A DNA stretch of 64,000 nucleotides from Vicinamibacterales bacterium (lineage in GTDB: Bacteria > Acidobacteriota > Vicinamibacteria > Vicinamibacterales > 2-12-FULL-66-21). The position numbers and the translations under genes are program-made. The notes below the pieces were generated by a model, which was given only the letters and a program-made list of their open reading frames with translations, had not been told where the DNA came from and did no database searches. The stretch lies in contig JBAROV010000088.1 in assembly GCA_049642465.1 (NCBI GenBank), positions 38,616 through 102,615 of the forward strand. Direction: 5' to 3'. How positions within the stretch are numbered: the first letter of the stretch is position 1; the number at the start of each line of letters is the position of its first letter. Positions 1 through 64,000 of the stretch are shown piece after piece.

Positions 1-1514
1 TGCAGCGGAGTGCTTGGAACGTAGTGCCCCTGCTGGTCGCTGGCCGTGACGAGTCCCGTACGAATGTTGACGCCCAGATTTGGCTGACGGAAGCCGTAGC
101 CGAGCAAGGTGAAACGCTGACCGTCTGCCGAAATGCGCAAGATGGTGCCGTTGTGCTTGCCGATGGTGGTGGCTTGCTGATTGCCCTTGGCAATGACGAA
201 CTCGCCGCCGGGAGCAAGACGCAGGGTGTTGGGGAACTCGCGCATGTCGGCTGTTTGCGCGAACACGTTGGAGAAGACTTCGTGAAGATCCGCTTCACCG
301 TCTCCGTTGGTGTCGCGCAGCCGCCAGATGGCGTTCCGGTCGAAGACGTAGACCTGTTCGTCGCGGATCGCAAGAGTCAGTGGCTCGTGCAGGCCGGAAG
401 CGAATCGGTTCCAGCGCACCGTCCCGCCCGGTTCGTGCATGCCTCGCGCGAACCACACGTCACCATCGATCGTGACCACGACTCCAGTGCCATCACGGAG
501 AAACTGCACGTCGGCGGGACGCACATTACGGCGCCACGGATTGTCCACTGGCAGCGGGATGTCGTCCACGACGTATGCGTCATTCGACTTTGAGCGCGCA
601 ACCCTTGTAGTGACCGTCTGCGGCCAGCGCCGCGCGGGTGGATCCGACGGAATCGGGCGCGGTGTCACCGACGGAGCCGGACCCTTCTCCGCCATCGCGA
701 CGCAGAACTGAATCGGCCCCTGGTGAGGCGGGACCTGAACGGCCCAAACCGGCACCGTCTCCACCTTCAATGACAAACCTGGTTGGGCGCCGACCGACAG
801 CGCCGCATCACCCTTCTTGGCGCCTGGGATCAGCCAGAGTGCCTTGGCGGAGGGGGCCACGTCGAAGTGGCGTTCAATGGTCGGTACGCCGTCGCGACTT
901 CCCGCAGTCATCCATTCGCGAACGTCGGTTCCTGCGACGGTGTATTCGAGAACCACTCCGTCGCGGACCAGGCGCAGGGCTTTCAGGCGCCCCATGTGCT
1001 CTGGCAGCGGACCGCGTCCGACTTCCTCCGGGCTCGGCGCCGGTTCGCGCGGATCGATAAATGTGGGCCGATCGCCACTCTGCCATCCCGGGTAGATGCC
1101 GTTCGACAGCCAGGCTACCCCGTCAGGTTCGGGAGCAGGAAACTGACCGCCGGGTGTCTTCTTGTCGGGCGAATGATAGGACCCGGGAGCCAGTGCTTTG
1201 GGAGTGACGCTTTCACCGCGCCAGACGGCAGCGACCCGCAGGAGATCGGTGTCGAACCCGACCCAATACCCGCCCCCGAGGTTCAACACGAGCCCGCGAG
1301 GCGTCAGATTGTTTGCCGGAAGCCCGGCTCCGACGTTGCGCGCGTCAATGATCGACGAGAAAAAGGGATAGTCCGCCTCGACCCAGTTGCCCCACGTCTG
1401 CGTCGGGATCGACTTCTGGCGTGCGGCCAGAACGGGACGGGAAATGGAGTGCGACGCACACACCACGGCAACCATCCCCAGGCCAGCTGCCGCGTGCCAC
1501 GCTTTCATCCGCAT
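1..1514 (-). CDS. Secreted beta-propeller / glucose-sorbosone-dehydrogenase-like protein (PVC-type membrane-bound dehydrogenase-like), partial: C-terminus lies beyond window start
   Basis: Manual translation of the reverse complement gives an uninterrupted frame from ATG (revcomp of 1512-1514) to position 1. AAAGGA RBS 7 nt upstream. N-terminal signal peptide MRMKAWHAAAGLGMVAVVCASHS. Motifs such as LNLGGGYWVGFDTDLL, DTNGDGEADLHEVFSNVFAQT, NGTILRISADGQRF. Absent from the ORF track because no in-window stop; the plus-strand ORFs 24..593 and 783..1871 are its antisense shadows. Confidence 0.6.
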   Translation of the reverse strand, partial: MRMKAWHAAAGLGMVAVVCASHSISRPVLAARQKSIPTQTWGNWVEADYPFFSSIIDARNVGAGLPANNLTPRGLVLNLGGGYWVGFDTDLLRVAAVWRGESVTPKALAPGSYHSPDKKTPGGQFPAPEPDGVAWLSNGIYPGWQSGDRPTFIDPREPAPSPEEVGRGPLPEHMGRLKALRLVRDGVVLEYTVAGTDVREWMTAGSRDGVPTIERHFDVAPSAKALWLIPGAKKGDAALSVGAQPGLSLKVETVPVWAVQVPPHQGPIQFCVAMAEKGPAPSVTPRPIPSDPPARRWPQTVTTRVARSKSNDAYVVDDIPLPVDNPWRRNVRPADVQFLRDGTGVVVTIDGDVWFARGMHEPGGTVRWNRFASGLHEPLTLAIRDEQVYVFDRNAIWRLRDTNGDGEADLHEVFSNVFAQTADMREFPNTLRLAPGGEFVIAKGNQQATTIGKHNGTILRISADGQRFTLLGYGFRQPNLGVNIRTGLVTASDQQGHYVPSTPL

Positions 1515-1683
1515 CGTGTTCCTTTCGTCCCGACCGGCGCCCAGCCCCGTATTTTAGGCCGGCCCGGCGCCCTCCGTGGCAGTGGCCTTGCACGACCGCC
1601 CTTGGCAGCGGAATATCCGGCGCGAATCAGACCGACTTTGTTAGATCCGCGCCATCACTGTAATTCCCCCTGCACCATCAGCC

Positions 1684-2445
1684 ATGACGATATATCTGCG
1701 GCGTCTTGCGGCGGTGATGGTGCTGTGCGGACTCACCGCCTGCTCCATTCCACCCCTTCCATCTCAGCCCTCGCACACCGCGCAGCTCGAAGTGCGCGGG
1801 ACGACGTTGATGATGGTGGGGGCACGCGGGTCGTTGAGTGCGTGGGAATTCGACGGCCAGCAATACCGTGAGGTAGAAGCCAGGTGGACAGCCGACGGGG
1901 ACGTCATCTCGATCTCGACGGCGGGAGCGATCGTGGCGCGTCGTCTCGGCGCCGCGACCGTGCGCGCGCAGTATCGCAACCTGACCGGCACCGGCACCGT
2001 GCACGTGGTCCCGAGCGTTGCCGGTACCTGGCGAGGAACGCTGACCGTCCTCGACTGCTGGCAGAGCGTGGTGACGTCACCGGATCCGTGTACAAACCGC
2101 CGCGGTTCGAACGCTCCGTTCTCCTTGACGGTGTCGCAGACAGATTCTGCGGAACTGGGCAATCTCACCGGCACGATAGCGGCGTTCACCCCCGCGGCGA
2201 CGGGGAGCTTCGTCGGGCTTCTCGACTCCGGCGGTGTGTTCTTCATCCAGGGCTACATCGAACGCGCACAAGACCGGCTGCAGGCGCCGGTGACGTTTCG
2301 CTGGATCCTGGAAGGCGAGCGGCTCGTTCCGCTGAAAGTCGATGATCGAATTGAGGATCAGATCGACGTGCAGCTCAGCATGCGTGTCGGCTCCGAGGTG
2401 GTGCCCTTCTCCGAGATCTGGCGGCTCTCTTCGCTGACGCGCTGA
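1684..2445 (+). CDS. Lipoprotein with bacterial Ig-like (Big_2-like) domain, hypothetical
   Basis: Signal peptide with lipobox LTAC. Beta-rich sequence. Ends RLSSLTR* immediately before the repeat elements. Confidence 0.55.
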   Translation: MTIYLRRLAAVMVLCGLTACSIPPLPSQPSHTAQLEVRGTTLMMVGARGSLSAWEFDGQQYREVEARWTADGDVISISTAGAIVARRLGAATVRAQYRNLTGTGTVHVVPSVAGTWRGTLTVLDCWQSVVTSPDPCTNRRGSNAPFSLTVSQTDSAELGNLTGTIAAFTPAATGSFVGLLDSGGVFFIQGYIERAQDRLQAPVTFRWILEGERLVPLKVDDRIEDQIDVQLSMRVGSEVVPFSEIWRLSSLTR

Positions 2446-2452
2446 CGCGCGT

Positions 2453-2593
2453 GGTTTACAGGAGATCAGGAGATCAAGAGAGAAGAACAGGAGGTCAGGA
2501 GATCAGGAGCACAATGTTTATCTGCCCCAAAAATAACTCCTTACCTCTTGATCTCCTGTCGATGCCTTCTGATCTCTTGATCTCCTGTGAACC
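2453..2593. mobile_element. MITE-like palindromic element copy 1 (~141 bp) with terminal inverted repeats GGTTTACAGGAGATCAGG / CCTGATCTCCTGTGAACC
   Basis: Terminal inverted repeats read directly. Internal GAGATC/GATCTC-rich arms around a central AT-richer core GCACAATGTTTATCTGCCCCAAAAAT. Confidence 0.6.
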
Positions 2594-2623
2594 ACACGCG
2601 TGGCTCTCTTCGCTGATGCGCGT

Positions 2624-2764
2624 GGTTTACAGGAGATCAGGAGATCAAGAGAGACGAACAGGAGGTCAGGAGATCAGGAGCACAATGTTTATCTGCCCCA
2701 AAAATTGCTCCTTACCTCCGTACCTCCTGTAAGCCTCTCCTGACCTCCTGATCTCCTGTAAACC
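2624..2764. mobile_element. MITE-like palindromic element copy 2 (~141 bp); left half nearly identical to copy 1, right half diverged
   Basis: Begins GGTTTACAGGAGATCAGGAG (2624) and ends its reverse complement CTCCTGATCTCCTGTAAACC (2764). Separated from copy 1 by 30 bp that duplicate the left flank (GCGTGGCTCTCTTCGCTGAYGCG). Confidence 0.6.
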
Positions 2765-2769
2765 CCCGC

Positions 2770-4239
2770 GTGCGATACTCGCAGCGGATGCGCGTCACCC
2801 TCAGGGACTCTCGACTCGGCCTCCTGAACTCCACCACCCGGATTCCCTTCCGCTACGGCACGGCGGTCCTCACCCGATGCCCGCAGGCGACCTTGCGGGT
2901 CACGATCGAATGCGACGGCCGCGTGCAAGCCGGTTACAGCGGCGATTGTCTCCCGCCAAGCTGGTTCGACAAGACCCAGGGCAAGGACTTTGCGATCCAG
3001 ATCGACGACATGCTCCGTGTCATCGCGCTCTCGCAGAAGATCTACGCCGACGCGTTTGCGAGAAACACGGACTTCTTTCCCGCCTGGCATTCAAGCGAGG
3101 AGCAGATTCAGCGGCGATGCCTCGAATGGAATCTGCCGCCGCTGCTCGCAAGCTTTGGCTCGAGTCTGCTGGAGCGCGCCATCCTCGATGCCGCGTGCCG
3201 GAGACACGCGACGAGCTTTGCTCGAGCCGTGCGCGACAATCTGTTCGGCATCGATGCGGGACTGGTGCATCGCGATCTGGCTGGTGAGGCGCCACGGGAT
3301 TGGCTGCCCGAACGGCCCGCGTCATCCCTGTACGTTCGGCAGACCGTCGGCCTGGGCGATCCGCTCGAGGACCAGGACATCCCAGACGCCGATCGGCTGC
3401 ACGACGGCTGGCCCCAGGCAATTGAACACTACGCCACCCGTCGTGGCGTCCGCTACTACAAAGTCAAGGTCTCGAACCAACTCGACCACGATCTCGAACG
3501 CCTCACTCGCGTCGCGAATGTACTGGAGCGGCACCTCGGACGTGACTACCGTCTGACGCTCGACGGCAACGAGCAGTACAAGCGAGCAGAGGATTTCGAA
3601 GCACTCATCGAGAGGATCCAGGCGCGTCCCAATCTCGCAACGCTTTGGGCCAACGTGCTCGTCATCGAACAACCGTTCGACCGCGCGATGGCGCTCGACT
3701 CCGGTCGTACCGGCGAACTGAAAGCGCTCTCGCGCTTGAAGCCAGTCATCATCGACGAATCCGACGGCACGCTCGACGCCTACGCGCGCGCAATCGCCGT
3801 CGGGTATCGCGGAGTCAGCAGCAAGAACTGCAAAGGCGCAATCCGGAGCCTCCTCAATGCCGGTCTGACCTGGCTTGGCAACGGCCGTGGCGGCCGTCAG
3901 GAGTTCTTGATGACTGGTGAGGATCTGTGCAGCGTGGGCATCGTTCCGACGCAGTCTGACTTGTGCCTTGCCGCGACGCTGGGGCTGCAACACGTCGAAC
4001 GGAACGGCCACCACTATCATCCCGGGCTCACCTATCTTCCAGAATCACAACGCCGCGCGGCGCTGGCTGCGCACGGCGATTTCTACGTCCGCGAGCACGA
4101 CATCATCGGACCCCATATCGTGGACGGCCAATTCCGCATCGCGTCACTGCAGTGTGACGGCTTCGGCTTCGCGGTGGAACCAGATCTGTCGGCGATGGAA
4201 CCTGCCGAATCGTGGCAGTTCGAATCGTTAGGATTGTGA
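2770..4239 (+). CDS. Enolase-superfamily (mandelate racemase / muconate lactonizing enzyme-like) protein with long N-terminal extension
   Basis: Putative barrel catalytic residues with correct spacing: KVKV, LDGNEQY, VIEQPFD, IIDESDG, SSKNCKG. GTG start at 2770 (alternative ATG at 2788). Stop overlaps the next start. Confidence 0.5.
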   Translation: MRYSQRMRVTLRDSRLGLLNSTTRIPFRYGTAVLTRCPQATLRVTIECDGRVQAGYSGDCLPPSWFDKTQGKDFAIQIDDMLRVIALSQKIYADAFARNTDFFPAWHSSEEQIQRRCLEWNLPPLLASFGSSLLERAILDAACRRHATSFARAVRDNLFGIDAGLVHRDLAGEAPRDWLPERPASSLYVRQTVGLGDPLEDQDIPDADRLHDGWPQAIEHYATRRGVRYYKVKVSNQLDHDLERLTRVANVLERHLGRDYRLTLDGNEQYKRAEDFEALIERIQARPNLATLWANVLVIEQPFDRAMALDSGRTGELKALSRLKPVIIDESDGTLDAYARAIAVGYRGVSSKNCKGAIRSLLNAGLTWLGNGRGGRQEFLMTGEDLCSVGIVPTQSDLCLAATLGLQHVERNGHHYHPGLTYLPESQRRAALAAHGDFYVREHDIIGPHIVDGQFRIASLQCDGFGFAVEPDLSAMEPAESWQFESLGL

Positions 4240-4240
4240 G

Positions 4241-5236
4241 ATGCCAACCATCAGAACCACCGTCGTCGGCAGCTATCCGGTTCCCACGTGGCTGCGGGTG
4301 TTCAGCACGCGTGAGAGCCTCCGGGACGCGATGCTGGCTGTCATCAAGACGCAGGAACTTGCTGGCATCGACGTCGTGGCCGACGGTGAGTTGTACCGGT
4401 GGGATATCAACCACGCGGAAACGAACGGGATGATCGATTACTTTCTGCGGCCGCTGCAGGGCGTCGCTCAGGATCTGACGCTCGAGCAACTGCATCGCTG
4501 GCGGAGCGCGCCGGGCCATCAGTTCCGATCGGCCCCGCCCGGAATCGTGATCGGGCCGATTGGGAGCGGCCGGTTGAATCTCGAGCGCGACTATCAGTTG
4601 TTCCGAGATTTGACCGACCGGCCGAAAAAGTTCACCGTCACCAGCCCGTACATGCTGGCCAAGACGGTAGGGGACGAGCATTACCGCGATCTCGATCGGC
4701 TCGTCCTCGCGTTGGCTGACGTCCTGCGAGAGCAGGTGCGGGCGATTGACGCCGCGATTGTCCAGATTGACGAGGCGAACGTTACCGGTCATCCGCACGA
4801 TGCGCGCCTGGCCGCACTGGGCATCAATCGCGTGCTCGAAGGCGTACGGCACGAAAAAGCCGTGCATCTGTGCTACGGGAATTACGGTGGACAGACGATC
4901 CAGAAGGGAACCTACGAAGCCCTCGTTGGGTTTCTCAACCTGCTGCAATGCGATCACCTGGTGCTGGAAGTCGCGCGCCGGCCGCCGGACGAACTCGAAT
5001 ATCTGAAGGACGTGCGGCGCGAGATTGGATTGGGGATTGGCGTCATCGACATCAAGGACAACGAGGTCGAGTCGGCCGAAACGGTCGCGCGCCGAATCGA
5101 GCGCGCGGCCAAGGTGCTCGGCATTGAGCGCGTGCGTTACGTGCATCCGGACTGCGGGTTCTGGATGCTGCCGCGGAGCGCAGCGGACGCGAAGATGCGG
5201 TCGCTGGTACGAGGACGGGATTTGTTCGAGGGTTAA
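4241..5236 (+). CDS. Cobalamin-independent methionine synthase (MetE) C-terminal-domain-like Zn-dependent methyltransferase
   Basis: MetE/UroD-fold motifs: N-terminal VVGSYP, Zn ligands H-x-C (VHLCYGNYGG) and late Cys (VHPDCGFW). Start 2 nt after the previous stop. Confidence 0.7.
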   Translation: MPTIRTTVVGSYPVPTWLRVFSTRESLRDAMLAVIKTQELAGIDVVADGELYRWDINHAETNGMIDYFLRPLQGVAQDLTLEQLHRWRSAPGHQFRSAPPGIVIGPIGSGRLNLERDYQLFRDLTDRPKKFTVTSPYMLAKTVGDEHYRDLDRLVLALADVLREQVRAIDAAIVQIDEANVTGHPHDARLAALGINRVLEGVRHEKAVHLCYGNYGGQTIQKGTYEALVGFLNLLQCDHLVLEVARRPPDELEYLKDVRREIGLGIGVIDIKDNEVESAETVARRIERAAKVLGIERVRYVHPDCGFWMLPRSAADAKMRSLVRGRDLFEG

Positions 5237-5263
5237 CGCACCGGCCGCGCGAGCGTGACCCTA

Positions 5264-5797
5264 CTAAAAAAGCCAGGCGCACACCGCGACAGTGGCGATT
5301 GCCGCGACGATATCTCCGACGAGCGCAGCGGGCACCGCGTGTCGAGTGCGACTGACGCCAACGGCGCCAAAGTACACGGCCAGCACGTAGAACGTCGTTT
5401 CCGATGATCCGTACAAGGTGGCGGCCGCACGAGCGATGAATGAATCAGGACCGTGCGTCTTGATCAGATCAGTCGTGAACGCGAGCGAACCGCTGCCGCT
5501 CAGCGAACGAAGGATTGCCAGCGGAAGCAGTTCCGCCGGGAAGCCGGTCGGCGCGACGACGGGCCGCAGGCCAGCCATGAGAAGGTCCATCGCACCGGAT
5601 CCTCGAAACATTCCAATGGCCACGAGAATCCCGACCAGGAACGGGATGATTCTCACCGCAACCTCGAAACCCTCCTTCGCACCCTCGATAAAAACGTCAT
5701 AGACCTTCACCCGTCGGATGATGCCAGCGAGGGGAATGGCCACGAGCAACACCGGCATGGCCCAAAGCGAGATCGCGTCGAGCGCGGCGCGGATCAT
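5264..5797 (-). CDS. spmB: Spore-maturation-protein-B-like nucleoside-recognition membrane protein
   Basis: ~177 aa polytopic membrane protein. ATGA-type overlap with upstream SpmA-like gene. Confidence 0.65.
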   Translation of the reverse strand: MIRAALDAISLWAMPVLLVAIPLAGIIRRVKVYDVFIEGAKEGFEVAVRIIPFLVGILVAIGMFRGSGAMDLLMAGLRPVVAPTGFPAELLPLAILRSLSGSGSLAFTTDLIKTHGPDSFIARAAATLYGSSETTFYVLAVYFGAVGVSRTRHAVPAALVGDIVAAIATVAVCAWLF

Positions 5798-6405
5798 GAC
5801 ACCTGCTCCACCGCCGATGGCGCCTGCTGGGGATAAAAGCGCTGCAGCAATTTTGCCGCGACGAGGGCCGCCACGGTGCCGATAAAGGTCGCGATCAGTG
5901 TGGGGGCGATGATCGCCGTCGGGTTCGTCGAACCCGCTGCCGCCAGGACGCCGATCATCGACGCCGGTATCAGCTGCACACCGGACGTGGTGACGGCCAT
6001 GAACGTCACCATCGGATTGCTCGCCGTGCCCTTGTCGGGGTTGAGGGTCTGCAGTTCTTCCATGGCTTTGATGCCGAGCGGCGTCGCGGCGTTGTTGAGG
6101 CCGAGCATGTTGGCGGCAAGTGCCAGCACGATCGCGCCTGCCGCGGGATGCCCGGCCGGCACCTCAGGAAACAGCCAGCGCAGGAGCGGCCTGAGGGCGC
6201 GGCCCACCAGCGATACGAGTCCCGCGGCCTCCGCCACTCGCATCATCCCCAGCCAGAGCGTCATGATGCCAACGAGGCCGATGGCGATCTGAACCGCGCT
6301 CGACGCCGATTCCACGGCGCCTCTGGTCACTGCCTCCGCCGTGCCATTGATCGCCGCGACAACGAGCGCGACGGCCATGAGTCCAAACCAGATGTAATTG
6401 AGCAT
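5794..6405 (-). CDS. spmA: Spore-maturation-protein-A-like nucleoside-recognition (Gate) domain membrane protein
   Basis: Start assigned to ATG at Met66 of ORF 5794..6600 (MLNYIWFGLMAVALVV...). The upstream 65 codons are Arg-rich non-protein-like. Confidence 0.65.
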   Translation of the reverse strand: MLNYIWFGLMAVALVVAAINGTAEAVTRGAVESASSAVQIAIGLVGIMTLWLGMMRVAEAAGLVSLVGRALRPLLRWLFPEVPAGHPAAGAIVLALAANMLGLNNAATPLGIKAMEELQTLNPDKGTASNPMVTFMAVTTSGVQLIPASMIGVLAAAGSTNPTAIIAPTLIATFIGTVAALVAAKLLQRFYPQQAPSAVEQVS

Positions 6406-6428
6406 GCAGTGATGGTAGCGTAGCGCGC

Positions 6429-7811
6429 GTGACCCGTCTCCTCCTGACCGCGTTTCTGCTCGGTGCGGCGGCTCTCCTGCCCTCACGCGCGACGGGCGTC
6501 TCACAGACCGCCACGCGGCCGCTGAATTTCGTCGTGCTCGTGATCGATGACACGCGATGGGATTCGATTGGCGCCGCCGGGAACCGGATCGTCCAGACAC
6601 CGCGGATCGATGCGCTCGCGGCCGAAGGCATTCGATTCGCGCAGGCCCGTGTTGTCACTTCCATCTGCATGACGAGCCGCGCCTCGATTCTCACCGGGCA
6701 GTACATGTCGCGGCACGGCATCGACCGGTTCGGCAAACAACTCACCCCGGAAGCCTTCGCGCGGACCTACGCCGGCGCGCTCCGCACGTCAGGCTACTGG
6801 ACTGGACATGTCGGTAAATACGACGTGGGCACGGCACGGGAGAGCGATTACGACTTCGTGCGTGCGTATCACGGGCGTCACTGGATCACCGACGGCGCAG
6901 GAGAACGCGTGCACGTGACCGAAAAGAATGCTCGCGACTCGCTGGAGTTCCTGCGGACCCGGCCCAAGGACAAACCCTTTTTGCTCAGCGTCGGCTACTT
7001 TGCAGCGCACGCTGAGGACTCAGCGCAAGAGCAGTATCTGCCGCAGGGGTGGAGTGCCAAGCTCTACGAAGGCATCACGGTCCCGCCTTCTCCGCTGTCA
7101 GCGGAGAAATACTTGCGTGCCTTGCCACCGTTCCTGTCGAAGGACTCGAACGAAGGACGTATTCGTTTCAAGTGGCGGTTCGACACCCAAGCGCGCTACC
7201 AGGAGTACATGATTCGCTACTACCGCCTGATCACCGAGGTGGATGCGGCAATTGGCAGACTCGTGGACGAACTGAAGGCACAAGGTGTGTACGAGAACAC
7301 ACTGATGGTCTTTATTGGGGACAACGGCTACTTCCACGGCGACCGGGGGCTCGCGGACAAGTGGTACCCGTATGAACAAGCGCTTCGCGTACCGCTCGTC
7401 GTCCGCGATCCTCGCCTGCCCGCGCGACGCCGCGGCGCGACCCGGGACGAGGTGGCGCTGAACATCGATGTGGCTCCCACGGTACTCGCTGCCGCGGGCG
7501 TGGCCGCCCCTGATGTCATGCAGGGCCGCGATCTTTCGCCGCTGTATCTCGGCGACGCGGTACCGGGCTGGCGGGACGAGTTCTTTTACGAACACCCCAC
7601 GATCACGTCACGTGATCGCATCCCCTCCTCTCAGGGTGTGATCCGGCGGGACTGGAAGTATGTGTATTATCCGGAGTTCGAATACGAGCAGTTGTTCAAT
7701 CTGAAGAGCGATCCCGAAGAGATTCGAAATCTTGTAGGCGATCCCCCGTCTGCGAGTGAACTCTCGAAGATGCGGCAGCGCCTCAAGGAGTGGCGACAAC
7801 GCGTACGCTGA
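6429..7811 (+). CDS. Sulfatase (arylsulfatase-family) with signal peptide; non-canonical FGly motif C-M-T-S-R
   Basis: GTG start. Signal peptide. LVIDDTRWDS metal-binding N-terminus. SICMTSRASILTGQY in place of the canonical C-x-P-x-R. C-terminal sulfatase motifs (GDNGY, KW..YE). Confidence 0.8.
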   Translation: MTRLLLTAFLLGAAALLPSRATGVSQTATRPLNFVVLVIDDTRWDSIGAAGNRIVQTPRIDALAAEGIRFAQARVVTSICMTSRASILTGQYMSRHGIDRFGKQLTPEAFARTYAGALRTSGYWTGHVGKYDVGTARESDYDFVRAYHGRHWITDGAGERVHVTEKNARDSLEFLRTRPKDKPFLLSVGYFAAHAEDSAQEQYLPQGWSAKLYEGITVPPSPLSAEKYLRALPPFLSKDSNEGRIRFKWRFDTQARYQEYMIRYYRLITEVDAAIGRLVDELKAQGVYENTLMVFIGDNGYFHGDRGLADKWYPYEQALRVPLVVRDPRLPARRRGATRDEVALNIDVAPTVLAAAGVAAPDVMQGRDLSPLYLGDAVPGWRDEFFYEHPTITSRDRIPSSQGVIRRDWKYVYYPEFEYEQLFNLKSDPEEIRNLVGDPPSASELSKMRQRLKEWRQRVR

Positions 7812-7819
7812 GTGATCCG

Positions 7820-7890
7820 TCTGACGCATGTCAGTCGCTGGTGGCTAGTCGCTGGCCCGGCTGACGCTTGTCAGTCGCTGGTCGCTGGTC
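7820..7890. repeat. Two ~33-bp direct repeats CTGACGCWTGTCAGTCGCTGGTSGCTRGTCG in a convergent intergenic region, each with small hairpin CTGAC-GCAT-GTCAG
   Basis: Read directly. 7-bp periodic GTCAGTC/GCTGGTG units related to the GAYTGNN family elsewhere in the window. Confidence 0.4.
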
Positions 7891-8017
7891 GGGTCTGCCC
7901 GTGCCCGGACCTGTGCGCCGCGGCGCCGCTGACCCGATGTGGCTCCGCCGCGCCTCAGGCCTGGACGAGTGTCACTTTACAGATTCAGCCGATACATGGA
8001 AGGAAAGGCGACTCTGT

Positions 8018-9463
8018 CTATCTCGGGATCTTCTCCTCCGGGACCGGCAGCCCGGACCGATCTGTCACGGACAGTGTTGGGAACGGATCTCCAGTGCGCC
8101 GGATCCACTCATCGAGTTCACGTGCGAGGCGTTTCATCTCCGGGGCGACCGAAGGCTCTCGGACCAGATTGCGCAGCTCGCCCGGGTCTGCGGACAAATC
8201 GTAGAGTTCCTCACCGTAGCTGACGTATCGCACGTACTTCCAGCGCGGCGTGCGCAGCATTCGGATCGGGACGCGCCACGCCTGCTTGCCGTAATACTCC
8301 ACCACCAGTGATTCACGCACACTTGGAGCGCGCTGGTCGAGTATTGGACGGAGCGATAACCCGTCCACGCCGCTTGGCATTGGAACGCCCGTCAGATCGC
8401 AAACGGTCGGAAGCAAATCCATCAGGCTCGCGAGGGCATCCGTGCGGGCCGGGCGGATTTTGCCCGGCCACGAAATGACCAGCGGAATGCGCACCACCTC
8501 TTCGTACATGGCCGGTCCCTTGTAGGGTAGTCCGTGCCCACCGCCGTGATCGCCGTGATCTGCACTGAAGATCGTAATCGGAGGATCGCCGTCACGACCG
8601 AGTGCCGCGAGGACTGTTCCAATCTCGCGGTCGGCGGTCTCGACCAGTTCGTTGTAGAACGCACGGTATCGCCGCCAGACATCAGGGCCCGCGGCGATAA
8701 AGGGCCTTCCCTGATCCTGTTCAAGGTAGTGGCGTTGGGGGAACGGCTTGTTTCGGAGATCGTCGATCAGATTCGATGGGAGCCGCACGTTGGCCATCGC
8801 AGACGCGGCTGGTGTCTGCGAGAGGACGCCATAGATCTCGTGCGGGTTGAGCCAGGAGACGATCAGGAACAGCGGTCGCGTGGGTTTCGTCGCCGCTCGC
8901 GCTCGCAGGAATGCCACGACGCGCGGCGCAAGCGTCGCATCGTCAACTCTCTCGTCGTGCACCTCGAATCCATACTCGCCTGGCGTGCCGCCGAGGTGCC
9001 ATTTGCCGAAGTACGCAGTCTCGTATCCCGCTGCCGCCAGCACGCGGGCGAACGTTGGCAGCGAGCGATCGAGCGCAGGGGACATCCCCGCGGCAGGACG
9101 ATCGGTGCCGCGCCCACGACCCTCCGCTGTGTTACCCATGACGCCGGTCCGGTGTGGATACCGTCCCGTCATGAGGGCTGCGCGCGACGGGGAACATTGC
9201 GGCGTCGCCGCGAACGCCCGGGTAAACAGCACACCTTCGCTCGCCAGCCGATCCATGGTCGGCGTGCGAACATCGGTGGCACCCGCCGCACCGAACGCAT
9301 CGGCGCGCTGCTGATCCGTCAGTACGATCACCACGTCGGGACGCTGTGAACTCGCCTGAGCTGGCAAGCGCCCGTCGTGCAGGCGTGTCGCAAAGTCAGG
9401 GCGCGGCGTCGCCACAATCGACAGCACGCCGAGGATTGCCGTCACCATCCAACGCCCGCGCAC
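8018..9463 (-). CDS. Sulfatase (arylsulfatase-family), canonical FGly motif
   Basis: PQCSPSRAALMTGRYPHRTG. VLTDQQRAD. Start likely GTG at 9463 (gives signal peptide MRGRWMVTAILGVLSIVATP) or ATG at 9448. Confidence 0.85.
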   Translation of the reverse strand: MRGRWMVTAILGVLSIVATPRPDFATRLHDGRLPAQASSQRPDVVIVLTDQQRADAFGAAGATDVRTPTMDRLASEGVLFTRAFAATPQCSPSRAALMTGRYPHRTGVMGNTAEGRGRGTDRPAAGMSPALDRSLPTFARVLAAAGYETAYFGKWHLGGTPGEYGFEVHDERVDDATLAPRVVAFLRARAATKPTRPLFLIVSWLNPHEIYGVLSQTPAASAMANVRLPSNLIDDLRNKPFPQRHYLEQDQGRPFIAAGPDVWRRYRAFYNELVETADREIGTVLAALGRDGDPPITIFSADHGDHGGGHGLPYKGPAMYEEVVRIPLVISWPGKIRPARTDALASLMDLLPTVCDLTGVPMPSGVDGLSLRPILDQRAPSVRESLVVEYYGKQAWRVPIRMLRTPRWKYVRYVSYGEELYDLSADPGELRNLVREPSVAPEMKRLARELDEWIRRTGDPFPTLSVTDRSGLPVPEEKIPR

Positions 9464-9551
9464 TGTGACCAGTGTGACCCTCCCGACAACGACCGTCCAG
9501 TGACGTAATATACGAACGCAACTGGACGGAATCAAAGGAGAACTTCCCTCG

Positions 9552-9932
9552 ATGGCACGCAAAGCCGCCTACTGGGTCAGCACGGGTCTTCTTGCCCTGA
9601 TGTCGCTCTTCGCCGGGTACACATACCTGATGGCCACGCCGGAGGCAGTGACCGGGTTCGCGCATGTGGGTTACCCACAGCACCTCCGCGTCCTGCTTGG
9701 TATTGCGAAACTGACCGGAGCCATCACACTTATCGCCCCTGGGTTCCCACTCCTCAAGGAATGGGCGTATGCGGGGTTCACATTCGCGTGGATCGCTGCG
9801 TCAATTGCGCATTACGTTGCGGGCGACCGGCCAGCCTTCCTGTTTCCACTTGTCCTGCTGGTATTTCTTGGAGTGTCGTACCTGACACGACCGGCGGACC
9901 GACGGTACTCAGTTCGTCCGATGATCGCCTGA
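9552..9932 (+). CDS. DoxX-family small membrane protein
   Basis: 126 aa. Four predicted TM segments. DoxX-like hydrophobic pattern. Confidence 0.55.
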   Translation: MARKAAYWVSTGLLALMSLFAGYTYLMATPEAVTGFAHVGYPQHLRVLLGIAKLTGAITLIAPGFPLLKEWAYAGFTFAWIAASIAHYVAGDRPAFLFPLVLLVFLGVSYLTRPADRRYSVRPMIA

Positions 9933-9960
9933 AGAGGCCGGATCGAGATCCGGCCTCTTC
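9931..9960. terminator. Perfect 14-bp GC-rich inverted repeat GAAGAGGCCGGATC/GATCCGGCCTCTTC between convergent genes (putative bidirectional terminator; no U-tract)
   Basis: Read directly. Overlaps the DoxX stop codon. 20 bp from the stop of the convergent lipoprotein gene. Confidence 0.45.
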
Positions 9961-9980
9961 GAACGGTGGTCGCGCGGGCG

Positions 9981-11168
9981 TCAGAAAGCCTGCGTGATCC
10001 GCACGACCTTGTCCGCGACCGTGATCGTCCCGCTGCGAGCGCTGCCGCTGGTGTTTGCCGCTACCGTGAACGTCACGGGGTTGTCGCCGGCCTTCGGCGT
10101 TGACGGCGAAATGGTGATCCACGGCACGTCCGCTCGAGCCTCCCACCGACACGCCTCCTGCGTTGCCCCGCCGCACGTGATCGGATCGCTGATCTGAATC
10201 ACGTTGAACGTGCCAGGGCCGCCGCTCGACCCAAAGGCAATGGCATCGGTACTCACGGAATAGTAGCAACCCGCCTGAGCGATTTGCAGGTTCTGTCCAG
10301 CCGTGACAGTAGGCCATCGCAGTTTCACGACACTCTGACGCGGGGGGCCCCAGTTGTCGGAGACCCTGAACGAGACGGCGCCGGATCCGTTCCCGGACTG
10401 CCCGGCAACGACCGAGATCCACGAGGCGTCAGGCTCCGCGGTCCACGTGCATCCTGCTTGGGTCGTGATCGTCGCTGTCAGGTCGAACGGCACAGACATG
10501 CAAGGCGTGAACTCGATCGGCGACACGGAATAGTCACAGGCGACTGGTGTCTCGCCCGTTTGCGTCACGAGGAACGTCCGATCGATGACGGCAATTCCAC
10601 CGGTCCGCGTCGCGGGCTCGCTGTTTCTCGCCACTGAATACGTGACGGTTCCGTTGCCGTTTCCGCTGGTCCCCGCTGTGACAGTGAGCCACGCCACAGC
10701 GCTGGTCGCCGACCACTGGCAGTGGCTCGGGGCGGTCACGTTGAAGCTGCCAACTGCTGCGTCCTTGCCGAACGAGGCGCTCGTGGGCGTGATATCGAGC
10801 GTGCAGGCCACCACGCCGTCCTGCCGTACAGCGACAGTCTGACCTGCAACCGTCAACGCGCCCGATCGCTCAGTGGTATTCGCGTTTGCTGTCAGGCTGA
10901 CGTTCACACTGCCGTTTCCGGAACCACTGGCGCCACTCGTAATGGTCATCCAGCCTCGATCTGACGTCGCGGTCCAGGAACAGTTGGCTGCCGTCGTAAT
11001 GTTCACCGAGCCGGGTCCACCAGACGATCCGAAGGACAAGGACGCGGTCGAAAGAGTATATGTGCACGGAGTTGGCGTCGGTTCGGTCGGTGAGCTCTTG
11101 CCACAGGCGACTAGACCTGCTGCGAGCACCACGAGCGAGGCGACGCATATTGCTACCTGTCTTCGCAT
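9981..11168 (-). CDS. Lipoprotein with four BACON-like repeat domains
   Basis: Start at ATG Met33 (MRRQVAICVASLVVLAAGLVACGKSS, lipobox LVAC). Four ~90-aa repeats of pattern C.Y.S....F...GG.GS.NV......C.WTA.SD..W..I......G.G..S..V..N....R.G...V. Confidence 0.65.
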   Translation of the reverse strand: MRRQVAICVASLVVLAAGLVACGKSSPTEPTPTPCTYTLSTASLSFGSSGGPGSVNITTAANCSWTATSDRGWMTITSGASGSGNGSVNVSLTANANTTERSGALTVAGQTVAVRQDGVVACTLDITPTSASFGKDAAVGSFNVTAPSHCQWSATSAVAWLTVTAGTSGNGNGTVTYSVARNSEPATRTGGIAVIDRTFLVTQTGETPVACDYSVSPIEFTPCMSVPFDLTATITTQAGCTWTAEPDASWISVVAGQSGNGSGAVSFRVSDNWGPPRQSVVKLRWPTVTAGQNLQIAQAGCYYSVSTDAIAFGSSGGPGTFNVIQISDPITCGGATQEACRWEARADVPWITISPSTPKAGDNPVTFTVAANTSGSARSGTITVADKVVRITQAF

Positions 11169-11418
11169 GTCGCCCCCAATGATTGGTACCAGTGTCCAAA
11201 GCAACACGGCCGCCAACGGGCGACGGCCTCGAAACGCCTGAACTCGGCCCACTAAACGCCCCAAAGCCGATTCAGGGCCGTCTCCACTGGGAAATCTCCC
11301 GCCAAACGAGAGAATTCCCCCACCTCGGGCCAGCCTCCGGCACTGAAATCGGCATTGTCACCGGATCGGATCTTGATCCAATCCTCGGCGGAGCACGTGC
11401 GAAAGCACGCGAATTCAC

Positions 11419-12339
11419 ATGACTTCGCGCTACCCGTATTCGGTGGTTATTGCTCTCCTGGCGGCCACGATGGCGAACGGACCCATCGTTGCCCGCGATG
11501 CCGACCCGCCTTCTTCATTCCTGACGGGACGCGCGTTTCAGTACCAGGTCGTCGCCGGCGACACCATCACGCTCGTGAGCGCCAGGTACGGCATCCATCC
11601 ATCTGAGATCATCGAGCGTAATAGACTGAAGCCAAATGCGGTCTTCACTCCGGGACAGATCCTGGAGCTGGAGAACCTGCACATTGTTCCCGTTGTCGAT
11701 GACGATGTGGCGCTCGTGATTAATGTGCCGCAGCGTATGTTGTTCCTGGACGAAGGCGACCGCGCGTCGGGTTATCCGATCGCCGTCGGACGTCGGGATT
11801 GGCCGACACCACTCGGCGACTTCAACATCGTTGTCAAGGAGACAGAGCCGACGTGGGATGTTCCTGAATCGATTCAGGAGGAAATGCGGCGCGAAGGGCG
11901 CGTCGTGCTGGAGAAGGTTCCCCCTGGCCCCGAGAATCCACTCGGTGCGTTCTGGCTCGGACTCAGTCTGGGATCCGTCGGGATTCACGGCACCAATGCG
12001 CCATCGAGCATCTTCCGAAGCACCACCCACGGGTGCATCAGGATGCACCCCGACGACATCGCGGCGCTGTTTCCGCGAGTGGTGACCGGCACGCGCGGCC
12101 GAATCGTCTACTCGCCGGTCTTGCTCGCCAAAACCGCCGACGGAATCTTCGTCGAAGCCCATCCCGATATTTACCGGCGAATGGCCGGCGATCCACTCGC
12201 CCTTGTGCGGGACATCGCGAATGCCGTCGGGATCGCGAACGAGATCGACTGGCTGCAGGTGGCAAGGGCACTCAAAGCGAGACGTGGCATGGCGGTCCCT
12301 GTGGCCAGCGCCACGTCCCCACGCTCATCGCTGAATTGA
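11419..12339 (+). CDS. LysM domain + L,D-transpeptidase (YkuD) catalytic domain protein
   Basis: LysM (YQVVAGDTITLVSARYGIHPSEIIERNRL) and YkuD active site HGCIRM with preceding HGT. Confidence 0.8.
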   Translation: MTSRYPYSVVIALLAATMANGPIVARDADPPSSFLTGRAFQYQVVAGDTITLVSARYGIHPSEIIERNRLKPNAVFTPGQILELENLHIVPVVDDDVALVINVPQRMLFLDEGDRASGYPIAVGRRDWPTPLGDFNIVVKETEPTWDVPESIQEEMRREGRVVLEKVPPGPENPLGAFWLGLSLGSVGIHGTNAPSSIFRSTTHGCIRMHPDDIAALFPRVVTGTRGRIVYSPVLLAKTADGIFVEAHPDIYRRMAGDPLALVRDIANAVGIANEIDWLQVARALKARRGMAVPVASATSPRSSLN

Positions 12340-12780
12340 TTCGACGTACTTCACGAGATTTCGAATGCGCAGCACGGTGACGTTCTTCTCGTCATATCGA
12401 AACACATCTCCCCATATCGGCATCTCCTCGACGCCGTGGGCCGGGCTCTCCGTTTTACCTGTCCCCTTGATGACGTACTCCACGTCAACGGCATCGAACT
12501 TCCCTCCATGCCGTTTCGCGATAGTCGTCAGATCGGCAACTGGCATTTTCATCGCGGGCGCAGCAGGTCCGTTGCCCGTGCCGTCCAGCCCGTGGCACAC
12601 GGCACAGTAGGCCACGTAGTTGTCCCGCCCTTCCACCGACACGATTGGCACAGCACGGCCGGCCTTGACCTTCGGAACCTGCGTCTGACCGGACGGGGTC
12701 TGCGCGGATATCGGCGCGCCCAGGACCCAAGCGAGGACGAGGCAGCCGGCAACAAGAATTCTTGCAGAGCAGCTCACCAT
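12325..12780 (-). CDS. Class I c-type cytochrome, secreted
   Basis: Signal peptide. Single CAVCH heme-binding motif. Distal Met region. Confidence 0.7.
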   Translation of the reverse strand: MVSCSARILVAGCLVLAWVLGAPISAQTPSGQTQVPKVKAGRAVPIVSVEGRDNYVAYCAVCHGLDGTGNGPAAPAMKMPVADLTTIAKRHGGKFDAVDVEYVIKGTGKTESPAHGVEEMPIWGDVFRYDEKNVTVLRIRNLVKYVESIQR

Positions 12781-12835
12781 AAATACCTCTCAGTCTTACG
12801 TGTTGTTCAAAACCAAACCTTTCAGGCCGGATCGG

Positions 12836-14572
12836 CTACAGCCGACCGGATCTCAGAATTCCGATCGCCAGGCCGATGCCAAGCACACCGGCCACGACGA
12901 AGCCCGCGAGTCCGAGCGACGGATAACCGCTCAGCGATGAACTCGCCGCGGCATGCATGACAACGGCAGAGCCGATGACGATGGCGGCGATGACGATCGC
13001 AAAGCTGAGACGATTGCTCGAGCGGTCCATTTCTCGAATGAAGTAATCGAGGTTTCGATGGATGAATTGGATGCGCAAACCGTCGGTTCGTGCCTTGCGA
13101 GTGATGTCCGCAAGGTCACGCGGCAGTGCACGGAGCGCGCTCAACGCCTCATGCCCGACGTCTGCGGTTCGGTACGCCACCGCCGCCGGCGTGTGTTTCT
13201 GCCGCAAGAGGTATTCCACGAGCGGAGCCGCGTGTTCGACCATTTTGAATGACGGATCCAGGTCACGCCCGATACCCTCGATCGTGCTGACCGCTTTGAT
13301 GAGGAGCAGAAGATCGGCAGGCAGTTTCAACCGGTGGCGCGACATCGCGTCGGTGATTGACGAGAGTACCGTCCCGAGTGACAGCGCGCCGAGCGAGAGA
13401 TCGGCGTACACATCCAGCATTTCTTCGATGTCGCGTGCCAGTTCGGCCATGTCGACTGGCCGCAGCGGCGTCGCCACGCTGACGACAATCTCGGCGAGCC
13501 GGTCCGAGTCCCGGCGCGACACAGCGAGAATCGTTTCTGCGAGACGCTCGCGCATCTGCCGGTTCAACCGTCCAACGATCCCGAAGTCGATGAACGCGAC
13601 GATGTCGCCAGGCAACGCGAGAACATTGCCCGGATGTGGGTCGGCGTGAAACAAGCCGTGGACGAGGATCTGTTTCAGTACGACGTCTGCACCGCGGCGG
13701 GCGACGACCCGCGGGTCGAGTGCCCGTCCGTCCTCCGTGCCCACGGCCGATACCTTGATCCCGTCGAGGAATTCCATCGTCAAGACTGCCGGCGTCGTCA
13801 ATGGCCAGCAGATGACCGGGTAGGCCACGGTCGGGTCGCCGGCGAACTGGCCGGCCACACGCTCGATGATGTGTCCCTCGCGTGAAAGATCCTGTTCGCG
13901 GCGGATCGTGCGGGCGAATTCATCGACCAGCTCCGACAAGCTGTAGAGGTGTGCGTCGGTGACGTAGCGCTCGGCGAGGGTGGCAAGATCAGCCAGAATC
14001 GCGAGGTCCGCCTCGATCACCCTCTCGATGCCGGGCCTTCGCACCTTGACGGCGACCACTTCACCCGAGTGAAGAGTCGCCTTGTGGACCTGTGCGATTG
14101 AGGCCGCGGCAAGTGGCTCGGGACAAAACTCCGCGAACAGCTCACCAATTGGCCGGCTCAGTGCCTCTTCAATCGATCGTTCCGCGACACCTGGCGCGAG
14201 GGGAGGCACCGAGTCCTGCAACAACGCCAGTTCCGCGATGACATCGGGCGGCAGAAGGTCGGCTCGTGTGCTCAGCGCCTGACCGAACTTGATGAAGGTG
14301 GGTCCCAGCGCCTCGAAGGCAAGGCGGATGCGCGTCGGCCGACTCAGCTCCGTGTAGCCGTCGTGTCCAAGTGCTGACAGTACTCGCCGGCCCGCTGCCA
14401 GATACGACGTCAAGTGCAGGGCATGTACAACATCAGCAAAGCCAAACCTCACGAGAACGGAGACAATCTCGCTGTACCGGCGCATGTGACCGACGCGAGC
14501 CACGCCCCGCCTGACCATGCCCGCGTCTACTTGCGGCGTCACTTCGGGCTGCGGCAAAACGGCGCGGGACAT
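12836..14572 (-). CDS. ubiB: ABC1/UbiB-family atypical protein kinase
   Basis: AarF/ABC1 motifs (AAASIAQVH, HADPHPGN, IDFG). C-terminal TM helices. AAGGAG RBS before ATG at 14572. Confidence 0.85.
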   Translation of the reverse strand: MSRAVLPQPEVTPQVDAGMVRRGVARVGHMRRYSEIVSVLVRFGFADVVHALHLTSYLAAGRRVLSALGHDGYTELSRPTRIRLAFEALGPTFIKFGQALSTRADLLPPDVIAELALLQDSVPPLAPGVAERSIEEALSRPIGELFAEFCPEPLAAASIAQVHKATLHSGEVVAVKVRRPGIERVIEADLAILADLATLAERYVTDAHLYSLSELVDEFARTIRREQDLSREGHIIERVAGQFAGDPTVAYPVICWPLTTPAVLTMEFLDGIKVSAVGTEDGRALDPRVVARRGADVVLKQILVHGLFHADPHPGNVLALPGDIVAFIDFGIVGRLNRQMRERLAETILAVSRRDSDRLAEIVVSVATPLRPVDMAELARDIEEMLDVYADLSLGALSLGTVLSSITDAMSRHRLKLPADLLLLIKAVSTIEGIGRDLDPSFKMVEHAAPLVEYLLRQKHTPAAVAYRTADVGHEALSALRALPRDLADITRKARTDGLRIQFIHRNLDYFIREMDRSSNRLSFAIVIAAIVIGSAVVMHAAASSSLSGYPSLGLAGFVVAGVLGIGLAIGILRSGRL

Positions 14573-14816
14573 CACACTCCTTCGCAGTGCAATCCAAATA
14601 CCTATCCGGCACCTGAGCGGGTGTGGCGATCAAAGGAGTGAGCGCTGCTCCCGGGCCGAACTTCGCGTGTTTTTTCCTCCTACCGGGGAATTGTCCACGC
14701 CCGTGCCTAATCGTTTGTGTGAATTGCGGCGGCGACGGCCGCTCCCGTCGGAGTGCCGATTGCATTGAAGATCAGTGAATACAGCGCAAACGCTTCGCAT
14801 CGAAGGAGTCAGCGTC

Positions 14817-15302
14817 ATGCAACCCATCAAGATCATCCTGGTGCCGACCGATTTCAGTCCGGCTTCCAAACGGGCGCTGCGGTACGCCTGTAACCTCGCC
14901 GATGCGACCGGCGCGTCGCTGCAAATCATCCATGTCATGGAGAACCCGTATCTGCCAAACGCATTCAGCGGGTATTACGCGCCGCTGCCAGGCGAATTCC
15001 TCGAGGACCTCGATCGGCGCACGCGTGCCGAGCTCGAAGCGCAACTGACGGCCGAGGAGAAGAACAAGTATTCGGCGGTGTTCGTGCTCCGCATGGGATC
15101 GCCCGCGCACGAGATCCTCGAGTACCTGAACGATCAGGACGCGATTGACCTCGTGGTGATGGCAACCGCAGGCCGCGGCGGCGTCGCGCGTCTGATGATG
15201 GGAAGCGTCGCCGACAAGGTCGTGCGCGCCGCGCCCTGCCCGGTCCTCACACTGCACCCGGCCGAGCAGGTCGCGACTGGAACAACGTTTCGAGCTGCTT
15301 GA
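14817..15302 (+). CDS. Universal stress protein (UspA family)
   Basis: IILVPTDFSPAS ... ATAGRGGVARLMMGSVADKV ATP-binding motif. AAGGAG RBS before ATG at 14817. Confidence 0.8.
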   Translation: MQPIKIILVPTDFSPASKRALRYACNLADATGASLQIIHVMENPYLPNAFSGYYAPLPGEFLEDLDRRTRAELEAQLTAEEKNKYSAVFVLRMGSPAHEILEYLNDQDAIDLVVMATAGRGGVARLMMGSVADKVVRAAPCPVLTLHPAEQVATGTTFRAA

Positions 15303-15312
15303 GGGACGCGAT

Positions 15313-15741
15313 ATGCACCAGACGTCATACGGCCTCAGAGTCACTCTGCCGCTCTCCTACGAGGCGGCGATCGCGCGCGCAACTGAAGCCCTCCAGGCTG
15401 AAGGGTTCGGCGTGCTGACCAGCATCGACGTGCAGGAGACGCTGCGCCGCAAGCTCGATCGCGCGTTTCGCAAGTACGTCATCCTGGGTGCCTGTAATCC
15501 GACGCTCGCGGACCGCGCCCTGCACGCGGAACTCGAGGTCGGTCTGCTGCTCCCCTGCAACGTCATCGTCTACGAGCAAGGAGCCAACGAAAGCGTCGTC
15601 GCGGCGATGGCGCCGCTGGCAGCGTTGGGAATCGTCGGCGACAATCGCGAGCTTCGAGCCGTCGCAGAAGAGGCAGACGGCCGGCTGAGGCGCGCCTTGG
15701 CAGCTCTGGAGGCGTCGAACCAGCAGGCCGTCGTGAAGTGA
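15313..15741 (+). CDS. DUF302-domain protein
   Basis: ~140 aa. Pattern GFGVLTSIDVQETL...LLPCNVIVYE typical of DUF302. Confidence 0.6.
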   Translation: MHQTSYGLRVTLPLSYEAAIARATEALQAEGFGVLTSIDVQETLRRKLDRAFRKYVILGACNPTLADRALHAELEVGLLLPCNVIVYEQGANESVVAAMAPLAALGIVGDNRELRAVAEEADGRLRRALAALEASNQQAVVK

Positions 15742-15742
15742 G

Positions 15743-16036
15743 ATGGACGAGATTGCATATCCCCGGATGCATTCGGACCGGCGGCATGCCCCGTCGCGCG
15801 AGGCGTTGCTCCGGCGCATTCGCGCAGAGTTCTGCGAGATGCCCTCTCTCCGGCTGACATGTCACCAGGCGCAGCGTCTCTTCGCACTGCCATGCGATAT
15901 CTGTGAGCGCGTGCTGGTCGACCTCGTTCGAGAGAACACGCTGACACTCGGTCCGGACGGGCGATATGGCCTGCGGGGCAACGTGGGATGGGAGTTGTCA
16001 GAGGGCGACGTGGCCGAGTGCCATGAACGGTCTTGA
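15743..16036 (+). CDS. Hypothetical small protein (possible winged-helix-like)
   Basis: Start 2 nt after the DUF302 stop. No recognisable motif. Confidence 0.35.
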   Translation: MDEIAYPRMHSDRRHAPSREALLRRIRAEFCEMPSLRLTCHQAQRLFALPCDICERVLVDLVRENTLTLGPDGRYGLRGNVGWELSEGDVAECHERS

Positions 16037-16064
16037 CGGCCGTTGAGGCACTCGACGAAGGTCG

Positions 16065-16541
16065 CTACGCGGCATCCGCTTTCTTACCGATCACCGCCGG
16101 AAGGTCGTGACTGCAGATCGATCTGAACGCCTCGAGGACCGCGCCGGGCTTGACGCCCTTGGCGCCAGAACCGGTGACCAGCACGATGTCGTTCAGAGAC
16201 AGAATCCCTGCCAGCTTTCCTTGGGCATCGACGACCGGTAGTCGCCGGATCCGTCGCTGCTTCATCCTGTCGAGCGCGGCGAGCACGTCTTCATCGGCGC
16301 GGCATGTTTCGACAGGCTGTCTCATCACGCTGTCAGTCGAGATTGCCGAGGCAGGTCGATTCCGTGTGCCGAGGGCAATGCAGATGTCTCGGTCCGTGAT
16401 GACACCTATCGGCCGAGCTGCTTCATCCGTCACGGGCAGAATCCCGCAGTCGGCCTTCCAGAGTCGCTCGACCGCGACGGCGAGATTCGTGTCCGCCCGG
16501 CAGGTCTCTGGATCCGTGGTCATGATGTCCTGAACCTTCAT
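16065..16541 (-). CDS. CBS-pair domain protein
   Basis: Start at ATG Met61 with AAGGAG RBS. Two CBS motifs (ILPVTDEAARPIGVITDRD; RLPVVDAQGKLAGILSLNDI). Confidence 0.75.
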   Translation of the reverse strand: MKVQDIMTTDPETCRADTNLAVAVERLWKADCGILPVTDEAARPIGVITDRDICIALGTRNRPASAISTDSVMRQPVETCRADEDVLAALDRMKQRRIRRLPVVDAQGKLAGILSLNDIVLVTGSGAKGVKPGAVLEAFRSICSHDLPAVIGKKADAA

Positions 16542-16951
16542 AGCCGTTCTCCTTCGATGCGGATCGCGATGCAACCTGCGCGCCCGGCAAATGTCCACGT
16601 GAAATACGAAAAAGTCCGCACCGACATCGTTTGAATACCGCCACCGCGCCACTGTGCAGCGGCGCGAGGGTTGCAGTCTCTGATGATGTGCTCCGCGTGG
16701 GCGGGGAGGGAAATGTGGCAATCAAATCTGTTTGGTGTCCGGTGCTGCAAACGCACGTCACCTGTGTAACGGACCTCGAAGGCGCCATCGTGAAGGTGGT
16801 ATGTGCCGAATATGAAGAGGGGACCCGGACGTGTCGCATGAAGCAGGCGGCGGTGAGGGCGGGTCCGCTCTCGAAACTGCTCATCCAGGCTTCTGAAAGC
16901 ACGCTGACGGATCGCACGCTCCACTGCACCATTGCCTGACGGAGATTCAGT

Positions 16952-17407
16952 ATGCGACTCACAGACATCATGGGAACAGCCGTCGAAACAATCGGCCTCG
17001 AAGCCGCTGCCGAATCCGCCTGGCAACGCATGCGGCTTGGACGTTTCCACCACCTCGTTGTGCTGGATGGCCACTCGGTCGCCGGGATTATTTCCGATCG
17101 AGATCTCGGGGGCACGCGCGGCGCGCGCGTCCGGGAAGGGCGTCGCGTGGCCGACCTGATGACCGGCAACGTCGTGACCGCAACCCCCACGACCACTGTC
17201 CGGGAGGCTGCAAATCTGCTGCGCGGACGCTCTATTGGGTGTCTCCCGGTCCTCGATCGCGGTTCGCTGCGGGGCATCATTACAGTCACGGACTTGCTCG
17301 AATTGATTGGGCGCGGCGTGGAGCGACCGACCGCCAGGGCTCAACGAGCCATCATGCGCGGCCGCGGTCCCAGGAGAAAGCCCTTCAAGGGAATGAGGAA
17401 GAGTTAA
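16952..17407 (+). CDS. CBS-pair domain protein
   Basis: Two CBS motifs (HLVVLDGHSVAGIISDRDL; CLPVLDRGSLRGIITVTDL). Confidence 0.7.
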   Translation: MRLTDIMGTAVETIGLEAAAESAWQRMRLGRFHHLVVLDGHSVAGIISDRDLGGTRGARVREGRRVADLMTGNVVTATPTTTVREAANLLRGRSIGCLPVLDRGSLRGIITVTDLLELIGRGVERPTARAQRAIMRGRGPRRKPFKGMRKS

Positions 17408-18741
17408 AGCCCGGACGGGTACGTGTCAGCCAACTCCTCGGATTCCCACAGCGGTCCGCGATCGAGCGGCTCGACGGCACGTGTCTCGTCAAGGTGAAAC
17501 ACGTAGTCGAATTGTTGTCCGAGGCGCGCTTCGAAATAGTGGCTCGCGCGCTCGGTCGACGGGAGGTAGAGCACACCCACGGCGCGTTCCAGGCGGCGAG
17601 TGGACAATGCAGCCGACAGAACGTGATCGGCCCGAAGTGAGAGGAGGAACTTGGGAATGCGAGCCTCCTGAAACAGCCGTTCGTAGCTGCCGGCAAGCGG
17701 CGGACGCAGCTGCTTGCGGTACGGCGGCGTGTCCCACGCCGAGGCCGCCGTCACCGTGCCGGTACTCGTCGTGAAGCCAACTAGCACCGAATCGTCGCGA
17801 CCGAACCTTTCACGAACGAGCTGCCCAACGTTCAGCTCGCCGCGCGCAGCCATTTCGGTAGCCCGCGCATCGCCGAGATGTGAATTGTGCGCCCAGACCA
17901 CGAGCTTGGCTCCCGGCCGGCCCTGTTCCAGGAACACACGCAGCTCGCCGAGCGTGTCCACCATGTGCCGGTCGCGCAGGTTCCACGATTCAACGTGTCC
18001 TTCGATCATCGTGCGGTAGTACTGCTCGGCGTTCTTGACGAGCCGGGCGTTTTGCGCGGCATGGAAATAATCGTCCGCCGCGACACGGCCGTCCCTCTGC
18101 GCGTAGTCGGCGCGTCGCTGGTGCAGCTCGAGAAGCTGGGTAATCACCTCACGCTCGCACGAAGGTGTCAGCCCCGTGGCCGCCGCATAGGCGTAGGTCT
18201 GCGCCTGGCCGCCGAAACGATCGAAACAGGCATAGCGGGCTCGCGCACGATCGGCGCCGGCCGGATCCACTTTGCGGAGATACGACAACACGGCAGCCAT
18301 CGAAGCGTGAAGACTGTAGAGGTCGAGGCCGTAGAACCCCGCACGCGTGGATTCGGGTCTGCTGTCGTTGTGAGTCCGAAGCCATCCGACGAAATCCAGG
18401 ACGTCCGCATTACGCCACATCCACGTCGGAAACCGTTGGAAGTCCTGCAGCGACTCGATCGCTTCGACATCTGCTCCGACGCCGCGCACGTACCTGTTGA
18501 TGCGATACGCATCCGGCCAGTCAGCTTCGACGGCTACGGCAGCAAACCCTTTTTCCTCGATCAATCGCCGAGTGATGAGCGATCTGAGCCGATAGAAGTC
18601 GTGGCTACCGTGGGTGGCTTCACCGAGCAGCACGAGACGCGCCTCGCCGATGCCGGCAAGTAGCGCGTCGAAGTCCGACGGTTCTCCATGCAGACGCACG
18701 GCTCGACGTCGAACAACATCAATGGTGTCCCCGATATCCAT
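17404..18741 (-). CDS. Erythromycin-esterase-family (EreA/EreB-like, COG2312) protein
   Basis: LLGEATHGSHDFY, WMWRN, VVWAHNSHLGD motifs characteristic of the Ere/ChaN superfamily. Confidence 0.8.
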   Translation of the reverse strand: MDIGDTIDVVRRRAVRLHGEPSDFDALLAGIGEARLVLLGEATHGSHDFYRLRSLITRRLIEEKGFAAVAVEADWPDAYRINRYVRGVGADVEAIESLQDFQRFPTWMWRNADVLDFVGWLRTHNDSRPESTRAGFYGLDLYSLHASMAAVLSYLRKVDPAGADRARARYACFDRFGGQAQTYAYAAATGLTPSCEREVITQLLELHQRRADYAQRDGRVAADDYFHAAQNARLVKNAEQYYRTMIEGHVESWNLRDRHMVDTLGELRVFLEQGRPGAKLVVWAHNSHLGDARATEMAARGELNVGQLVRERFGRDDSVLVGFTTSTGTVTAASAWDTPPYRKQLRPPLAGSYERLFQEARIPKFLLSLRADHVLSAALSTRRLERAVGVLYLPSTERASHYFEARLGQQFDYVFHLDETRAVEPLDRGPLWESEELADTYPSGL

Positions 18742-18751
18742 GACGTGCGGG

Positions 18752-19114
18752 CTATGTCTTGGCGGAACCGGCGATGCCGTCTACCAGTTCGGGTCGTACC
18801 GCGGAACGGAACCGAACCCGGACAATCTCGCCATCGGCGCGCGCGATCTCGACTTGCTGGTCGGCTCCGTCGGAGGTGCGTTCAAGGCGAATGGCAACGG
18901 GATTTCGCACGACGTGATCCGAGTGCTGCCGATCCATCGCCGCCTCGATCACAATGTCGCCGCCCTCGAACACGATGGACGCAAGCGGGACGTCGTGCAT
19001 CAGCACGCCGACTCCATTCACCGCCTCGACGGTCATGAGCCAGCCGCGGTGAACCCGGTTGAAGCTGTCGAGGAATTCACGCCAGCGGCCCTTCGGGATT
19101 GTCTCGATCGACAT
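18752..19114 (-). CDS. Hypothetical protein (small, acidic)
   Basis: ATG at Met9 preceded by AAGGAG RBS. Sandwiched in operon between the PRTase and Ere-like genes. Confidence 0.5.
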   Translation of the reverse strand: MSIETIPKGRWREFLDSFNRVHRGWLMTVEAVNGVGVLMHDVPLASIVFEGGDIVIEAAMDRQHSDHVVRNPVAIRLERTSDGADQQVEIARADGEIVRVRFRSAVRPELVDGIAGSAKT

Positions 19115-19140
19115 GTTCCGCTCCTTGATGCGTTCCAATG

Positions 19141-19800
19141 TCAGCCGGCGAGCCGCTCCCGCGTGTGCACTCGGTCCAGGAGATCGCGAACTTCATCGTC
19201 TGTGGTCTGATCGAATCGGGCGTACCACGATCCGACTGACGTGAAGTGTTCCGGCACGCTGAGGCATACGACTTCGTCCGCCTCTTGTTCGAGCATCGCA
19301 ACCGCTTGGCGTGACCCGACAGGCGCGGCAACCACGATGCGTGCGGGTTGCTGCTTTCGTGCAGCCTGGACTGCCGCACGCATCGTGAAACCTGTGGCCA
19401 GGCCGTCGTCTACGAGAATCGCCGTACGCCCGCGCAGGAGCGGGGGCGCATGCCCGGCGCCATGGCGCGCCTCGCGGCGGGCAAGCTCTCGCATCTCTTC
19501 TGCAACGACAGCGTCAACCGCTTGAGCGGGGATGCCCAGCCGCTGGATCAGATGCGCGTCGAGGATTTGGATCCCGCCCGAAGCCAGTGCCCCCATGGCC
19601 ACCTCGCGGCAGCCCGGTACGCCGATCTTTCGCACAATGAACAGGTCGACCGGGGCGCCCAGGACGCGGCCGATTTCGTATCCGATCGGTACCCCGCCGC
19701 GTGGCAACGCAAGGATGACCGGATGCTCGGACGCCAGACGGTGCAGCGCGAAGGCCAGCTTTTTCCCGGCGTCGTACCGATCCAAGAACTGACGGCCCAT
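19141..19800 (-). CDS. Predicted phosphoribosyltransferase (COG1926-like type I PRTase fold)
   Basis: PRPP-binding loop ILVDDGLATGFTMRAA. Start at ATG Met7. Confidence 0.75.
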   Translation of the reverse strand: MGRQFLDRYDAGKKLAFALHRLASEHPVILALPRGGVPIGYEIGRVLGAPVDLFIVRKIGVPGCREVAMGALASGGIQILDAHLIQRLGIPAQAVDAVVAEEMRELARREARHGAGHAPPLLRGRTAILVDDGLATGFTMRAAVQAARKQQPARIVVAAPVGSRQAVAMLEQEADEVVCLSVPEHFTSVGSWYARFDQTTDDEVRDLLDRVHTRERLAG

Positions 19801-19910
19801 GGGTCTCTGCAGGTGCAATAGACGAACCGGCCGTTGGCGTCGAAAATCGCTGAAATCCCGGGCCTCCCTGGCGACGCGCGTGGGGAAAAGTCCACGGCCC
19901 CGGGAATAAA

Positions 19911-20483
19911 TCAGTGTGAGCGTTTACGGGACTGAATCTCGGTCAGCATGACCGGCGACGTCGCAAAGTTCTCGAGCTCGATCGTGTTGCCGCGGGCGAC
20001 AATCTTTGTCGCGTACGACAGCGTCCCTTTTCCCTTCCCGTCGCGGCCAATCTGCATCTGAATCACTGTGAACGGATAGTCGATCGTGCGTGGCCGGGCC
20101 GAGGCTTCCCAGAACCCGATCGGACGGTCCGTCGCGAGCACGATACGTCGCCCGCCGTCTTCGCCTGGCACCTGGTGCGCAAACCGCAGATCGTAGGCCA
20201 GTGAGTCCGGTGTCCGAATGGTTCCTGTCGGACGCTTGTCCTGTAGCTCAGCGAGCAGCGCTGCCGGTCCCTTCTTGAGGAGCGCATCGACGAGCGCCGC
20301 TCGCTCCGCCTCACTCGACCACCGAGTGACATCGATGAGCACCGTTCCGGCGCCACTGCCAAGATTGTTGTTGACGATGGCTGTTGCGGTGAATGCTTCC
20401 TTTTCGCCGCTCGTTTGGAATGTTCCGGCTGCAGAAGTCGTGAGCACCGCCAGCGCGACGGCCGCCAAAACTCGCTTTTTCAT
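19911..20483 (-). CDS. Secreted hypothetical protein
   Basis: Signal peptide MKKRVLAAVALAVLTTSAAG. No known motif. Confidence 0.5.
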   Translation of the reverse strand: MKKRVLAAVALAVLTTSAAGTFQTSGEKEAFTATAIVNNNLGSGAGTVLIDVTRWSSEAERAALVDALLKKGPAALLAELQDKRPTGTIRTPDSLAYDLRFAHQVPGEDGGRRIVLATDRPIGFWEASARPRTIDYPFTVIQMQIGRDGKGKGTLSYATKIVARGNTIELENFATSPVMLTEIQSRKRSH

Positions 20484-20680
20484 TTCGTCCGTCCTTTCGC
20501 GTTCTGAAAATTACAGACCCGATATTGAGACGCAGTTTCGTGCCCCGGGGGGTTCACACGGCTGCGGGAGGTGCAACCAAGCCATTGACGGTAAGGGACT
20601 TGGCCTATTTGCCCGAGGGCGCCCGGCGGCAGGCGCCTTGCGTGTCACTCGAGAAAACGCGCCGCCTCATCGGAGGGTTC

Positions 20681-21100
20681 ATGAAACTGTTCCTGTCGTT
20701 CGTTGCGGCCGGACTGCTCGTAACGAGCAGTCCAGCTGTCGGCTCCGCGGAACCTGCGAATCAGAAGGGCAAGAAGCACGCGAAACATGAACGCGTCGAA
20801 CGCGACGTGCGCGTGCAAACTGCTTCGGTCCGCATCGTGTTTTCCGCGCGAGAGCTGCGGGTGATCCGGGAGTACTACACGCCGCGATATCGCAACTTGC
20901 CGCCAGGACTACGGAAGAAATATGCGCGCACCGGGCAGCTTCCGCCGGGATGGCGAAAGAAGATGGAACCATTTCCTGGTGTCGTGGAACGTGAGCTCGT
21001 CGTGCTGCCGTCCGGTTACCAGCGCGGCGTCATTGATGGGCACGCGGTCATCTTCAATCCCCGCTCGCAAGTCATTGTCGACGTCGCCGTTCTCTTTTGA
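20681..21100 (+). CDS. Secreted hypothetical protein with PPGxRKK / PPGWRKK motif (RcnB-like flavour)
   Basis: GGAGGG RBS then ATG at 20681. Signal peptide. Confidence 0.45.
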   Translation: MKLFLSFVAAGLLVTSSPAVGSAEPANQKGKKHAKHERVERDVRVQTASVRIVFSARELRVIREYYTPRYRNLPPGLRKKYARTGQLPPGWRKKMEPFPGVVERELVVLPSGYQRGVIDGHAVIFNPRSQVIVDVAVLF

Positions 21101-21186
21101 TTCCTCGAGACTGCGCCGGCACCCCGGCGCAGTCTTCTCTTCCCCACCCTCCCGTACGGTATCTTGCGCTCCTGGAGCGCCCGACG

Positions 21187-21711
21187 ATGGCGATGTGGTC
21201 CGTGCGACGCCTGAACACCGTGAGCGAGGCAGACCTTCAACAACTCGCGCGCGTCCTGATCGATTGCGTCGAGGGAGGTGCGTCGGTCGGGTTCATGCAT
21301 CCGCTCGAGCTGCAGAGAGCCACCGTGTTCTGGCGTCATGTCGCGGACGAGGTGGCCACGGGACAGCGGGCGTTGATCGTTGCCGAGGATTCAGGAGGTA
21401 TATGCGGCACCGTTCAACTGGTGCTCGCGCAGCCAGACAACCAGCCGCACCGCGCCGATCTCGCGAAGATGCTGGTGCATCGCCGCGCCCGGCGTCACGG
21501 CCTCGGAGCAGCGCTGGTGCGAGCCGCCGAGACCACGGCCCGGGGCTGCGGTAAGACGGTGCTCGTGCTCGATGCGGTCACTGGCGGTGAAGCCGCGCGC
21601 TTATACGAGCGTCTTGGATGGCGCCGCGTGGGTGACATCCCTCGCTACGCGTTGATGCCGGATGGAACGTTCTGCAGCACCACGGTTTTCTACCGGGATC
21701 TCGATAGCTAG
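21187..21711 (+). CDS. GNAT-family N-acetyltransferase
   Basis: Acetyl-CoA binding motif HRRARRHGLGAALV. ATG at Met31 of the track ORF. Confidence 0.75.
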   Translation: MAMWSVRRLNTVSEADLQQLARVLIDCVEGGASVGFMHPLELQRATVFWRHVADEVATGQRALIVAEDSGGICGTVQLVLAQPDNQPHRADLAKMLVHRRARRHGLGAALVRAAETTARGCGKTVLVLDAVTGGEAARLYERLGWRRVGDIPRYALMPDGTFCSTTVFYRDLDS

Positions 21712-21961
21712 CGTCGATTGCCGCTTCCATGCGTCGTTTGTGGCTTGGCGGAAGAGCCACGCGCAAATCTTCCCAGTGCGCCCGGAAAAGTCCTCAGGTG
21801 CGCCAGGACGCTGCGGCACAACCTGAGTATCACGGCCGTCGAGGCTGTATGACGGGTGGCATATCCGTTGCCTCGTCATGTGGCTGAATGCCGGCAGCAT
21901 CGCCGCAGGGTGCGGTGACGGAAATCCGTCGGCTCGAAGGGAACTCCGAAGGAGGACGCAT

Positions 21962-22912
21962 ATGCGAACGCCGTCCGCCCTTCTCGCGCTTGTTCTCGCT
22001 GGCTTCACCGGTTCGATAGCCGGGGGATCACTCCTGGCGGCAGGCCACGGCACCACTACGCGACAGGCGACACACACTTCGAAAAAACCAGCGGAGCCCC
22101 CCGTGACGCCCGTCACCGGACCAAGCTGGTTGCACCATTTGAATATCCCGTATGGAGGAACGAGTCTGGGGCGTGGCGCGGGCCGATACGGACCAGGCCC
22201 GAACGAATCGAGCCCGCCCGGTCGTGGTTCAGTCCCCATTGTGGTTCGGGAGTCGGTGATCTTGACCGGCGCGGATCTGTACCGGCTGAACTGTCAGGCG
22301 TGTCACACAGCCGAGGGAACGGGCGCTCCGCCTGAGATCAAGTCCGCGCTCGACCTCATCCGTGGCTCGTCGCTGGCGCTCGTGCGCCAGCAGCTCGAAC
22401 GCGAAGGAATGGCAACGAACAGCCCCAATGTGCGGGCGGAAGTGACAAAGGCTCGCACGGATCTTTACCGACGCATTCGCGAGGGGGGACAGCGGATGCC
22501 GCCTCACAACCATCTCCAGACAGCGGACATCGACGTGCTCTACGCCTATCTGACCGAGCTGGCCCACGCACCTGACGCGCCGCCGGCATCTCGGCGCACA
22601 GTCAGTTGGTCGAGACTGGGTGAACACGTGATCAAGGGCACGTGCCACATCTGCCACGACGCGGTCGGACCTCGTCCGACTGCTGAAGCGATGCTCCAGG
22701 GGGTTATCCCTCCGTTGAACATCCTTCGCGCGGATAACTCGCAGGCTGCTTTCATCTGGAAGGCCAGGAATGGCGCGCCGCTCGTGACGGCCCATCCCTC
22801 CTTCCACTACCGGGGACGAATGCCGGTGTTCTATTACCTGCAGGAGGAGGAACTGGCGGCCGCCTACGATTACCTTGGCGCATACCCGCCGCAGGCGGCG
22901 GCGGTCAAATAG
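21962..22912 (+). CDS. Di-haem c-type cytochrome, secreted
   Basis: AAGGAGG RBS. Signal peptide. Two haem motifs CQACH and CHICH. Confidence 0.7.
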   Translation: MRTPSALLALVLAGFTGSIAGGSLLAAGHGTTTRQATHTSKKPAEPPVTPVTGPSWLHHLNIPYGGTSLGRGAGRYGPGPNESSPPGRGSVPIVVRESVILTGADLYRLNCQACHTAEGTGAPPEIKSALDLIRGSSLALVRQQLEREGMATNSPNVRAEVTKARTDLYRRIREGGQRMPPHNHLQTADIDVLYAYLTELAHAPDAPPASRRTVSWSRLGEHVIKGTCHICHDAVGPRPTAEAMLQGVIPPLNILRADNSQAAFIWKARNGAPLVTAHPSFHYRGRMPVFYYLQEEELAAAYDYLGAYPPQAAAVK

Positions 22913-22958
22913 GAGAGCCACGCCAAAGGCGAGGGCGCAACCTTCACCGTCCTGGTCC

Positions 22959-24248
22959 TCAGATCGTGACGCGTGCTTTCGTTTTGATGGCCTGGTTTGC
23001 GGCGATACACGCGCGCGCCGAGCCGATCGCTTTCTGCGGTCCGCACGCGAGCGGAGCGCCAACGCGAATCGCCGAGCAGAACCGTTGCATCTGGAACCGG
23101 GTTGCCGGCGGGCGAACGTTTGCCGAACTCGGTGCCGTTCCCGACGCGGCCCGTGCGGCGCCCTGGTTGGTGTTCGAGGCCATCGTCTCTGAGGTTTGCG
23201 CGACGGCGCCCATGCCGGCGGGTGTCACCTCAATGCCTGTTTGACGGCCGCCGCCCTCCTCGAAGAGCAACGCTTCGCGCTCGCGCAGCATGATGAGCGT
23301 GCCTTTGGTCCCGAAATACATCTCGTAGTAGTCGTCGAAGGCGTTCGATTCAATCGATGAGAAGACGGCGGTGCGTCCGCCGGGATACTCGAAGGTCACG
23401 TAGACGTGATCGAAGACCTCGCGGTTTTCGGGAAAGCGATACAGTCCGCCCGACGCGACGACCGCTTCGGGGGCTGACCCCAGAAACCAGTTCGCCGCGT
23501 TCACCTGATGGCTGCAGAGTTCCGCCATGAGCCCCTGCGAGTACTTCCAGTAGAGCCGCCAGTTGTACAGATGTTCGAATGTGGGATACCCCCATTTGGA
23601 CGGATCGTAGTCGGGCGTCGGTGGCTCTCCCTTGCGGCGCCAGCTGCCGTTGCGATGCCAGGCCAGACGCACGTGGTAAATCTCCCCGAGCGTGCCGTTC
23701 TTGATGATCCCGTCATAAGCGGCCTGATACATCGGGTTGTAGTTGCGCTGATACCCGATTTCGAGCACCTTGCGGTTCCGCTCGGCAGCCGCACGCATTC
23801 GCTCGCAGCCCTCGACGTCCCACGCCATCATCTTTTCGCACAGCACATGCTTGCCGGCTTCGAGGCACCCGGCAGCAAGATCGGCGTGCGCCCACAGCGG
23901 CGGCGCCATGATGACTGCCTCGACGTCTTCTTTCTGCAGCATCTCGCGCCAGTCGGAATAATGCCTGGCAGGGGGCTGTTCGTTTTTCGCGAGTACGGCG
24001 TCCGCGAGCTTCAGTTGCGCCGGATTGATATCGCACAGGGCACGCACCTCGCCGTATTTCGGATCGACGTTGCCCAGTTGCGCCCGTCCTTGCGATCCGA
24101 CGCCGATGAAGCCAATCCGCACGCGTCCACCCGGCATTGGCCCGCGCAGTCCGGCCGCCACGCCGAGCGCCGCGAGCGCCGGCGTTCCGGCCAGCGCCTT
24201 CAAGAAATTGCGGCGTCCCTGGTCCATTTGTTCGGGTGTCAGATTCAT
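22959..24248 (-). CDS. Gfo/Idh/MocA-family NAD(P)-dependent oxidoreductase with Tat signal peptide
   Basis: Start at ATG Met105 (MNLTPEQMDQGRRNFLKALAGTPALAALGVAAG twin-arginine). Rossmann GFIGVGSQG. Confidence 0.85.
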   Translation of the reverse strand: MNLTPEQMDQGRRNFLKALAGTPALAALGVAAGLRGPMPGGRVRIGFIGVGSQGRAQLGNVDPKYGEVRALCDINPAQLKLADAVLAKNEQPPARHYSDWREMLQKEDVEAVIMAPPLWAHADLAAGCLEAGKHVLCEKMMAWDVEGCERMRAAAERNRKVLEIGYQRNYNPMYQAAYDGIIKNGTLGEIYHVRLAWHRNGSWRRKGEPPTPDYDPSKWGYPTFEHLYNWRLYWKYSQGLMAELCSHQVNAANWFLGSAPEAVVASGGLYRFPENREVFDHVYVTFEYPGGRTAVFSSIESNAFDDYYEMYFGTKGTLIMLREREALLFEEGGGRQTGIEVTPAGMGAVAQTSETMASNTNQGAARAASGTAPSSANVRPPATRFQMQRFCSAIRVGAPLACGPQKAIGSARACIAANQAIKTKARVTI

Positions 24249-24784
24249 ACGGCTGCCTCTCGTGCGCGCACGTGTGCCAGCCGTGGGCGCATCCACAATT
24301 GATCGAGTCCTGCAATGGCGCCCGTGCGAAACGTCAAGAGCACGACGACCGCGCACGCCTCGATCAGGTTCTTGTTGACGATGAGATACGTTCCTTCCGC
24401 TCGCGCGTCGACCGATCCCATGGGAATCGATGAGAGGTAAAACATCGCCAGCAGGCCGAGCGCCCCGGTACAACCGGTCTGAGTGAGAAGACCCAGCATC
24501 AAGCTGAGTCCAACCGCTGCCAGCGCGAGTGCGATGAAGACATCGAAGGATCCAATCCACGACGCATTGCCAATCCAGTGAAAGATCGGCGCCAGCGGAC
24601 CGGTTGACGCTTTCAAGTACGCCGCGGACGACCAGGATGCGACGGGCGCACCATTCTGGCCCCAGGCTGGGTTGAGCAGCTTGGTATAGCCCTCATAGAG
24701 GAAGTGCCAGCCAATCAGCGTGCGCAGAATGACGAGCGCAAGCTGCTGAGCATTCGACAAGTGGATGGTGGACATGGTGCGCAA
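24245..24784 (-). CDS. DoxX-family membrane protein
   Basis: Four TM helices. 4-nt overlap with the downstream Gfo/Idh/MocA gene. Confidence 0.6.
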   Translation of the reverse strand: MRTMSTIHLSNAQQLALVILRTLIGWHFLYEGYTKLLNPAWGQNGAPVASWSSAAYLKASTGPLAPIFHWIGNASWIGSFDVFIALALAAVGLSLMLGLLTQTGCTGALGLLAMFYLSSIPMGSVDARAEGTYLIVNKNLIEACAVVVLLTFRTGAIAGLDQLWMRPRLAHVRAREAAV

Positions 24785-24792
24785 CTCGGTCG

Positions 24793-25815
24793 TTACAGCG
24801 TTTGCACGCGGGTTCCCAAGCGACTCCCCATCACGATCGGCCGCGTGGGGCCCTCATCTGGCGTGATCAACGCGAGCACATCGGGGTGTTCCTCGCAGTA
24901 CCGGCGAGCCATGTCGAGCCCACCGACGAAGATCGCCGTCGAAAGCGCATCGGCCGTAGCTGCCGTGGACGCGACAACCGTGGCGCTGAGGACGCCATGC
25001 GCCGGCCAGCCGGTTCGCGGATCGATGACGTGCCCATAGCGCCGGCCATCGGCAATAACGAACTGTTCTCCGCCGCCGCTCGTACCCACCGCCGCCTCCC
25101 GAACCCACAAACGGGCGAGCGCGCGGCCGGACACGAGCGGCGACACGAGATCGACTTGCCAGCCGCTGCCGCGGCCGCCAAGAGCAAGCAGGCTGCTGCG
25201 GCCGGCCGAGAGGAGCACGTGCTCAACTCCTGACCGTTTCAACCCGGTACTCACACGATCGAGTGCGTAACCCTTGCCGATCGCTCCGAAGTTGAGTTCG
25301 ATGCCGGGACGCTTGAAGCTGACGGTCCCGTCATCGCCATCGAGCTGCACCTCGTCCAGCCCGATCGATGCGCGGGCCGCGTCAATCGCGCTCGCGTCCG
25401 GGACGCGCCCTTCGCGTCGCAGGAATCCCCAACAACGGCTGAGTGGCGTCGAGGTGATATCGAATGCGCCGCCCGTGTCCGCGTGAAGCCGCTGACACAG
25501 GCTGAGGAGTTCGAACACGTGTGGCGGGACGGCAACGGGCTGCGACGCGGCGCATCGGTTCAGGATCGAGATCGTGCTCGTCTCCCGGAAGACGCTCAGT
25601 TCGGCCTCCAGCGCGTCGATTTCATCCAGCGCCGTCCGCGCTACCGGCACGAACGCGCTGTCCCGGGCGGCGAGCGTGATCTCGAACCGGCACGCCATTG
25701 CAAGACGATGGATCCGGATCCAGTAGCCGTGCGTGGTGGCGTCACCATCCCCCCGACCTCGCGAGAAAGCACGCAGAAAGTCGCGACGAGCGCTGGCCGT
25801 ATTAGTTGCCGGCAT
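24793..25815 (-). CDS. apbE: FAD:protein FMN transferase (ApbE family) with Tat-like signal
   Basis: ATG at Met50 (MPATNTASARRDFLRAF). ApbE motifs GAIGKGYALD and FVGG. Confidence 0.8.
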   Translation of the reverse strand: MPATNTASARRDFLRAFSRGRGDGDATTHGYWIRIHRLAMACRFEITLAARDSAFVPVARTALDEIDALEAELSVFRETSTISILNRCAASQPVAVPPHVFELLSLCQRLHADTGGAFDITSTPLSRCWGFLRREGRVPDASAIDAARASIGLDEVQLDGDDGTVSFKRPGIELNFGAIGKGYALDRVSTGLKRSGVEHVLLSAGRSSLLALGGRGSGWQVDLVSPLVSGRALARLWVREAAVGTSGGGEQFVIADGRRYGHVIDPRTGWPAHGVLSATVVASTAATADALSTAIFVGGLDMARRYCEEHPDVLALITPDEGPTRPIVMGSRLGTRVQTL

Positions 25816-25826
25816 TCGGGCCGTCT

Positions 25827-26381
25827 CTATGTCGTCTCGGGAATTGCATTGGGCACGAAGTCCACGATGAGACCGGCGTGCACGTCCCAGAGGATCAGAT
25901 CCCGGCCCACGAACCGATATTCCAGCTCCCGCGGTAACGGAGGCAGCGCGGCAAGCAGGCACGGCGGCATCATGGAGATGGATCGTCCCGCCGGATAATC
26001 GACATTGACCGCTGCGGGAATGTGCACGGAATTCTCGTCTTCAACGATGGCAAGGAGGTCATCGATGCCTCCTGCTTTCAGGCCGTCAGCGACGAGAATT
26101 CGGAAGTAACGGGCCATGGCCGGCGAAAAGATGTCCCCTTGCTGCGCATCGGCCCGTGCCGTGCGCATCGCTGCCGCGAGCGCGCGTTTCGAGGCGAAGA
26201 GCGCCGCCGGATCCCCGGTCACCACTTCAGGCGGCAGGGGCCCTTCCACCCTTCGGTGGAGCCCCACATACTCGTCAACGCGTTGAAGGAAGGTGTGGCG
26301 CATCGGATCGGTGGCTTCCTGACCCCCGACGGCCGTCGCCAGGCTCACAAACAGGAGAACAGCACCGTAGCGCATACGCAC
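25827..26381 (-). CDS. Secreted hypothetical protein
   Basis: Signal peptide. First gene of the ApbE-DoxX-oxidoreductase operon. Confidence 0.45.
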   Translation of the reverse strand: MRMRYGAVLLFVSLATAVGGQEATDPMRHTFLQRVDEYVGLHRRVEGPLPPEVVTGDPAALFASKRALAAAMRTARADAQQGDIFSPAMARYFRILVADGLKAGGIDDLLAIVEDENSVHIPAAVNVDYPAGRSISMMPPCLLAALPPLPRELEYRFVGRDLILWDVHAGLIVDFVPNAIPETT

Positions 26382-26593
26382 CTCCAGGAATCACTGACAA
26401 GGTCTTCGCGAAGGGCGTGCCACTGGGGATGCGGCAAAACCTCGGAAAATCGAGACCTTTGCCAGCATCACGGCGACCAGGCGTGGACTAGTTCACACCC
26501 CCTGCGAAGAAAACCCCGCAGGCGGGAACAGCACGCGCCGTTCCAGGTGGGCGATCCGTCGGGTGTGCGAATTGCACGCTCAACCACAGTCCA

Positions 26594-27457
26594 ATGCCGA
26601 AACTTGCCGCCGCGCTGCTGTCGGGCGCACTGGTCGTCTCCTGGGCGTCTCCGTCCTTCACGGTCGCCCCGCTCCCGAACCTCGCTGGAACCGTCAAGTT
26701 TGCGGTGATTGGGGACAACGGGACAGGCGACGCCGCGCAGTACGAAGTCGCGGATCAGATGTCTCGTTTCCGTCAGCAGTTTCCGTTCGATTTGGTCCTG
26801 ATGATGGGAGACAACTTCTACGGCGCACAGCGGCCGTCAGATCTCATCGCCAAGTTCGAGCGCCCGTACAAGGCGCTGCTCGAGGCGGGCGTGAGATTTC
26901 AGGCTGCGCTCGGCAACCACGACGAGCTGGACTCGGTGAACTACCCCCCGCTCAACATGGGCGGGCAGCGCTACTACTCGTTCGTACGCGGAAACGTCCG
27001 CTTCTTTGTGTTGGACACCAATTCCCTGGATCCCAAGCAGCTGCAGTGGATGGAAACGGCGCTCCAGAGCTCGCGCGACGAGTGGAAGATCGCGTACTTC
27101 CATCACCCGCTCTATAGCCATGCGGGCCGTCATGGCGATGCGATTGATATCCGGTTGCGGCTCGAACCGTTGTTGATCCAGTACGGGGTCGGTGTGGTCT
27201 TCTCGGGACACGATCATATCTACGAGCGCCTGAAGCCGCAGAAGGGGATCACCTATTTCGTGTGTGGTTCGGGGGGCAAGCTGCGAAAAGGCGACCTGGA
27301 GCGGTCAGAGCAGACCGCGGCCGGTTTCGACCAGGATCAGGCGTTTACGCTCGTCGAAGTTGCGTCCGACGAACTCCACTTCGAGACTATCTCGCGCGCG
27401 GGAAAGACTGTGGATACCGGCACCATCCGCCGCAACGCGTCGCGCGCGGGAACCTGA
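26594..27457 (+). CDS. Calcineurin-like metallophosphoesterase, secreted
   Basis: Signal peptide. Metal motifs GDNG, GDNFY, GNHD, HHP, GHDH. Confidence 0.8.
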   Translation: MPKLAAALLSGALVVSWASPSFTVAPLPNLAGTVKFAVIGDNGTGDAAQYEVADQMSRFRQQFPFDLVLMMGDNFYGAQRPSDLIAKFERPYKALLEAGVRFQAALGNHDELDSVNYPPLNMGGQRYYSFVRGNVRFFVLDTNSLDPKQLQWMETALQSSRDEWKIAYFHHPLYSHAGRHGDAIDIRLRLEPLLIQYGVGVVFSGHDHIYERLKPQKGITYFVCGSGGKLRKGDLERSEQTAAGFDQDQAFTLVEVASDELHFETISRAGKTVDTGTIRRNASRAGT

Positions 27458-27469
27458 GGCGAGGATGTC

Positions 27470-28648
27470 ATGAAAGCCGTCGCCGTAATGGACCACCCCA
27501 CGAGTCGCACCGGAGCCAGCAGGTTCCCGCAACTCTGGCGCTTCGCCATGGAGTATCTTTTCGCACTCCCGATTGGCGCCGGGTTCGCCCTCATCTGGGC
27601 CAACGCGGATGCCGAAACGTACTACCGTTTCGTCGACGCATCGGCCGTCATCGTCAACGACGTCGCGATGGTGCTGTTCTTCGCGCTCATTACGAAAGAG
27701 ATCGTCGAAGCGACGGCACCGGGTGGGGTCCTGCATACCTGGCGGCAGGCGGCCATGCCGGTGCTGGCCTCGGTTGGTATCGTTACGGTTCCGGTCGTGC
27801 TTTTCGCGTTGCTCGTCCGCGTCTTCGACGAACCCATGCTCGTCCGCGGCTGGACGACGGTGATGCCCATAGACATTGCACTGGGGTACTTCACCGCGCG
27901 GATTATTTTCGGGCGGCACGCGGCGATACCGTTCTTCCTTCTGCTCGCCATCAGCGCGAACGGCCTCGGGTTCATCGCGCTGGCGATCGTCGATCCCCTT
28001 CATGAGGTACGACTTGGCGTGGCCGTGCCGCTCATGCTCGCGGCCGTGGCATCGGCGCTCGTCTTTCGTCAATGGAAGGTGAAGAGCTTCTGGCCGTATG
28101 TGATTGTCGGGGGCGGATTGTCCTGGACCGCGCTCTTTTTTGGCGGGTTTCATCCGGCGCTTGCGCTGCTTCCAATCGTGCCATTCCTGCCACACGCCGC
28201 ACGCGATCCGGGCTTTTTCGTGGACGCCCCGGCCAGCGCTCCTGATGCGCTCAACCGATTGGAGCTGTGGTTCAGACATCCGGCGCAGGCTGCGCTGTTT
28301 TGTTTCGGACTGGTCAACGCAGGCGTTCATTTCAAGGCACTCGAGCCTGGTTTCTGGAGTCTGCCGCTCGCCGCATTCGTCGGTAAACCCCTCGGTCTCA
28401 TCGCCGGCATCGCACTCGGGACGGCCGTGGGCTTCCACTTGCCGCGCGGTGTCCACTGGCGCGATTTGATCCCGTTGGGATTCATCAGCGGCACCGGCTT
28501 TACGATGTCGCTGTTCTTCGCCACCGCAACGATTGGCCCGGGGCAGATGCTCACGGAGCTGAAGATGGGTGCGATCCTGAGCGTGGGCGCGTGCCTCATC
28601 GCGATCGCGGTCGGGCGATGGCTGCGAGGCCCCAGGTTCGGGCGTTGA
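27470..28648 (+). CDS. nhaA: Na+/H+ antiporter NhaA
   Basis: ~390 aa. 11-12 TM polytopic with NhaA-like conserved segments. GAGGA RBS. Confidence 0.8.
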   Translation: MKAVAVMDHPTSRTGASRFPQLWRFAMEYLFALPIGAGFALIWANADAETYYRFVDASAVIVNDVAMVLFFALITKEIVEATAPGGVLHTWRQAAMPVLASVGIVTVPVVLFALLVRVFDEPMLVRGWTTVMPIDIALGYFTARIIFGRHAAIPFFLLLAISANGLGFIALAIVDPLHEVRLGVAVPLMLAAVASALVFRQWKVKSFWPYVIVGGGLSWTALFFGGFHPALALLPIVPFLPHAARDPGFFVDAPASAPDALNRLELWFRHPAQAALFCFGLVNAGVHFKALEPGFWSLPLAAFVGKPLGLIAGIALGTAVGFHLPRGVHWRDLIPLGFISGTGFTMSLFFATATIGPGQMLTELKMGAILSVGACLIAIAVGRWLRGPRFGR

Positions 28649-28686
28649 TCACGAACTGGTTCATCTCTCCTTGAACGGAGGACATC

Positions 28687-28923
28687 ATGGAAGGCATGCA
28701 CCCGGTGCAAAGCTGTCGCTGGGGGACACCGACACTCTTTCTCGCCTGGCCGATGTGGTGTGATGCGTCGCGGTACGAGTGGAGTTGCACGCGCATCGAC
28801 CCGCCGACGGTCCTCACTGATTCCGCAAACTGCCAGACCTGCCCGCGTTGGGAGCCGATGCTATACGGCTCGGTTGTAATGTCGAAGACGCGAGCGGGCA
28901 GCTTCACGCAGCCGCCCTCGTGA
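28687..28923 (+). CDS. Small Cys/Trp-rich hypothetical protein
   Basis: GGAGGA RBS 4 nt before ATG. 8 Cys incl. CQTCPRW. No homology recognisable. Confidence 0.3.
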   Translation: MEGMHPVQSCRWGTPTLFLAWPMWCDASRYEWSCTRIDPPTVLTDSANCQTCPRWEPMLYGSVVMSKTRAGSFTQPPS

Positions 28924-29026
28924 GACGTATCGGACGCGCTGTAGCCCTCGGGCCCGCGACAAGCGAACAGAAACCTCGTGACGGACGTTCAGCCAAAAGG
29001 CTAGAGTGTTCCTCGAGGAGGACTAT

Positions 29027-29230
29027 ATGGCGATTCATAAAGTCATCGAGGTGATCTCGCAATCAGAGAAGAGCTGGGAGGACGCGGCTCAACGCGCCGT
29101 CAAAGACGCCAGCCGTACCGTCGAAAATATCAGGTCGATCTGGGTCAAAAACTTCGAAGCGGTCGTCAAGAACAACGCCATCGTCGAATATCGGGTGAAC
29201 GCGAAGATCACGTTCGAAGTCAAAGGGTAA
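29027..29230 (+). CDS. Dodecin-family flavin-binding protein
   Basis: GAGGAGGA RBS. 68 aa. Pattern IHKVIEVISQSEKSWEDAAQRAVKDA...VEYRVNAKITFEV typical of dodecins. Confidence 0.65.
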   Translation: MAIHKVIEVISQSEKSWEDAAQRAVKDASRTVENIRSIWVKNFEAVVKNNAIVEYRVNAKITFEVKG

Positions 29231-29248
29231 CAACTGGAACGTACCGTC

Positions 29249-29701
29249 ATGCCGTTTACGCTGCGGAGCGTAGCCTTCCAAGATGGCGGACTGATCCCGC
29301 GTGAGTTCACGTGCGACGGCGGCGATCGGACGCCGGCGTTGACATGGGTCGATGCGCCCGAGGGCACGCGTAGCTTCGTGCTGATCATGGATGACCCCGA
29401 TGCTCCGAGTGGCACGTTCACTCACTGGCTCGCGTACGACATTCCTGCCAGCGCAACGGAACTAGCCGACCGGCCGCCCGGCAAGACGCTGCCAAACGAC
29501 TTCGGGCGCGCGGGGTACGGCGGCCCATGTCCTCCGCGTGGCCACGGACCGCACCGTTATTTCTTCACCCTCCATGCGGTCGACCTACCGACGTTGAGCG
29601 TCCAGGGCAAGACACGAGCGGCGCTCGAGCGCGCGCTCGACGGTCACACCTTGGGCGCGGCGCGCCTCATGGGCCGCTTCGAGCGGAAAGGCGATCGCTG
29701 A
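29249..29701 (+). CDS. YbhB/YbcL-family PEBP (Raf-kinase-inhibitor-like) protein
   Basis: DPDAP and GPCPPRGHGPHRY signature motifs. Confidence 0.85.
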   Translation: MPFTLRSVAFQDGGLIPREFTCDGGDRTPALTWVDAPEGTRSFVLIMDDPDAPSGTFTHWLAYDIPASATELADRPPGKTLPNDFGRAGYGGPCPPRGHGPHRYFFTLHAVDLPTLSVQGKTRAALERALDGHTLGAARLMGRFERKGDR

Positions 29702-29722
29702 CGGGCGAGCGCCGGCCGCCCG

Positions 29723-30733
29723 TCAGTATGAATGGTGCCGTGCGATTTCTTCCCTGCTGAGACGGAGAAACCGCGCGGCGTTGTTATAGAAGATGTCCCG
29801 CTTCTGCTGTTTCGATAGAAATGGCGCCTCGTCGATGACGGCAATGGCGCGCTCGATCGCCCCGGGCCACACCATCTGATCCGATCCAAACATGACCCGG
29901 CCGCCGAACCCGGACTCCAGGATCCTCTGCAGGTATCGATAGAACGCGGCGCGGGGCTGGGTGTAGACGATCACGCCAATATCGACGTGGACCTGAGGGT
30001 GAGCGTACAGGACCGCCAGCAAATCGTCGATCATCGGATAACCGGCGTGCATGATGTAAACGCGTAGCTTCGGGTGTTTGACGACCACGTCCTCGAGCGT
30101 GAAGGCACTGTGCATGCGCGCGCGATACTGCCTGGCTCCCAGGTAGACCGCCCCTGGTGGTCCGGTACCGATATGAATTCCGACCGGGATATCGAGTTCT
30201 TCGGCCAGCGCCCAGTAGGGCTCCATGCGTGGATCGTCCGGGAGAATGCCGACATACTGGTTCGTCACCTCACCGAGCACTTGCACGGCTCCTCTGGCGT
30301 GCATCGCACGAAGCGCCTCAGGAGACGGCGTCTCCTTGCCACCGAGCTGGAAGGCCAAGGCCGGGATGAAGCGACGCGGGTTCGCCTTCGTCCAGGTGGC
30401 TACCCGTACGGCATCTCCGCTGAGCACGCCAATGATGTTGCGCCGCTCGGCGATCGCCAGCGTCTGGTTCATGACCTCATCGTCTGTCACTGGCGACCAA
30501 ATCGGGTCGGGGCACGGCGGTTTCTTGAACCTGGCGATGAATGCCTCGGTGTAGGGCGCCTTCGGATCCCACGCGAGATACTCAGGAATTGGTGTGCACA
30601 TGCCGAGTGGCGGCGGCCCCTGCTCATCGGCGGCGAGTGCGTGCATGTGGACATCGATGATCGGGTCGCGTTGCTGCGCCACGAGGGGTGGCCAACAGAG
30701 AGCGACCAGCACGGCAAGCAATACGCCTCTCAT
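29723..30733 (-). CDS. Amidohydrolase-2-family metal-dependent hydrolase, secreted
   Basis: Signal peptide. N-terminal IIDVHMHAL (HxH). MFGSDQMVWP C-terminal motif. Confidence 0.75.
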   Translation of the reverse strand: MRGVLLAVLVALCWPPLVAQQRDPIIDVHMHALAADEQGPPPLGMCTPIPEYLAWDPKAPYTEAFIARFKKPPCPDPIWSPVTDDEVMNQTLAIAERRNIIGVLSGDAVRVATWTKANPRRFIPALAFQLGGKETPSPEALRAMHARGAVQVLGEVTNQYVGILPDDPRMEPYWALAEELDIPVGIHIGTGPPGAVYLGARQYRARMHSAFTLEDVVVKHPKLRVYIMHAGYPMIDDLLAVLYAHPQVHVDIGVIVYTQPRAAFYRYLQRILESGFGGRVMFGSDQMVWPGAIERAIAVIDEAPFLSKQQKRDIFYNNAARFLRLSREEIARHHSY

Positions 30734-30758
30734 GGCCGGACAGTATAGGGTCATAGGG

Positions 30759-32342
30759 TCAACTGTCCTTCACGGTGGGCGCCATGCCGGTGCGCTCGAG
30801 GAGACGCAGGACGTCATCGCGACTGGCTTCCAGCTTCGACGCGGAAGCCAGAACGTCGTCGGCGACCACCGGGTACCAGGACCCGCGTCCGTTATCGAGC
30901 AGGCCGGCGATATCGAACGGCTCGATCGCGCGATCGATGCGCGCCTCCAGCGACCGCCGCGCATCACGGCTGGGTAACGAGGCAGCGAGCAGCGAACAGG
31001 CGGTCAACTCGCGCCCGAAGGTCGGATGCTCGCGCAGCAGAAAACCCGGCGCGAGATCCGCCCGCCCGAGCCTGCGGGCCGCTTCGCTGAAACTCGCCGC
31101 GGCAAAATACAGCAGGCTCAGTCGCTTGAATAGCGCCGGATCGTTCATCGTCGCGTAGAGCGCGGCGACGAGTTGCTCGGTGACGTCGAGTTCCGCCAGG
31201 GTTGTCTTTTCGTACCTTTCGAGCGCGGCCTCGCGCTCTTGGCCCGGTGAGGTACGCTCGAGGAGATCGACCAGCCGGATGATGCCCAGAAGAGTCAGTG
31301 GAAAGCCGGTCGAGAGTAACGGATCGATGACTCCGGCGGCCGATGGCAGAAGCGCCCACGATGAGCCAGCCACCCGCGCACTCCGAAACGCCAGCCGGGA
31401 CGCGTGAACGAACGGCAGCGCGGCTCGGGCCGTGCGGAATTGATCGGCCACGGACGGCAGCGCCGTCAGCAGGCGATCCCACGCGATCTCTCCTTCAGCG
31501 GCGCCAAATTCGGCCGCAGTGCGATCGGTCAACGCCGCTCCCGCACTGGTCAATCCGTTGTTGAAGCGAAGGACCCAAATCCATCCGCCTGGGAATACAT
31601 GATGGACGGCCGCGTCATCTATCGGGTATGGCGGCAAAGCCGCTGAGGGCCGGAGTCGATCCCAGCGTTCGACACCGTCGAAATGCGTGTAGAGACCCTG
31701 AGTTGCCGGGAGCCAGCGCCCTGGCGCCTGTCCGAGTCCCAATTCGCGGTGGAGAAACCCTCGCGGTCCGCTGGCGTCAATCACGAATCGCGCCGTGATG
31801 CGAACCGACTTGCCCTCCCGGTCCCCGTCAAGAATCGAGGACTCACCCTCATGACGAATGCCTGTGAGTCGCGTCTGATCGAGGTACACCGCGCCTTCAC
31901 GTTGCGCTTCTTCCGCAAGCGCTTGATCGAACTGCGGCCGATACCAGTGCATGTCTGCAATTTCGTCGTGCGGACTGGCTGCCACCATCAACTGACGTTC
32001 GCGATTGCGATCGTCTTCGAACGCGGCACCGGGCTGGTGGAAGAAGAAGGTGAACCCGCGCTTTAAACCGCACGCGACGTCCGGCCGCGCGCGCTGCCAT
32101 GTCCCCCACTTCGAGAACGGTCGGATTCTCGGCAGGTCGTATTGGTCGGCCAGTTCTTCAATCAAAAGATTGGCGAGCGGTGTGGACGATTCGCCGATTG
32201 CAAACCGCGGATGACGACCGCGTTCCACGAGCGCGACGCGACGGCCACGCTTGAGAAGGGCAAGCGTCGTGAGCGACCCGGCGAAACCCGAGCCAATCAC
32301 CGCGACGTCAGCATCCACCCGGGCAACAGGAATCAGCGGCAT
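30759..32342 (-). CDS. FAD-dependent oxidoreductase of the tryptophan-halogenase-like fold
   Basis: GSGFAGS dinucleotide motif. AIGESSTP. Partial halogenase signature GGWIWVLRF (GWxWxIP not fully conserved). ATG overlaps the stop of the radical SAM gene (TGATG). Confidence 0.7.
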   Translation of the reverse strand: MPLIPVARVDADVAVIGSGFAGSLTTLALLKRGRRVALVERGRHPRFAIGESSTPLANLLIEELADQYDLPRIRPFSKWGTWQRARPDVACGLKRGFTFFFHQPGAAFEDDRNRERQLMVAASPHDEIADMHWYRPQFDQALAEEAQREGAVYLDQTRLTGIRHEGESSILDGDREGKSVRITARFVIDASGPRGFLHRELGLGQAPGRWLPATQGLYTHFDGVERWDRLRPSAALPPYPIDDAAVHHVFPGGWIWVLRFNNGLTSAGAALTDRTAAEFGAAEGEIAWDRLLTALPSVADQFRTARAALPFVHASRLAFRSARVAGSSWALLPSAAGVIDPLLSTGFPLTLLGIIRLVDLLERTSPGQEREAALERYEKTTLAELDVTEQLVAALYATMNDPALFKRLSLLYFAAASFSEAARRLGRADLAPGFLLREHPTFGRELTACSLLAASLPSRDARRSLEARIDRAIEPFDIAGLLDNGRGSWYPVVADDVLASASKLEASRDDVLRLLERTGMAPTVKDS

Positions 32343-33334
32343 CAGCGATCGCCATGACCGCAGACGGTGCAAGCTCGCGGTGGAAGGATTTGCTGCATCA
32401 GATTCATCTCGCGAAGTCGTTCGGCACGCTCAGTTAGGCAACACGGGCAGTGAGCGAAGCGATCGATATCCCAGAGATCCACGAAGACTCGACCGCGCCC
32501 GCGCGCGTGGCCGAGGCTCAACGCCAGGTTCCGCTCGATGTCGTCCAGATTCGGCGTCGTGAAGGCGTCTTGGTCCAAAGCCTCCAAAGTGCCATTGCCA
32601 GATCGCGTCGGCACGAGGGAGATCACCGAGGCGCCGCAATCGAACGCTGTATCAAGCGACCGCATCAACCAGACATCCTGCTCATCATGCGGAACAAACG
32701 GTGGTGAGAGAAGAAGGAACACCCGCAACGACACTCCACGGTCCAGCAGCGCCGCTGCAGCTGCTGCGAACTGCTCGGGCGTGACGTGCTTGTTCAGACG
32801 CTCGAGCGCCACGGGATGCGCGGTTTCCAGGCCCATCGCGACTTCGAACGCTGGCCTCGTGTGCCGATCGAGCGCCGCCATGAAGCGATCGACGCGAGGA
32901 CCTACCAGCGCGGGATGTGATTCGACGACGACCCGGGACAGTCCGGCCAGCGCCCCGGCCACGGCGTCGTAATCTGCTTCGGGTACTGCGCGCGGATCAA
33001 AAAAACTCCCGGCATTGTAAAGCTTCATTCCCGAGACAGCGCCGTGGTCGGCACCGAGCGCCTGTCGCGCAGCGGATACTTGCGCGGGAATGGCGCCGCG
33101 CGGGGTGTCACTTTCGATTGTGTACGTCCAGAGATCGCACATCGCGCAGCGCCAGGGACACTCGCGACCGGTCAGGAGCACCGTTGCCATCCGAGCGACG
33201 GCTCCCTGCTCCGTTCGCTCGTCTTCGGTAATGAGACCCTGATAGCGCCAGGGATCGTGTTGAGGACGAGCCCCTCGGCGCTCGAGCACGAAGCGATCGC
33301 GCGCTGACGGAGTACTCGGATAGAGCGTCGTCAT
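32342..33334 (-). CDS. Radical SAM enzyme (CX3CX2C), additional C-terminal Cys cluster
   Basis: LLTGRECPWRCAMCDLW. C-terminal HCPCC...CTVCGHG. ATG at Met7 of the track ORF. Confidence 0.7.
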   Translation of the reverse strand: MTTLYPSTPSARDRFVLERRGARPQHDPWRYQGLITEDERTEQGAVARMATVLLTGRECPWRCAMCDLWTYTIESDTPRGAIPAQVSAARQALGADHGAVSGMKLYNAGSFFDPRAVPEADYDAVAGALAGLSRVVVESHPALVGPRVDRFMAALDRHTRPAFEVAMGLETAHPVALERLNKHVTPEQFAAAAAALLDRGVSLRVFLLLSPPFVPHDEQDVWLMRSLDTAFDCGASVISLVPTRSGNGTLEALDQDAFTTPNLDDIERNLALSLGHARGRGRVFVDLWDIDRFAHCPCCLTERAERLREMNLMQQILPPRACTVCGHGDR

Positions 33335-33358
33335 GCTCTGCCGCACGCGCAACTGCGA

Positions 33359-34690
33359 TCACGCATACAGATGCTCGAACGCGTGGCGGTATTCGCGCGC
33401 CGATCGTCCGAGTCTGTGCTGCATCGAATCAATCGAGGTCGCACCGTGCTGGAAACGGCGCTTCGGAAACACCGGCATTTCGATGCCTGTGACCCCCCTG
33501 ATACCGCGGCGAACGATTTCCCCCTTCAGCGAGTACAACCTCGCGACGTCGTAGTTTGTGAGCTCCGCAAACGGGATCCCTTCCGCAACTTCGACGACGT
33601 TGGGGCGGGTGTACGGACTGAAGCCGGCGAATCCGTAGCGCATCGCGGGCGCATAGGTCCTGACATAGCTCCGGCTGAGACCGCCACTATAGGTGAGCGA
33701 GTGCTTGATCCGTCCGACGCCCCATCCTTCCTGATAAAGCATCAGGTTGTTGACGACGCTGCGAATCGTCAGCTCGGGATTTTCCTCGATCGGATAATCC
33801 TTGAGGTTCTCGTCCCCGCCGTCGCCGTCGGCAAGATGACGCCATTCGGGATAGCGCTCGCGAATCCCCTGGCACAAGCGAAGCCCCATGGCTGCGCACT
33901 CGACGTCAAGACTTTTGTAGTCCTCGATGACACGAAGCGTCGCTTCAGCGTCGAGGTCGTCCGGGCTTCCAGGGATCTCTTCAAGAAACATCGACAGCCC
34001 CACCGCCGATAGAAAGGCGCGCGCCTGCCTAACGTCTGGCCCATCCCCCAGATCCAGCACGAATGCCTTCAGCCGCGCGGGTGACAGGCCGAGACGCAAC
34101 ATCGTGTGATACGTGACGAGGAACACGGATCCGCTGTCGATACCGCCCGAGAAACTGACGCCGATCGGTTCGGGCCGCAGAGAACCCGAATCGATGCTGA
34201 TGAGCCATTTCGCGATCTCATCAGTCAGCGCCCCGATATAGCGGCGCCCGATTTCGTCCAGGTCGGCGGGCAGCGCTCCTCGAGATGGCGTGAAGAAACG
34301 CGTGTACGTGGGATCCGGATCCGGACAGCCCACCAACGCCAGCTCTACGATGTAGTGCGCGGGGACCATGCGGGTGTAACTCGGATGAAACTGGTCGCCG
34401 AGCCCGGCGTCCTGGAGTGCGCGCTGCAAGGTGTCGATTCGGTCCGACACGAACAGCGCCGGCCCCTCGTGCCGCTTGGCGAGGAAGTACCGCATCGGAC
34501 GATCCATCGAGCGCGCCAGCCGCACGGTGATGCCATCGACCGCGACCAGCGCAAACGATCCGTCGATGGCGCGTACCGCTCTCGGGTCACCGGAGAGGAC
34601 GCGGCGCCTGGCTTCGTCGATATCGCAGTTGTGGATCTGGTTCAGCTTCGGGTCGAGCAGGTCGACCACTCGTGCGATCGGACTTGGCAT
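33359..34690 (-). CDS. Asparagine-synthetase / beta-lactam-synthetase-like ATP-dependent amidoligase with degenerate (Cys-less) N-terminal glutaminase-like domain
   Basis: PP-loop SFSGGIDSGS. N-terminal DGSFALVAVD...RDRxG-like pattern but no Cys2 nucleophile. Confidence 0.75.
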   Translation of the reverse strand: MPSPIARVVDLLDPKLNQIHNCDIDEARRRVLSGDPRAVRAIDGSFALVAVDGITVRLARSMDRPMRYFLAKRHEGPALFVSDRIDTLQRALQDAGLGDQFHPSYTRMVPAHYIVELALVGCPDPDPTYTRFFTPSRGALPADLDEIGRRYIGALTDEIAKWLISIDSGSLRPEPIGVSFSGGIDSGSVFLVTYHTMLRLGLSPARLKAFVLDLGDGPDVRQARAFLSAVGLSMFLEEIPGSPDDLDAEATLRVIEDYKSLDVECAAMGLRLCQGIRERYPEWRHLADGDGGDENLKDYPIEENPELTIRSVVNNLMLYQEGWGVGRIKHSLTYSGGLSRSYVRTYAPAMRYGFAGFSPYTRPNVVEVAEGIPFAELTNYDVARLYSLKGEIVRRGIRGVTGIEMPVFPKRRFQHGATSIDSMQHRLGRSAREYRHAFEHLYA

Positions 34691-34714
34691 TCGGTCATTC
34701 TAGGACAATGCCGG

Positions 34715-35440
34715 TCAACGCAAATACTGCGTGAACCAGCGCGCGGCCAGTCGCTCTACCTCCTCGAGCGCTCCCGGCTCTTCGAAGAGGTGTGTGGCGC
34801 CTGGAACGATGGCGAGTTCAACCGGCGCCTGCATCTGCCGCAAGGCGGTCCGATTCAGCTCGATGACCTCGTCGTCTTGGCCACCCACGATGAGCAGCGT
34901 TGGCGCTTTGACGCGCGGCAACGCGTCGCCCGCCAGATCGGGACGTCCGCCCCTCGACACCACCGCGCCGATCGTGTCCGGCCGCTCCGCGGCGGCGATC
35001 AATGCCGCGGCCGCTCCGGTGCTCGCGCCGAAACAGCCGATCGGCAGCTGCCGCAGACCGGTCTGACGGCGAGCCCAGTCGGCGGCGGCGCTGACCCGCG
35101 GCGCGAGGCGAGCAATATCGAAGCGATACTGCCGTGTCCGCACGTCGACCGCTTCTTCCCGCGGCGTGAGCAGGTCCATCAGCAGCGTCGCGAACCCTCG
35201 CCCGTTGAGCGATTCCGCAACATGGCGGTTTCGCGTGCTGAAGCGGCTGCTGCCGCTGCCGTGCGCGAAGACGATCAGACCACGGGCATCTGGCGGCACG
35301 CGCAGGTCGCCGCTCACCGCGGCGCCGCCAGCTGCAATTTCCACAGGCTGAACAGTGATCGTACTCACAGTCAGACGCTTTCGTGTTACGGCACGACGAC
35401 GAGTCGATCGTCGACGTTTCTCACGCCCGGCGCCGCCCAC
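34715..35440 (-). CDS. Dienelactone-hydrolase-family alpha/beta hydrolase
   Basis: GxSxG-type nucleophile elbow CFGASTGAAAAL. DLH-like HGSGS. True start uncertain (possibly GTG at 35367), since the track ORF overlaps the upstream BON gene by 54 nt. Confidence 0.65.
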   Translation of the reverse strand: MGGAGREKRRRSTRRRAVTRKRLTVSTITVQPVEIAAGGAAVSGDLRVPPDARGLIVFAHGSGSSRFSTRNRHVAESLNGRGFATLLMDLLTPREEAVDVRTRQYRFDIARLAPRVSAAADWARRQTGLRQLPIGCFGASTGAAAALIAAAERPDTIGAVVSRGGRPDLAGDALPRVKAPTLLIVGGQDDEVIELNRTALRQMQAPVELAIVPGATHLFEEPGALEEVERLAARWFTQYLR

Positions 35441-36036
35441 GCCGCTCGGCGGGCCTCGTCACGTTCGAACCACGCATGCACGTTACCGGTGAGCGTGACT
35501 TTCCCGTCGACGACCGCCACATTGATCCGGCGCGCGTCAACTTCGGCGCTGCGCTTCAAGGCCGCCTCGATCTTCGTCTTGACATCCGCCGCGCTGACGT
35601 GCGGCTCCACGAAGATGCTGTTCGTGACGCCACGAACGCCGATGAGGTCCCGGACCGCACTTTCGGCCGTGGTACGCTGGTATTGCCAATCCACGCGTCC
35701 CTTCAGCGTCACCCAGCCGTCGCTGACGGACACGGAGATCTTCTCCTCCGGGACGAGCGTGTTCCACTTGAGTGCGGACAGAACGGATTGGGCGATCTCC
35801 GAGTCCGTCCGTTGCTGTCCGCCAGCGAGATGCACCTCGAGCTCGTTGGCCACCGCTTTCACCCCATACACACCCAGCGCCACACGCTCGGCGGTGCCTC
35901 TCTCTGAGTAGCTCTTGACGTCGCCGCGGAGCGTGACAACGCCTGTATCCACCGAGACTCCGATATCCGCTGCGTCGATGCTGGGCTCCCAGTCCAGAGC
36001 ATCCTGGACGTACTCTTGTAGTTGTCTGTCGGTCAT
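35386..36036 (-). CDS. BON-domain (OsmY-like) protein, three BON repeats
   Basis: GGGAGGA RBS immediately before ATG at 36036 (Met11 of the track ORF). Repeated VxVxxGxVTLxGxVxS BON pattern. Confidence 0.75.
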   Translation of the reverse strand: MTDRQLQEYVQDALDWEPSIDAADIGVSVDTGVVTLRGDVKSYSERGTAERVALGVYGVKAVANELEVHLAGGQQRTDSEIAQSVLSALKWNTLVPEEKISVSVSDGWVTLKGRVDWQYQRTTAESAVRDLIGVRGVTNSIFVEPHVSAADVKTKIEAALKRSAEVDARRINVAVVDGKVTLTGNVHAWFERDEARRAAWAAPGVRNVDDRLVVVP

Positions 36037-36477
36037 GATCGTCCTCCCTGTGGCGCGGCCTTGCACATCCGCGCCAGACTTACCGCTCTTTGCAGAGAAT
36101 GCCCGGCGGATCTCGGGAGTGGCGGCGAATTTCCGGGAGCCGTCTTGCTACCGTGACGTGTGCAATCCCGATACCTGCCACTGACGGGCGACCGGATTGA
36201 CAGTGGAATCGCCGCAGGTGGACCGTGGGATCTGTGAAGGCCCCAAGCCCTTGCGGCCGTGAAGGGAGCGTTACGGGTGCATCGGTTTTCGAGACTCAAT
36301 CAGCAGGACGCCTGCGACAACCGGCGGAACCGCCATCGCGAGCATCACGAAGACGAGCGTCGAGGTCGTGTAAAACTCCCCGTCGATCAGGGAATATCCC
36401 ACCACCACCAGAAGTCCGGCGACAACCAGAAGCACGCGACCGCCTCGAACAGACCGGATCCGGCCGGCCCAGGTTTT

Positions 36478-37533
36478 CTAGCGCGGCCGGCCGGGCGCCG
36501 GCGGATCGCCGCTCGACAAACGATGCGCGACCTCCCGGAGAATCGCAGGACCATCGTCCTCGACTCGCCCTTTGATAATCCGTCGAGCGAAATGTCCCCA
36601 GAACCCGCCAAGCAGATCGACCTCGGACCGGTTGAAGTACACGAAGTAGCTGCGGCCGCTGCGCCCGTCGCGCACGAGCGCGGTGATCCCCAGACACGCG
36701 TCGAGATAGTGCGTGGCGAAGATCTGCGTTCCCGTGATCAGCACTTCGACGCCTTTGATTCCGGCGGGCCGAAAGATCCTGACGTGCGTGGCGCTGATCA
36801 CAGCCTTGCCGCCAAACCGTTCCTTGGACCAGTAGATGAACTCGTCCAGGTGCGCCTGAGCGGCTGGATTGCGCTTCAACGCTTCCGCAATCGCCGGGGC
36901 GCGGTCGGGCAGGAAAGTGGAGTGCTGCAACAGCTTGTCGAAGGCAACCGCCGGCGATCGCGGTCTGTGGCGATCGTGGTAGGCGTCGAGCGCCGAGTGT
37001 CCCTTCACCGAGTAGGCGGTGACCCGCTGGAGCACCGTTCGCCTGAACGCGGCCAGCATCGGGGCCTTCCAGTCCGTTCCGGCATCTCGAATGACACGCC
37101 GGAACGCATACATCTCCGCTGGTGACAGTTTCAACCCGCAGTCGCCGGGGCGGCATTCCTCGAGATCCTTGAGGTCCCCATCGTCAAGCGTCAGCGTGTC
37201 GAGATCCTCAATCCGCGGAGGGTTCGAGAATCGCTGGACTGCGAGGACGAAGCTGCTCTTTCTGAATTCCGCGACGTCGTGCATCCAGGCAATCATTCGA
37301 TCCGGCGTAGCGCTGTCGGTCAGTTCGATGGCGGAGAACACGGCCAGCTCGTGGCCTTCGGTGTTCAACACCCTGACGAGGGGCAGGCCACGCTCCAGAG
37401 TCGCGCGGTCCTCCAGGCTGACGACGACACTCGGGCCGAAGAAGCCGAATGGATCCCCGTGCGGATCCGGCGCCGTCGACAGACCGAGGAGTACGGCGGC
37501 CCACAGCATGGGGTTCAGCAATCGCTGACGCAT
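36478..37533 (-). CDS. Secreted hypothetical protein
   Basis: Signal peptide MRQRLLNPMLWAAVLLGLSTA. 351 aa. No motif recognised. Confidence 0.5.
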   Translation of the reverse strand: MRQRLLNPMLWAAVLLGLSTAPDPHGDPFGFFGPSVVVSLEDRATLERGLPLVRVLNTEGHELAVFSAIELTDSATPDRMIAWMHDVAEFRKSSFVLAVQRFSNPPRIEDLDTLTLDDGDLKDLEECRPGDCGLKLSPAEMYAFRRVIRDAGTDWKAPMLAAFRRTVLQRVTAYSVKGHSALDAYHDRHRPRSPAVAFDKLLQHSTFLPDRAPAIAEALKRNPAAQAHLDEFIYWSKERFGGKAVISATHVRIFRPAGIKGVEVLITGTQIFATHYLDACLGITALVRDGRSGRSYFVYFNRSEVDLLGGFWGHFARRIIKGRVEDDGPAILREVAHRLSSGDPPAPGRPR

Positions 37534-37650
37534 GCCGCTTTGACGTGCAAGACACGAACCGGGGAGCTGGAACCGAAGTAGCTGACCACGGCAGCTCGCT
37601 CGCGTGCTGTTCGGAAATAAACACCAACCGACGTGAAATTCTTCGCGGTC

Positions 37651-37905
37651 CTAGGCGCCGATCATCTCTCCGATCTCTTTCTTCGTCTCCTCGAACTGCC
37701 GCTTCGCCCGATCCGCCACGCGCTCCATCGTCTGCTCGCATGAGCGCGAAACAGCGCTCCACTGACGCCTTGCGCGGCGGCGAAGACTGCGCCGAAGCTC
37801 ATGGCCGGACGCCGGCGCCACCATCAGGCCTATCGCGCACCCGGCGGCTGCGGCTCCGACCAGGGCGGCGCTGATCGTCAGAATCGTCTTCGGGTTTGAC
37901 ATCAT
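37651..37905 (-). CDS. YtxH-like (DUF948) small membrane-associated protein
   Basis: 84 aa MMSNPKTILTISAALVGAAAAGCAIGLMVAPASGHELRRSLRRRA... GGAGGG RBS. ATGA overlap with upstream LbH gene. The 241-aa track ORF is a read-through artefact. Confidence 0.6.
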   Translation of the reverse strand: MMSNPKTILTISAALVGAAAAGCAIGLMVAPASGHELRRSLRRRARRQWSAVSRSCEQTMERVADRAKRQFEETKKEIGEMIGA

Positions 37906-38645
37906 GACCCTCCGCCGGTGGAAGTACGCAACAGCTGTGCCCCGGCCGCGGGCGCATCGATCCGCCGCGCCGGAATGCCGACATAAACCCCGCCGGCATC
38001 GAGCGTCGCGTGCTTCGGGACAAAGCTGAGAGCCCCGATCTGGCAGTGCGCGCCGACCGTCACGCCAATCTCCACGATGCTGCCGATTCCGACCGTCACG
38101 TGGGAACCGAGCCTCACCGGGGCGGTCTTGACGATACCGTGTTCCACTGTGTGGCCCGAGATGTGTGCGTCGGCGCCAATAACCACGTCGTCGCCGAATT
38201 CGAGCAGATTGTAGTCGCTGACCGACAGGCTGTTGACGTAGACACGCCGCCCGACCCGCGCGCCGCTCAGGCGCATGTAGGCGGTCCAGGGAGGCGTTCC
38301 GCGCAACATCTGCCCCGCGAGAAGGCGAGCGACGTGGTTGACAGCGACCCAGCGGAGCCAGTCGAGCAGTGGCCACTCCAAATCCGCCATGCGCATCTCA
38401 ACACCCACAGGAGTGCGCCACCCGAGCAGTTGCGTCACTATCGCCGAGACAGGCAACAGCGTCAGGGCGAAGACGGCGTATGAGGGACCGGCAGCTAGGG
38501 CGAATATCACCACCCTCGCTCCCGGTGTCACCGGCAGCGACGCGAGATACGACCAGACCGTGACGACAGGAGCCAAAGCAGCGGCCAGGATTATCGTCTC
38601 GACGACAATCAGGCTGGCCACGGTCCACATCACTCGCCAGCGCAT
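37902..38645 (-). CDS. Membrane-anchored left-handed beta-helix (hexapeptide-repeat) acyltransferase-like protein
   Basis: Two N-terminal TM helices then hexapeptide repeats (VVIGADAHISGHTVEHGIVKTAPVRLGSHVTVGIGSIVEIGVTVGAHCQIGALSFV). ATG at Met12. Confidence 0.65.
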   Translation of the reverse strand: MRWRVMWTVASLIVVETIILAAALAPVVTVWSYLASLPVTPGARVVIFALAAGPSYAVFALTLLPVSAIVTQLLGWRTPVGVEMRMADLEWPLLDWLRWVAVNHVARLLAGQMLRGTPPWTAYMRLSGARVGRRVYVNSLSVSDYNLLEFGDDVVIGADAHISGHTVEHGIVKTAPVRLGSHVTVGIGSIVEIGVTVGAHCQIGALSFVPKHATLDAGGVYVGIPARRIDAPAAGAQLLRTSTGGGS

Positions 38646-38687
38646 GCCGGTCACCGTTTGACGCTGGGCGGTCCGCAATTCGCCATC

Positions 38688-39146
38688 TTAGAATCCAAAC
38701 TGCCTCAGGTGATGGTCCATGTGCAGGTAGGCCCACCGAAGCCAGGCGGCGCGCGAGAGACGGCCGAAGATCGGATGGACCTGACCGTCGAGGTTGGCGG
38801 CGTCGGTCGTCATGACTTCGACAAGAGCCTCGAGATCCTTGACGTCCGCTCTAAACTCAGCGGGCTTCGTTCCCCCGCACTCTTGATCGATTTCCGGATT
38901 CGTGAGAATGCCAGTTCGCCACGTGAAGGGAGCGTAAAGCGCGACCACCTTCACGAGGGTTCGATGGATCATGCCGCCCGTGGGTACTACGCGCGTGCGG
39001 CCCAGCGCCATGCGAGCCGAGTCTCCCAAATGACAGATCATCTGGTGTGCGGTCATTCGGCCCCAGCGCCGCGCGCTGTTCGCACGAACGTTTTGTAGCC
39101 GGCGAAGAATCTCGGCGGCGTCGGCCGGATGCGCCAGTGTCTTCAT
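38688..39146 (-). CDS. DUF1569-like hypothetical protein
   Basis: Pattern WGRMTAHQMICHLGDS and C-terminal HMDHHLRQFG resembling DUF1569/DinB-like helical bundle proteins. Confidence 0.45.
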   Translation of the reverse strand: MKTLAHPADAAEILRRLQNVRANSARRWGRMTAHQMICHLGDSARMALGRTRVVPTGGMIHRTLVKVVALYAPFTWRTGILTNPEIDQECGGTKPAEFRADVKDLEALVEVMTTDAANLDGQVHPIFGRLSRAAWLRWAYLHMDHHLRQFGF

Positions 39147-39172
39147 CGATCATGGATCAGGCGATTCCGCGG

Positions 39173-41542
39173 TTAGCTTCCAAGCAGCCGACTCCCGCCC
39201 GCTTCGTCGAACGCACTGAGCGCCAGGCGACGACCTTCCTCCGCGTCGGCGAGGAGTGCCTGGAACTCCGGGCGTTCGCGAAGCGCGTCGAACTCGGGAC
39301 GCTCGGAAAGCGTCGCGGCCACGAAGTACCCTTTCGATACCGCCCTGCGAAGGTAATCGAACCCTTGCTCGTACTGGCCCGCGTCGCAGAGCAGCCATCC
39401 CTGTTGGAAGTTCGCCTCCGGATCCTCCCGGATTTTGAGATGACCGAGCGAAGCGTCCACGAACATGTCCGCGGGACGTCGATCGAGCCACGCCGTCAGG
39501 TAATCCGTCCACGATCGAAAAACGGGAATGCGTGAACTCCCACGCATGGCGACCAGCATCCGGCGCGCCTCCTCTCGGCGTCCCGACAGTCCGAGGCCAA
39601 TCACCCGAATCCCATCATCTGCCCCGGCGACGACCAGCGGCATTTCGATGGCCACCAGGCTCTCGATGTCGCCAGTCATCAGCAGCGTTTGATCCAGACT
39701 GGTTTGGACGTTTGGATCCAGACGCCGAGCCTCGGCGTGCGCAGCGATGGCTTGGTCAAAGAGACCGCAATATCGGCACGCGTGCACGAGCCCGGCAAAG
39801 AGCTCCGCATCGTTGCCGTGACGGTTGGCCTCTCCGAGGAGGCGCACCATCGCGTGCGTGGCCCGCCCGGTGTCGGCCTCGAGGTTCGCGTAGTACTTGT
39901 GCGCGAGCGACAGGCGTGGATTGAGTTCGAGTGCGCGTCGGAAAGCTTCCTCCGCCTGTCGCTCGGTGTCCGTGGATCCGTCGATGTACTTACCAATCAC
40001 ACGGTGACAGCGACCAAGATGGGCCCACGCCGGCGCGAAACGCGGATCAAGCTCGAGACATCGCTCGTACAGGTCGCGCGCCCGTGCGAGGCCGTCGTAG
40101 GTGCGCGCCAGTTCGTTCCCCCGGAGATAAAGCTCGTACGCGCGAGCGTCGTGCGGCACGTCCGGCCTTGGCGACGGCAATCCCCTCGTCAACGCGAGCG
40201 AGAGCGTTTCCACCACTCGGCGGCTGATGTCGTCCTGCAGCTGAAAGAGGTCTCCCATCGATGACTGAACCGTGTGCGATGTCAGGAGCGTCCCGCTCGG
40301 GGCTTCGACGAGCTGCGCCGACACGCGCAGCTGCCCGCCGGCGCGGAGGAGCGTCCCCATGACCACACGATCCACGTCGGCGTCCGCAGCCAGTGCTTTC
40401 AGATCCGGCGTGTCCCCGGCGAAGCGCGCGGCCGACGCGCTGGAACGCACGATCAACGATTCGATGCCCGAGAGCGATCCGGCGATTGCGTCTGGCAGGC
40501 TGAACGCCAGGAAATCCGCCTCATCGTCTGGACGCAGGACTCGAAACGGCAGCACCACGATTCGCGTCAACGGTTGCGCAAGCGCCACCATATCGGTGCC
40601 CGAAGCGCTGCGAACACCACGCAGCTCCGCGGCCATTTCATCGGCTGACGCCCAGCGATCGGCGGGGCGCTTCGCCAGCGCGCGCCGGATCACACGATCC
40701 ACCGCCGTGATCGCAGGAGAGCCGGTGAGCGCCGGGGGCTGCTGATGAACTGTTGCGTGCAGAACGTCGATCACCGTATGACCGCCAAAGGCCGGTCGGC
40801 CTGCAAGCATTTCGAACAGAATCGCCCCTACCGCGAACAGATCGCTTTTCGCGTCCGCTGTCTCGCCCGTTACTTGCTCGGGCGCCATGTATCTCGGCGT
40901 TCCCACGACGATGCCGGAACGAGTCAAGCCAACCGTCGTAGCCATCGAGTCTTCCAGTTGCGGCCGCGCGAGCCCAAAGTCGAGGAGCTTCACACCGTAG
41001 GGGGTGACGAAGATGTTCGAGGGTTTCAGATCGCGGTGGACGATGCCGTGCGCGTGCAATGCGGAGAGGGCGGCGAGTATCTCGAGCGCAATCGACACGA
41101 CCTGAGGCGCGCTCATCGGTCCATGCCGCAGCTGGTCGGCCAACGGCTGGCCGCTCAGCAGTTCCATCGCGATGAACAGCTCGGCCTCGTCTTCGCCTAT
41201 CTCGTAAATCTGACAGATATTCGGATGGTTCACGCGAGCAGCCGCTCTCGCCTCACGCCAGAACCGGCTGCGCGACGTCTCGTCGGTTGCCATTGCCGAC
41301 ATCGTCTTCAACGCTACTGCGCGGTCGAGCCGTTCGTCATGCGCTTCGTAGACGACGCCCATGCCGCCCTGTCCTAGCTTGCGGGTGATGGTGTAGCGGC
41401 CGATACGCGATGGCAGACCCGCCTGGCGCGTGATGTCCGGCGCCTGCGACGGATCCGCAATCGGCGTTTCGCGCGTCAGCTCGTCCCCGGGTGGCGATTG
41501 CGGCTGAGGCTCCGGCGTATCATCAGCGAACTTGGAGGCCAC
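39173..41542 (-). CDS. Eukaryotic-like Ser/Thr protein kinase with C-terminal TPR-repeat domain
   Basis: GQGGMGVVYEA, VALK, HRDLKPSN, DFGLA, APE motifs. C-terminal half with TPR-like repeats. GTG start. Confidence 0.9.
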   Translation of the reverse strand: MASKFADDTPEPQPQSPPGDELTRETPIADPSQAPDITRQAGLPSRIGRYTITRKLGQGGMGVVYEAHDERLDRAVALKTMSAMATDETSRSRFWREARAAARVNHPNICQIYEIGEDEAELFIAMELLSGQPLADQLRHGPMSAPQVVSIALEILAALSALHAHGIVHRDLKPSNIFVTPYGVKLLDFGLARPQLEDSMATTVGLTRSGIVVGTPRYMAPEQVTGETADAKSDLFAVGAILFEMLAGRPAFGGHTVIDVLHATVHQQPPALTGSPAITAVDRVIRRALAKRPADRWASADEMAAELRGVRSASGTDMVALAQPLTRIVVLPFRVLRPDDEADFLAFSLPDAIAGSLSGIESLIVRSSASAARFAGDTPDLKALAADADVDRVVMGTLLRAGGQLRVSAQLVEAPSGTLLTSHTVQSSMGDLFQLQDDISRRVVETLSLALTRGLPSPRPDVPHDARAYELYLRGNELARTYDGLARARDLYERCLELDPRFAPAWAHLGRCHRVIGKYIDGSTDTERQAEEAFRRALELNPRLSLAHKYYANLEADTGRATHAMVRLLGEANRHGNDAELFAGLVHACRYCGLFDQAIAAHAEARRLDPNVQTSLDQTLLMTGDIESLVAIEMPLVVAGADDGIRVIGLGLSGRREEARRMLVAMRGSSRIPVFRSWTDYLTAWLDRRPADMFVDASLGHLKIREDPEANFQQGWLLCDAGQYEQGFDYLRRAVSKGYFVAATLSERPEFDALRERPEFQALLADAEEGRRLALSAFDEAGGSRLLGS

Positions 41543-41566
41543 AGCGGTTGATGATATCCAAGAACC

Positions 41567-41642
41567 TGACGACTGACGACTGACGACTGCAGACTGACGA
41601 TTGCATTGCGGATTGTCGATTGAGGATTGGATTGTCGATTAA
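41567..41642. repeat. GAYTGNN heptamer tandem-repeat element (GACTGAC GACTGAC GACTGCA GACTGAC GATTGCA ...)
   Basis: Read directly. Shares a 29-nt identical stretch (CTGACGACTGCAGACTGACGATTGCATTG) with the element at 58597..58712. Confidence 0.6.
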
Positions 41643-44081
41643 TCACTGGCTCCGAAGTGTTGCCATCGCGTCGACGCGTGTCGCTCGCCGGGCAGGCAAA
41701 TATGATGCAACCGCGGCAGTTGCCATCAACAGCAGCGCCGCGCCACCAATCGTCAACGGATCGAGAGGGTCGACTTCGAACAGCATGCCCCGTAGTAGAC
41801 GACTGGTCATCGTTGCCCCGATCAGTCCGATCGTCGCGCCGAGACCGGCCAGCCGGACGGCCTCGGCCAGCACGAAACGACGTACGCGACTCGCCGTAGC
41901 TCCCAAGGCGAGCCGCACGGCAATTTCGCGATCTCGCTGGCGCACATACGCCGCCATCACCGCATAGAGGCCAACCGTCACTAATAACAGCGCCGAGACG
42001 CCAAAGATGGTGAGGAGGAACGCGGTGAACCGGGGGCGCGCGAGCGGAGGACCGAGGAGTTCGGTCAACGGCACCACTCGCATGACTCGCACGGCGGGAT
42101 CGACGGCCTCGATTCGCTCGCGGCCGGCCGGACCCACAAGTTCGATTGGCGCGGTGGTTCTGAGAACGAGCGTCGTGGCTGTCATTTGAAACTGCGCCGC
42201 AGGGAGATAGAGCGTCGAGCGCGGGCTCGTGAGTTCGCGATAGCGCGTGGGTGCGGCGACGCCGACGATCGTGTACCACGGGTCTCGGGAGTTCGGGCGG
42301 CCCATCGTCAGCCGCTTACCGAGCGGGTCCTGCCCGGGCCACGTCCGTGCCGCAACATCTTCACTGACGATCGCGACCGGCAAGGCGCCGGCGCGATCGG
42401 CTGACGTAAACGGCCGTCCGCGCACAACCGCGACCTCGAACGTCTCGAAGTAGTTTGGATGCACGGACTCGAGGTCGAGCCACGGATTCACAGCAGCCTC
42501 CGCCTCACTCTGTCCGTCGGCCGCAAACCGTGGAAGGTCCCACCCCTGACCAGAGAATGGGGCGATGTTCACCGGCGTCGCAGCCACGGTGCCAGGGACA
42601 CGTGCGAGCTGAGCCATCACATCATCCAGAAACTGCGCGTGCGCACGAGGTTCGGAGTACTTCCCCTGCGGCAGATAAAGCTCAAACAGCACGAGACCGT
42701 CCGCGCGCAGTCCGAGGTTGACCGACTGCAACCTGAGAACACTTTGGATCAGCAGTCCCGCGCCTGCGACAATCGTCACGGCAAAACCGACTTGCGCGAC
42801 AACGAGTGACCGACGCCCATGCGTTGCGACCGAGCCGGCCGCGTCACCGCCCCCACCTCGCAGATGAGAGAACACGTCCGTTGGCAGGGACAGCAGCGCG
42901 GGTATGAGGCCGGCCAGGAGCGCCGTGACGAATACGACGGCAACCGAGAACAACACGACCATGGCGTCGATGCGGACCGACTCCACACGGGGTAAACCGT
43001 CGGGCACGAGGCTGATGAGGGCCTGGAGGCTCCACCAGACGGCTACAAATCCGACGATGCCGGCCTGCGCCGCGAGCACCAGGCTTTCGGCTAACACCTG
43101 CCGCACGATTCGGCCGCGTGCCGCCCCGAGTGCCAGGCGGACGGCGAGTTCCCGCCGACGCGCCTCGCCACGCATCAACAGAAGATTCGCCACATTGGCG
43201 CTGGCAATCAGCAGCACGACTGCGACAGCGGTGCAAAGCGCGTAGATCGGCGTCTGAATGTCGCCGACGACCGCGTCTGCGAAGGAGCGCACCACGGGAG
43301 TGAGCCCGCGAATCACACCGGGTGGCGCTTGCGAATCCAGCCGCTCGCTCAACGCACGGATTTCGCTCGTCGCCTGATCAAGCGTCGTTCCGCGTCGAAG
43401 CCTCGCAATGAGGTTGACCTCCCGGCGTGCGGCGTCCCCGAAGGGGCCGGTCGTCGGGACGGAGCTCGTCGTTCGCCACACTTCGACCCCAGCGGGGTAA
43501 TCGAGATCCGGTGGCATGACGCCGACAATCGTGAAGGGCTGTTCATCCAGACTCACACGACGGCCCAGAATGTCGTGTAATGCACCGTAGCGGCGTCGCC
43601 ACAGCCCACTGCTCAACACGATCACCCCCTCAGCCCCATCCTTGTCATCGGAACGGGTGAGCGCGCGCCCAAGCAGAGGCCGCACGCCCAGCACGTCGAA
43701 GAAGCCACCAGTGACGAGTGCAACGTCCGCATAACTCGAGACACCGTGATCGGCCATGACCGAGCGCCCGACGCCATTGCGCGTGACGCCGGCAGCGTTC
43801 TCGAGCAGTCGGCTCGCGTCTGCGACCGATTCGATCTCGGTATTGCCGAATGGATAGCGCGCCGAACCAGCAGATGAGAGCTCCTTCCACGCAACGATCA
43901 GACGGTCCTGCTCGTGCACGGGAAGCGGCCGAAGAAGCACGCCTTGAATCAGCGCGAACATCACGGTCGTGCCGGCAATGCCCAACGCGAGCGTCGCGAT
44001 CGCCGCTCCCGTGAAGGCCTTGGCGCGCCATAGACCGCGGCAGGCGAGACGAAAATCCTGGGTCACGCTTTCAAGGGTCAT
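41643..44081 (-). CDS. ADOP-family (MacB-like, duplicated FtsX) ABC transporter permease
   Basis: ATG at Met78 (MTLESVTQDFRLACRGLWRAKAFT, typical ADOP N-terminus). Two FtsX domains. ~810 aa. Confidence 0.85.
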   Translation of the reverse strand: MTLESVTQDFRLACRGLWRAKAFTGAAIATLALGIAGTTVMFALIQGVLLRPLPVHEQDRLIVAWKELSSAGSARYPFGNTEIESVADASRLLENAAGVTRNGVGRSVMADHGVSSYADVALVTGGFFDVLGVRPLLGRALTRSDDKDGAEGVIVLSSGLWRRRYGALHDILGRRVSLDEQPFTIVGVMPPDLDYPAGVEVWRTTSSVPTTGPFGDAARREVNLIARLRRGTTLDQATSEIRALSERLDSQAPPGVIRGLTPVVRSFADAVVGDIQTPIYALCTAVAVVLLIASANVANLLLMRGEARRRELAVRLALGAARGRIVRQVLAESLVLAAQAGIVGFVAVWWSLQALISLVPDGLPRVESVRIDAMVVLFSVAVVFVTALLAGLIPALLSLPTDVFSHLRGGGGDAAGSVATHGRRSLVVAQVGFAVTIVAGAGLLIQSVLRLQSVNLGLRADGLVLFELYLPQGKYSEPRAHAQFLDDVMAQLARVPGTVAATPVNIAPFSGQGWDLPRFAADGQSEAEAAVNPWLDLESVHPNYFETFEVAVVRGRPFTSADRAGALPVAIVSEDVAARTWPGQDPLGKRLTMGRPNSRDPWYTIVGVAAPTRYRELTSPRSTLYLPAAQFQMTATTLVLRTTAPIELVGPAGRERIEAVDPAVRVMRVVPLTELLGPPLARPRFTAFLLTIFGVSALLLVTVGLYAVMAAYVRQRDREIAVRLALGATASRVRRFVLAEAVRLAGLGATIGLIGATMTSRLLRGMLFEVDPLDPLTIGGAALLLMATAAVASYLPARRATRVDAMATLRSQ

Positions 44082-44100
44082 GGGATTCTCAATCGGGTCT

Positions 44101-45489
44101 TCAGCGGCGTCGGCCGCGCCGTCGGCCGCTGCGATCTCCGACCGGACCTCCACCACCGGGACCACGACTCCTGCCTGGTGGACGACTCTCGCGGTGAGGA
44201 TGACCGGAAGGCCTGGCGTCTCGCCCAGGGCCCGCGACGGGGCGCCGGGCGGCGGCGGAGCGTCTGGCCGCGTTGAGCTCGGCGCGCGCACGATCCTCGC
44301 GTTTGCGCGCACGGATCTCCGCGAGACGCTGGGGCAGCGGAATCTCGAGCCGCTGCTTCGGTTGCGCAGCGTAGTCGAAATCCGGCACCGTTACACGCGG
44401 CAAGCGTTTGCCGATCGCGCGTTCGATTGCCCGGAGATCGCCTTCCTCTTCGGAGGAGACGAACGTGAACGCCTCACCCTTCGCCTCCGCGCGACCTGTC
44501 CGGCCGACGCGGTGGATGTAGTCGTCTGGCGCGCGCGGCACATCGAAATTCACGACATGCCCGAGCTCGCTGACGTCGATGCCACGCGCCGCGATGTCGG
44601 TCGCGACCAGCACCGGGAACGTACCATTCTTAAACCCCGCCAACGCAGCAGTCCGCTGGGATTGCGAGCGATTGCCGTGAATTCGCTCGGCGCGGACGCC
44701 GGCCCGCACGAGAAAATCCGCGAGTCGGTTGGCGCGGTGCTTCGTGCGCGTGAAGATCAGCGCCTGGTTGATCGTCCTGTCACGCAGGAGGTGGACGATC
44801 AGTGCGGACTTCAGAGGCGACGGGACAGGATACACGGCGTGCGTAATGCCCGAAGCCGGCGCAGCCTGACGCTGGGTCTGAATCGAGACTGGATGGCGCA
44901 GCATGTCGCCTGCCAGCGCGACAATCGGCGGCGGCATCGTCGCGCTGAAGAAAAGCGTTTGCCGCCGGGCGGGGAGCCTGGCCACGATGCGGCGCACCTC
45001 CGGGAGAAAACCCATGTCGAGCATTCGATCCGCTTCGTCCAGGACCAGGTGCTCGATGTGATTCAGCTTCGCGTAGGGCGAGCGCATGTGGTCGATCAGG
45101 CGCCCGGGTGTCGCGATGATGATGTCCACGGCGCTGCGGAATGCATGCTCCTGCGGCCCCATGCCAACGCCACCGTAAACGGCTGCGCCGGTGATCGGCG
45201 TGTGCACGGACAGGGCGCTGAAGTCCTCGAGAATCTGTGCCGCCAGCTCCCGAGTGGGCACTAGAACGAGCGCCTTCGTCGTTCTGCGCGGTCGGCCGAT
45301 GAGGCGATTGATGATCGGCAGCAGGAAGGCGGCGGTCTTGCCGCTGCCAGTTTGCGCGCACGCGATCACGTCGCGACCTTCGAGCGCAGGTGGAATCGCT
45401 TCGGCCTGCACCGCAGTGGGGCGGACGAATCCGAGCTCTTTGATGGCCCTGACAAGGGCCGGATGCAGGTTCAAAGCGCTGAAAGGCAC
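44101..45489 (-). CDS. DEAD-box ATP-dependent RNA helicase with RG-rich C-terminal tail
   Basis: Q-motif, AQTGSGKT, PTRELA, DEAD, SAT, HRVGRTGR motifs all present. GTG start. Confidence 0.9.
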   Translation of the reverse strand: MPFSALNLHPALVRAIKELGFVRPTAVQAEAIPPALEGRDVIACAQTGSGKTAAFLLPIINRLIGRPRRTTKALVLVPTRELAAQILEDFSALSVHTPITGAAVYGGVGMGPQEHAFRSAVDIIIATPGRLIDHMRSPYAKLNHIEHLVLDEADRMLDMGFLPEVRRIVARLPARRQTLFFSATMPPPIVALAGDMLRHPVSIQTQRQAAPASGITHAVYPVPSPLKSALIVHLLRDRTINQALIFTRTKHRANRLADFLVRAGVRAERIHGNRSQSQRTAALAGFKNGTFPVLVATDIAARGIDVSELGHVVNFDVPRAPDDYIHRVGRTGRAEAKGEAFTFVSSEEEGDLRAIERAIGKRLPRVTVPDFDYAAQPKQRLEIPLPQRLAEIRARKREDRARAELNAARRSAAARRPVAGPGRDARPSGHPHRESRPPGRSRGPGGGGPVGDRSGRRRGRRR

Positions 45490-45517
45490 ACCCTATTATG
45501 TGTCGCGCCGATCGGAC

Positions 45518-48250
45518 TCACTTCTGGAGCCGGGGCGGCTCCGTCATCCAGACGTTGCCGGTGTGTTCCCCCAGGTTGAAGATGATCTTGTCGCGCGCGA
45601 CCGCGATATCGGGCGCTCCGAGGTAGAGGTTCTTCCAGGACAGCCCCCTGCCGTGGAAGTGCTGAATGCCGATGGGAATCCCGACTGGCCGCTTCGTCGA
45701 TGAGTCGACGCGTTGTGCCCACAAGCACGGAGAGCCGTCCCGATCCGACCAGAAGTACAGCACATTGGCCAGTGGCGACCAGGCCGGCGCGTCGCCGTCC
45801 TGACTGACGACAATCCAGTCCTTTTCGCTCGATACCACGGACCTGTCCACCTTCGCGACGAGTATCCGCGCGGGGGATAGTCTGTCCGTCCTGCCGTTGA
45901 ATGCGATCCAGCCCCCATCGGAACTGAAGCGCGGACTGTAAATGCCATAGCCCGGGTGACTCAGCCACGCGTCGTTGTGAGAACCACCAATCGTCAGCAG
46001 GCCGACACCCGACGCGTCCCGCGGAGTCACGTACAAGATTCGAGTCCCATCGGGCGACCAATCCTCCACCTGGCCACAGTGATCGCACACCTGCTCAGGT
46101 GTTCCTCCACCTGCCGCGACCACGAAGATGGGCATCCTTTCGTTTTGCGGAAACGAGTACGCCACGCGGGTCCCGTCACGACTGATTGCCGGATAGTGAT
46201 CTTCGGTCAGTCTGGTGAGCACGGTCTCGCCGCTGGTTCCGAAGGTCTTCAGCACCACGGCGAACCGGCCGGCGCGACGCGAGCGGAACACTAGCCTCGT
46301 GCCGTCGTCTGATAGCGTCGGGTCGTAATCATCGGCTGCGTCCTCGGTCACACGCTTCAGCGGTCCCCCGACCTTGGCCCGGTTCGCGTCGATCGGCAGG
46401 CTCCAGATATCAGCCCCAATCGTGCGACTGACGAACACCAGGCGGCCATCGGACGTCACGGAGGCAGCCGCTTCGTCTGTCGTACCAAACGTCGCCCGTT
46501 GTGGCGCGCCGCTCAGTTGCCAGCGGTCCGGGGAGATGGCGACCTGCCAGATGTTGGAGGAGTCGCCAACATTGGCGTGAAAGAGAATCCGGTTTCCCGT
46601 TGAGTCCCACGCATCGGGAAACGGCAGGCCCTGGAACGCCCGGAATCGTTCCCGCAGAAGAACGGCGCGGGCCCTGACAGGAACGGGCGTTCCCCCCGGA
46701 ACCGCCGCCACATACCAGTCGATGTTGTTTTCCGGCGGCGCGTCGCGCTGGCGCTGCGCCCAGAACAGCAGAGAGCGTCCGTCCGGCGACCAGACGTGTG
46801 CCTGAGTCCGATGGAAATCTGGCGCGACCGCCGTGGGTGGACCACCCGCGGCCGGAGCCACATAAATCCGGCCGCCCCCGTGTTCCGCGACGCCGTACGC
46901 GATCCAGCTTCCGTCCGGGGAAAAACGCGGCGAAAACCCTCGCGCCGCGAGCAACCTTTCTTCACCACCAAACGTCGGCACAACATAGATACCGCCGCCG
47001 AGCCGGCTGGATCGAAATGCGATTCTGCTTCCATCCGCCGAAAACGCCGGCTCGACATCGTCGGCCGCCTGACGCGTCAGCCGGAGCGGCGGACCATCTG
47101 GAAGCTGCTGGACCCAGATATCGAGGTTCCCCTCGCCGCTGCGGTCAGAGGCGTATGCGAGCATCTTCCCGTCGAGCGAGACAGCCGGGTAATCGGTCCA
47201 ACCAGCATCGGACGTGAGCTTGGTCAGGATTGGTGTCGATGCGACGGGCGATGCTGCCCGACTGATCCGCCACCACGCCGCGAGCAGCACCCCGACGACG
47301 ATCGTCAGCGCCGCTGCCAGGAGCTGCATTCTCCGGCGAGCCGTCGGAGCCGCGGCACGCGCGACACCGGGACGCGCATCGGATTCCTCCTGGAGATCCT
47401 CGAGCGCAACCTTCAGGTCGGCCATCGACTGCCACCGCCGCGCGGGGTCTTTGCGGAGACAGCGGACGATCAACTTCTCGAGATCGCGCGCCAGGCCGGG
47501 AACATGACGGCTCGGTTGTTCCGGGTCTGTCGTCAGGACGGCCGCCAGCGTGGACATCCTCGTCTCACCGCTGAACGCACGGCGGCCCGTGATCATTTCA
47601 TAGAGCACCACACCAAACGAGAAAATATCCGATCGCGCGTCTGCCGCCTTCCCTTCGGCCTGTTCAGGCGACATGTATGCCGCCGTGCCGAGAACGGTCC
47701 CTTCCTCCGTCTGCACGGCCGCCTCGCTGCGGCCGGTTTCCGTCCGGACGCGTTCATCGACCGACTTGAAGCCCGCCGATTCCGTCAGCTTCGCGAGTCC
47801 GAAATCGAGGACTTTGATCGACCCCTGGTCGCTGACCATGATGTTGGCCGGCTTCAGATCACGATGGAGGATCCCCGCGCCATGCGCGGCCGCCAGCGCG
47901 TCAGCGATCTGGACGGCGTATTTGAGCGTCTCGCCGATCCGCAACCTGTTCTGCGCGATCGCCAGGGCGAGAGATCGCCCCGCGACGTACTCCATGGCGA
48001 TGAAGTCGCCATCGCTCTCCCGCCCAATCTCGTAGATCGTGACGATGTGGGGATGATTCAGGGCGGAGGCGGCTCGCGCCTCCTGCACGAAGCGCTTCCG
48101 ATTCTCGGCGGAAATCGATCCGTCATTGCGGAGCAGTTTGACAGCGACGGGCCGGCCGAGGCGCGTGTCGAAGGCGCGGTACACGACCCCCATGCCGCCT
48201 TCACCAAGCGGGGCCAGGATCTCGTAATGAGAGATCATCCTTGCGGTCAT
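45518..48250 (-). CDS. Eukaryotic-like Ser/Thr protein kinase fused to TolB-like (WD40-like) beta-propeller repeats
   Basis: GEGGMGVVYRA, VAVK, HRDLKPAN, DFGLAK. Central TM helix. C-terminal repeated SPDG/SxDG TolB-type blades. ATG at Met20 (alt. Met24 at 48238). Confidence 0.85.
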   Translation of the reverse strand: MTARMISHYEILAPLGEGGMGVVYRAFDTRLGRPVAVKLLRNDGSISAENRKRFVQEARAASALNHPHIVTIYEIGRESDGDFIAMEYVAGRSLALAIAQNRLRIGETLKYAVQIADALAAAHGAGILHRDLKPANIMVSDQGSIKVLDFGLAKLTESAGFKSVDERVRTETGRSEAAVQTEEGTVLGTAAYMSPEQAEGKAADARSDIFSFGVVLYEMITGRRAFSGETRMSTLAAVLTTDPEQPSRHVPGLARDLEKLIVRCLRKDPARRWQSMADLKVALEDLQEESDARPGVARAAAPTARRRMQLLAAALTIVVGVLLAAWWRISRAASPVASTPILTKLTSDAGWTDYPAVSLDGKMLAYASDRSGEGNLDIWVQQLPDGPPLRLTRQAADDVEPAFSADGSRIAFRSSRLGGGIYVVPTFGGEERLLAARGFSPRFSPDGSWIAYGVAEHGGGRIYVAPAAGGPPTAVAPDFHRTQAHVWSPDGRSLLFWAQRQRDAPPENNIDWYVAAVPGGTPVPVRARAVLLRERFRAFQGLPFPDAWDSTGNRILFHANVGDSSNIWQVAISPDRWQLSGAPQRATFGTTDEAAASVTSDGRLVFVSRTIGADIWSLPIDANRAKVGGPLKRVTEDAADDYDPTLSDDGTRLVFRSRRAGRFAVVLKTFGTSGETVLTRLTEDHYPAISRDGTRVAYSFPQNERMPIFVVAAGGGTPEQVCDHCGQVEDWSPDGTRILYVTPRDASGVGLLTIGGSHNDAWLSHPGYGIYSPRFSSDGGWIAFNGRTDRLSPARILVAKVDRSVVSSEKDWIVVSQDGDAPAWSPLANVLYFWSDRDGSPCLWAQRVDSSTKRPVGIPIGIQHFHGRGLSWKNLYLGAPDIAVARDKIIFNLGEHTGNVWMTEPPRLQK

Positions 48251-48303
48251 CGGGGGGACTGCTCGAGTCGACGCAAGCTTACGATGAACTGACAAGCCCG
48301 GGC

Positions 48304-49062
48304 TCACTGTTTCGGCAGCGATTTGATTTCGCTCCTCATCCTGTCGCGGCGATCGAGGATGGCTCGAATCTCGTTTTCAGCCAGCCACGCACCGAGCGCA
48401 GCGTCGAGCTGTTTTTGTGTCAGGCCGTCCATCCTGGCCCAGCACGCTTCATCGATTCGGGTCATCTTGTGGTGGAGCTCGAGGCCGGGGCCGAAGGCGC
48501 GTGAATGGTCGATCAGAATGAGGTTCCAACTGCTGTCGCGCAGCATGTTTGCAAGGTTTCTGTCGGCGTTGCCGATGAGATTGTCGAACATGGCCATTCG
48601 CACCCGTTGCGCGTCCCACGCCGCCACTTGCGATTCACCCGGTGACTCCTTGCCCGTGCCATCGACGACGTTCTCGACCCACAACTGGGCGGCGCCATCG
48701 ACGCCTTGCATCTGCCGAGCGACGGTCGGCGGAACCATGTCCAGCTTCAGGAGCTTGTCGAGCTCGTAGGCGGCGATCTCCGTTTTATAGCGCTCGCGGA
48801 AACCCCGGTAAGCTCCAGAGGGCCGCGCTCTCCACGCGATCCTGGCCGCGGGCCCGCCCGGCCGCAGGGTGCAGCGCGTCAAGTTGGTTTTCGGAAACAC
48901 GTCAATGCTCGCGCACTCGGCGGTCCTGAGATAGTCCTCGAATTCCTGGTGGTGGCCGATCCAGATCTTGGAGCCAGGCGTTTCGGTGGCGGCGGGTGGC
49001 TGCTGACCGAGAAGGCCAGCCACGCACAACAGAACTGCGACGACGATCCACAGTCGACTCAT
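48304..49062 (-). CDS. Secreted hypothetical protein with atypical-kinase-like (PI3/4K- or HipA-like) catalytic-loop motif
   Basis: Signal peptide. NLIGNADRNLANML (GxxDRHxxN-like with His->Asn) followed by LILIDHSRAFG (DFG-like). Confidence 0.5.
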   Translation of the reverse strand: MSRLWIVVAVLLCVAGLLGQQPPAATETPGSKIWIGHHQEFEDYLRTAECASIDVFPKTNLTRCTLRPGGPAARIAWRARPSGAYRGFRERYKTEIAAYELDKLLKLDMVPPTVARQMQGVDGAAQLWVENVVDGTGKESPGESQVAAWDAQRVRMAMFDNLIGNADRNLANMLRDSSWNLILIDHSRAFGPGLELHHKMTRIDEACWARMDGLTQKQLDAALGAWLAENEIRAILDRRDRMRSEIKSLPKQ

Positions 49063-49150
49063 GAATCCCCCTGTGCGAATATACGTCGCAGTGGATCGCG
49101 GCGTCCTCGCCGACTTCTCATGAAACCCTAATCATTTCGAAAATCCTGCA

Positions 49151-49801
49151 ATGCGTCTCGTCTTCGGAGAATGCGAGTTCGACGGCGGCCGGCGCGTGCT
49201 TCTGCGCCACGGAAGCGTCAGACCGCTCTCGCCCAAGGCTTTCCAGGTACTGGAGCTTTTGCTCGAGCGACGCCCGGAGGCTGTGACGAAGACGGAGCTC
49301 CTCGAGCGTCTCTGGCCGGACGCGTTCGTCTCGGACGCGAGCCTGCACAACGTCATCGCAGAAATCCGCGCTGCGCTGGGCGATGCCCCACGGGCGGCCC
49401 GGTTCATCCGAACGGTCGCGCGCTATGGATACGCGTTTCATGGTGATGCGCGGATCACGCCCGCCGTCGAAACGTGGAAAAGTGCCGTCCCCGGTCCGCG
49501 ACTCGCGTCGGGAGAACACGAGTGGCTGCTCGCCGAAGGTCCGAACCTGGTGGGAAGGGGCGCCGACTGCAGCGTTCGGATCGACTCCGCCACTCTTTCG
49601 CGCCACCACGCGCGAATCGTCCTGGCGAACGGGGAAGCCACGATCGAGGATTTGGGGAGCAAGAACGGAACGGTCGTCAACGGACACGACGTCAAACACC
49701 CACTCGTGCTCAAGGAGAACGACCGCATCCAGGTTGGCGCCGTCACGGTGACGTACCGCGTCATGGCGTCCCTGCCGTCGACACTTACCCGGCGTCAGTG
49801 A
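49151..49801 (+). CDS. Transcriptional regulator: OmpR/PhoB-type winged-helix DNA-binding domain + C-terminal FHA domain
   Basis: N-terminal trans_reg_C-like (LSPKAFQVLELLLERRPEAVTKTELLERLW...RFIRTVARYGYAF). C-terminal FHA (LVGRGADCSVRIDSATLSRHHARIV...GSKNGTVVNG). Confidence 0.8.
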   Translation: MRLVFGECEFDGGRRVLLRHGSVRPLSPKAFQVLELLLERRPEAVTKTELLERLWPDAFVSDASLHNVIAEIRAALGDAPRAARFIRTVARYGYAFHGDARITPAVETWKSAVPGPRLASGEHEWLLAEGPNLVGRGADCSVRIDSATLSRHHARIVLANGEATIEDLGSKNGTVVNGHDVKHPLVLKENDRIQVGAVTVTYRVMASLPSTLTRRQ

Positions 49802-49804
49802 ACG

Positions 49805-49955
49805 ACATCAACAATCCACAATCCAATCAACAATCCACAATCCAATCAACAATCCCTAATCGAATCGACAATCCTCAATTCAATCGACGATCCTCAATCA
49901 ACGCCATCGTCACTCGTCAGTCCTCAATCTGCAATTGACCGCAATCAACGATCAT
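49805..49955. repeat. NNCAATC heptamer tandem-repeat element (reverse orientation of the GAYTGNN family), ~21 units
   Basis: Read directly. Fills the whole convergent intergenic space between the FHA regulator and the Gfo/Idh/MocA gene. Confidence 0.6.
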
Positions 49956-51298
49956 CCGGCGAAGTTGTAGTCGTACGGCTTGCGCATCCGGCGCGCGATG
50001 TGCGCGTTCGCTTCCTTGTCGCCCTCACCGACGAACTTCTCTTTCGCGGGATTCCACTGCAACGTGCGGCCGGTGCGGAGCGCGATGACGATCAGATGCC
50101 CGACCGTCGCCGACTGATGCCCGCCTTCGACCGGGCAGATTGGCTCCTTGCGCGTACGCACGGCGTCAAAGAAGTTCGCCATGTGATCGTCGCTGACCTC
50201 GAGCCGGACGGCGGGATTCTCCATGGGCGTCTCGAGAATCTCAGGGTTGCTCGCATTGATCGTCGTCCGATTCACCCAGATCCAGCCGTCCGTTCCCGCG
50301 AACCTGACGCCGTTTCGCTGACCATCCGGTTTCAGCGCAACACCGAACGGGCTGTCGTCCACCGTCGTCCGGACGACTTGCGTGACGCCATTTCCCCAGG
50401 TCAGGGTCGCCTCGAACTCTGACGGGGTGGTGAAGCCGCCGGGAATCGGCTCGGTGAGGGCCCGCGCCTTGATCCCGGTCGGTCCGTCCAGTCCGATCGC
50501 CCAGCGCGCGGAGTCGTTGTGGTGAGCGCCCCAGTCGGTCACGGGCCCTCCCGAATAATCGAACCACCACCGGAACGTCGAGTGGCACCGCTCCTTGAGA
50601 TAGTCCACCTGCGGCGCCTGCCCGAGCCAGTAGTCCCAGTGGAAGCCGGCGGGCACGGGCACCGGCGTAAACGGCCCCTCACGCAGACCGGCTGGAAGAA
50701 ATACGGTCACCTCACTCAGTTTTCCGATCCGGCCGTTGCGAACGAGCTCGCAGGCGAGCCGGAACAGCTTGTTGCTGCGTTGCTGGGTCCCTGTTTGCAG
50801 GACGACCTTGTTCTTGCGCACGGCTTTGACCAGCCGCTTGCCCTCGTCGATGGTGAGCGTCAGCGGCTTCTCGGCGTAGATGTCCTTCTTGGCGGCGGCG
50901 GCCGCGAGGTTGATCAGGGTGTGCCAGTGATCCGGCGTCGCGTTGATGATGACATCGACGTCCTTGCGATCGAGGACCTTCCGGAAGTCGGTGAACTGTT
51001 CCGGAGCCCTCGTCTCGGTCCCGAATTGCTTTGCGAACGCCGCGGAATGCCCCTCGTCCACGTCGCATACGGCGACGACGTCGCCAAAACGGCTGGCGCT
51101 CTTGAGGTCGCCGCGCCCCATGCCGCCGCAACCGATGAGGGCGATTCCAGGCCGATCGTTTGCGCTCGGTCCGCCCGGCACCTGAGTCGAGGCTGAGAGC
51201 TCCTTTTCGACGAACCACCGCGGCAGTCCGGTCGCGGCAGCGATCGCCGCGCAACGGCTGAGGAACGTTCGCCGGGTCACCTGAATGCCGCTGGACAT
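49952..51298 (-). CDS. Gfo/Idh/MocA-family oxidoreductase with Tat signal
   Basis: MSSGIQVTRRTFLSRCAAIAAATGLP twin-arginine signal. Rossmann IALIGCGGMG. Confidence 0.9.
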   Translation of the reverse strand: MSSGIQVTRRTFLSRCAAIAAATGLPRWFVEKELSASTQVPGGPSANDRPGIALIGCGGMGRGDLKSASRFGDVVAVCDVDEGHSAAFAKQFGTETRAPEQFTDFRKVLDRKDVDVIINATPDHWHTLINLAAAAAKKDIYAEKPLTLTIDEGKRLVKAVRKNKVVLQTGTQQRSNKLFRLACELVRNGRIGKLSEVTVFLPAGLREGPFTPVPVPAGFHWDYWLGQAPQVDYLKERCHSTFRWWFDYSGGPVTDWGAHHNDSARWAIGLDGPTGIKARALTEPIPGGFTTPSEFEATLTWGNGVTQVVRTTVDDSPFGVALKPDGQRNGVRFAGTDGWIWVNRTTINASNPEILETPMENPAVRLEVSDDHMANFFDAVRTRKEPICPVEGGHQSATVGHLIVIALRTGRTLQWNPAKEKFVGEGDKEANAHIARRMRKPYDYNFAG

Positions 51299-51345
51299 AT
51301 CACTCCTTCTCGTTTTTGCCCTCGTCTTCGATCCAGAATACGCGA

Positions 51346-54300
51346 ATGCTGGTGGCCCGGCCCTGCGCCTTTCTGGTCCTGGCCATCGCTGTGCTCACAG
51401 GCTACATCGGGGCGGCCGAAAAAATACCACCCGCCACCGGCCGTGTCGACTTCGATCGCCAGATCCGCCCGCTGCTCTCGGATCGCTGCTTCCGCTGCCA
51501 TGGCCCGGACGCCTCGAAGCGCGAGGCCAAGCTTCGACTCGACTTGCGCGAGGGCGCGTTCAAGAAACTGAACGCCGGCTGGGCCGTCGTCAAGCCCGGC
51601 GATCCCGCCAGGAGCGAACTCGTACGCCGGATCTCCTCGGAGGATCTCGAGGAGATGATGCCGCCCCCGAAGTCAAACCTGTCATTAACGGACGACGAGA
51701 AAGCGTTGCTCGTACGCTGGGTCGCCGAGGGCGCCGAGTACCGGCCGCACTGGTCGCTGGCGCCTGTGGTCAGCCGGCCTGCGCCGGTCCTCCGTGGCGG
51801 AGCGGTCGCAACCAATCCCATCGATGCGTTCGTCCGTGCGCGTTTGGACCAGGAGGGACTCCCGCCGGCGCCGCGGGCATCGCCCGAAGTCCTCATCCGG
51901 CGTCTCGCGTTTAACCTGACCGGTCTTCCGCCGACATTCGGTGAGATCGACGCATTGCTCGCAGATCAATCGCCCGGCGCCTACGAGCGCGCCGTCGACG
52001 GCTATCTGGCGTCGCCAGCCTATGGCGAGCGTATGGCGATGGACTGGCTGGATCTCGCACGCTATGCGGATACCTACGGATATCAGGCTGACGTCGACCG
52101 TGACATGTCCCCGTACCGCGATTGGGTCATCTCGGCATTCAATCGAAATCTTCGTTACGACGAATTCCTGACCTGGCAGCTCGCCGGCGACTTGCTGCCG
52201 AACCCCACGCGCGTGCAGCGCATTGCCACCGCATTCAATCGCCTGCACCGGCAGACCAACGAGGGCGGCAGCATCGAAGAGGAGTTCCGAACCGAGTACG
52301 TCGTCGATCGCGTGAATACGTTTGGAACGTCGATGCTCGGCTTGACCGTGGAATGCGCCCGCTGCCACGACCATCGGTTCGATCCGATTACTCAGCGCGA
52401 CTACTATTCGCTCTTCGCGTTCTTCAACAACATCGACGAGTCTGGACTCTACTCGCATTTCACGAATGCGACGCCGAGCCCCTCGCTGCTGCTTTGGCCG
52501 CCTGACAAGGAGGAGCAACACCGCCAACTCTCGGCGCAGATGCGGACGATCGAGGCGGAACTTCGAGCGTCGGCGCGATCGGCCCGCCGCGCCTTCAGCG
52601 CACAACCGAAGGACGCCACGATCCAGCCTCCGGCGCCTATCGCGCACCTGCCGTTCGACGCGGTGGCTGGGGAGACGACGCCCGACACCGTGGCGAAACA
52701 AGCCGCGCAACTGAAGGACGGCCCTCTGTTGCAAAATCGCGCGCTCCGATTCAGCGGCGACAACTCGGTGGTCCATCCAGGCGTCAAGACATTCGGGCGG
52801 ACGAATCAGTTCTCGGCGGCGCTGCGCCTCCAACCCACCGAGCGCCAGGATCGCGCGGTCGTTCTGCACCAGTCCCGCGCGTGGTCCGACGCCGGCAGCC
52901 GGGGTTTCGAGCTGACGCTCGATCATGGTCGTCCCTTCGTCGGGCTCATCCACTTCTGGCCTGGCAATGCGATCGCCGTCCGCGCGCGGCAACCGTTGCC
53001 CCTCAATGCGTGGTCCCAACTCGTGGTGACCTACGATGGATCCAGCCGGGCCGCAGGCATCCGGATCTACTTGAACGGGCAAGCGCTCGAGACAGAGGTC
53101 GTTCGGGATCGGTTGTACAAGGACATCACCTACAACCGCACGGCGGGCGACAACGTCCCCGAGCAGCCGCGATTGACGATCGGCGCGCGCTTTCGTGACA
53201 GCGGATTCAAGAACGGCCTGATCGACGACCTGCAGATCTTCGACACCGCGCTGACTGACGCCGAAGTTGGAGTGATGGCCGGCCGCGCGCCCCGCAGCGA
53301 CGCCCTGTTCGATCATTTCCTTACCCGCACCTACCAACCGTACCTGTCCACGCTGGCGCACCTCACTCGCCTTCGGAACGCTGAAAACACGCTCATTGCC
53401 GGCATCCCGGAAATCATGGTGATGGAGGAGATGCCGACCCCTCGTCGGGCTCATCGGCTCGAGCGCGGCGCCTACGATGCGTCCCGTGAAATCGTGCCGC
53501 GCGACACGCCGGCCAGCCTGCCGCCGTTTTCAGCAGGCCAGCCGCGCAACCGGCTCGGCTTGGCGCGCTGGCTCACCGACCGACGGAATCCGCTCGCGGC
53601 TCGCGTCGTCGTCAACCGCATCTGGCGAATGCACTTCGGCCGCGGCATCGTCGCGACCCAGGAGGACTTCGGCAGCCAGGGCAGATTGCCGACGCACCCG
53701 GAGCTGCTCGACTTTCTCGCGGTGCACTTCATGGAGAGTGGCTGGGACGTGAAGGCGCTGCACCGCCTGATCGTGACGTCTGAGACCTTTCAACAGTCGT
53801 CGCTCATCGCGGCGGACGCCAGCGCCCGCGATCCAGACAACCAGCTGCTCGCACGCGGCCCGAAGCAACGACTGATCGCCGAGTCAATTCGCGACAGCGC
53901 GCTCGCCGCGAGCGGCCTGCTCGATCGCACGATCGGTGGTCCGAGCGTCAAGCCGTATCAACCGGCCGGCCTGTGGGAGCAGTCTGGCACGGGCAAGACC
54001 TACAAGCAGGACACCGGCAGCAGTCTCTACCGCCGCAGCCTGTACACCTTCTGGCGGCGTACCTCGCCACCGCCCTCGATGCTCACCTTCGACGCCATGT
54101 CTCGAGAGGTCTGCACCGCGAAGCGCGATGTGACGACGACACCGCTGCAATCACTCGTTCTGCTGAACGACCCGCAGTTCGTCGAGGCCGCGCGGCGGCT
54201 GGCCGAGAACCTGATCAAACGATTTCCAGACGATCGATTTTCACGAAACCGCGCCGCCTTCCGTGCGCTGATTGGCCGCGCTCCCGACGAAGTTGAGTCC

Positions 54301-54486
54301 CGGATTCTCTCCAGGATGTTCGACGAGCAACGAACGCTCTTCGCACGGCACACCGACGACGCGGGGAAGTTGCTGGACGTCGGGGAGTCGGAATGGGACA
54401 AGGCGCTCCCGAGCGTCGAGCTCGCGGCCCTGACGACGGTGGTAAGCGCGATCATGAACCTCGAGGAATTCGTGGTGCTGCGATGA
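51346..54486 (+). CDS. PSCyt1/PSCyt2/PSD1 (DUF1549-DUF1553) multi-domain protein (Planctomycete-type cytochrome C domains, LamG-like central domain)
   Basis: ATG at 51346 with signal peptide. CFRCHGPDASKREAKLRLD (PSCyt1). CARCHDHRFDPITQRDYY (DUF1549). C-terminal DUF1553-like region. Confidence 0.9.
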   Translation: MLVARPCAFLVLAIAVLTGYIGAAEKIPPATGRVDFDRQIRPLLSDRCFRCHGPDASKREAKLRLDLREGAFKKLNAGWAVVKPGDPARSELVRRISSEDLEEMMPPPKSNLSLTDDEKALLVRWVAEGAEYRPHWSLAPVVSRPAPVLRGGAVATNPIDAFVRARLDQEGLPPAPRASPEVLIRRLAFNLTGLPPTFGEIDALLADQSPGAYERAVDGYLASPAYGERMAMDWLDLARYADTYGYQADVDRDMSPYRDWVISAFNRNLRYDEFLTWQLAGDLLPNPTRVQRIATAFNRLHRQTNEGGSIEEEFRTEYVVDRVNTFGTSMLGLTVECARCHDHRFDPITQRDYYSLFAFFNNIDESGLYSHFTNATPSPSLLLWPPDKEEQHRQLSAQMRTIEAELRASARSARRAFSAQPKDATIQPPAPIAHLPFDAVAGETTPDTVAKQAAQLKDGPLLQNRALRFSGDNSVVHPGVKTFGRTNQFSAALRLQPTERQDRAVVLHQSRAWSDAGSRGFELTLDHGRPFVGLIHFWPGNAIAVRARQPLPLNAWSQLVVTYDGSSRAAGIRIYLNGQALETEVVRDRLYKDITYNRTAGDNVPEQPRLTIGARFRDSGFKNGLIDDLQIFDTALTDAEVGVMAGRAPRSDALFDHFLTRTYQPYLSTLAHLTRLRNAENTLIAGIPEIMVMEEMPTPRRAHRLERGAYDASREIVPRDTPASLPPFSAGQPRNRLGLARWLTDRRNPLAARVVVNRIWRMHFGRGIVATQEDFGSQGRLPTHPELLDFLAVHFMESGWDVKALHRLIVTSETFQQSSLIAADASARDPDNQLLARGPKQRLIAESIRDSALAASGLLDRTIGGPSVKPYQPAGLWEQSGTGKTYKQDTGSSLYRRSLYTFWRRTSPPPSMLTFDAMSREVCTAKRDVTTTPLQSLVLLNDPQFVEAARRLAENLIKRFPDDRFSRNRAAFRALIGRAPDEVESRILSRMFDEQRTLFARHTDDAGKLLDVGESEWDKALPSVELAALTTVVSAIMNLEEFVVLR

Positions 54487-54634
54487 CGAGACCGTTATGT
54501 GACTCCTCGGCAGAATCCTGCTCTCGTTGCCGCATAACGGCGGCGCGCAAGGCACGCCTGCGACGGAGCGGAGCGGGGCATGGGGCTCCCGCGAGCGACG
54601 GAGTCGGGGTCCGGGGCAGCGCCCCGGTTAAGCA

Positions 54635-56101
54635 ATGAGCGACTGCCACAAGTGCGTGGGTGCGCTGCCGCTTGCCGGCATGTCCCGGCGGGAGGTCCTG
54701 AATCGCTTTGGAATGGGCCTGGGCGGCATCGCGCTGGCCAACTTGATCAATCCCGTCGGACTTCGTGCTTCGGCCCAGACGCCGCAGGACCGTGGCGTTC
54801 TCCAGGGTCAGTTCCATGTCCGGCCGAAGGCCAAGCGAGTGATCTACCTGTTCATGGCCGGCGGGCCGTCGCAGATGGAGACGTTCGACTACAAGCCGGT
54901 CCTCAACGAGCGGAACGGCGAGCAGTTGCCTGACTCCGTGCGGCAGGGGCAGCGGCTCACCGGCATGTCCGGCAACCAGTCGTCCCTGCCGCTCGCCGGA
55001 TCGCAGTTTGGCTTCAGCCGTCACGGCGCCCACGGCACCTGGGTCAGCAACCTGCTGCCGCACACCGCCAGGATCGTGGACGAGCTATGTATCGTCCGCT
55101 CGATGTGTACCGACGCGATCAACCACGACCCGGCGATTACGTTCTTCCAGAGCGGATCGCAGATCGCCGGCCGGCCGAGCATGGGAGCGTGGATTCACTA
55201 CGGGCTGGGCAGCGACAACGAGGATCTTCCCGCGTTTGTCGTGCTCATCACGCCGGGCAAAGTCGATCAGCCTTTGTACTCGCGCCTGTGGGGCAGCGGG
55301 TTCCTGCCGTCGCAACACCAGGGCGTACAGTTTCGGAGCGGCACGGATGCCGTGCTCTATCTCAGCAATCCTGAGGGGATCTCACGCGACAGCCGCCGGC
55401 TGCTCCTGGATCGCCTGAGAGATCTGCACACACACTCCGCCGAGCGGCTCGGCGAGAACCTGGACGGCCGAATCGCGCAGTACGAAATGTCCTACCGGAT
55501 GCAGGCCAGTGTCCCTGGCGTCATGGACGTGTCGAACGAAACAGAGGAGACCTTCGAGCTCTATGGCAAAGACTCACGCAAGCCCGGCACATTTGCCGCC
55601 AATTGCCTGCTGGCGCGCCGTCTCGCGGAGCGGGGCGTCAAATTCGTGCAGCTCTATCACCAGGGATGGGATCAGCACGAGAATCTGCCCCGTGACATCG
55701 AACGGCAGTGCCGCGAGACCGATCAGGCGAGCGCCGCGCTCGTCATCGACTTGAAGCGGCGGGGCCTTCTCGACGACACGCTCGTCGTCTGGGGCGGCGA
55801 GTTCGGCCGGACCAGCTACTCGCAAGGCAAGCTGACGTCAAGCAACTACGGCCGCGACCATCACCCGCGTTGCTTCACCGTGTGGATGGCTGGCGGTGGG
55901 GTCAAACGCGGACTCGTCTACGGTGCGACTGACGACTTCAGCTACAACGTGACCGAGGGGTCTGTCCACGTGCACGACTTTCACGCGACGCTGCTGCACC
56001 TGCTGGGCATCGATCACGAGCGATTGACCTACTTCTATCAGGGCCGCCGATTCCGGCTCACCGACGTCCACGGCAAGGTCGTACTGGCGCTGCTCGCCTG
56101 A
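54635..56101 (+). CDS. DUF1501-family (sulfatase-fold) protein with Tat signal
   Basis: SRREVLNRFGMGLGGIALA twin-arginine. Typical DUF1501 length. Canonical partner of PSD1 proteins. Confidence 0.9.
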   Translation: MSDCHKCVGALPLAGMSRREVLNRFGMGLGGIALANLINPVGLRASAQTPQDRGVLQGQFHVRPKAKRVIYLFMAGGPSQMETFDYKPVLNERNGEQLPDSVRQGQRLTGMSGNQSSLPLAGSQFGFSRHGAHGTWVSNLLPHTARIVDELCIVRSMCTDAINHDPAITFFQSGSQIAGRPSMGAWIHYGLGSDNEDLPAFVVLITPGKVDQPLYSRLWGSGFLPSQHQGVQFRSGTDAVLYLSNPEGISRDSRRLLLDRLRDLHTHSAERLGENLDGRIAQYEMSYRMQASVPGVMDVSNETEETFELYGKDSRKPGTFAANCLLARRLAERGVKFVQLYHQGWDQHENLPRDIERQCRETDQASAALVIDLKRRGLLDDTLVVWGGEFGRTSYSQGKLTSSNYGRDHHPRCFTVWMAGGGVKRGLVYGATDDFSYNVTEGSVHVHDFHATLLHLLGIDHERLTYFYQGRRFRLTDVHGKVVLALLA

Positions 56102-56111
56102 GCGCGCGGGC

Positions 56112-56210
56112 TGAACTGCAGACTGGCGACTGCAATCGGCAATCGCCAATCCCAATTGGCAATCGTCAATCACCGCAATCGTCAGTCGTCAGTCCGCAAT
56201 CTGCAATCTG
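56112..56210. repeat. NNCAATC / GTCAGTC heptamer tandem-repeat element between the DUF1501 stop and the tRNA-Val 3-prime end
   Basis: Read directly (GACTGCA ATCGGCA ATCGCCA ATCCCAA TTGGCA ATCGTCA ATCACCG CAATCGT CAGTCGT CAGTCCG CAATCTG CAATCTG). Confidence 0.6.
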
Positions 56211-56215
56211 GGGAG

Positions 56216-56288
56216 TGGGCGGTACAGGACTCGAACCTGTGACACTCGGCGTGTAAAGCCGATGCTCTACCAACTGAGCTAACCGCCC
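56216..56288 (-). tRNA. tRNA-Val (anticodon TAC)
   Basis: Manual fold of the reverse complement: 7-bp acceptor GGGCGGT/ACCGCCC, D-arm GCTC/GAGC, anticodon stem TCGGC/GCCGA with loop TTTACAC, T-arm ACAGG-TTCGAGT-CCTGT. CCA not encoded. Confidence 0.9.
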
Positions 56289-56413
56289 GCCTTCGCGGCC
56301 TATCTTTGCAGAGGACGCTGCGGCGGGTAAACCCGCAGGCCCGCTGCCTGCACCATCTTCGCACAGTGCGCGCGACGACGGCGAGTTCGCCCCGACGCGC
56401 GCTGACGACCCGC

Positions 56414-58372
56414 TTACCGTTTCGGTGGCACGTCATGCGGCCGCTGAAAGGCCCGCAGGAACCCCATGACTCCGGCGGAGATCGCACCGGCGGAAGCATT
56501 CGATCCTGTCACCAGGATGTCTGGCACGAAACGGTTCGCGCTCTTCACCAGCTCCGAAATAACGTTAACGAGTGCCGTTGTCTCGGCGCCCAGCGCTTCC
56601 TTCTGCGCCTCGAACCCTTTCGCCCGCGCCAGGCCGACCGCCTCGATTTCCGCGCCACGCGCGCGGCCTGTCTGCTCGATGTAGGTGGCCTCGCCGTCGG
56701 CTTCCGCCTTCCGCGCGCGCGAGCGGTTCTCTTTGATTGTGATGTCTACCTCGGATCCGGCGAGGTCGCGCTGCTTGTCCGCAAGACCCGTTTGCTTCTC
56801 CATGGCAATACGATTGAGCTGCGCTTCCTTCTGCGCCGTAAATGTCGCTTTTTCTTGATTCGCGATCTCGCGCTGCGTCAGGACCGTGACGATCTCCTCT
56901 GGCAGGATGACGTCCTGGATGTACACGCCGCGCGTTTCCACGTTGTACTTGCGGATCTGCTCGGTGATGTATGCCTGCGCCTGCGTCTGCACGGCGGCGC
57001 GGTTTTCAATGAACTGCACCGCCGCCATCCCCTGCAGCGTGTCGCGGAAATAGTTGCCGACGACGGCCTGCAGCACCTCGTTGACGAGATTCTGCATCGT
57101 CCCGACCATCGAGATGACCTTGGGCGCGAGCTTGTCCGCAACGTGGATCTGGACTTGTAGATCGATGTTGAAGACGAATCCTTCCTTCGACTTCGCGACG
57201 ATCTGCTTCAGTGCCTTGTCCAGCGTGTGCGCCTGTGACGAAGCCTCCGCCCAGTTGAGCGTGAGGATCGCCGTCGGGACCATCTCCGCCTGATAGATGC
57301 GCGGATTGATCGCGTACTTGCCCGTGCGAAGCGGCTCCTCCCAGATACCGCGGTGGCCTGGATGGACGATCGAGCCGAACTTGAACTCATCGCCGGAGAC
57401 ATCCTCCGTTGGCAGACCCACCGCCGCCTTGATGACGGCCACCTCGCCTTGTTTGACGACGAGCATCGGCACCGTCTCGACGTGCACGAGATACGGATTG
57501 AGCGCGTACGACCCGTAGAGCAGCGGATCGTGCTGCAAGCCGATCCGGCCGCCGGCGTCGAGGAACTTCTGGTAATCCTGGTAGTTGTTGTGTCGCTCGT
57601 TCTGGTTGCCGATGAGCACGTCAGCGATCTCGCCGTCGCTGCGTCTCTCCGCCTCCATCTTCTTCACATCGTCGAACCGGCCCAAACGGCACGCGATATC
57701 GCCCGAGGGCAGCGGCTCGCCTTCGAGGGTCTCGACGATGCCGACCATGTCGATCGTCTTCTCGACGCTTGCCTCCTTCAGCCGGAGCGGCTCGATCACC
57801 TTCAGCGTGAGATCGTCAGCTTTCAAGCCGAAGAGAGCCGGACCGAACTTGCCGCGATATTCTTCGTTCACCGGCAGGCCGAAGCTGCGGCTTCGCGTCA
57901 GCACGAGAAACGCAACCGGATGCAGCGGCACGATCGCTCCAGGCGGTAGCACGGGACGCTGAACACCCTGTTGTCCGCCACGCTCGATGAAGCTGCGGAC
58001 ATCCGTGAACTGACCGAACTCACGTTTGTAGACGCCGGATTTCCAGCCGGTCGGCAGAGGCGCGCCGACCTGCGCGATGACAAGCCCAATCTCTCCCGTC
58101 GGAATCTGCACCCACGGGTGCTTCTCAACGCGATTCATCGGCCACCATCGGAGCGCGATACCAGGCATCAGCAGGTCGGCCTGATACCCGGCCTCGCCGC
58201 GAAGGGCGACAGGACTGTCTGACCGCTTTTGCCGGCCCCAACGCCTGATCACCAGTCCCACTTCGTTGGGGCCGATGCGGTGGATGGACATCACGACGAT
58301 CGGGAGAGACAGCAGGACCACCAGCGACAGACCGAGATAGATCCCGAACGTTAGCAGGGAGAAATCAAACAC
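56414..58372 (-). CDS. Flotillin-like SPFH (band-7) domain membrane protein
   Basis: N-terminal TM. SPFH core. C-terminal Ala/Glu-rich coiled-coil (flotillin EA repeats). Confidence 0.85.
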   Translation of the reverse strand: MFDFSLLTFGIYLGLSLVVLLSLPIVVMSIHRIGPNEVGLVIRRWGRQKRSDSPVALRGEAGYQADLLMPGIALRWWPMNRVEKHPWVQIPTGEIGLVIAQVGAPLPTGWKSGVYKREFGQFTDVRSFIERGGQQGVQRPVLPPGAIVPLHPVAFLVLTRSRSFGLPVNEEYRGKFGPALFGLKADDLTLKVIEPLRLKEASVEKTIDMVGIVETLEGEPLPSGDIACRLGRFDDVKKMEAERRSDGEIADVLIGNQNERHNNYQDYQKFLDAGGRIGLQHDPLLYGSYALNPYLVHVETVPMLVVKQGEVAVIKAAVGLPTEDVSGDEFKFGSIVHPGHRGIWEEPLRTGKYAINPRIYQAEMVPTAILTLNWAEASSQAHTLDKALKQIVAKSKEGFVFNIDLQVQIHVADKLAPKVISMVGTMQNLVNEVLQAVVGNYFRDTLQGMAAVQFIENRAAVQTQAQAYITEQIRKYNVETRGVYIQDVILPEEIVTVLTQREIANQEKATFTAQKEAQLNRIAMEKQTGLADKQRDLAGSEVDITIKENRSRARKAEADGEATYIEQTGRARGAEIEAVGLARAKGFEAQKEALGAETTALVNVISELVKSANRFVPDILVTGSNASAGAISAGVMGFLRAFQRPHDVPPKR

Positions 58373-58596
58373 GGTGGGCCTCCAAGTGCCGGCGGGGTTA
58401 GCTGACGGGCTCGAGGTTGGAGTTCCTCTATTCCGCGTCCCGTTGAAGGAGCCGCGAAAATTCGCCCCGTGGCGCGGTCATCGCGCCGGTGGTTCCCCCG
58501 CGGCGCCGATTGACGACGCCTTAGGCTAACTATTCAATATAGGCCTTTCCGCGCGGAATGCAACTCACCCGACCGATACGGAACGAGAGACAGTGT

Positions 58597-58712
58597 CGAC
58601 TGACGACTGCAGACTGACGATTGCATTGACTGCGGATTGACGATTGGATTGTCGATTGACGATTGCATTGTTGACTGACGATTGCACTGTTGATTGGCGA
58701 ATGAATCAACAT
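58597..58712. repeat. GAYTGNN heptamer tandem-repeat element (homologous to 41567..41642)
   Basis: Read directly. In divergent intergenic region between the flotillin-like gene and padR. Confidence 0.6.
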
Positions 58713-59195
58713 TGCTCGATCTGATGACCCGCGCGAGGCAAGGCGCGACGTGGTTCAACGGTCTCGAGGAGGCGGGCTCGCCTGCCCAGACGAAGCTCGC
58801 CCGAAGGGCGACCAAGTTGGCGGGGTCGACGGGACTCGCGGTCGAGCGCCGTCCAGCCGCGGCACCACATTCATACTCACCTTCTCAAAGACCGCCTTCG
58901 CAAAGTCGGCTAAAACACAATCCGGGTTCGTCATCGAGCCGACGAGCGACGGTTGGGAAACCGCACACAACACAAGTGCGACCACCGCAAGCTCGGCTGT
59001 CGCGGTGCCGTCGGATAAACCGTTCGCACTCGGACGCACCCGTCCCGAGATCGAACATCGCAGCGATCCTCTGGATTCCACGAACTGCACCAATTCAGCA
59101 GATTTCAACGGACCTGTCGTTGGCCGTGTACTTGCGACTCGAACCTCCTATGGCTTCCCCACAAGAACGCCGCGATACTCGTTTGGGAAAGCAAT

Positions 59196-59540
59196 ATGAG
59201 CTCTAAAGCGGAAGTCTGGCAGGGCACCCTGGCCCTGCTGGTCCTCAAGACGCTCCACGCGATGGGCGCCCAGCACGGGTACGGCATCGCGCGCCGCATC
59301 GAGCAGACGAGCGATAACCTGCTGTCCATCAACCACGGGACGCTCTACCCGGTTCTCCTCAAGCTCGAACAGGAGGGCGCCATCGTGTCGGAGTGGGGCG
59401 TATCAGAAAATAACCGCCGCGCCAAGTTTTACCGGATCACCAAGGCCGGCCGGAAACAGCTCGAGTCGGAAGTCTCCGAGTGGGCGCAGGCGACGGGAAT
59501 CGTCGCCCGCTTCCTTGCACTGAAAGGAGCCAAAGGATGA
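59196..59540 (+). CDS. PadR-family transcriptional regulator
   Basis: LVLKTLHAMGAQHGYGIARRIEQ...GTLYPVLLKLEQEGAI winged-helix signature. ATGA overlap with the downstream permease. Confidence 0.9.
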   Translation: MSSKAEVWQGTLALLVLKTLHAMGAQHGYGIARRIEQTSDNLLSINHGTLYPVLLKLEQEGAIVSEWGVSENNRRAKFYRITKAGRKQLESEVSEWAQATGIVARFLALKGAKG

Positions 59541-62233
59541 TCGGGACACTGCGCCGGGCATTGCTTCGAAATTGGAGGCGTTTGCTCGGCAGCTTCTCCG
59601 GCCAGCGTCACGAGAGCGATCTCGCCGAGGAATTCGAAGCGCACATTCAGCTGCTGACTGAAGAAAACCTTCGCCGCGGTCTCGGACCAGAGGAGGCTCG
59701 TCGACGCGCCAGACTCCAATTCGGCGGCATCGAATCAGCGAAGGACAGCTACCGGGACCAGCGTAGCCTGCGAGGCCTCGATGCCCTCGGCAAAGACTTC
59801 CGCTACGCGCTTCGCGGGCTCCGCAAGAATCCCGGCTTTGCGATCACGGTCATCGTTGTCTTAGCGATCGGTCTCGGCGCGAACACGACACTGTTCAGTA
59901 TCGTGAACGCTGTGCTCCTGCGGCCGCTGCCGTATCCGGAGCCCGATCGCTTGGTGTGGGTCGGAGAAACGCGCGCGGATCTGCCGTTTTCTTCGACGAA
60001 TCCAGGCGCCCTCTCGTACCAGAATTTCCTCGATTGGCGGAAACAGCAAACAGTGTTCGAAAGCATCGGCGCCTATCAACCGGCTGGTGGCAGTCCTGCC
60101 GCCTTTCTGATTGGCGGGGAGCCCGTGAGGATGGAAATCCAACGCATGTCGGCCGATGTCTTTGCGGCTCTGAAGGTCGCTCCCGTCATTGGCCGTGTTT
60201 TCAACAATGATGAGGATCGCCCCGGCGCCGCCGCACGTTTGGTGGTCTTGAGCTACGACGCATGGCAGCGTCGTTTTGGTGGCATACCGGTCGTCGGACA
60301 AAGCGTGAGTATGAACGGCTTCGCGTACACCGCTCTTGGAGTCATGCCGCCCGGGTTCAGTTTTCCGTACAACGGCGTGGAGGCTTGGCTGCCGTTAGGG
60401 GGCATACCGGCACCGCCACGTACCTCCCACACCGGTCACGCCGGCGAGAATCTCGGCGCGATTGCACGGCTCAGGCCGGGCGTGACCTTGGAGCAGGCCC
60501 GAGCGGAAATGGCGACGATTACGGCGCGGCTCGAACACGCGTACCCGGACGCCAACAAAGGTTGGAGAAGCCGCGTCGAGCCACTGATGAACGTGGTGAT
60601 CGGCGATGCCGGGCGACCTTTATGGATCCTGTTCGGAGCTGTCGGCATGGTCCTGCTCATCGCCTGCTCCAATGTGGCCAACATCCTGTTGGCTCGCGCG
60701 TCGGTACGGCAGCAGGAAATGGGCGTACGGGCGGTGCTTGGCGCCAGCCGGGGGCGGATCGTCCAGCAGTTACTGGTGGAGAGCCTCGTCCTGTCCTTCA
60801 TCGGCGCCGCGCTGGGTCTGTTGCTTGCTGGCACGGGCATCGATGTTTTTGTCCTGCTGGCGGCGAGTGCGATTCCACGCTCCACCGAAATTCGTCTCGA
60901 TGCCGGTGTGCTGGCTTTCGCTGCTGGCCTGGCGGGATTGACGACCGTCGTTTTCGGCCTCGCGCCGGCATCGATGAGCAGCGGCAAGGAGCTTCGTGAA
61001 TCCTTACAGGCAGCTGGCGATCGTGGCGGTGGCGGCGAGCGCCGGCGTATGCGACAGACGCTCATCGTCGCCGAGGTGGCACTGACCATACTGCTCCTCA
61101 CCGGCGCCGGCCTGCTTCTGCGCAGTTTCCAGCGTCTCCAGTCGGTTAACCAGGGCTTCAACACTGAACACCTCCTCAGTTTCGACGTCACATTGCCTGG
61201 CGCAAAGTATCGAACTCCGGAACTCCAGAGCCGGTTCTTCGAGAGTTTGATCGAGCAGCTGCGAACGCTGCCGGGCGTGGAAGAAGCCGGGACCACGTCA
61301 CGCGTTCCGTTGCAGCAGAAGAGGGGAGATACGTTTCCGGGGATTCCTTACTCGGTGGAAGGCCAGGAGAAACCGTCCGGCAGTCCGCCGGATGTAATGG
61401 AGGGCATCATCGCCAGCCCCGGATACTTCCGCGCCATTGGGATTCAACTTCTGCGCGGGCGTCTCTTCACTGAACAGGACGGCCTCCACGCTGACAACGC
61501 CGTGATCGTGGATGAGGAGTTCGTCAAACGTCACTGGCCAGGCGAGGACCCGATCGGGCGGCGTATCCGGTTTGGAGCCGGTTTTCGGAGACACCTCACC
61601 GTGGTTGGCGTCGTCGCACGCGTGAAATTGAACTCGCTGAGCGAACAAGGCGGATTTGTCCAGGCCTATTTGGCCGCCCGGCAGTTTCCGGACATCAAGG
61701 CCTCGGTTGTCGTGAAGAGCCGACTCGCGCCGGCAGCGCTGGTCGGTTCCATACGGGAACAGGTGCGCAGCCTGGACCCGGCCCAGCCGATTCACAATTT
61801 GCGCACGGTCGAGGAGATCCGCGACAGCTCGCTGGCCGCCGAGCGCCTTAGCTTGAGCGTGCTGGGTGTGTTTGCGCTGGTGGCCCTCAGTTTGTCTGTC
61901 GTCGGCCTCTATGGCGTGCTTGCCTATTCGGTCGCGCGGAGGCGCCGCGAAATCGGCGTGCGCACGGCTCTCGGCGCCCAGCGAGGGGACGTGGTGCGTA
62001 TGGTCATTGGCGAGGGCATGCGGTTGACGTCGCTAGGCATCTTAGCGGGAATCCTCGGGGCGCTCTGGCTGACCCAGTGGCTCTCCAGTCTGCTGTTCGA
62101 AATCAGGCCCTCTGATCCCGCGACCTTCTCGGCTGTGTCACTGCTGCTGCTGGTTGTGGCGCTCATCGCCTGCTGGATTCCCGCGCGTCGCGCCGCGAGG
62201 ATTGATCCGATACAGGCATTGCGGGAGCAATAA
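59537..62233 (+). CDS. ADOP-family (MacB-like duplicated FtsX) ABC transporter permease
   Basis: ATG at Met20 of the track ORF (MIGTLRRALLRNWRRLLGSFSGQRHESDLAEEFEAHIQL, typical PadR-coupled ADOP N-terminus). Two FtsX domains. Confidence 0.9.
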   Translation: MIGTLRRALLRNWRRLLGSFSGQRHESDLAEEFEAHIQLLTEENLRRGLGPEEARRRARLQFGGIESAKDSYRDQRSLRGLDALGKDFRYALRGLRKNPGFAITVIVVLAIGLGANTTLFSIVNAVLLRPLPYPEPDRLVWVGETRADLPFSSTNPGALSYQNFLDWRKQQTVFESIGAYQPAGGSPAAFLIGGEPVRMEIQRMSADVFAALKVAPVIGRVFNNDEDRPGAAARLVVLSYDAWQRRFGGIPVVGQSVSMNGFAYTALGVMPPGFSFPYNGVEAWLPLGGIPAPPRTSHTGHAGENLGAIARLRPGVTLEQARAEMATITARLEHAYPDANKGWRSRVEPLMNVVIGDAGRPLWILFGAVGMVLLIACSNVANILLARASVRQQEMGVRAVLGASRGRIVQQLLVESLVLSFIGAALGLLLAGTGIDVFVLLAASAIPRSTEIRLDAGVLAFAAGLAGLTTVVFGLAPASMSSGKELRESLQAAGDRGGGGERRRMRQTLIVAEVALTILLLTGAGLLLRSFQRLQSVNQGFNTEHLLSFDVTLPGAKYRTPELQSRFFESLIEQLRTLPGVEEAGTTSRVPLQQKRGDTFPGIPYSVEGQEKPSGSPPDVMEGIIASPGYFRAIGIQLLRGRLFTEQDGLHADNAVIVDEEFVKRHWPGEDPIGRRIRFGAGFRRHLTVVGVVARVKLNSLSEQGGFVQAYLAARQFPDIKASVVVKSRLAPAALVGSIREQVRSLDPAQPIHNLRTVEEIRDSSLAAERLSLSVLGVFALVALSLSVVGLYGVLAYSVARRRREIGVRTALGAQRGDVVRMVIGEGMRLTSLGILAGILGALWLTQWLSSLLFEIRPSDPATFSAVSLLLLVVALIACWIPARRAARIDPIQALREQ

Positions 62234-62398
62234 ATCAAAAGTCGAGCTATCGTCCGATCTGGTCCCGGAATCTGGAGGGCGGACATGAGGCATCATGTCT
62301 TCGCGATTGCTTTCATCGGACTGCCGAGCGCTTTTCTTGGACCTGTACTAATAAAGCGCCGGCGCACGCTCCATTCGGCGAATCCGGAGGAAAGCGCA

Positions 62399-62830
62399 TG
62401 CGTGTATTGCCGGCAATCCTGCTGCTGATCGCGGCGCCGGCTGGATCTTGCCGGGAAGCCGATGGACAGGACCTGCCCGACAACAAGGTTGTACCACTCG
62501 TCGACCACCATCAGCATCTCCTCAGTCTCGCCGGAACAGCGTTGCAGAATGTTTAAGCCTTCGTGAACGATTGACTTACGAGGGAGAACAACCGGTCGTC
62601 GGCGAACACCTTGTCGCCACGCTGGGCCGGGCCGGCATCAAACGCGCAGTCGTCTTGTCAGACGCGTACTGGTTCGACTCTCAGCCTCGCGCTCGAACTC
62701 TGCGTGATATCGAAGTCCGTTCTCTACGGATCTGATGGTCCCCTGTTTGGGAACGTTCACGACCCGAGCGCGTATCGCGAATTCCTCGTTGAACGCCTCG
62801 AGATTTCGGACGAGCAGTTTCCACGTTTCG
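62399..62830 (+). pseudogene. Amidohydrolase-2-family gene remnant (two frameshifts and internal deletion)
   Basis: GGAGGA RBS + ATG at 62399. Signal peptide then PLVDHHQHL (HxH), stop at 62557. Continues in second frame (EHLVATLGRAGIKRAVVLSDAYWFDS) and third frame (VLYGSDGPLFGNVHDP...LEISDEQ). Total far shorter than an intact ~280-aa enzyme. Confidence 0.45.
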
Positions 62831-63235
62831 TACCACTCCTGGTGGAGGATCAGTCCGCGCGTTACCGGTCCTACCCATGCGGAAGTGATCAGCGGGCGGT
62901 TCGGTGTCACATTCCCATCGCAAAGGAACTGATCAAAAAGATCGGTCGTTCACGATTACGGAAGCGGCTACCCGCTCTCGTCTCACCGACAGCGGCCACT
63001 CTACGGTAAGTCCGCGTAAACCTCGCCGAAGGCATTCCTGACTTGAGCCGACACTGCTTTGCCATGTTCAGGTAGTGCCTCGCGAGTCCCCAGAAAAGCA
63101 AGTTCGAGAAACGGTCGATTGAGCCGGCGCGCATCATGGGCCGGGAATAGGCGTCACACAAATTCCTCACATGTCGTCACGACGCGCGCCCTGTGCGCGC
63201 GCTGTAGTCGGACCTATACTCTCGCCGGGTAACGC

Positions 63236-63747
63236 ATGAACAAGGAAGAACGCGAGTTCAACGAGAAGTACGGGCCGTGGGTGATCAAGAAGAAGTACGT
63301 CAGCGTGTTTCAGGTCCCGGATGACCCCTCTAGCGTCTGGACGCGGGCTGGGAAGACGCGTACTACGAGTCTGCAAAGCAGATCGTCGCGGGCGTCGTGG
63401 AAGGCATGCTCCTGGGCATCCACGGTGTGGCCGGCGTTTTTCTGCTCCGCCTCTACCTTGAGCTCACGTTGAAGTACATCATCCTTAACGCCCGGTGGCT
63501 GAAGGATCCACACCAGAACGCGACCCCGGCTGAAGTGAAGGACATCAGGAACACGCACGATTTGCTATGGCTGTGGTACGCAGCTAAGGCGGACTGCAAA
63601 GGCAAGATCCCGGAAGAATCGTGGAAGTCGCTTGACGTCGAGTTCGTGGAGACGCGGACTGGGAAGCCGAGATGCAGAGTTGGATGTAGGAAGTGCGATG
63701 CCGATTCGAGAGCGAAGTGCGTCAGCGTGCGGCTTCATCGTGACTGA
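63236..63747 (+). pseudogene. Frameshifted hypothetical gene of lower GC (~55%), unknown family
   Basis: Frame 2 MNKEEREFNEKYGPWVIKKKYVSVFQVPDDP then frame 1 from ~63334 (RLDAGWEDAYYESAKQIVAGVVEGMLLGIHGVAGVFLLRLYLELTLKY...CRKCDADSRAKCVSVRLHRD*). Composition differs from the surrounding genome. Confidence 0.4.
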
Positions 63748-63790
63748 CTTCCGAACGGGAGGACCGCGCACCCTAATGCACCCCCAGCGA

Positions 63791-63840
63791 GAGATCGGGC
63801 TGCCACCTCCCGATCTCGGCGCCTACAAATTATTTATTTT
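63791..63840 (+). terminator. Hairpin GAGATCGGG-ctgccacct-CCCGATCTC followed by T-rich tract (CAAATTATTTATTTT): rho-independent-like terminator and unusually AT-rich junction
   Basis: Read directly. Lies between the frameshifted ORF and the 3-prime end of tRNA-Asp. Confidence 0.45.
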
Positions 63841-63851
63841 CAACGAGTTGT

Positions 63852-63928
<77 letters not shown>

Positions 63929-64000
63929 GATGCTGAACGAAGAATCGCCGAGCGCAGAGTGCAGATTCGCAGATTGGATTGTCAGACCAGCCCGCTATTC

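Follow-up and report, generated by a model that had tools for sequence, protein, structure and literature searches.

The two 141-bp imperfect palindromes at positions 2453-2593 and 2624-2764 were probably local copies of one member of a family of extragenic palindromes resembling REP or TIR repeats, duplicated in place (probability about 0.6). They lay within a 171-bp tandem repeat, between a lipoprotein gene and an operon of enolase-superfamily-like and MetE-like genes, and were the only large palindromes in the window (the whole 64-kb stretch of DNA analyzed; Table 1). The family, composed of small palindromic repeats in several soil bacterial phyla, is apparently undescribed.

Table 1. Coordinates of the features in and around the two-copy element.
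Feature	Position	Strand	Basis
Upstream lipoprotein gene, 253 aa; last codons are the duplicated flank	1684..2445	+	ORF; signal peptide, lipobox LTAC/S
CGCTGACG x 2.4, an 8-bp tandem duplication that overlaps the stop codon of the lipoprotein gene	2432..2450	+	Tandem Repeats Finder; 8-column alignment gap
Hairpin copy 1, including extended terminal repeat ACGCGCGTGG / CCACACGCGT	2445..2601	.	Inverted repeat I1, fold, flank comparison
Copy 1 purine-rich arm, units 2453-2480 and 2482-2509, each about three CAGGAGAT octamers	2453..2509	+	PWM 48, 38
Copy 1 loop/core GCACAATGTTTATCTGCCCCAAAAAT	2509..2534	+	Exact 26-mer, 2 copies
Copy 1 pyrimidine-rich arm, units 2537-2564 and 2566-2593	2537..2593	+	PWM 32, 45; L018 unit alignment
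Spacer, duplicated last codons of lipoprotein gene (GGCTCTCTTCGCTGATGCGCGT); tandem-duplication junction	2602..2623	+	Direct repeat D5, alignment
Hairpin copy 2, units 2624-2651, 2653-2680, 2708-2735 and 2737-2764; core 2680-2705	2624..2764	.	I2, fold, PWM 48, 37, 24, 47
23 nt outside the element (CCCGCGTGCGATACTCGCAGCGG, also given as GCGTGCGATACTCGCAGCGG), with TGCGATACT	2765..2787	+	Conservation, pattern
Enolase-superfamily-like gene, 483 aa, start ATG 2788	2788..4239	+	Homologue lengths; Pfam MR_MLE_C below cut-off
MetE-like gene, after the enolase-like gene	4241-5236		Meth_synt_2 E = 2e-24 (Pfam)

Both copies ended in inverted repeats. The terminal 18-mer GGTTTACAGGAGATCAGG, with an expected count of 0 in shuffled sequences, was found at four sites, exactly at 2453 (+), 2624 (+) and 2747-2764 (-) and with two mismatches at 2576-2593 (-). 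Arms were 65 nt long and 78% complementary in copy 1 (I1), 59 nt long and 85% complementary in copy 2 (I2), where the outermost 20 nt on the right were perfectly complementary to the left arm, and the palindrome reached about 8 nt farther outward than 141 bp (ACGCGCGTGG...CCACACGCGT). The 26-nt core had exactly two exact occurrences in the window. Folding energies were -73.9 kcal/mol for copy 1 and -82.0 kcal/mol for copy 2 (z = -9.9 and -11.1 against dinucleotide shuffles), and predicted hairpin stability varied with copy and strand between -74 and -99 kcal/mol. The palindromes with terminal inverted repeats, the shared core and the long imperfect hairpin in each copy, all reported by a first-pass annotation, were thereby borne out.

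Each arm consisted of two units of about 28 nt, themselves made of an 8-nt subrepeat (a period-8 array of 6.8 copies in the purine-rich arm of copy 1). Units were located by a calibrated PWM scan (shuffle maximum score 12.9), which returned exactly eight of them, arranged as R,R,Y,Y,R,R,Y,Y, with zero elsewhere in the 64 kb; neither a further unit nor a further core, hence no second locus, was present in the window. The pyrimidine-rich arm of copy 1 aligned closely with the unit that is tandemly arrayed in L018, the nearest relative. The loop GCACAATGTTTATCTGCCCCAAAAAT was lineage-specific, and only a CACAAT remnant of it was kept in that relative (spacer GCAGGCCACAAT).

The stretch between the two copies marks where the two halves of a tandem duplication of 171-179 bp meet (ACACGCGTG joined to GCTCTCTTC) and is not the trace of a second insertion. 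Tandem Repeats Finder gave a period of 171 bp with 2.0 copies and 89% matches. Positions 2602-2621 were 95% identical to 2423-2442 (direct repeat D5), which agrees with the earlier observation that the inter-copy stretch repeats the last lipoprotein codons, and a third, partial copy of the flank (GCGGATGCGCGT) was found at 2784-2795. Repeat-unit lengths differed (179 versus 171 bp) because the 8-bp CGCTGACG duplication was missing in the spacer copy. Since the spacer carries a copy of the flank, the duplication was a local tandem one and the two copies do not record two transpositions. Between the two origins proposed initially, duplication of the element with its flank was therefore the correct one; for a mobile element transposing twice, there was neither a target-site duplication nor a second locus in 64 kb. 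Divergence between the copies was uneven, with 4/97 differences over the flank, left arm and core against 21/65 over the right arm together with the adjoining 8 nt (p = 2e-6), so that their history was more complex than a single duplication.

The repeated unit was not confined to this locus. Across the family it measured about 28-40 nt; its outer part, CGTGGTTT in the present case, was specific to the subfamily and preceded a 23-nt core, ACAGGAGATCAGGAGATCAGGAG, made of three direct CAGGAGAT octamers. Unit ends read GnTTY-ACAGGAG. The core was near-invariant, partly as an ascertainment effect since members were mostly found by exact 20-mers, and information content was about 0 beyond position 23. 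The unit was not itself a palindrome, and hairpins formed solely from two inverted units. In inverted pairs, the GTTTAC ends faced outward, the purine-rich arm was 5' and the loops were unrelated (about 6-130 nt); tandem arrays also occurred. Neighboring units were in R-then-Y order in 23 cases and in Y-then-R order in two, both of which were junctions of tandem hairpins. The complementary flanks of the elements were accounted for by terminal repeats that are longer and subfamily-specific.

Intergenic repeats of this unit harbored 7 of the 14 genome-collection matches and 14 of the 16 metagenome matches, nearly all of these repeats being hairpins; the search of related genomes suggested at the outset thus revealed a dispersed family. 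Some members were found without motif ascertainment (L047:8244-8340, L048:9656-9853 and second elements on L032 and L033). The unit was intergenic in Acidobacteriota, a Myxococcota MAG and Pirellulaceae, beside housekeeping genes, members lying 8-66 nt from gene ends and at least five of them between convergent genes. About 190 kb of Pirellulaceae-like DNA contained one extra member, and from the relatives we infer a multi-copy status in the source genome as well. Phages, plasmids and viral contigs yielded no family member, the one weak plasmid match being a (TYAGGAGG)n microsatellite without relation to the unit. No GATCAGG or CAGGAG-type unit occurred in REP catalogues or TIRYT supplements, and a literature search by sequence returned unrelated eukaryotic primers only. 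Likeness to attC, parS or CRP half-sites was rejected on motif order or orientation. A TA target duplication of the Tc1/IS630 kind (TA/CAGG...CCTG/TA) was also discarded: of 44 arms, 20 have T before ACAGG, 14 have C and 8 have A, and a T was imposed on one arm of every pattern-ascertained element. Mimicry of SD/anti-SD sequences (AGGAG recurs at 8-nt intervals, with CUCCU in the opposite arm) and CsrA-type GGA sites are two possible reasons for the cross-phylum similarity.

Orthologous sites in relatives differed unit by unit. Six tandem pyrimidine-strand units (3 x ~73 bp) were found in L018, whose gene was 92.3% identical at the DNA level and whose array came from a short-read scaffold in which copy number could be mis-assembled. 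Three units were present in each of L025, L027 and L028, two in L026 and two in L029, while L048 carried a hairpin with a loop of about 150 nt and L021-L024, L046 and L047 had zero units. Pyrimidine-strand units alone, in tandems of 2, 3 or 6, were present in L018 and L025-L029. L026 and L025 differed by a single 27-bp indel, with 0 mismatches in 800 nt, and the last unit was 8 to about 40 nt from the start codon among relatives. An orthologue of the lipoprotein, a protein with no Pfam family, was encoded at the same position in L029, and the gene was missing in L018, L021 and L025. Depending on the relative, the site carries unit arrays, a hairpin whose loop differs, or no element at all, which indicates that the element has long resided between lipoprotein gene and operon and is remodelled fast in place.

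The start signals of the operon appeared to lie outside the element. Homologues of the enolase-like protein were nearly all 483 aa long among the matches listed, so the true start is ATG 2788 and not GTG 2770; those with names, among the matches listed, were enolase C-terminal domain-like proteins of Pirellulaceae/Planctomycetota, and look-up of the exact 483-aa protein gave no record. Copy 2 consequently ends 23 nt upstream of the start, where the first-pass annotation had placed it 5 bp before GTG 2770 and had the whole 5'-UTR and promoter inside the element; neither statement held. The intervening 23 nt include TGCGATACT, an extended -10-like motif 8 nt upstream of the ATG. L018 shares these nucleotides, and element-free relatives have them with 4 substitutions, the block GTGCGATACTCGC being identical in L018 and in element-free L021-L024. 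Judging from this conservation and from the pattern, positions 2765..2787 may represent the operon's own promoter or a short leader. No sigma-70 promoter was called by consensus scan, and no terminator-like site was detected in 2200-3000; the hairpin was without a U-tract, the 3' side of its stem reading GTAAACC. The unit end TGTAAAT and TTGATC/TTGACC were rejected as promoter elements, given their spacing of 8 to about 40 nt to the starts and the members located between convergent genes. The element also misleads gene callers here, giving rise to a spurious 93-aa ORF and the wrong GTG start.

Several other explanations were weighed against duplication of a family member in place. A classical IS-derived MITE, inserted twice by a DDE transposase acting in trans or once with an adjacent second insertion, would agree with the clear terminal inverted repeats, small size and lack of coding capacity of the 141-bp element, with related elements in other genomes and phyla, and with a GC content of about 0.50 against about 0.64 in the surroundings. 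It was nonetheless judged improbable: no direct repeats or target-site duplications bordered the elements in the window and about 20 relatives, the 22-bp 'flank duplicate' was the tandem-repeat junction, interiors were unrelated even between two elements on one contig (L032, L033), and no transposase or parent IS was seen among neighboring genes, in the ~400 kb examined, in phages or in plasmids. Moreover, the orthologous site was remodelled by units and did not show presence or absence of a fixed element. The structured cis-regulatory RNA proposed as the initial alternative, a riboswitch-, attenuator- or thermometer-like leader controlling the operon, carried an equally small probability, despite its very stable predicted folds, its location directly upstream of the operon and the persistence of unit arrays upstream of the same gene in relatives with 75-96% protein identity. 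Nothing matched in Rfam at gathering score, and a permissive threshold brought up generic miRNA-hairpin noise far below threshold. The sense strand folded better than the antisense in 6/13 cases and G-U pairs numbered 39 sense versus 35 antisense, with no sense-strand bias, while deviations in the arms were uncompensated in 66 cases and compensated in 5 (10 one-arm deviations versus 0 compensated in four hairpins found outside the search patterns, by hand count from the alignment). Several relatives displayed one arm type only or nothing, the unit was also located between convergent housekeeping genes in other phyla, and the start codon and conserved -10-like motif are downstream of the element. 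Both the strand test and the covariation test speak against a structured regulatory RNA, each unit being conserved as sequence.

Such sequence constraint would also suit a locus-specific protein-binding array or contingency locus, in which the number of pyrimidine-strand units (2, 3, 6, or a hairpin) would tune operon transcription as operator or spacing elements. The clean one-unit (27-bp) polymorphism within one population points the same way, as do the arrays of Pirellulaceae type, always sense-strand and immediately preceding a start codon (in L030, in L035 and at the L018/L025/L029 locus), and a similar sense-strand array in a Comamonadaceae-labelled MAG (L007). This possibility was considered unlikely, however, since the distance from last unit to start varies, in other phyla the unit also lies beside unrelated genes and between convergent ones, the 89% relative has no array and no regulator gene was associated. 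An assembly artefact (a chimeric or misjoined palindrome) was the least credible of all. Short-read assemblies do collapse at the element, but its left junction was identical in two independent SRA assemblies, both breaking 18-24 nt inside the element, its right junction type recurred in L018, L019 and L020, and the family was present in JGI, ENA, Logan and GTDB-listed assemblies with evolutionarily diverged orthologous copies.

The dispersal step of the preferred reading could be made more specific, tentatively, by having the family seeded and spread by an HUH-Y1 single-strand transposase of RAYT/TIRYT or 'Class 3' type. The absence of target-site duplications would fit. TIR repeats of TIRtrons are described as singles, inverted dimers or clusters (PMC3733652), an arrangement shared by the units here. 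Class 3 HUH-Y1 proteins are reported mainly from Planctomycetes, Acidobacteria and Proteobacteria, with flanking structures that can attain about 600 copies per genome (PMC6006769). TIRtron (TIRYT; Di Nocera 2013) and Class 3 structures (Quentin 2018), whose hallmark is a Y1 transposase gene bracketed by the same repeats, share with our family non-REP inverted-repeat units in singles, dimers or groups without target-site duplication, a moderate abundance, and an unusual phylum range covering Acidobacteria, Planctomycetes (R. baltica) and Proteobacteria, although matching ranges may be coincidence. On the other side, the Solibacter Class 3 structure (CCGAGCCGCGACTGTCAAGGAGCGGTTG) and catalogued REPs are short self-palindromes unrelated to the unit; the motifs known from the literature (GGGGWSAS, the CnGA foot and that Solibacter structure), compared by their published descriptions, were absent from the unit profile; and a six-frame motif scan of the ~400 kb examined gave no candidate with an HUH-Y1 signature.

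Other known systems were similar in part. The RAYT-associated REP/BIME/REPIN elements of Proteobacteria are likewise extragenic and near gene 3' ends, including between convergent genes, occur as singles, inverted doublets forming a long hairpin (REPIN-like) and clusters without target-site duplication, and vary rapidly in copy number and arrangement at orthologous sites. Their effects on RNA (3'-end protection, partial termination) are those we would expect here by analogy. However, a REP unit is an imperfect palindrome of 20-40 nt with a GTAG/CGTC tag, whereas the present unit is a triple 8-nt direct repeat that forms no stem-loop alone and has neither tag. Paired units here have unrelated spacers of about 6 to 130 nt, unlike REPINs, and REP/RAYT pairs are lineage-specific while the present core is almost identical across phyla, with no RAYT linked to the units (~400 kb examined, no HUH-Y1 signature). 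Correia elements of Neisseria and ERIC/IRU of enterobacteria are also intergenic imperfect palindromes (100-155 bp), co-transcribed into long hairpins; Correia elements affect RNase III processing and transcript stability. In both, the interior is conserved (Correia elements contain an IHF site) and the host range narrow, and Correia shows a TA duplication, while here the arms alone were conserved and were built of octamer repeats. Promoter-proximal VNTR/contingency repeats share the within-population polymorphism of unit number immediately upstream of a gene (the 27-bp indel), but phase-variation tracts are typically much shorter than the present unit, which is also found at many unrelated loci and phyla. 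The missing U-tract after the stem distinguishes the hairpin from an intrinsic terminator.

Under the preferred reading, the family member would have evolved in place by slippage of units and by an array inversion or palindromisation. In this genome, a tandem duplication of 171-179 bp would also have carried the last lipoprotein codons along. The putative start signals of the operon (ATG 2788 and the conserved -10-like TGCGATACT) lie outside the element. Upon transcription from the upstream gene, each copy is predicted to fold into a very stable hairpin, which may act as a 3'-end barrier, a processing site or a partial terminator, by analogy with REP/BIME, ERIC and Correia elements, and would uncouple the lipoprotein gene from the operon. 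Dispersal would need a trans factor that reads the sequence, for which a single-strand transposase leaving no target-site duplication (HUH-Y1, RAYT/TIRYT-like) would be the best candidate. More speculatively, and with considerable doubt on our part, the 23-nt triple-octamer core could be the recognition site of a trans-acting factor (either an HUH-Y1 enzyme, new or of Class 3 type, or a protein that binds DNA or RNA) common to soil Planctomycetota, Acidobacteriota and Myxococcota, probably through horizontal transfer, and in Pirellulaceae the units could have been co-opted as modules of variable copy number just upstream of starts, tuning the adjacent gene.

Taken by itself, this locus yields a modest result, namely a repeat that underwent duplication in place between two genes. 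Short-read assemblies break at the elements, and the polymorphism in unit number could be used as a strain marker. Small palindromic repeats such as REP, BIME, ERIC and Correia influence the stability and termination of transcripts as well as the rearrangement of genomes; to our knowledge, they are well studied in Proteobacteria only. The design of the present family is unusual, with a non-palindromic, octamer-built unit in which sequence and not pairing is conserved and a core that is nearly the same across phyla, suggesting a specific reader protein and horizontal spread. The family would extend the class of small palindromic repeats to poorly studied soil phyla.

The palindromic element between the 253-aa lipoprotein gene and the enolase-like/MetE-like operon belongs to a dispersed family of inverted-repeat units without target-site duplications (TSDs), changes in place through slippage of units and tandem duplication, and sits downstream of the lipoprotein stop codon and upstream of the start signals that belong to the operon itself. 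The two 141-bp palindromes described in the first-pass annotation, with their common start and shared core, were confirmed in the sequence, and the reverse-complement ends given to both copies were exact in only one of them (see table). Terminal GGTTTACAGGAGATCAGG matches were absent from shuffled sequence, and the 26-nt core GCACAATGTTTATCTGCCCCAAAAAT occurred exactly twice, once in each copy. The palindrome reaches about 8 nt further than first annotated (ACGCGCGTGG...CCACACGCGT), with arm complementarity over 65 nt at 78% and over 59 nt at 85%. As had been proposed, each copy was predicted to fold into a long imperfect hairpin (-73.9 kcal/mol, z = -9.9, and -82.0 kcal/mol, z = -11.1). GC content dropped from about 0.64 around the palindromes to about 0.50 across them. 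Tandem Repeats Finder detected a tandem repeat of 171 bp period, with 2.0 copies and 89% matches, plus a period-8 array in each arm (consensus CAGGAGAT). The left junction was recovered in contigs of two independent sequencing runs, ending 18-24 nt into the element, and the structure is therefore not confined to one assembly.

The arms are built of a unit of about 28 nt. A profile of 44 arms displayed a 23-nt core, ACAGGAGATCAGGAGATCAGGAG, that hardly varies and follows a weaker GnTTY, with information content close to zero on the inner side; the invariance of the core is overstated because family members were mostly found by exact 20-mers. A unit PWM, calibrated against shuffles that scored at most 12.9, detected exactly eight units in the window (scores 24-48), all within the two copies, and none in the remainder of the 64 kb, where no other large palindrome was found either.

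Features of the element, its orthologous sites and sense-strand units (R, purine-rich strand; Y, pyrimidine-rich strand; percentages are identities of relatives to the window)
Sequence	Position	Feature	Remark
Window	2453-2593	Palindrome copy 1	Starts GGTTTACAGGAGATCAGG; end is its reverse complement with 2 mismatches
Window	2624-2764	Palindrome copy 2	Starts GGTTTACAGGAGATCAGG; end is its exact reverse complement
Window	2453, 2482, 2537, 2566, 2624, 2653, 2708, 2737	Units (PWM)	Order R,R,Y,Y,R,R,Y,Y
Window	2432-2450	8-bp tandem duplication, CGCTGACG x 2.4	Overlaps lipoprotein stop codon; missing in spacer copy
L018 (96% protein, 92.3% DNA)		~73-bp repeat, three copies in tandem	Per copy, two pyrimidine-strand units and a spacer
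L021-L024 (89% protein)		Units absent	
L025, L027, L028 (83% protein)		Three 27-bp units	
L026 (83% protein)		Two 27-bp units	Protein identical to that of L025
L029 (80% protein)		Two units	Behind orthologous lipoprotein gene
L046, L047 (77%, 75% protein)		Site without units	
L048 (75% protein)		Hairpin-type member	~150-nt structured loop
L049 (70% protein)		Family unit absent	Non-homologous hairpin with own short subrepeats
L007	137-164	Sense unit before likely hisS	Gene identified by eye from N-terminus
L030	1441-1500	Sense units before secreted-protein gene	
L035	1-75	Sense units before 191-aa ORF	

Elsewhere in the window, a c-di-AMP riboswitch (ydaO/yuaA leader) was located at 58375-58537 (-), scoring 60.7 bits (gathering score 38), and tRNA genes at 56216-56288 (-) and 63855-63928 (-). 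A short-repeat stretch (GTCAGTCGCTGG / GTCGCTGG motifs) lies directly behind the sulfatase gene at about 7838-7892, and the independent Logan contig L015 stops there, which suggests a second assembly-breaking repeat.

Repeats of the same unit were found in distant phyla. Scanning one genome for each of 185,579 species with GGTTYACAGGAGRTCARGAG gave 14 matches, roughly 9 being expected by chance according to our own estimate; half of the 14 were intergenic repeats built of the unit, mostly hairpins. They came from four Acidobacteriota MAGs, a Sandaracinaceae MAG and a MAG labelled Comamonadaceae (labels are the depositors' own, and the last, based on short binned contigs, is the least secure). 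The metagenome scan with CTCCTGATCTCCTGTAAAYY yielded 16 matches, 14 of them intergenic repeats of the same design on soil contigs of 58-68% GC, namely 12 hairpins and two pyrimidine-only arrays (L030, L035). Members obtained without motif ascertainment comprised second elements on the family-bearing contigs L032 and L033, a hairpin at an unrelated locus of the Pirellulaceae-like contig L047, and one more at the orthologous intergenic site of L048. No family member occurred in viral contigs, phage records or plasmids, the single plasmid match being rejected as a plain (TYAGGAGG)n microsatellite. This Pantoea agglomerans plasmid (L050, NZ_CP134760.1, about 10.7 kb) carries some 18 copies of an SD-like 8-nt microsatellite (TTAGGAGG/TCAGGAGG)n, of the same 8-nt period as in the unit and without an inverted partner, in an AT-rich intergenic site adjoining a tyrosine recombinase gene. 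Pyrimidine-strand units, solo or in tandem, were also seen on the sense strand 19-41 nt before start codons of unrelated genes on three contigs (L007, L030, L035); together with the focal locus, four of four independent cases shared this orientation.

Paired units were inverted, always with the purine arm 5': neighbouring PWM units ran R-then-Y in 23 cases and Y-then-R in two, both at tandem-hairpin junctions. Loops measured about 6 to 130 nt and were unrelated even between two elements of one contig; some held a GC-rich hairpin of their own. In one Acidobacteriota hairpin (L005:3990-4005) the first 13 nt of the Illumina TruSeq adapter, AGATCGGAAGAGC, recur exactly within the loop, which may be a coincidence in a GAGATC-rich motif or a local chimera. 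Insertion into pre-existing hairpins, considered from the complementary flanks, was rejected as wider flanks displayed longer, subfamily-specific terminal repeats (GCTGCC(N)ACGGTTT-, GAGAAT-, (C)GTGGTTT-), the last common to the window, a Vicinamibacterales MAG and contig L039. Outside these extended terminal repeats, no direct repeats were found in the flanks of the window and its relatives, and thus no TSD. Members were 8-66 nt away from gene ends, no fewer than five of them between convergent genes, and neighbouring genes were ordinary housekeeping ones (e.g., aminotransferase, GcvT, RtcB); this placement is REP-like, not promoter-like.

Relatives kept the synteny of the locus (DUF6797 gene, then enolase-like, MetE-like and Gate genes) and varied in their units. 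In L018, the closest relative, whose copy number was taken from a short-read scaffold, the spacers retain a CACAAT remnant of the window's core and the purine arm is absent. Two metagenome samples display a clean one-unit copy-number polymorphism: L025:3990-4075 and L026:3775-3830 have 0 mismatches over 800 nt and one 27-bp indel. The unit states across orthologous sites indicate that the element is old here and quickly remodelled. The hairpin of L049 (9870-9950) is built of (AAAGGAC)n / (GTCCTTT)n, and here too the purine arm is the 5' one; hairpins made of subrepeats may be a more general trait in these genomes.

Either two transpositions or a duplication with its flank had been proposed for the pair. 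The spacer 2602-2623 is a second copy, 95% identical, of the last codons of the lipoprotein gene within the 171-bp tandem repeat, which bears out the duplication; unit lengths of 179 and 171 bp differ because of the junction ACACGCGTG/GCTCTCTTC and the local 8-bp duplication. One single recent duplication does not explain the uneven divergence of the copies, which differ at 4 of 97 positions in flank, left arm and core and at 21 of 65 in the right arms and 8 nt beyond (p = 2e-6). The right arm of copy 1 is similar to the L018 unit; in copy 2, the outer 20 nt of the right arm complement the left arm perfectly. Either the duplication is older and has since undergone partial homogenisation, or duplication of a new left-arm/core segment took place in front of two older pyrimidine arrays that had already diverged; under either history, the duplicated gene-end codons mark a local event and no second transposition. 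The 93-aa ORF at 2451-2732, without a Pfam match, is a spurious by-product of the 171-bp duplication, and its reading frame follows the copied C-terminal codons (W L S S L M R).

The upstream gene (1684-2445) carries the lipoprotein signal LTAC/S and is patchily distributed: the window and the 80% relative L029 have it, and the 96% (L018), 89% and 83% relatives lack it. L018 has about 190 bp of unrelated sequence in its place and an additional DUF7133/cytochrome gene between the MetE-like and Gate genes.

A cis-regulatory RNA had been offered as the other possibility. Among 13 hairpins of known transcription direction, the sense strand folded better in 6 and worse in 7, with 39 G-U pairs against 35 on the antisense strand. 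Deviations from the unit consensus in 21 hairpins affected one arm only in 66 cases and both arms with pairing preserved in 5, a count biased by pattern ascertainment; four hairpins not found by pattern gave 10 to 0 (hand count on the alignment). Each unit is thus conserved as sequence, the hairpin being a consequence of the inverted arrangement. This favours a factor reading the unit and counts against a riboswitch-like RNA. Nothing like the unit or element was found in Rfam, or like the unit in a full-text literature search by sequence.

Nor did the promoter and 5'-UTR prove to lie inside the element. Nearly all listed homologues of the downstream protein are 483 aa long, those with names being Pirellulaceae/Planctomycetota enolase C-terminal-domain-like proteins, and this length points to the in-frame ATG 2788 as start instead of GTG 2770. 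The element does not include the 23 nt from copy 2 to this ATG (CCCGCGTGCGATACTCGCAGCGG). The block GTGCGATACTCGC recurs unchanged in L018 and in relatives without any element; it includes an extended -10-like motif, TGCGATACT, 8 nt ahead of the start codon, and in more distant orthologues GATATATT or GATATAGT stands 15-17 nt ahead of the start. As a consensus promoter scanner called no promoter, the candidate promoter in this block is proposed from conservation only.

The inverted terminal repeats that suggested a MITE are real; classical MITEs differ in having a TSD and a conserved interior, both lacking here, and a parent IS, of which none was found in about 400 kb of scanned DNA, phages or plasmids. 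REPs differ too, since the unit is not a stem-loop and has no GTAG or CGTC tag, and the element is therefore placed among small extragenic palindromic repeats generally. Its working may be likened to that of REPIN/BIME and Correia/ERIC palindromes. One or two hairpins, of -74 to -99 kcal/mol according to copy and strand, would be present in read-through transcripts. Judging from REP/BIME, ERIC and Correia elements, they would stop 3' exonucleases, present double-strand RNase sites or attenuate read-through, and so would uncouple the lipoprotein gene from the operon transcription unit. No U-tract terminator was found in a terminator scan of the locus.

Dispersal would need a factor reading the unit. 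The lack of TSDs and the single, dimer and cluster layout fit HUH-Y1 systems. According to Di Nocera et al. (PMC3733652), TIR repeats surround TIRYT genes in Acidobacteria, and R. baltica has a plethora of tyrosine transposase genes plus flanking repeats. Class 3 HUH-Y1 are rare and come mostly from Planctomycetes, Acidobacteria and Proteobacteria, and the structures flanking them number up to about 600 copies (Quentin et al., PMC6006769); the match of this phylum range with that of the family is suggestive. The HUH-Y1-associated structures and motifs in the available parts of the published accounts did not match the unit, and about 400 kb of scanned DNA held no Y1 signature; a HUH-Y1 link is tentative and rather doubtful. 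Taken alone, the focal locus is an ordinary repeat expansion; what is unusual is the family, with a sequence-constrained triple-octamer core common to distant soil phyla.

Follow-up and report, generated by a model that had tools for sequence, protein, structure and literature searches.

A co-inherited bacterial cassette of an AsnB-like ligase, a RaSEA/MnmL-like radical SAM protein and a halogenase-fold flavoenzyme, with a possible role in glutamine-independent amidation

In archaeosine formation in Euryarchaeota, the substrate-activating enzyme ArcS is paired with RaSEA, a radical SAM enzyme of the TIGR01210 type. Lysine is the nitrogen donor in place of glutamine or ammonia, and the radical SAM enzyme then strips off the lysine carbon skeleton. 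A related radical SAM enzyme, MnmL/YtqA/YhcC, converts cmnm5s2U to nm5s2U in tRNA by removal of an amino-acid-derived N-substituent. Non-canonical members of the AsnB superfamily include beta-lactam synthetase, CarA and TsnB9, and AsnB-like enzymes cyclise lasso peptides. PltM and CtcP are phenolic flavin-dependent halogenases, and maturation of quinohemoprotein amine dehydrogenase (QHNDH) involves a radical SAM enzyme (QhpD) together with a flavoprotein (QhpG). The locus described here brings together an AsnB-like ligase (AsnBL), a radical SAM protein (rSAM) and a halogenase-fold flavoenzyme. Full-text literature searches returned no description of such a cassette.

The window, the whole 64,000-nucleotide stretch of DNA that was analysed, comes from a soil acidobacterium. 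Open reading frames were re-checked and re-translated. All six minus-strand frames listed in the preliminary description of this DNA were present with the same coordinates and spacings, and the motifs it quoted (SFSGGIDSG, CPWRCAMC, CPCC...CTVC, GSGFAG and WIWVLR) were recovered. In order of transcription, the features are as follows.

35386-36036 (longest ORF to 36066), minus strand: BON-domain protein (ORF list and Pfam BON)
34715-35440, minus strand: DLH-type alpha/beta hydrolase (Pfam DLH)
33359-34690, minus strand: AsnB-like PP-loop ligase, AsnBL, 443 aa (Pfam Asn_synthase)
32342-33334, minus strand: radical SAM protein, rSAM, 330 aa from ATG 33334 (RaSEA/MnmL-like)
30759-32342 (longest ORF to 32372), minus strand: halogenase-fold flavoenzyme, 527 aa (Pfam Trp_halogenase/DAO)
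29723-30733 (longest ORF to 30754), minus strand: Amidohydro_2 protein (Pfam Amidohydro_2)

Gaps of 24 nt separate DLH from AsnBL and AsnBL from the rSAM ATG at 33334; alternative rSAM starts are the NCBI call (GTG 33346) and the longest ORF (from 33352). The rSAM stop and flavoenzyme start overlap as TGATG (context GCTGATGCC), and the 527 aa of the flavoenzyme are counted from the overlapping ATG. A further 25 nt lead to the amidohydrolase ATG at 30733. The Pfam assignments proposed earlier were recovered for the BON, DLH, Asn_synthase, Trp_halogenase/DAO and Amidohydro_2 proteins; Radical_SAM, at 22.9 bits, did not reach its cutoff of 29.5.

These six genes had been proposed to form one operon, which would place the DLH hydrolase, the BON protein and the secreted amidohydrolase in the same pathway as the cassette. 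The common strand, the tight spacing in the window and the lack of a convincing internal terminator agree with that arrangement, which is nonetheless contradicted by synteny: the three flanking genes adjoined AsnBL in none of 80 related loci and were also absent from 9 further loci. The amidohydrolase (Pfam E 7e-45) carries an N-terminal signal-peptide-like segment, in contrast to the cytoplasmic core enzymes. The six-gene proposal is thus barely credible, and the BON protein (three BON domains, OsmY-like; Pfam E 4e-54), the hydrolase and the amidohydrolase are best regarded as local neighbours, given their absence beside the cassette in all 80 loci.

AsnBL, rSAM and the flavoenzyme are a real co-inherited unit, comprising only three of the six genes. 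Their order, AsnBL, rSAM, flavoenzyme, was found in 26 of 26 informative Acidobacteriota loci and in approximately 40% of Verrucomicrobiota loci, and rSAM lay directly 3' of AsnBL in most loci. The complete cassette was also found in Abditibacteriota, Pirellulaceae and Thermoanaerobaculia, and the AsnBL-rSAM pair in Calditrichota. Carriers number at least several hundred species in several phyla (Acidobacteriota, Verrucomicrobiota, Planctomycetota and others). Since order and orientation repeat across dozens of genomes and several phyla, the association goes far beyond chance adjacency, and the combination singled out in the preliminary description holds up as a unit. AsnBL genes with no rSAM or flavoenzyme gene next to them are found in many Verrucomicrobiota and Armatimonadota, so AsnBL may be able to act on its own, perhaps with free ammonia. 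No transporter, regulator or flavin reductase was conserved with the cassette, and no plasmid-borne copies with richer annotation were found. PADLOC gave no match for the three core proteins, and an anti-phage defence system was rejected.

AsnBL has the two-domain fold of the AsnB superfamily, with the PP-loop (SGGxDS) in the C-terminal domain. Its motifs are SFSGGIDSG (34130-34156), DGDGGDE (residues 288-294) and KRRFQHG (residues 410-416). As first described, the PP-loop is kept and the N-terminal nucleophile is missing: the protein begins MPSPIARV and, like its homologues, has no Cys2, the Ntn glutaminase nucleophile. The Pfam Asn_synthase score was 25.2 bits (cutoff 21), and that against glutamine-dependent AsnB (TIGR01536) was 24.5 bits, below the curated cutoff of 267.1. 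AsnB/ASNS were closer to AsnBL (1e-10) than beta-lactam synthetase and CarA. The suggested likeness to Cys-less beta-lactam synthetases stands at the level of the fold and not as sequence membership; in sequence, the relation to beta-lactam synthetase/CarA/TsnB9 is marginal, with profile E-values of 0.068 and 0.42. A clavam or carbapenem pathway was rejected; the neighbours of AsnBL in the cassette are rSAM and the halogenase-fold enzyme, and clavam/carbapenem genes are absent. An AlphaFold model was obtained with an alignment that included relatives of 44-65% identity. AsnBL belongs to a compact, distinct family, which had 772 matches in 1.84 billion cluster representatives. No domain fusions of AsnBL were found; long matches were frameshifted or had no extra Pfam domain. 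Identity between phyla was 63-83%, which is unusual for secondary metabolism.

The rSAM motif CPWRCAMC (33137-33160) was confirmed, and its CX3CX2C pattern was invariant across the family members aligned. TIGR01210 (RaSEA) matched at E 2.4e-22 and 79.6 bits, far below the cutoff of 212.15; the match covered the radical SAM core (residues 43-256), and TIGR01210 was the best match in 20 of 20 family members. Seven of the 20 also matched MnmL/YtqA (TIGR01212) weakly, with a best E of 4e-6. The second C-terminal Cys cluster noted earlier exists as a CX2C-X22-CX2C motif (32360-32449) with 87-96% conservation and three near-invariant Cys; it is not a SPASM domain with its 7-Cys auxiliary-cluster motif, and no Pfam or NCBIfam SPASM match was obtained in rSAM. 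An additional conserved segment lies at the N-terminus. No solved structure was found for rSAM by sequence profile. Judged by these profile matches, rSAM falls in the RaSEA/MnmL clade, a relation missed in the preliminary description, and this placement is the most useful lead to the mechanism. The cassette resembles ArcS-RaSEA in pairing a substrate-activating enzyme with a TIGR01210-type enzyme. It differs in being bacterial, in its AsnB-fold PP-loop ligase in place of a TGT/PUA-type ArcS, in an rSAM that scores below the TIGR01210 cutoff and has the extra N-terminal segment and C-terminal Cys motif, in the attached halogenase-fold enzyme and in the absence of tgt/preQ0 genes nearby. MnmL differs from the cassette rSAM in its tRNA substrate and in having no AsnB-like ligase partner. 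Queuosine or archaeosine biosynthesis proper was rejected, defining partners or domains being absent.

The third protein was correctly described as having a tryptophan-halogenase fold with an imperfect GWxWxIP. Its best solved relatives were PltM (6bzt, E 3.7e-46) and CtcP (7xgb, E 7e-46), each aligned over approximately 400 residues, and Pfam Trp_halogenase scored 54 bits. It shares with them the GxGxxG motif (GSGFAG, 32277-32294), the halogenase Lys (32061-32063) and the DPLxSxG segment (DPLLSTG). The Lys (K104 in longest-ORF numbering) was invariant in 45 of 45 orthologues and aligned with the Lys of ACGIKLGF in PltM and SHGQKSNF in CtcP; from what is known of PltM, we take it to be the catalytic-type halogenase Lys. 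WIWVLR (31566-31583) occupies the WxWxIP position, and the 45 orthologues read W[IV]W[VI]L[RK], with both Trp kept and Ile-Pro replaced. Owing to this replacement it is uncertain whether the enzyme halogenates or hydroxylates. Unlike PltM and CtcP, the family has WxWxLR/K throughout and its own conserved C-terminal 110 residues, and flavin reductase, carrier protein and polyketide genes are absent near the cassette. QhpG was the best NCBIfam match (E 4.7e-20); GoxB and LodB appeared too, and all three scored below their curated cutoffs (71.9 against 240, 45 against 400 and 38 against 400, respectively). On scores and motifs, none of the three core proteins belongs to the housekeeping families that would have explained them: AsnBL as a true AsnB was rejected on the missing Cys2 and the TIGR01536 score, rSAM as MoaA and the flavoenzyme as UbiH. 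The statement that the combination matches no characterised pathway was upheld, and no curated family or paper was found for it either.

Our preferred reading, to which we assign a probability of roughly 35%, is that the three genes encode a cytoplasmic cassette that may make or tailor one product by ligation, radical N-dealkylation and halogenation or hydroxylation, steps suggested by family resemblance. AsnBL would adenylate a substrate carboxylate via its intact PP-loop. As it has no glutaminase nucleophile, the amine that it couples would not be ammonia derived from glutamine; an amino acid's amino group is the most plausible choice, and an N-substituted amide would result. rSAM, probably in complex with AsnBL in the way that RaSEA is with ArcS, would then take off the carbon skeleton of the donor by radical N-dealkylation to leave a primary amide. 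Together these two steps would amount to glutamine-independent amidation following the logic of lysine-dependent archaeosine formation. The PltM/CtcP-clade flavoenzyme would halogenate, or possibly hydroxylate, an electron-rich ring in that molecule. Several observations weigh against this reading, namely the rSAM score of 79.6 bits against a RaSEA cutoff of 212, the AsnBL-only loci, the WxWxLR motif of the flavoenzyme in place of WxWxIP, the lack of a conserved transporter, regulator or flavin reductase, and a degree of AsnBL conservation unusual for secondary metabolism. The two characterised relatives of rSAM have tRNA, not small molecules, as their substrate. This last point also supports a rather unlikely alternative, in which the target is a macromolecule, for instance a nucleoside of tRNA or rRNA. 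Activation of a carboxylate or oxo group on the nucleoside would fall to AsnBL; the adduct would be trimmed by rSAM, in the manner of RaSEA or MnmL, and oxidised by the flavoenzyme. RaSEA and MnmL/YhcC, the sole characterised relatives of rSAM, modify tRNA, the cross-phylum identity of AsnBL (63-83%) matches that of translation factors, and the accessory genes, precursor and exporter typical of biosynthetic gene clusters are not conserved. If the amidation reading is correct, the use of an amino acid as nitrogen donor would reach beyond archaeal tRNA to carboxamide formation in bacteria, and a function would be provided for a strongly conserved AsnB-like family and for a bacterial RaSEA-like radical SAM family, for neither of which was a curated model or literature account found. 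As the carriers span abundant soil and freshwater phyla, the product, possibly halogenated, could be a metabolite or cofactor that is widespread in the environment.

A search for conserved small ORFs up to 1.5 kb away from the cassette in approximately 55 loci yielded only alternate-frame shadows of neighbouring genes, consistent with the earlier remark that no precursor-peptide ORF is evident. No riboswitch or other Rfam element was found upstream of the cassette in the window or in 9 loci. As the substrate, we favour a small molecule or a cofactor rather than a ribosomal peptide. It would be improbable that the cassette instead matures a ribosomal peptide or protein-derived cofactor encoded elsewhere, in the manner of QhpD/QhpG or of lasso-type lactam formation. 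The precedent of lasso cyclisation and the QhpG, GoxB and LodB matches point that way, QhpG belonging to the same superfamily as the flavoenzyme, and FG-GAP proteins, a NapH/MauN-type ferredoxin and cytochrome c neighbours in other genomes recall mau/qhp clusters. Against it, the QhpG score lies far below its cutoff, PltM and CtcP match the flavoenzyme much better than QhpG, no conserved small ORF was found, and neither an RRE/PqqD domain nor a leader protease or SPASM domain occurs in the cassette. QHNDH maturation differs further in that the cassette has no small-subunit gene or exporter. Lasso peptide systems were rejected, as no Pfam domain of a leader protease (B) or RRE was present and no conserved small ORF was found in approximately 55 loci. 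PQQ- and SPASM-type RiPP systems were likewise rejected because the partners or domains that define them are missing.

In other genomes the cassette is often linked to secreted FG-GAP/UnbV_ASPIC beta-propeller proteins. An RnfD/NqrB-like membrane protein, a NapH/MauN-type polyferredoxin, and YtkA/FixH-like and N-terminal-His proteins also recur beside it; none of these partners is present in the window. A more speculative proposal, which we consider quite improbable, is that the cassette might supply the cytoplasmic biosynthesis for an as yet undescribed redox or metal-handling system of the envelope. Its product would be a new aromatic amide cofactor bearing a halogen or hydroxyl group, or else a quinone-like cofactor derived from a protein, made by glutamine-independent ligate-then-radical-dealkylate amidation. 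No characterised bacterial function was found for FG-GAP/UnbV_ASPIC proteins, and the link to the cassette offers a starting point for understanding this large family. The FG-GAP/ASPIC partners carry Sec or lipoprotein-type signal peptides, not Tat, which also speaks against maturation of a protein-derived cofactor by the cassette. In one lineage, a c-type cytochrome gene lies beside the cassette.

The six minus-strand open reading frames (ORFs) named in the preliminary description were all present in the window, which comes from a MAG of the Vicinamibacterales (Acidobacteriota), and re-translation reproduced its motifs and spacings throughout (24 nt, 24 nt, a TGATG stop/start overlap and 25 nt):

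35386-36036, minus strand, BON protein
34715-35440, minus strand, DLH protein
33359-34690, minus strand, AsnB-like PP-loop ligase without Cys2 (AsnBL)
32342-33334, minus strand, radical SAM protein
30759-32342, minus strand, halogenase-fold flavoenzyme
29723-30733, minus strand, Amidohydro_2 protein

AsnBL was 100% identical to the NCBI entry 'asparagine synthase-related protein [Vicinamibacterales bacterium]'. Base composition was uniform over the region, and a consensus scan found no excess of terminator-like sites over shuffled sequence. Pfam assigned BON, DLH, Trp_halogenase/DAO and Amidohydro_2; the Asn_synthase match of AsnBL was weak, yet above cutoff, and the Radical_SAM match fell below cutoff. 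A 601-aa ORF (34106-35911, plus strand) antisense to AsnBL, DLH and BON was taken to be a shadow of GC-rich DNA, not a gene; shadow ORFs of this kind also turned up as false clusters when neighbouring genes were analysed.

When a single genome was scanned for each GTDB species, more than 584 loci with AsnBL relatives emerged, and the best 80 of these were searched with all six window proteins by tblastn. AsnBL, the radical SAM gene and the flavoenzyme gene were recovered in that order, as immediate co-directional neighbours a few bases apart. None of the 80 contained BON, DLH or Amidohydro_2, and the proposed six-gene operon was not supported. Among loci with sufficient downstream sequence, the flavoenzyme followed AsnBL in 26/26 from Acidobacteriota; in the Verrucomicrobiota/other group the radical SAM gene did so in 18/42 and the flavoenzyme in 14/38. 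The triad also occurred in Abditibacteriaceae (locus L036), Pirellulaceae (L084) and a Thermoanaerobaculia-type contig (L086). Calditrichota (L087) and locus L089 carried AsnBL and the radical SAM gene without the flavoenzyme; the third position in L089 (12433-13788) encoded a 451-aa c-type cytochrome domain protein whose heme-binding domain is of the CxxCH kind (TIGR02603, E 5e-24). The refuting condition set in the preliminary description (housekeeping families that do not co-occur elsewhere) was therefore not borne out for the three core genes. The original observation was confirmed, and its interpretation holds in part: instead of a six-gene operon there is an uncharacterised cassette of three genes, widely distributed and made up of divergent members of known superfamilies.

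Full-text literature searches found no published description of the cassette. No plasmid copies, PADLOC match or upstream Rfam element were found for it, and no RRE, protease, carrier protein, exporter or flavin reductase was conserved with it. The earlier remark that no precursor-peptide ORF is evident was borne out: conserved small ORFs were absent from about 55 loci up to a distance of 1.5 kb from the cassette. Formation of a protein-derived cofactor or a RiPP was judged improbable.

Among solved structures the flavoenzyme was closest to two phenolic halogenases, PltM and CtcP (E about 1e-46 across some 400 residues), with PltA, CmlS and other halogenases far behind. The Lys of ACGLKRGF aligned with the Lys of the matching PltM and CtcP segments and was invariant in 45/45 cassette orthologues. 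This Lys, GxGxxG, GESSTP and DPLLSTG were conserved, but the WxWxIP position read W[IV]W[VI]L[RK] throughout the family, as the 'imperfect GWxWxIP' noted earlier had indicated; thus most, not all, halogenase hallmarks are present, and the sequence would be compatible with either halogenation or hydroxylation.

In the radical SAM family CPWRCxMC was invariant. A C-terminal CX2C-X22-CX2C motif, rejected as a SPASM domain, had three near-invariant Cys and a fourth kept at 87%. Sequence and profile searches detected no related solved structure. RaSEA (TIGR01210) was the top NCBIfam match for 20/20 diverse members (best E 1.6e-34, all below cutoff), and 7/20 also matched MnmL/YtqA. RaSEA converts tRNA preQ0-lysine to archaeosine; the nitrogen source of ArcS is lysine, not NH4+, Asn or Gln, and ArcS shows activity only when complexed with RaSEA (PMC11298593). 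MnmL/YhcC strips the glycine-derived carboxymethyl group from cmnm5s2U to give nm5s2U (bioRxiv 10.64898/2026.05.18.725915). Both characterised relatives therefore take off an amino-acid-derived N-substituent, leaving a primary amidine or amine.

The simplest reading, by analogy and at a probability of about 0.35, is a two-step glutamine-independent amidation by AsnBL and the radical SAM protein, plus ring halogenation or hydroxylation by the flavoenzyme. AsnBL is a Cys-less AsnB-fold ligase with an intact adenylation site and no internal ammonia source, coupled, often translationally, to a radical SAM protein whose only known relatives strip amino-acid skeletons from N-substituted products. 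AsnBL would activate a carboxylate by adenylation and couple it to an amine donor, probably an amino acid; the radical SAM protein would turn this adduct into a primary amide by N-dealkylation, as ArcS-RaSEA does in forming an amidine; the PltM/CtcP-like flavoenzyme would then act on an electron-rich ring in that molecule. Against this, many Verrucomicrobiota and Armatimonadota carry AsnBL with neither partner alongside, and both characterised radical SAM relatives act on tRNA. AsnBL identity between Acidobacteriota and Verrucomicrobiota was 63-83%, well above that of both operon partners and unusual for a tailoring enzyme; this conservation also suits a macromolecular substrate, so modification of tRNA or rRNA was kept as an alternative, albeit an unlikely one.

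Secreted FG-GAP/UnbV_ASPIC proteins, with or without TPR, were the commonest AsnBL neighbours in other genomes (42/78 loci within the fetched flanks, 25 within 3.5 kb, counts not set against the background density of FG-GAP/ASPIC paralogues). In Verrucomicrobiota without the radical SAM and flavoenzyme genes, the FG-GAP/UnbV_ASPIC gene immediately preceded AsnBL in the same orientation and adjoined a LytS/LytTR-type two-component pair; in Calditrichota and L089 it shared the AsnBL operon. An RnfD/NqrB-like membrane protein recurred at 23 loci, and a block of His-rich 4-TM, YtkA/FixH-like, NapH/MauN-type polyferredoxin and His-N-terminus proteins at 9-14, in varying arrangements across Acidobacteriota and Opitutaceae:

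L025:6046-7788, L030:3829-5652, L087:1-2726, L089:3754-9077 and L082:14848-20093, FG-GAP/UnbV_ASPIC neighbours
L082:6661-9986 and 14000-14851, accessory block (similar in L002, L006, L008-L010, L016, L042, L055 and L081)

The block comprised a 64-aa membrane peptide, the His-rich 4-TM protein (no Pfam match), the YtkA/FixH-like protein, the polyferredoxin, a 283-aa RnfD/NqrB-like protein and a 189-aa protein in which HSGPPFP comes after the signal peptide (predicted mature N-terminus His). The block has the appearance of a membrane redox or copper-handling module. None of these partner genes was found in the 64-kb window. They suggest that the cassette product functions in the envelope, a link uncalibrated against FG-GAP/ASPIC background density.

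In L086, a SECIS_3 element (74.3 bits; 16203-16261, plus strand) lay where Molybdop_Fe4S4 and Molybdopterin ORFs meet, suggesting that the gene caller had split a selenocysteine formate-dehydrogenase-type gene. Elsewhere in the window the following were observed:

22959-25962, minus strand, GFO/IDH/MocA oxidoreductase (22959-24560) adjoining an ApbE flavin transferase (24793-25962)
29006-29701, plus strand, dodecin (29006-29230) and PEBP-family (29249-29701) genes, convergent with the amidohydrolase; past them, a metallophosphoesterase (26594-27457) and an NhaA-type antiporter (27470-28648)
39173-41542 and 45518-48307, minus strand, two large Ser/Thr protein kinases, carrying TPR repeats in one case and PD40 beta-propeller repeats in the other; MacB/FtsX-type permeases (41643-44312, 59480-62233) are interspersed with them
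51316-54486, plus strand, 1056-aa protein with PSCyt1/PSCyt2/PSD1 (family names 'Planctomycete cytochrome C', in this case from an acidobacterial MAG) and Laminin_G_3 domains
58375-58537, minus strand, c-di-AMP riboswitch (Rfam RF00379, 60.7 bits), directly preceding a 652-aa ORF (56414-58372) that encodes an SPFH/Band 7 domain

Follow-up and report, generated by a model that had tools for sequence, protein, structure and literature searches.

Tandem heptamers built on a GAYTG core lie between genes at several places in the window, the whole 64-kb stretch of DNA analysed here. They raise the question of whether such arrays are copies of one element or microsatellites that arose independently, and of what they might do at the gene boundaries where they are found. 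Heptanucleotide repeats were discovered more than 30 years ago, and in large genomes of free-living bacteria no other long simple repeats are as over-represented. A literature search on GAYTG-type unit strings and on Acidobacteriota repeats returned nothing relevant.

Arrays in the window and their neighbours

The four main loci (arrays A, B and D, and locus C) were read from the sequence where the original prediction had placed them. Clusters of at least four GAYTG/CARTC motifs, spaced by no more than 12 nt, occurred four times in the window and not once in 100 first-order Markov shuffles. Together with a short fragment, there are five GAYTG sites in the 64 kb, all within the last 23 kb, so that the predicted figure of about one per 12 kb does not represent a uniform density. 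The orientations given earlier are correct for arrays A, B and D and for the main array of locus C, but an additional plus arm at locus C (56116-56132) had been missed.

Array A (41567-41642, plus strand, intergenic) starts, according to sequence and unit parsing, with a head at 41567..41610 (TGAC GACTGAC GACTGAC GACTGCA GACTGAC GATTGCA TTGCG). Between this head and the GTG start (41542) of a minus-strand Ser/Thr kinase-TPR gene (Pfam) there are 24-28 nt, in agreement with the predicted distance of about 25 bp from a kinase start. The tail of array A (41611..41642; GATTGTC GATTGAG GATTG GATTGTC GATTAA) directly adjoins the TGA stop (41643-41645) of a minus-strand ADOP-type MacB_PCD/FtsX permease (Pfam). 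One weak sigma-70-like match overlaps the head (41579-41551, minus strand); as the number of such matches equalled the shuffle expectation, a promoter in the head was not relied on.

Array B (49805-49951, minus strand, intergenic) separates two convergent genes, an FHA/Trans_reg_C regulator and a Gfo/Idh/MocA oxidoreductase (Pfam). Its degenerate head at 49900..49946 (GATTGCGGTCAATTGCA GATTGAG GACTGAC GAGTGAC GATGGCG TT), delimited by sequence, unit parsing and alignment to the orthologue in the related contig L121, begins 5 nt beyond the minus-strand Gfo/Idh/MocA gene, whose TGA stop is at 49952-49954. The tail (49805..49899) is composed of 19-bp units, GATTGTT GATTG GATTGTG and variants thereof (TRF period 19, 4.9 copies, 86%), and its end is separated by 3 nt from the plus-strand regulator, which stops at 49801.

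Locus C (56116-56211, intergenic) is a small inverted pair, in which a short plus arm faces a main minus array. The short arm (56116..56132; CTGCA GACTGGC GACTG) begins 14 nt after the DUF1501 stop (56101) and pairs with 56183-56194 in the predicted fold. The main array (56133..56208, minus strand; GATTGCA GATTGCG GACTGAC GACTGAC GATTGCG ... GATTGCC GATTG) starts no more than 7 nt away from tRNA-Val (56215-56288, minus strand), on the side of the tRNA's 3' end.

Array D (58598-58712, plus strand) occupies an intergenic, divergent region. Its head at 58598..58634 (GACTGAC GACTGCA GACTGAC GATTGCATT GACTGCG; sequence and unit parsing) is located about 60 nt upstream of the 5' end of a minus-strand c-di-AMP riboswitch (58375-58537). 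The tail at 58635..58712 is made of 19-bp units of the GATTGAC GATTGCATTGTT type (TRF period 19, 3.5 copies, 87%) and is closed by a small inverted repeat, TGTTGATT...AATCAACA; downstream of it are a plus-strand ORF (58750-59199) and a PadR-ADOP permease operon. A TTGCAT-16-TATATT string, noticed by hand upstream of the riboswitch, coincides in part with the Rfam match; its status as a promoter is doubtful.

The predicted fragment upstream of tRNA-Asp (63852-63928, minus strand) is real: it consists of four degenerate plus-strand units, GAGTGCA GATTCGCA GATTG GATTGTC, at 63953..63985, about 25 nt upstream of the tRNA. A separate plus-strand repeat at 7817..7891, between convergent sulfatase genes (Pfam), comprises two copies of 35 nt, each with the mini-palindrome CTGACGCNTGTCAG and TCGCTGG heptamers. 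It had been listed (as 7820..7890) among the relatives of the arrays; it is of the same class, but its unit is different and it is of another family.

All arrays of the window lie between Pfam-supported genes or tRNAs, and the related loci are likewise non-coding, with gene boundaries there set by a codon-model caller that does not call tRNAs (the L121 Gfo gene and tRNA entry were set by hand). The predicted placement, strictly intergenic and mostly at stop codons, was thereby confirmed, as were the flanking genes named earlier (ADOP permease, FHA regulator/Gfo, DUF1501/tRNA-Val) by Pfam and tRNA calls. Rfam 15 covariance models gave no match on the arrays, the only matches being tRNAs, the c-di-AMP riboswitch and one sub-threshold match inside a gene. 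As read from the window sequence, units were 5-12 nt long and directly adjacent, without unique spacers, versus 23-50 nt for CRISPR repeats; the arrays are not CRISPRs, as had been argued.

A conserved head and a variable tail

The GAYTG arrays are more than plain 7-bp satellites, as they are polar, a conserved head being followed by a variable tail. The head, about 28-35 nt long, reads (ATTGAC) GACTGAC GACTGCA GACTGAC GATTGCA followed by an irregular 5-nt unit, YTGNN, and its outer boundary is sharp, at ATTGAC/ATTGCA. The tail is made of fast-changing GATTGNN units, mostly grouped into 19-bp units (7+7+5); the core is kept while the 2-nt spacer varies, and the 7+7+5 layout recurs with differing spacer bases. 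Pooled identities for lags of 19, 7 and 21 were 0.63, 0.57 and 0.23, respectively, and the TRF periods found in the window arrays were 7, 14 and 19. The 7-bp period originally described therefore holds in part, the dominant period being 19 bp in arrays B and D and in most related arrays. Neither the polarity nor the 19-bp unit was described in the original prediction, nor was the paired-hairpin form or the link to the STRR/LSSR class. Long arrays of other phyla yielded no 19-bp unit, and GACTG before GATTG is not a general rule, since it was true in just one of ten informative arrays from other phyla. The tails, as read from the sequences of related arrays, are rich in GGA, which is the core of CsrA-type sites.

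The same head was found at about 14 intergenic sites with unrelated flanks in related soil metagenome contigs, among arrays that had been retrieved by a pattern fixing 19 head bases. Partner arrays, which stood outside this selection, carried the junction 12-mer at nt 26-28 in four of six cases. The window and the related contig L148 have the same head core, letter for letter, though their orthologous coding DNA is only 70% identical. The identical stretch reported for arrays A and D exists but is 32 nt long (CGACTGACGACTGCAGACTGACGATTGCATTG) rather than 29; when unit order was shuffled within both arrays, such an identity was reached in 0.15% of trials (P~0.0015), while for at least four of the six possible array pairs in the window the result stayed within the unit-shuffle control. 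The earlier claim of homologous copies as opposed to chance microsatellites is borne out by the recurrence of one head at many unrelated sites and by the order of units in A and D. Judging from these comparisons, the GAYTG arrays appear to be a distinct dispersed family in a soil Acidobacteriota lineage.

Paired arrays, orientation and predicted folding

Many related copies consist of two arrays placed tail to tail, their heads pointing outward against the flanking genes, which creates a long imperfect palindrome. The paired heads are inverted and outward-facing, yet they are not identical within a pair, and many copies have no partner at all. Paired arrays were predicted to fold into hairpins of 100-300 nt, with energies of -99 to -165 kcal/mol and z-scores of -9 to -13.5. 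In the window, only locus C is paired; arrays A, B and D are single, without an inverted partner. The predicted RNA fold of array A was not significant (z -1.1 / -0.3), and arrays B and D gave only a weak signal, on the GAUUG strand, the C strand of array B being unstructured (z -0.2); a hairpin role therefore cannot apply to these three. For locus C, the predicted fold had z-scores of -2.7 / -3.8. Within a pair, neither arm is a copy of the other. The arms also vary in length independently, so that the hairpin is not precisely maintained.

In 35 of 41 inverted pairs from across phyla, the G-rich arm comes first and the C-rich arm second; the two independent sets behind this total gave 22:2 and 13:4. 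Only this pair order is informative, since the rule that the G strand lies downstream is automatically true for one neighbour of a single array and false for the other. Reading frames were closed on the G strand in 57 of 63 cases and open on the C strand in 54 of 63. Related heads overlap or adjoin stop codons, within a few nucleotides; about nine face gene starts, and some related arrays are in divergent promoter regions. No canonical terminators were seen at gene ends in the 41-60 kb part of the window, where terminator-like sites numbered 14 versus a shuffle expectation of 12.5. None of these sites was on an array, and the arrays are not intrinsic (Rho-independent) terminators, as they carry no site with a GC-rich hairpin and U tract.

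Turnover among relatives

Compared with its approximately 95%-identical orthologue in L121, array B differs by one 19-bp unit indel and by lineage-specific variants, the latter being common to adjacent units within the array. It also has five to six core-breaking substitutions at cores that are intact in L121. Locus C has a 42-bp internal deletion in L121, and at one related locus length differences of 14 and 38 bp were seen between samples. Unit indels and shared variants in near-identical genomes show, at the level of sequence, growth and shrinkage of the tail by whole units; these unit-number differences come from metagenome assemblies, and assembly errors could account for part of them.

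Presence/absence polymorphism among relatives, set beforehand as a test of the original prediction, was found: no array follows the Gfo stop in relatives with 87-92% Gfo protein identity; and the kinase-helicase spacer is filled with an array in L148 but empty at the window orthologue. At the equivalent post-stop site, relatives carry a GC hairpin or another array. Other relatives have arrays of unrelated units (NGCACGT, or octamers) at equivalent sites, and in another related contig (L162) arrays lie on both sides of a canonical terminator hairpin.

Discussion

Our comparisons place the GAYTG arrays among the bacterial heptanucleotide tandem repeats, a known class (short tandemly repeated repetitive sequences, STRR, and long simple sequence repeats, LSSR): their tandem 7-nt units exceed chance; they are non-coding only; and their copy number varies in close relatives. 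Five sites were counted in the 64 kb of the window, and related contigs contain several loci each or between them. A GAYTGNN x4 pattern retrieved heptamer arrays in many phyla, including the classical STRR units GACTGGG and GACTGTT, matched by this degenerate pattern in Nostoc, Calothrix and Dolichospermum. Like the cyanobacterial STRR heptanucleotides and Mrazek's LSSR (5-11 nt), which form many dispersed arrays in a genome, the arrays are tandem and strongly intergenic, with several unit families per clade and quick changes in copy number. STRR/LSSR are typical of large, GC-rich, free-living genomes, in which heptamers are the commonest long SSRs according to Mrazek (2007), as reported in PMC4679880. 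STRR/LSSR have simple periods of 7, 14 or 21, whereas the GAYTG arrays have the 19-bp unit (7+7+5), an ordered head, a degenerate 2-nt spacer and frequent tail-to-tail pairing.

Other known systems share some of these traits. The GGGAATC / GGGGA(C/T)T heptamers of Xanthomonas and Nostoc are over-represented in non-coding DNA, have the G strand as the coding strand after stops and as the non-coding strand before starts, are scarce between divergent genes, form inverted repeats and vary in length among close relatives (Rehm et al. 2015, PMC4692102). The GAYTG arrays have the same traits of placement, inverted repeats and length variation. However, the GGGAATC type has G runs, forms G-quadruplexes and prefers four units, versus 10-21 units in the window arrays; these contain isolated GGG at most, not four or more consecutive G-runs of at least three, so that G4 formation does not apply. 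The TAACTGA repeats of marine Beggiatoaceae, with 2-6 uniform copies, mostly forward and just upstream of starts (MacGregor 2015, PMC4679880), also are intergenic heptamers with an ACTGA core, a patchy distribution suggesting spread and a position within a few nucleotides of gene boundaries. The GAYTG arrays are longer and degenerate, with a different unit, and most heads follow stops, the complementary strand being the coding one ahead of starts; they are not TAACTGA repeats. The REP/BIME elements of enterobacteria and pseudomonads, which occur in high copy number, likewise lie after stops or within operons and form composite hairpins, and roles in mRNA 3'-end protection and termination have been proposed for them; the GAYTG paired folds are comparable or stronger. 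REPs, however, are single imperfect palindromes of 20-40 bp with a GTAG or CGTC tag, mobilised by RAYTs, whereas the GAYTG palindrome is untagged and made of two opposed tandem arrays. Unlike REPs, its units are direct repeats, and arrays A, B and D are without an inverted partner; no RAYT (Y1 transposase) gene was noticed in the flanks examined. The dynamics, but no more than these, resemble those of centromeric alpha-satellite higher-order repeats, in which monomers are grouped and locally homogenised, variants are lineage-specific and one edge retains older monomers that have degenerated; the scale (19 bp versus kilobases), organism and genomic position are different.

Most likely (with a probability of roughly 0.6), the arrays are a lineage-specific family of copied, slippage-expanded heptanucleotide repeats of the STRR/LSSR class, restricted to gene boundaries and possibly forming a transcript-end hairpin when paired. 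On this reading, the head has been copied to many unrelated intergenic sites, and the tail lengthens and shortens as units of 7, 14 and 19 bp slip during replication or recombine unequally. We infer that the 7-bp unit is not tolerated in coding sequence. As the G-rich strand has stops in nearly all frames, a gene entering an array would be closed within about 21 nt, while the C-rich strand contains hardly any stops; such an asymmetry would favour the observed order, with the G-rich arm first on each strand. The stop-codon argument covers orientation at 3' ends, not why about nine heads face gene starts. Single arrays such as A, B and D probably amount to spacers that are AT-rich, G-skewed and close to neutral. 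Paired copies might serve as large transcript-end or intercistronic RNA hairpins in termination, insulation or 3'-end protection, in the manner of REP/BIME, a role that we propose only tentatively. As to the copying agent, neither target-site duplications nor a transposase was seen in the flanks examined, and the head had 0 matches in viral contigs. Separate scans of viral contigs with the GAYTG core and with a permuted core each gave at least 120 matches; the permuted core, GTCAGTC, is the reverse complement of GACTGAC and does not serve as a control.

An alternative with some claim to attention, though we think it unlikely, is that the arrays are kept by selection because the genome is without canonical hairpin-plus-U terminators, acting as bidirectional terminators, insulators or 3'-end stabilisers equivalent to REP/BIME. 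The closeness of heads to stop codons, the very stable hairpins predicted for pairs, the 35:6 G-arm-first order across phyla, the lack of canonical terminators at gene ends in 41-60 kb, the hairpin or other array found in relatives after the Gfo stop and the L162 arrays flanking a terminator hairpin are all consistent with this notion. It fits poorly with the single window copies, for most of which little or no structure was predicted, with the gain and loss of arrays among close relatives and the decay of array B cores in the window, and with the heads upstream of gene starts and arrays in divergent promoter regions. A separate and improbable alternative is a multivalent binding array, in which GAYTG cores in DNA, or GAUUG/CAAUC cores in RNA, would bind a nucleoid protein, a transcription factor or a titrated or recruited RNA-binding protein. 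The kept core with its variable spacer, the regular 19-bp unit holding three cores and the GGA-rich, CsrA-like tails could be taken in its favour, and binding partners were proposed by the authors who described the Beggiatoaceae and Nostoc heptamer repeats. But core conservation is largely due to recent duplication, no candidate protein was found, and the unrelated units at equivalent sites in close relatives, together with the broken cores of array B, argue against a sequence-specific reader of GAYTG; the protein-binding role offered in the original prediction fares badly for the same reasons.

If the arrays were MITE-like non-autonomous elements, the heads would be terminal inverted repeats, the transposase would be encoded elsewhere and single arrays would be broken halves. 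The inverted, outward heads with their sharp outer boundary, the copies dispersed among genomes with 70% coding identity and the one filled versus empty orthologous site (the kinase-helicase spacer) agree with this. It is nevertheless quite improbable, since the flanks of four pairs showed no target-site duplications, length is hypervariable (about 45 to more than 300 bp), the arms of one pair are not mutual copies, the flanks examined contained no transposase, and viral contigs had no copies. Of the earlier idea of a small mobile element relic, only the dispersal of copies survives, without target-site duplications, fixed length or a linked transposase. Independent microsatellites, produced by in-place slippage from chance proto-repeats and alike only through a small polymerase-favoured unit vocabulary, are already disfavoured, and we regard this origin as very improbable. 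The commonness of heptamers among the long SSRs of large GC-rich genomes, as relayed in PMC4679880, the unit-shuffle result for at least four of six array pairs and the quite different units in relatives would suit it. Against it are the recurrence of one ordered four-unit series, with its irregular 5-nt unit, at about 14 unrelated sites, the same head at the same offset in unselected partner arrays, the 32 nt common to arrays A and D, and the recurrence of the 7+7+5 architecture with other spacer bases.

Returning to a copied and slippage-expanded family, a founder of about 30 nt that spreads by copying to gene boundaries and there builds up a satellite of its own would be a new, very small dispersing element. 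The G-arm-first rule may reflect a general, orientation-dependent interaction of paired short-unit arrays with transcription or translation, such as a factor-independent insulator at the ends of genes in phyla without canonical terminators. We consider this extended proposal speculative and distinctly unlikely.

The conserved head is a marker of copying between sites that can be traced in complete genomes, and the recurrent 19-bp unit and the cross-phylum orientation rule of paired arrays provide further testable handles. GAYTG-type arrays are usable as hypervariable markers for strain typing, and in metagenome-assembled genomes they cause breaks in the assembly and wrongly placed starts and stops. 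Should paired arrays indeed terminate or insulate transcripts, they would help to explain how gene boundaries are organised in Acidobacteriota and in other terminator-poor soil phyla.

Results

Four intergenic arrays of GAYTGNN heptamers are present in the window where the original prediction had placed them. The plus strand reads GAYTGNN in array A (41567-41642) and array D (58598-58712), and its complement in array B (49805-49951) and in the array of locus C (56133-56208). Clusters of at least four GAYTG or CARTC motifs with gaps of at most 12 nt occurred four times in the window versus not once in 100 Markov shuffles. A fragment of four units before tRNA-Asp is also real. No Rfam family matching the arrays was found.

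The gene names given earlier to the neighbours agree with Pfam, ARAGORN and Rfam. Array A is flanked by the stop of an ADOP-type MacB_PCD/FtsX permease gene and the start of a Ser/Thr kinase-TPR gene (Pfam), array B by a convergent FHA/Trans_reg_C regulator gene and a Gfo/Idh/MocA oxidoreductase gene (Gfo; Pfam), and locus C by DUF1501 and the 3' end of tRNA-Val (Pfam, ARAGORN). Array D occupies the divergent region that precedes a PadR-permease operon and lies some 60 nt upstream of a c-di-AMP (ydaO/yuaA-type) riboswitch (58375-58537, minus strand; Rfam, 60.7 bits versus a gathering score of 38), which leads an SPFH/Band 7 gene (56414-58372, 652 aa). The family sits strictly at gene boundaries.

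Two minor matches were noted in this region. A weak sigma-70-like match (TCGTCA-17-TATCAT; 41551-41579, minus strand) lies just upstream of the kinase start with its -35 hexamer in the array A head, the regional number of such matches being that expected by chance. Within a PSCyt/DUF1553 gene, Rfam gave a match to COG3860 RNA (54168-54216, plus strand) that falls below threshold (27.2 bits versus a gathering score of 42.5, E 0.012) and is probably fortuitous.

The arrays have a more clearly defined and more specific structure than was previously recognised. When parsed into units, the arrays are polar: the head, at the 5' end of the G-rich strand, consists of GACTGAC GACTGCA GACTGAC GATTGCA followed by a 5-nt unit of irregular sequence, such as TTGCG, TTGTT or CTGTT, and the remaining GATTGNN units form the tail. 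Over 21 arrays of the window's lineage, pooled identity was 0.57, 0.41 and only 0.23 at lags of 7, 14 and 21, and 0.63, 0.56 and 0.53 at lags of 19, 26 and 38. The repeating unit is therefore 19 bp, holding three GATTG cores (7+7+5, or 7+12), and the tails are not simply 7-periodic. Spacer bases vary between loci while the 19-bp architecture is constant. Base composition of the G strand is 34% G and 13% C (47% G+C), against 63% G+C for the genome.

Arrays A and D are identical over 32 nt across the head, a length reached in 0.15% of unit-order shuffles. When metagenomes were scanned with a module that the window arrays have in common, 40 stretches matched, about 27 of them arrays, from about 14 distinct loci with unrelated flanks. 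These arrays were retrieved with a head-containing pattern, but the roughly 14 loci match the head well past the bases forced by it; moreover, variants of the head also occur in their partner arrays, unselected by the pattern, and 4 of 6 place the junction 12-mer at nt 26-28. One contig (L148) has synteny with the window but a nucleotide identity of only 70%; its head core is nevertheless identical. The earlier claim that the loci are homologous copies is borne out by the A/D identity and by the head recurring amid unrelated flanks.

A degenerate four-unit pattern matched at least 120 loci in a species-representative genome collection (about 17 expected by chance, by our own arithmetic). The matches listed came from Acidobacteriota, Planctomycetota, Chloroflexota, Bacteroidota, Gemmatimonadota, Xanthomonadales and heterocystous cyanobacteria and included classical units of the cyanobacterial short tandemly repeated repetitive (STRR) sequences; the GAYTG arrays therefore belong to a widespread, known class. 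None of the 120 genome loci listed contained head pieces, and the long arrays among them had plain 7/14/21 periodicity. No head copies were found in IMG/VR contigs. The head and the 19-bp unit are thus specific to the window's lineage.

Many related loci hold a tail-to-tail pair of arrays whose heads point outward against the flanking genes, and locus C is a miniature of this form. Against dinucleotide shuffles, the tail-to-tail pairs have predicted folds of -99 to -165 kcal/mol (z -9 to -13.5). Array A has no significant predicted fold, arrays B and D have a weak signal on the GAUUG strand only, and C is a weak small pair. For about 15 arrays the head adjoins the 3' end of a co-oriented gene, 12 of them within 13 nt of the gene end and several overlapping it, so that the stop codon of some overlapped genes is the TGA of GACTGAC or GATTGAC; for about nine, the head adjoins the 5' end of a divergent gene (two entries in these counts were corrected by hand). 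As gene-end geometry is automatic for a single array, the order within inverted pairs is the informative statistic. Among the matches listed, the G-rich arm came first in 35 of 41 GAYTG-type inverted pairs within 150 bp, drawn from many phyla (22/24 in the genome set, L001-L120; 13/17 in an independent viral-collection set, L167-L286). The order extends beyond the window's lineage and may be a general rule. Most G-strand frames are closed (57 of 63), the first stop coming at a median of 21 nt, whereas 54 of 63 C-strand frames are open through the entire array; the reported placement of G-rich heptamers in Xanthomonas and Nostoc agrees with this pattern (PMC4692102).

In one metagenome stretch (L162, 1745-1950), a canonical bidirectional terminator-like hairpin (AAGAAAGGGCGGCACGGCCGCCCTTTCTT) has a GACTGAT GACTGAC GATTGCG arm on one side and the inverted partner of that arm on the other, which suggests that arrays can grow around an existing terminator. 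No canonical terminators were found at gene ends in the window between 41 and 60 kb.

Relatives, ranked as a graded series by their Gfo orthologues, carry the source names Acidobacteriota or Vicinamibacterales; the sequences compared are metagenome assemblies of repeats. One of them, L121 (Gfo 97% identical in protein, about 95% nucleotide identity), is fully syntenic with the window and keeps array B, differing by one whole 19-bp unit. Within each lineage, neighbouring units also share variants, with two copies of GATTGTG in the window and three of GATTGAG in L121, and the window copy has five to six broken cores (GATCG, GAGTG, GATGG and others) relative to L121. Array C has a 42-bp internal deletion in L121. 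A tRNA-Val(TAC) segment of about 240 bp (window 56169-56430) is absent at the orthologous L121 780-800, with its boundary inside array C; the difference could reflect true gain or loss at the repeat or a collapsed assembly. No such array follows the Gfo stop in the relatives with protein identities of 92%, 88% and 87%, and the kinase/DEAD-box helicase spacer, 28 nt in the window, holds a paired element of about 300 bp in L148. The presence/absence polymorphism sought among relatives thus exists. Copies of one locus across samples differ by 14 and 38 bp, the two arms varying independently. GAYTG arrays therefore evolve fast by unit gain and loss.

Relatives have other repeat families at sites equivalent to the window arrays. 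L124 (Gfo 83% identical, 69% G+C) carries at least five NGCACGT heptamer arrays (including 9012-9083, 11356-11431, 13380-13445 and 20660-20790), immediately downstream of the stop codon in at least four genes, Gfo among them; with AGCGGGA, GCACCCA and TTCTGAC families, there are nine arrays in 21 kb. L122 and L123 (Gfo 87% identical) have an octamer-array hairpin upstream of Gfo, five copies of GGTTCTCG facing five of GAGAACCT; in the position after the Gfo stop that array B occupies in the window, a 26-bp palindromic unit (GGGGTCAGGCCGTGAA...) is duplicated in L123, and L122 carries a smaller GC-rich hairpin (hairpin regions: L122 9795-9890; L123 9861-9897 and 11349-11400).

The window itself holds an octamer hairpin (2440-2772) between ORFs 1684-2445 and 2770-4239 (both plus strand). 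It comprises two tandem 171-bp copies, 89% identical (MFE -186 and -195 kcal/mol, z -20 and -16), with CAGGAGAT octamers in the left arm and the complement, ATCTCCTG, in the right; the architecture, with the G-rich arm first, is like that of the paired heptamer arrays, but the unit is not. The octamer resembles a Shine-Dalgarno/anti-SD sequence. The repeat at 7817-7891, originally considered related, has a different unit: a CTGACGCNTGTCAG mini-palindrome and then TCGCTGG heptamers make up each of two 35-nt copies, which are 89% identical, spaced at 40 nt and located between convergent sulfatase genes (6429-7811, plus; 8018-9562, minus), the G-rich strand coming after the stop of the plus-strand gene.

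Discussion

The GAYTG repeats are a dispersed, homologous and polar family of the heptanucleotide class. The class itself is established: STRRs are known in Calothrix and Nostoc, heptamers are the most abundant of Mrazek's long simple sequence repeats as summarised in PMC4679880, and further members include GGGAATC in Xanthomonas (PMC4692102) and TAACTGA in Beggiatoaceae (PMC4679880). A Nostoc reporter study suggests that heptamer repeats have regulatory effects. We found no literature description of this unit series, of the head/tail organisation or of the 19-bp unit, nor of such repeats in Acidobacteriota.

The original interpretation stands as far as a dispersed homologous intergenic family is concerned. 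One of the roles it suggested, an array bound by a protein, is opposed by two observations where that protein would recognise GAYTG specifically: relatives place unrelated units at equivalent sites, and the cores decay in array B of the window. Together these argue against a GAYTG-specific reader. We infer that a founder head may be transferred to new sites, giving rise to new copies, which would then expand by slippage. Array orientation would be constrained by the contrast between the stop-rich and stop-free strands, and paired copies, judging from their predicted folds, may serve as hairpins at transcript ends.
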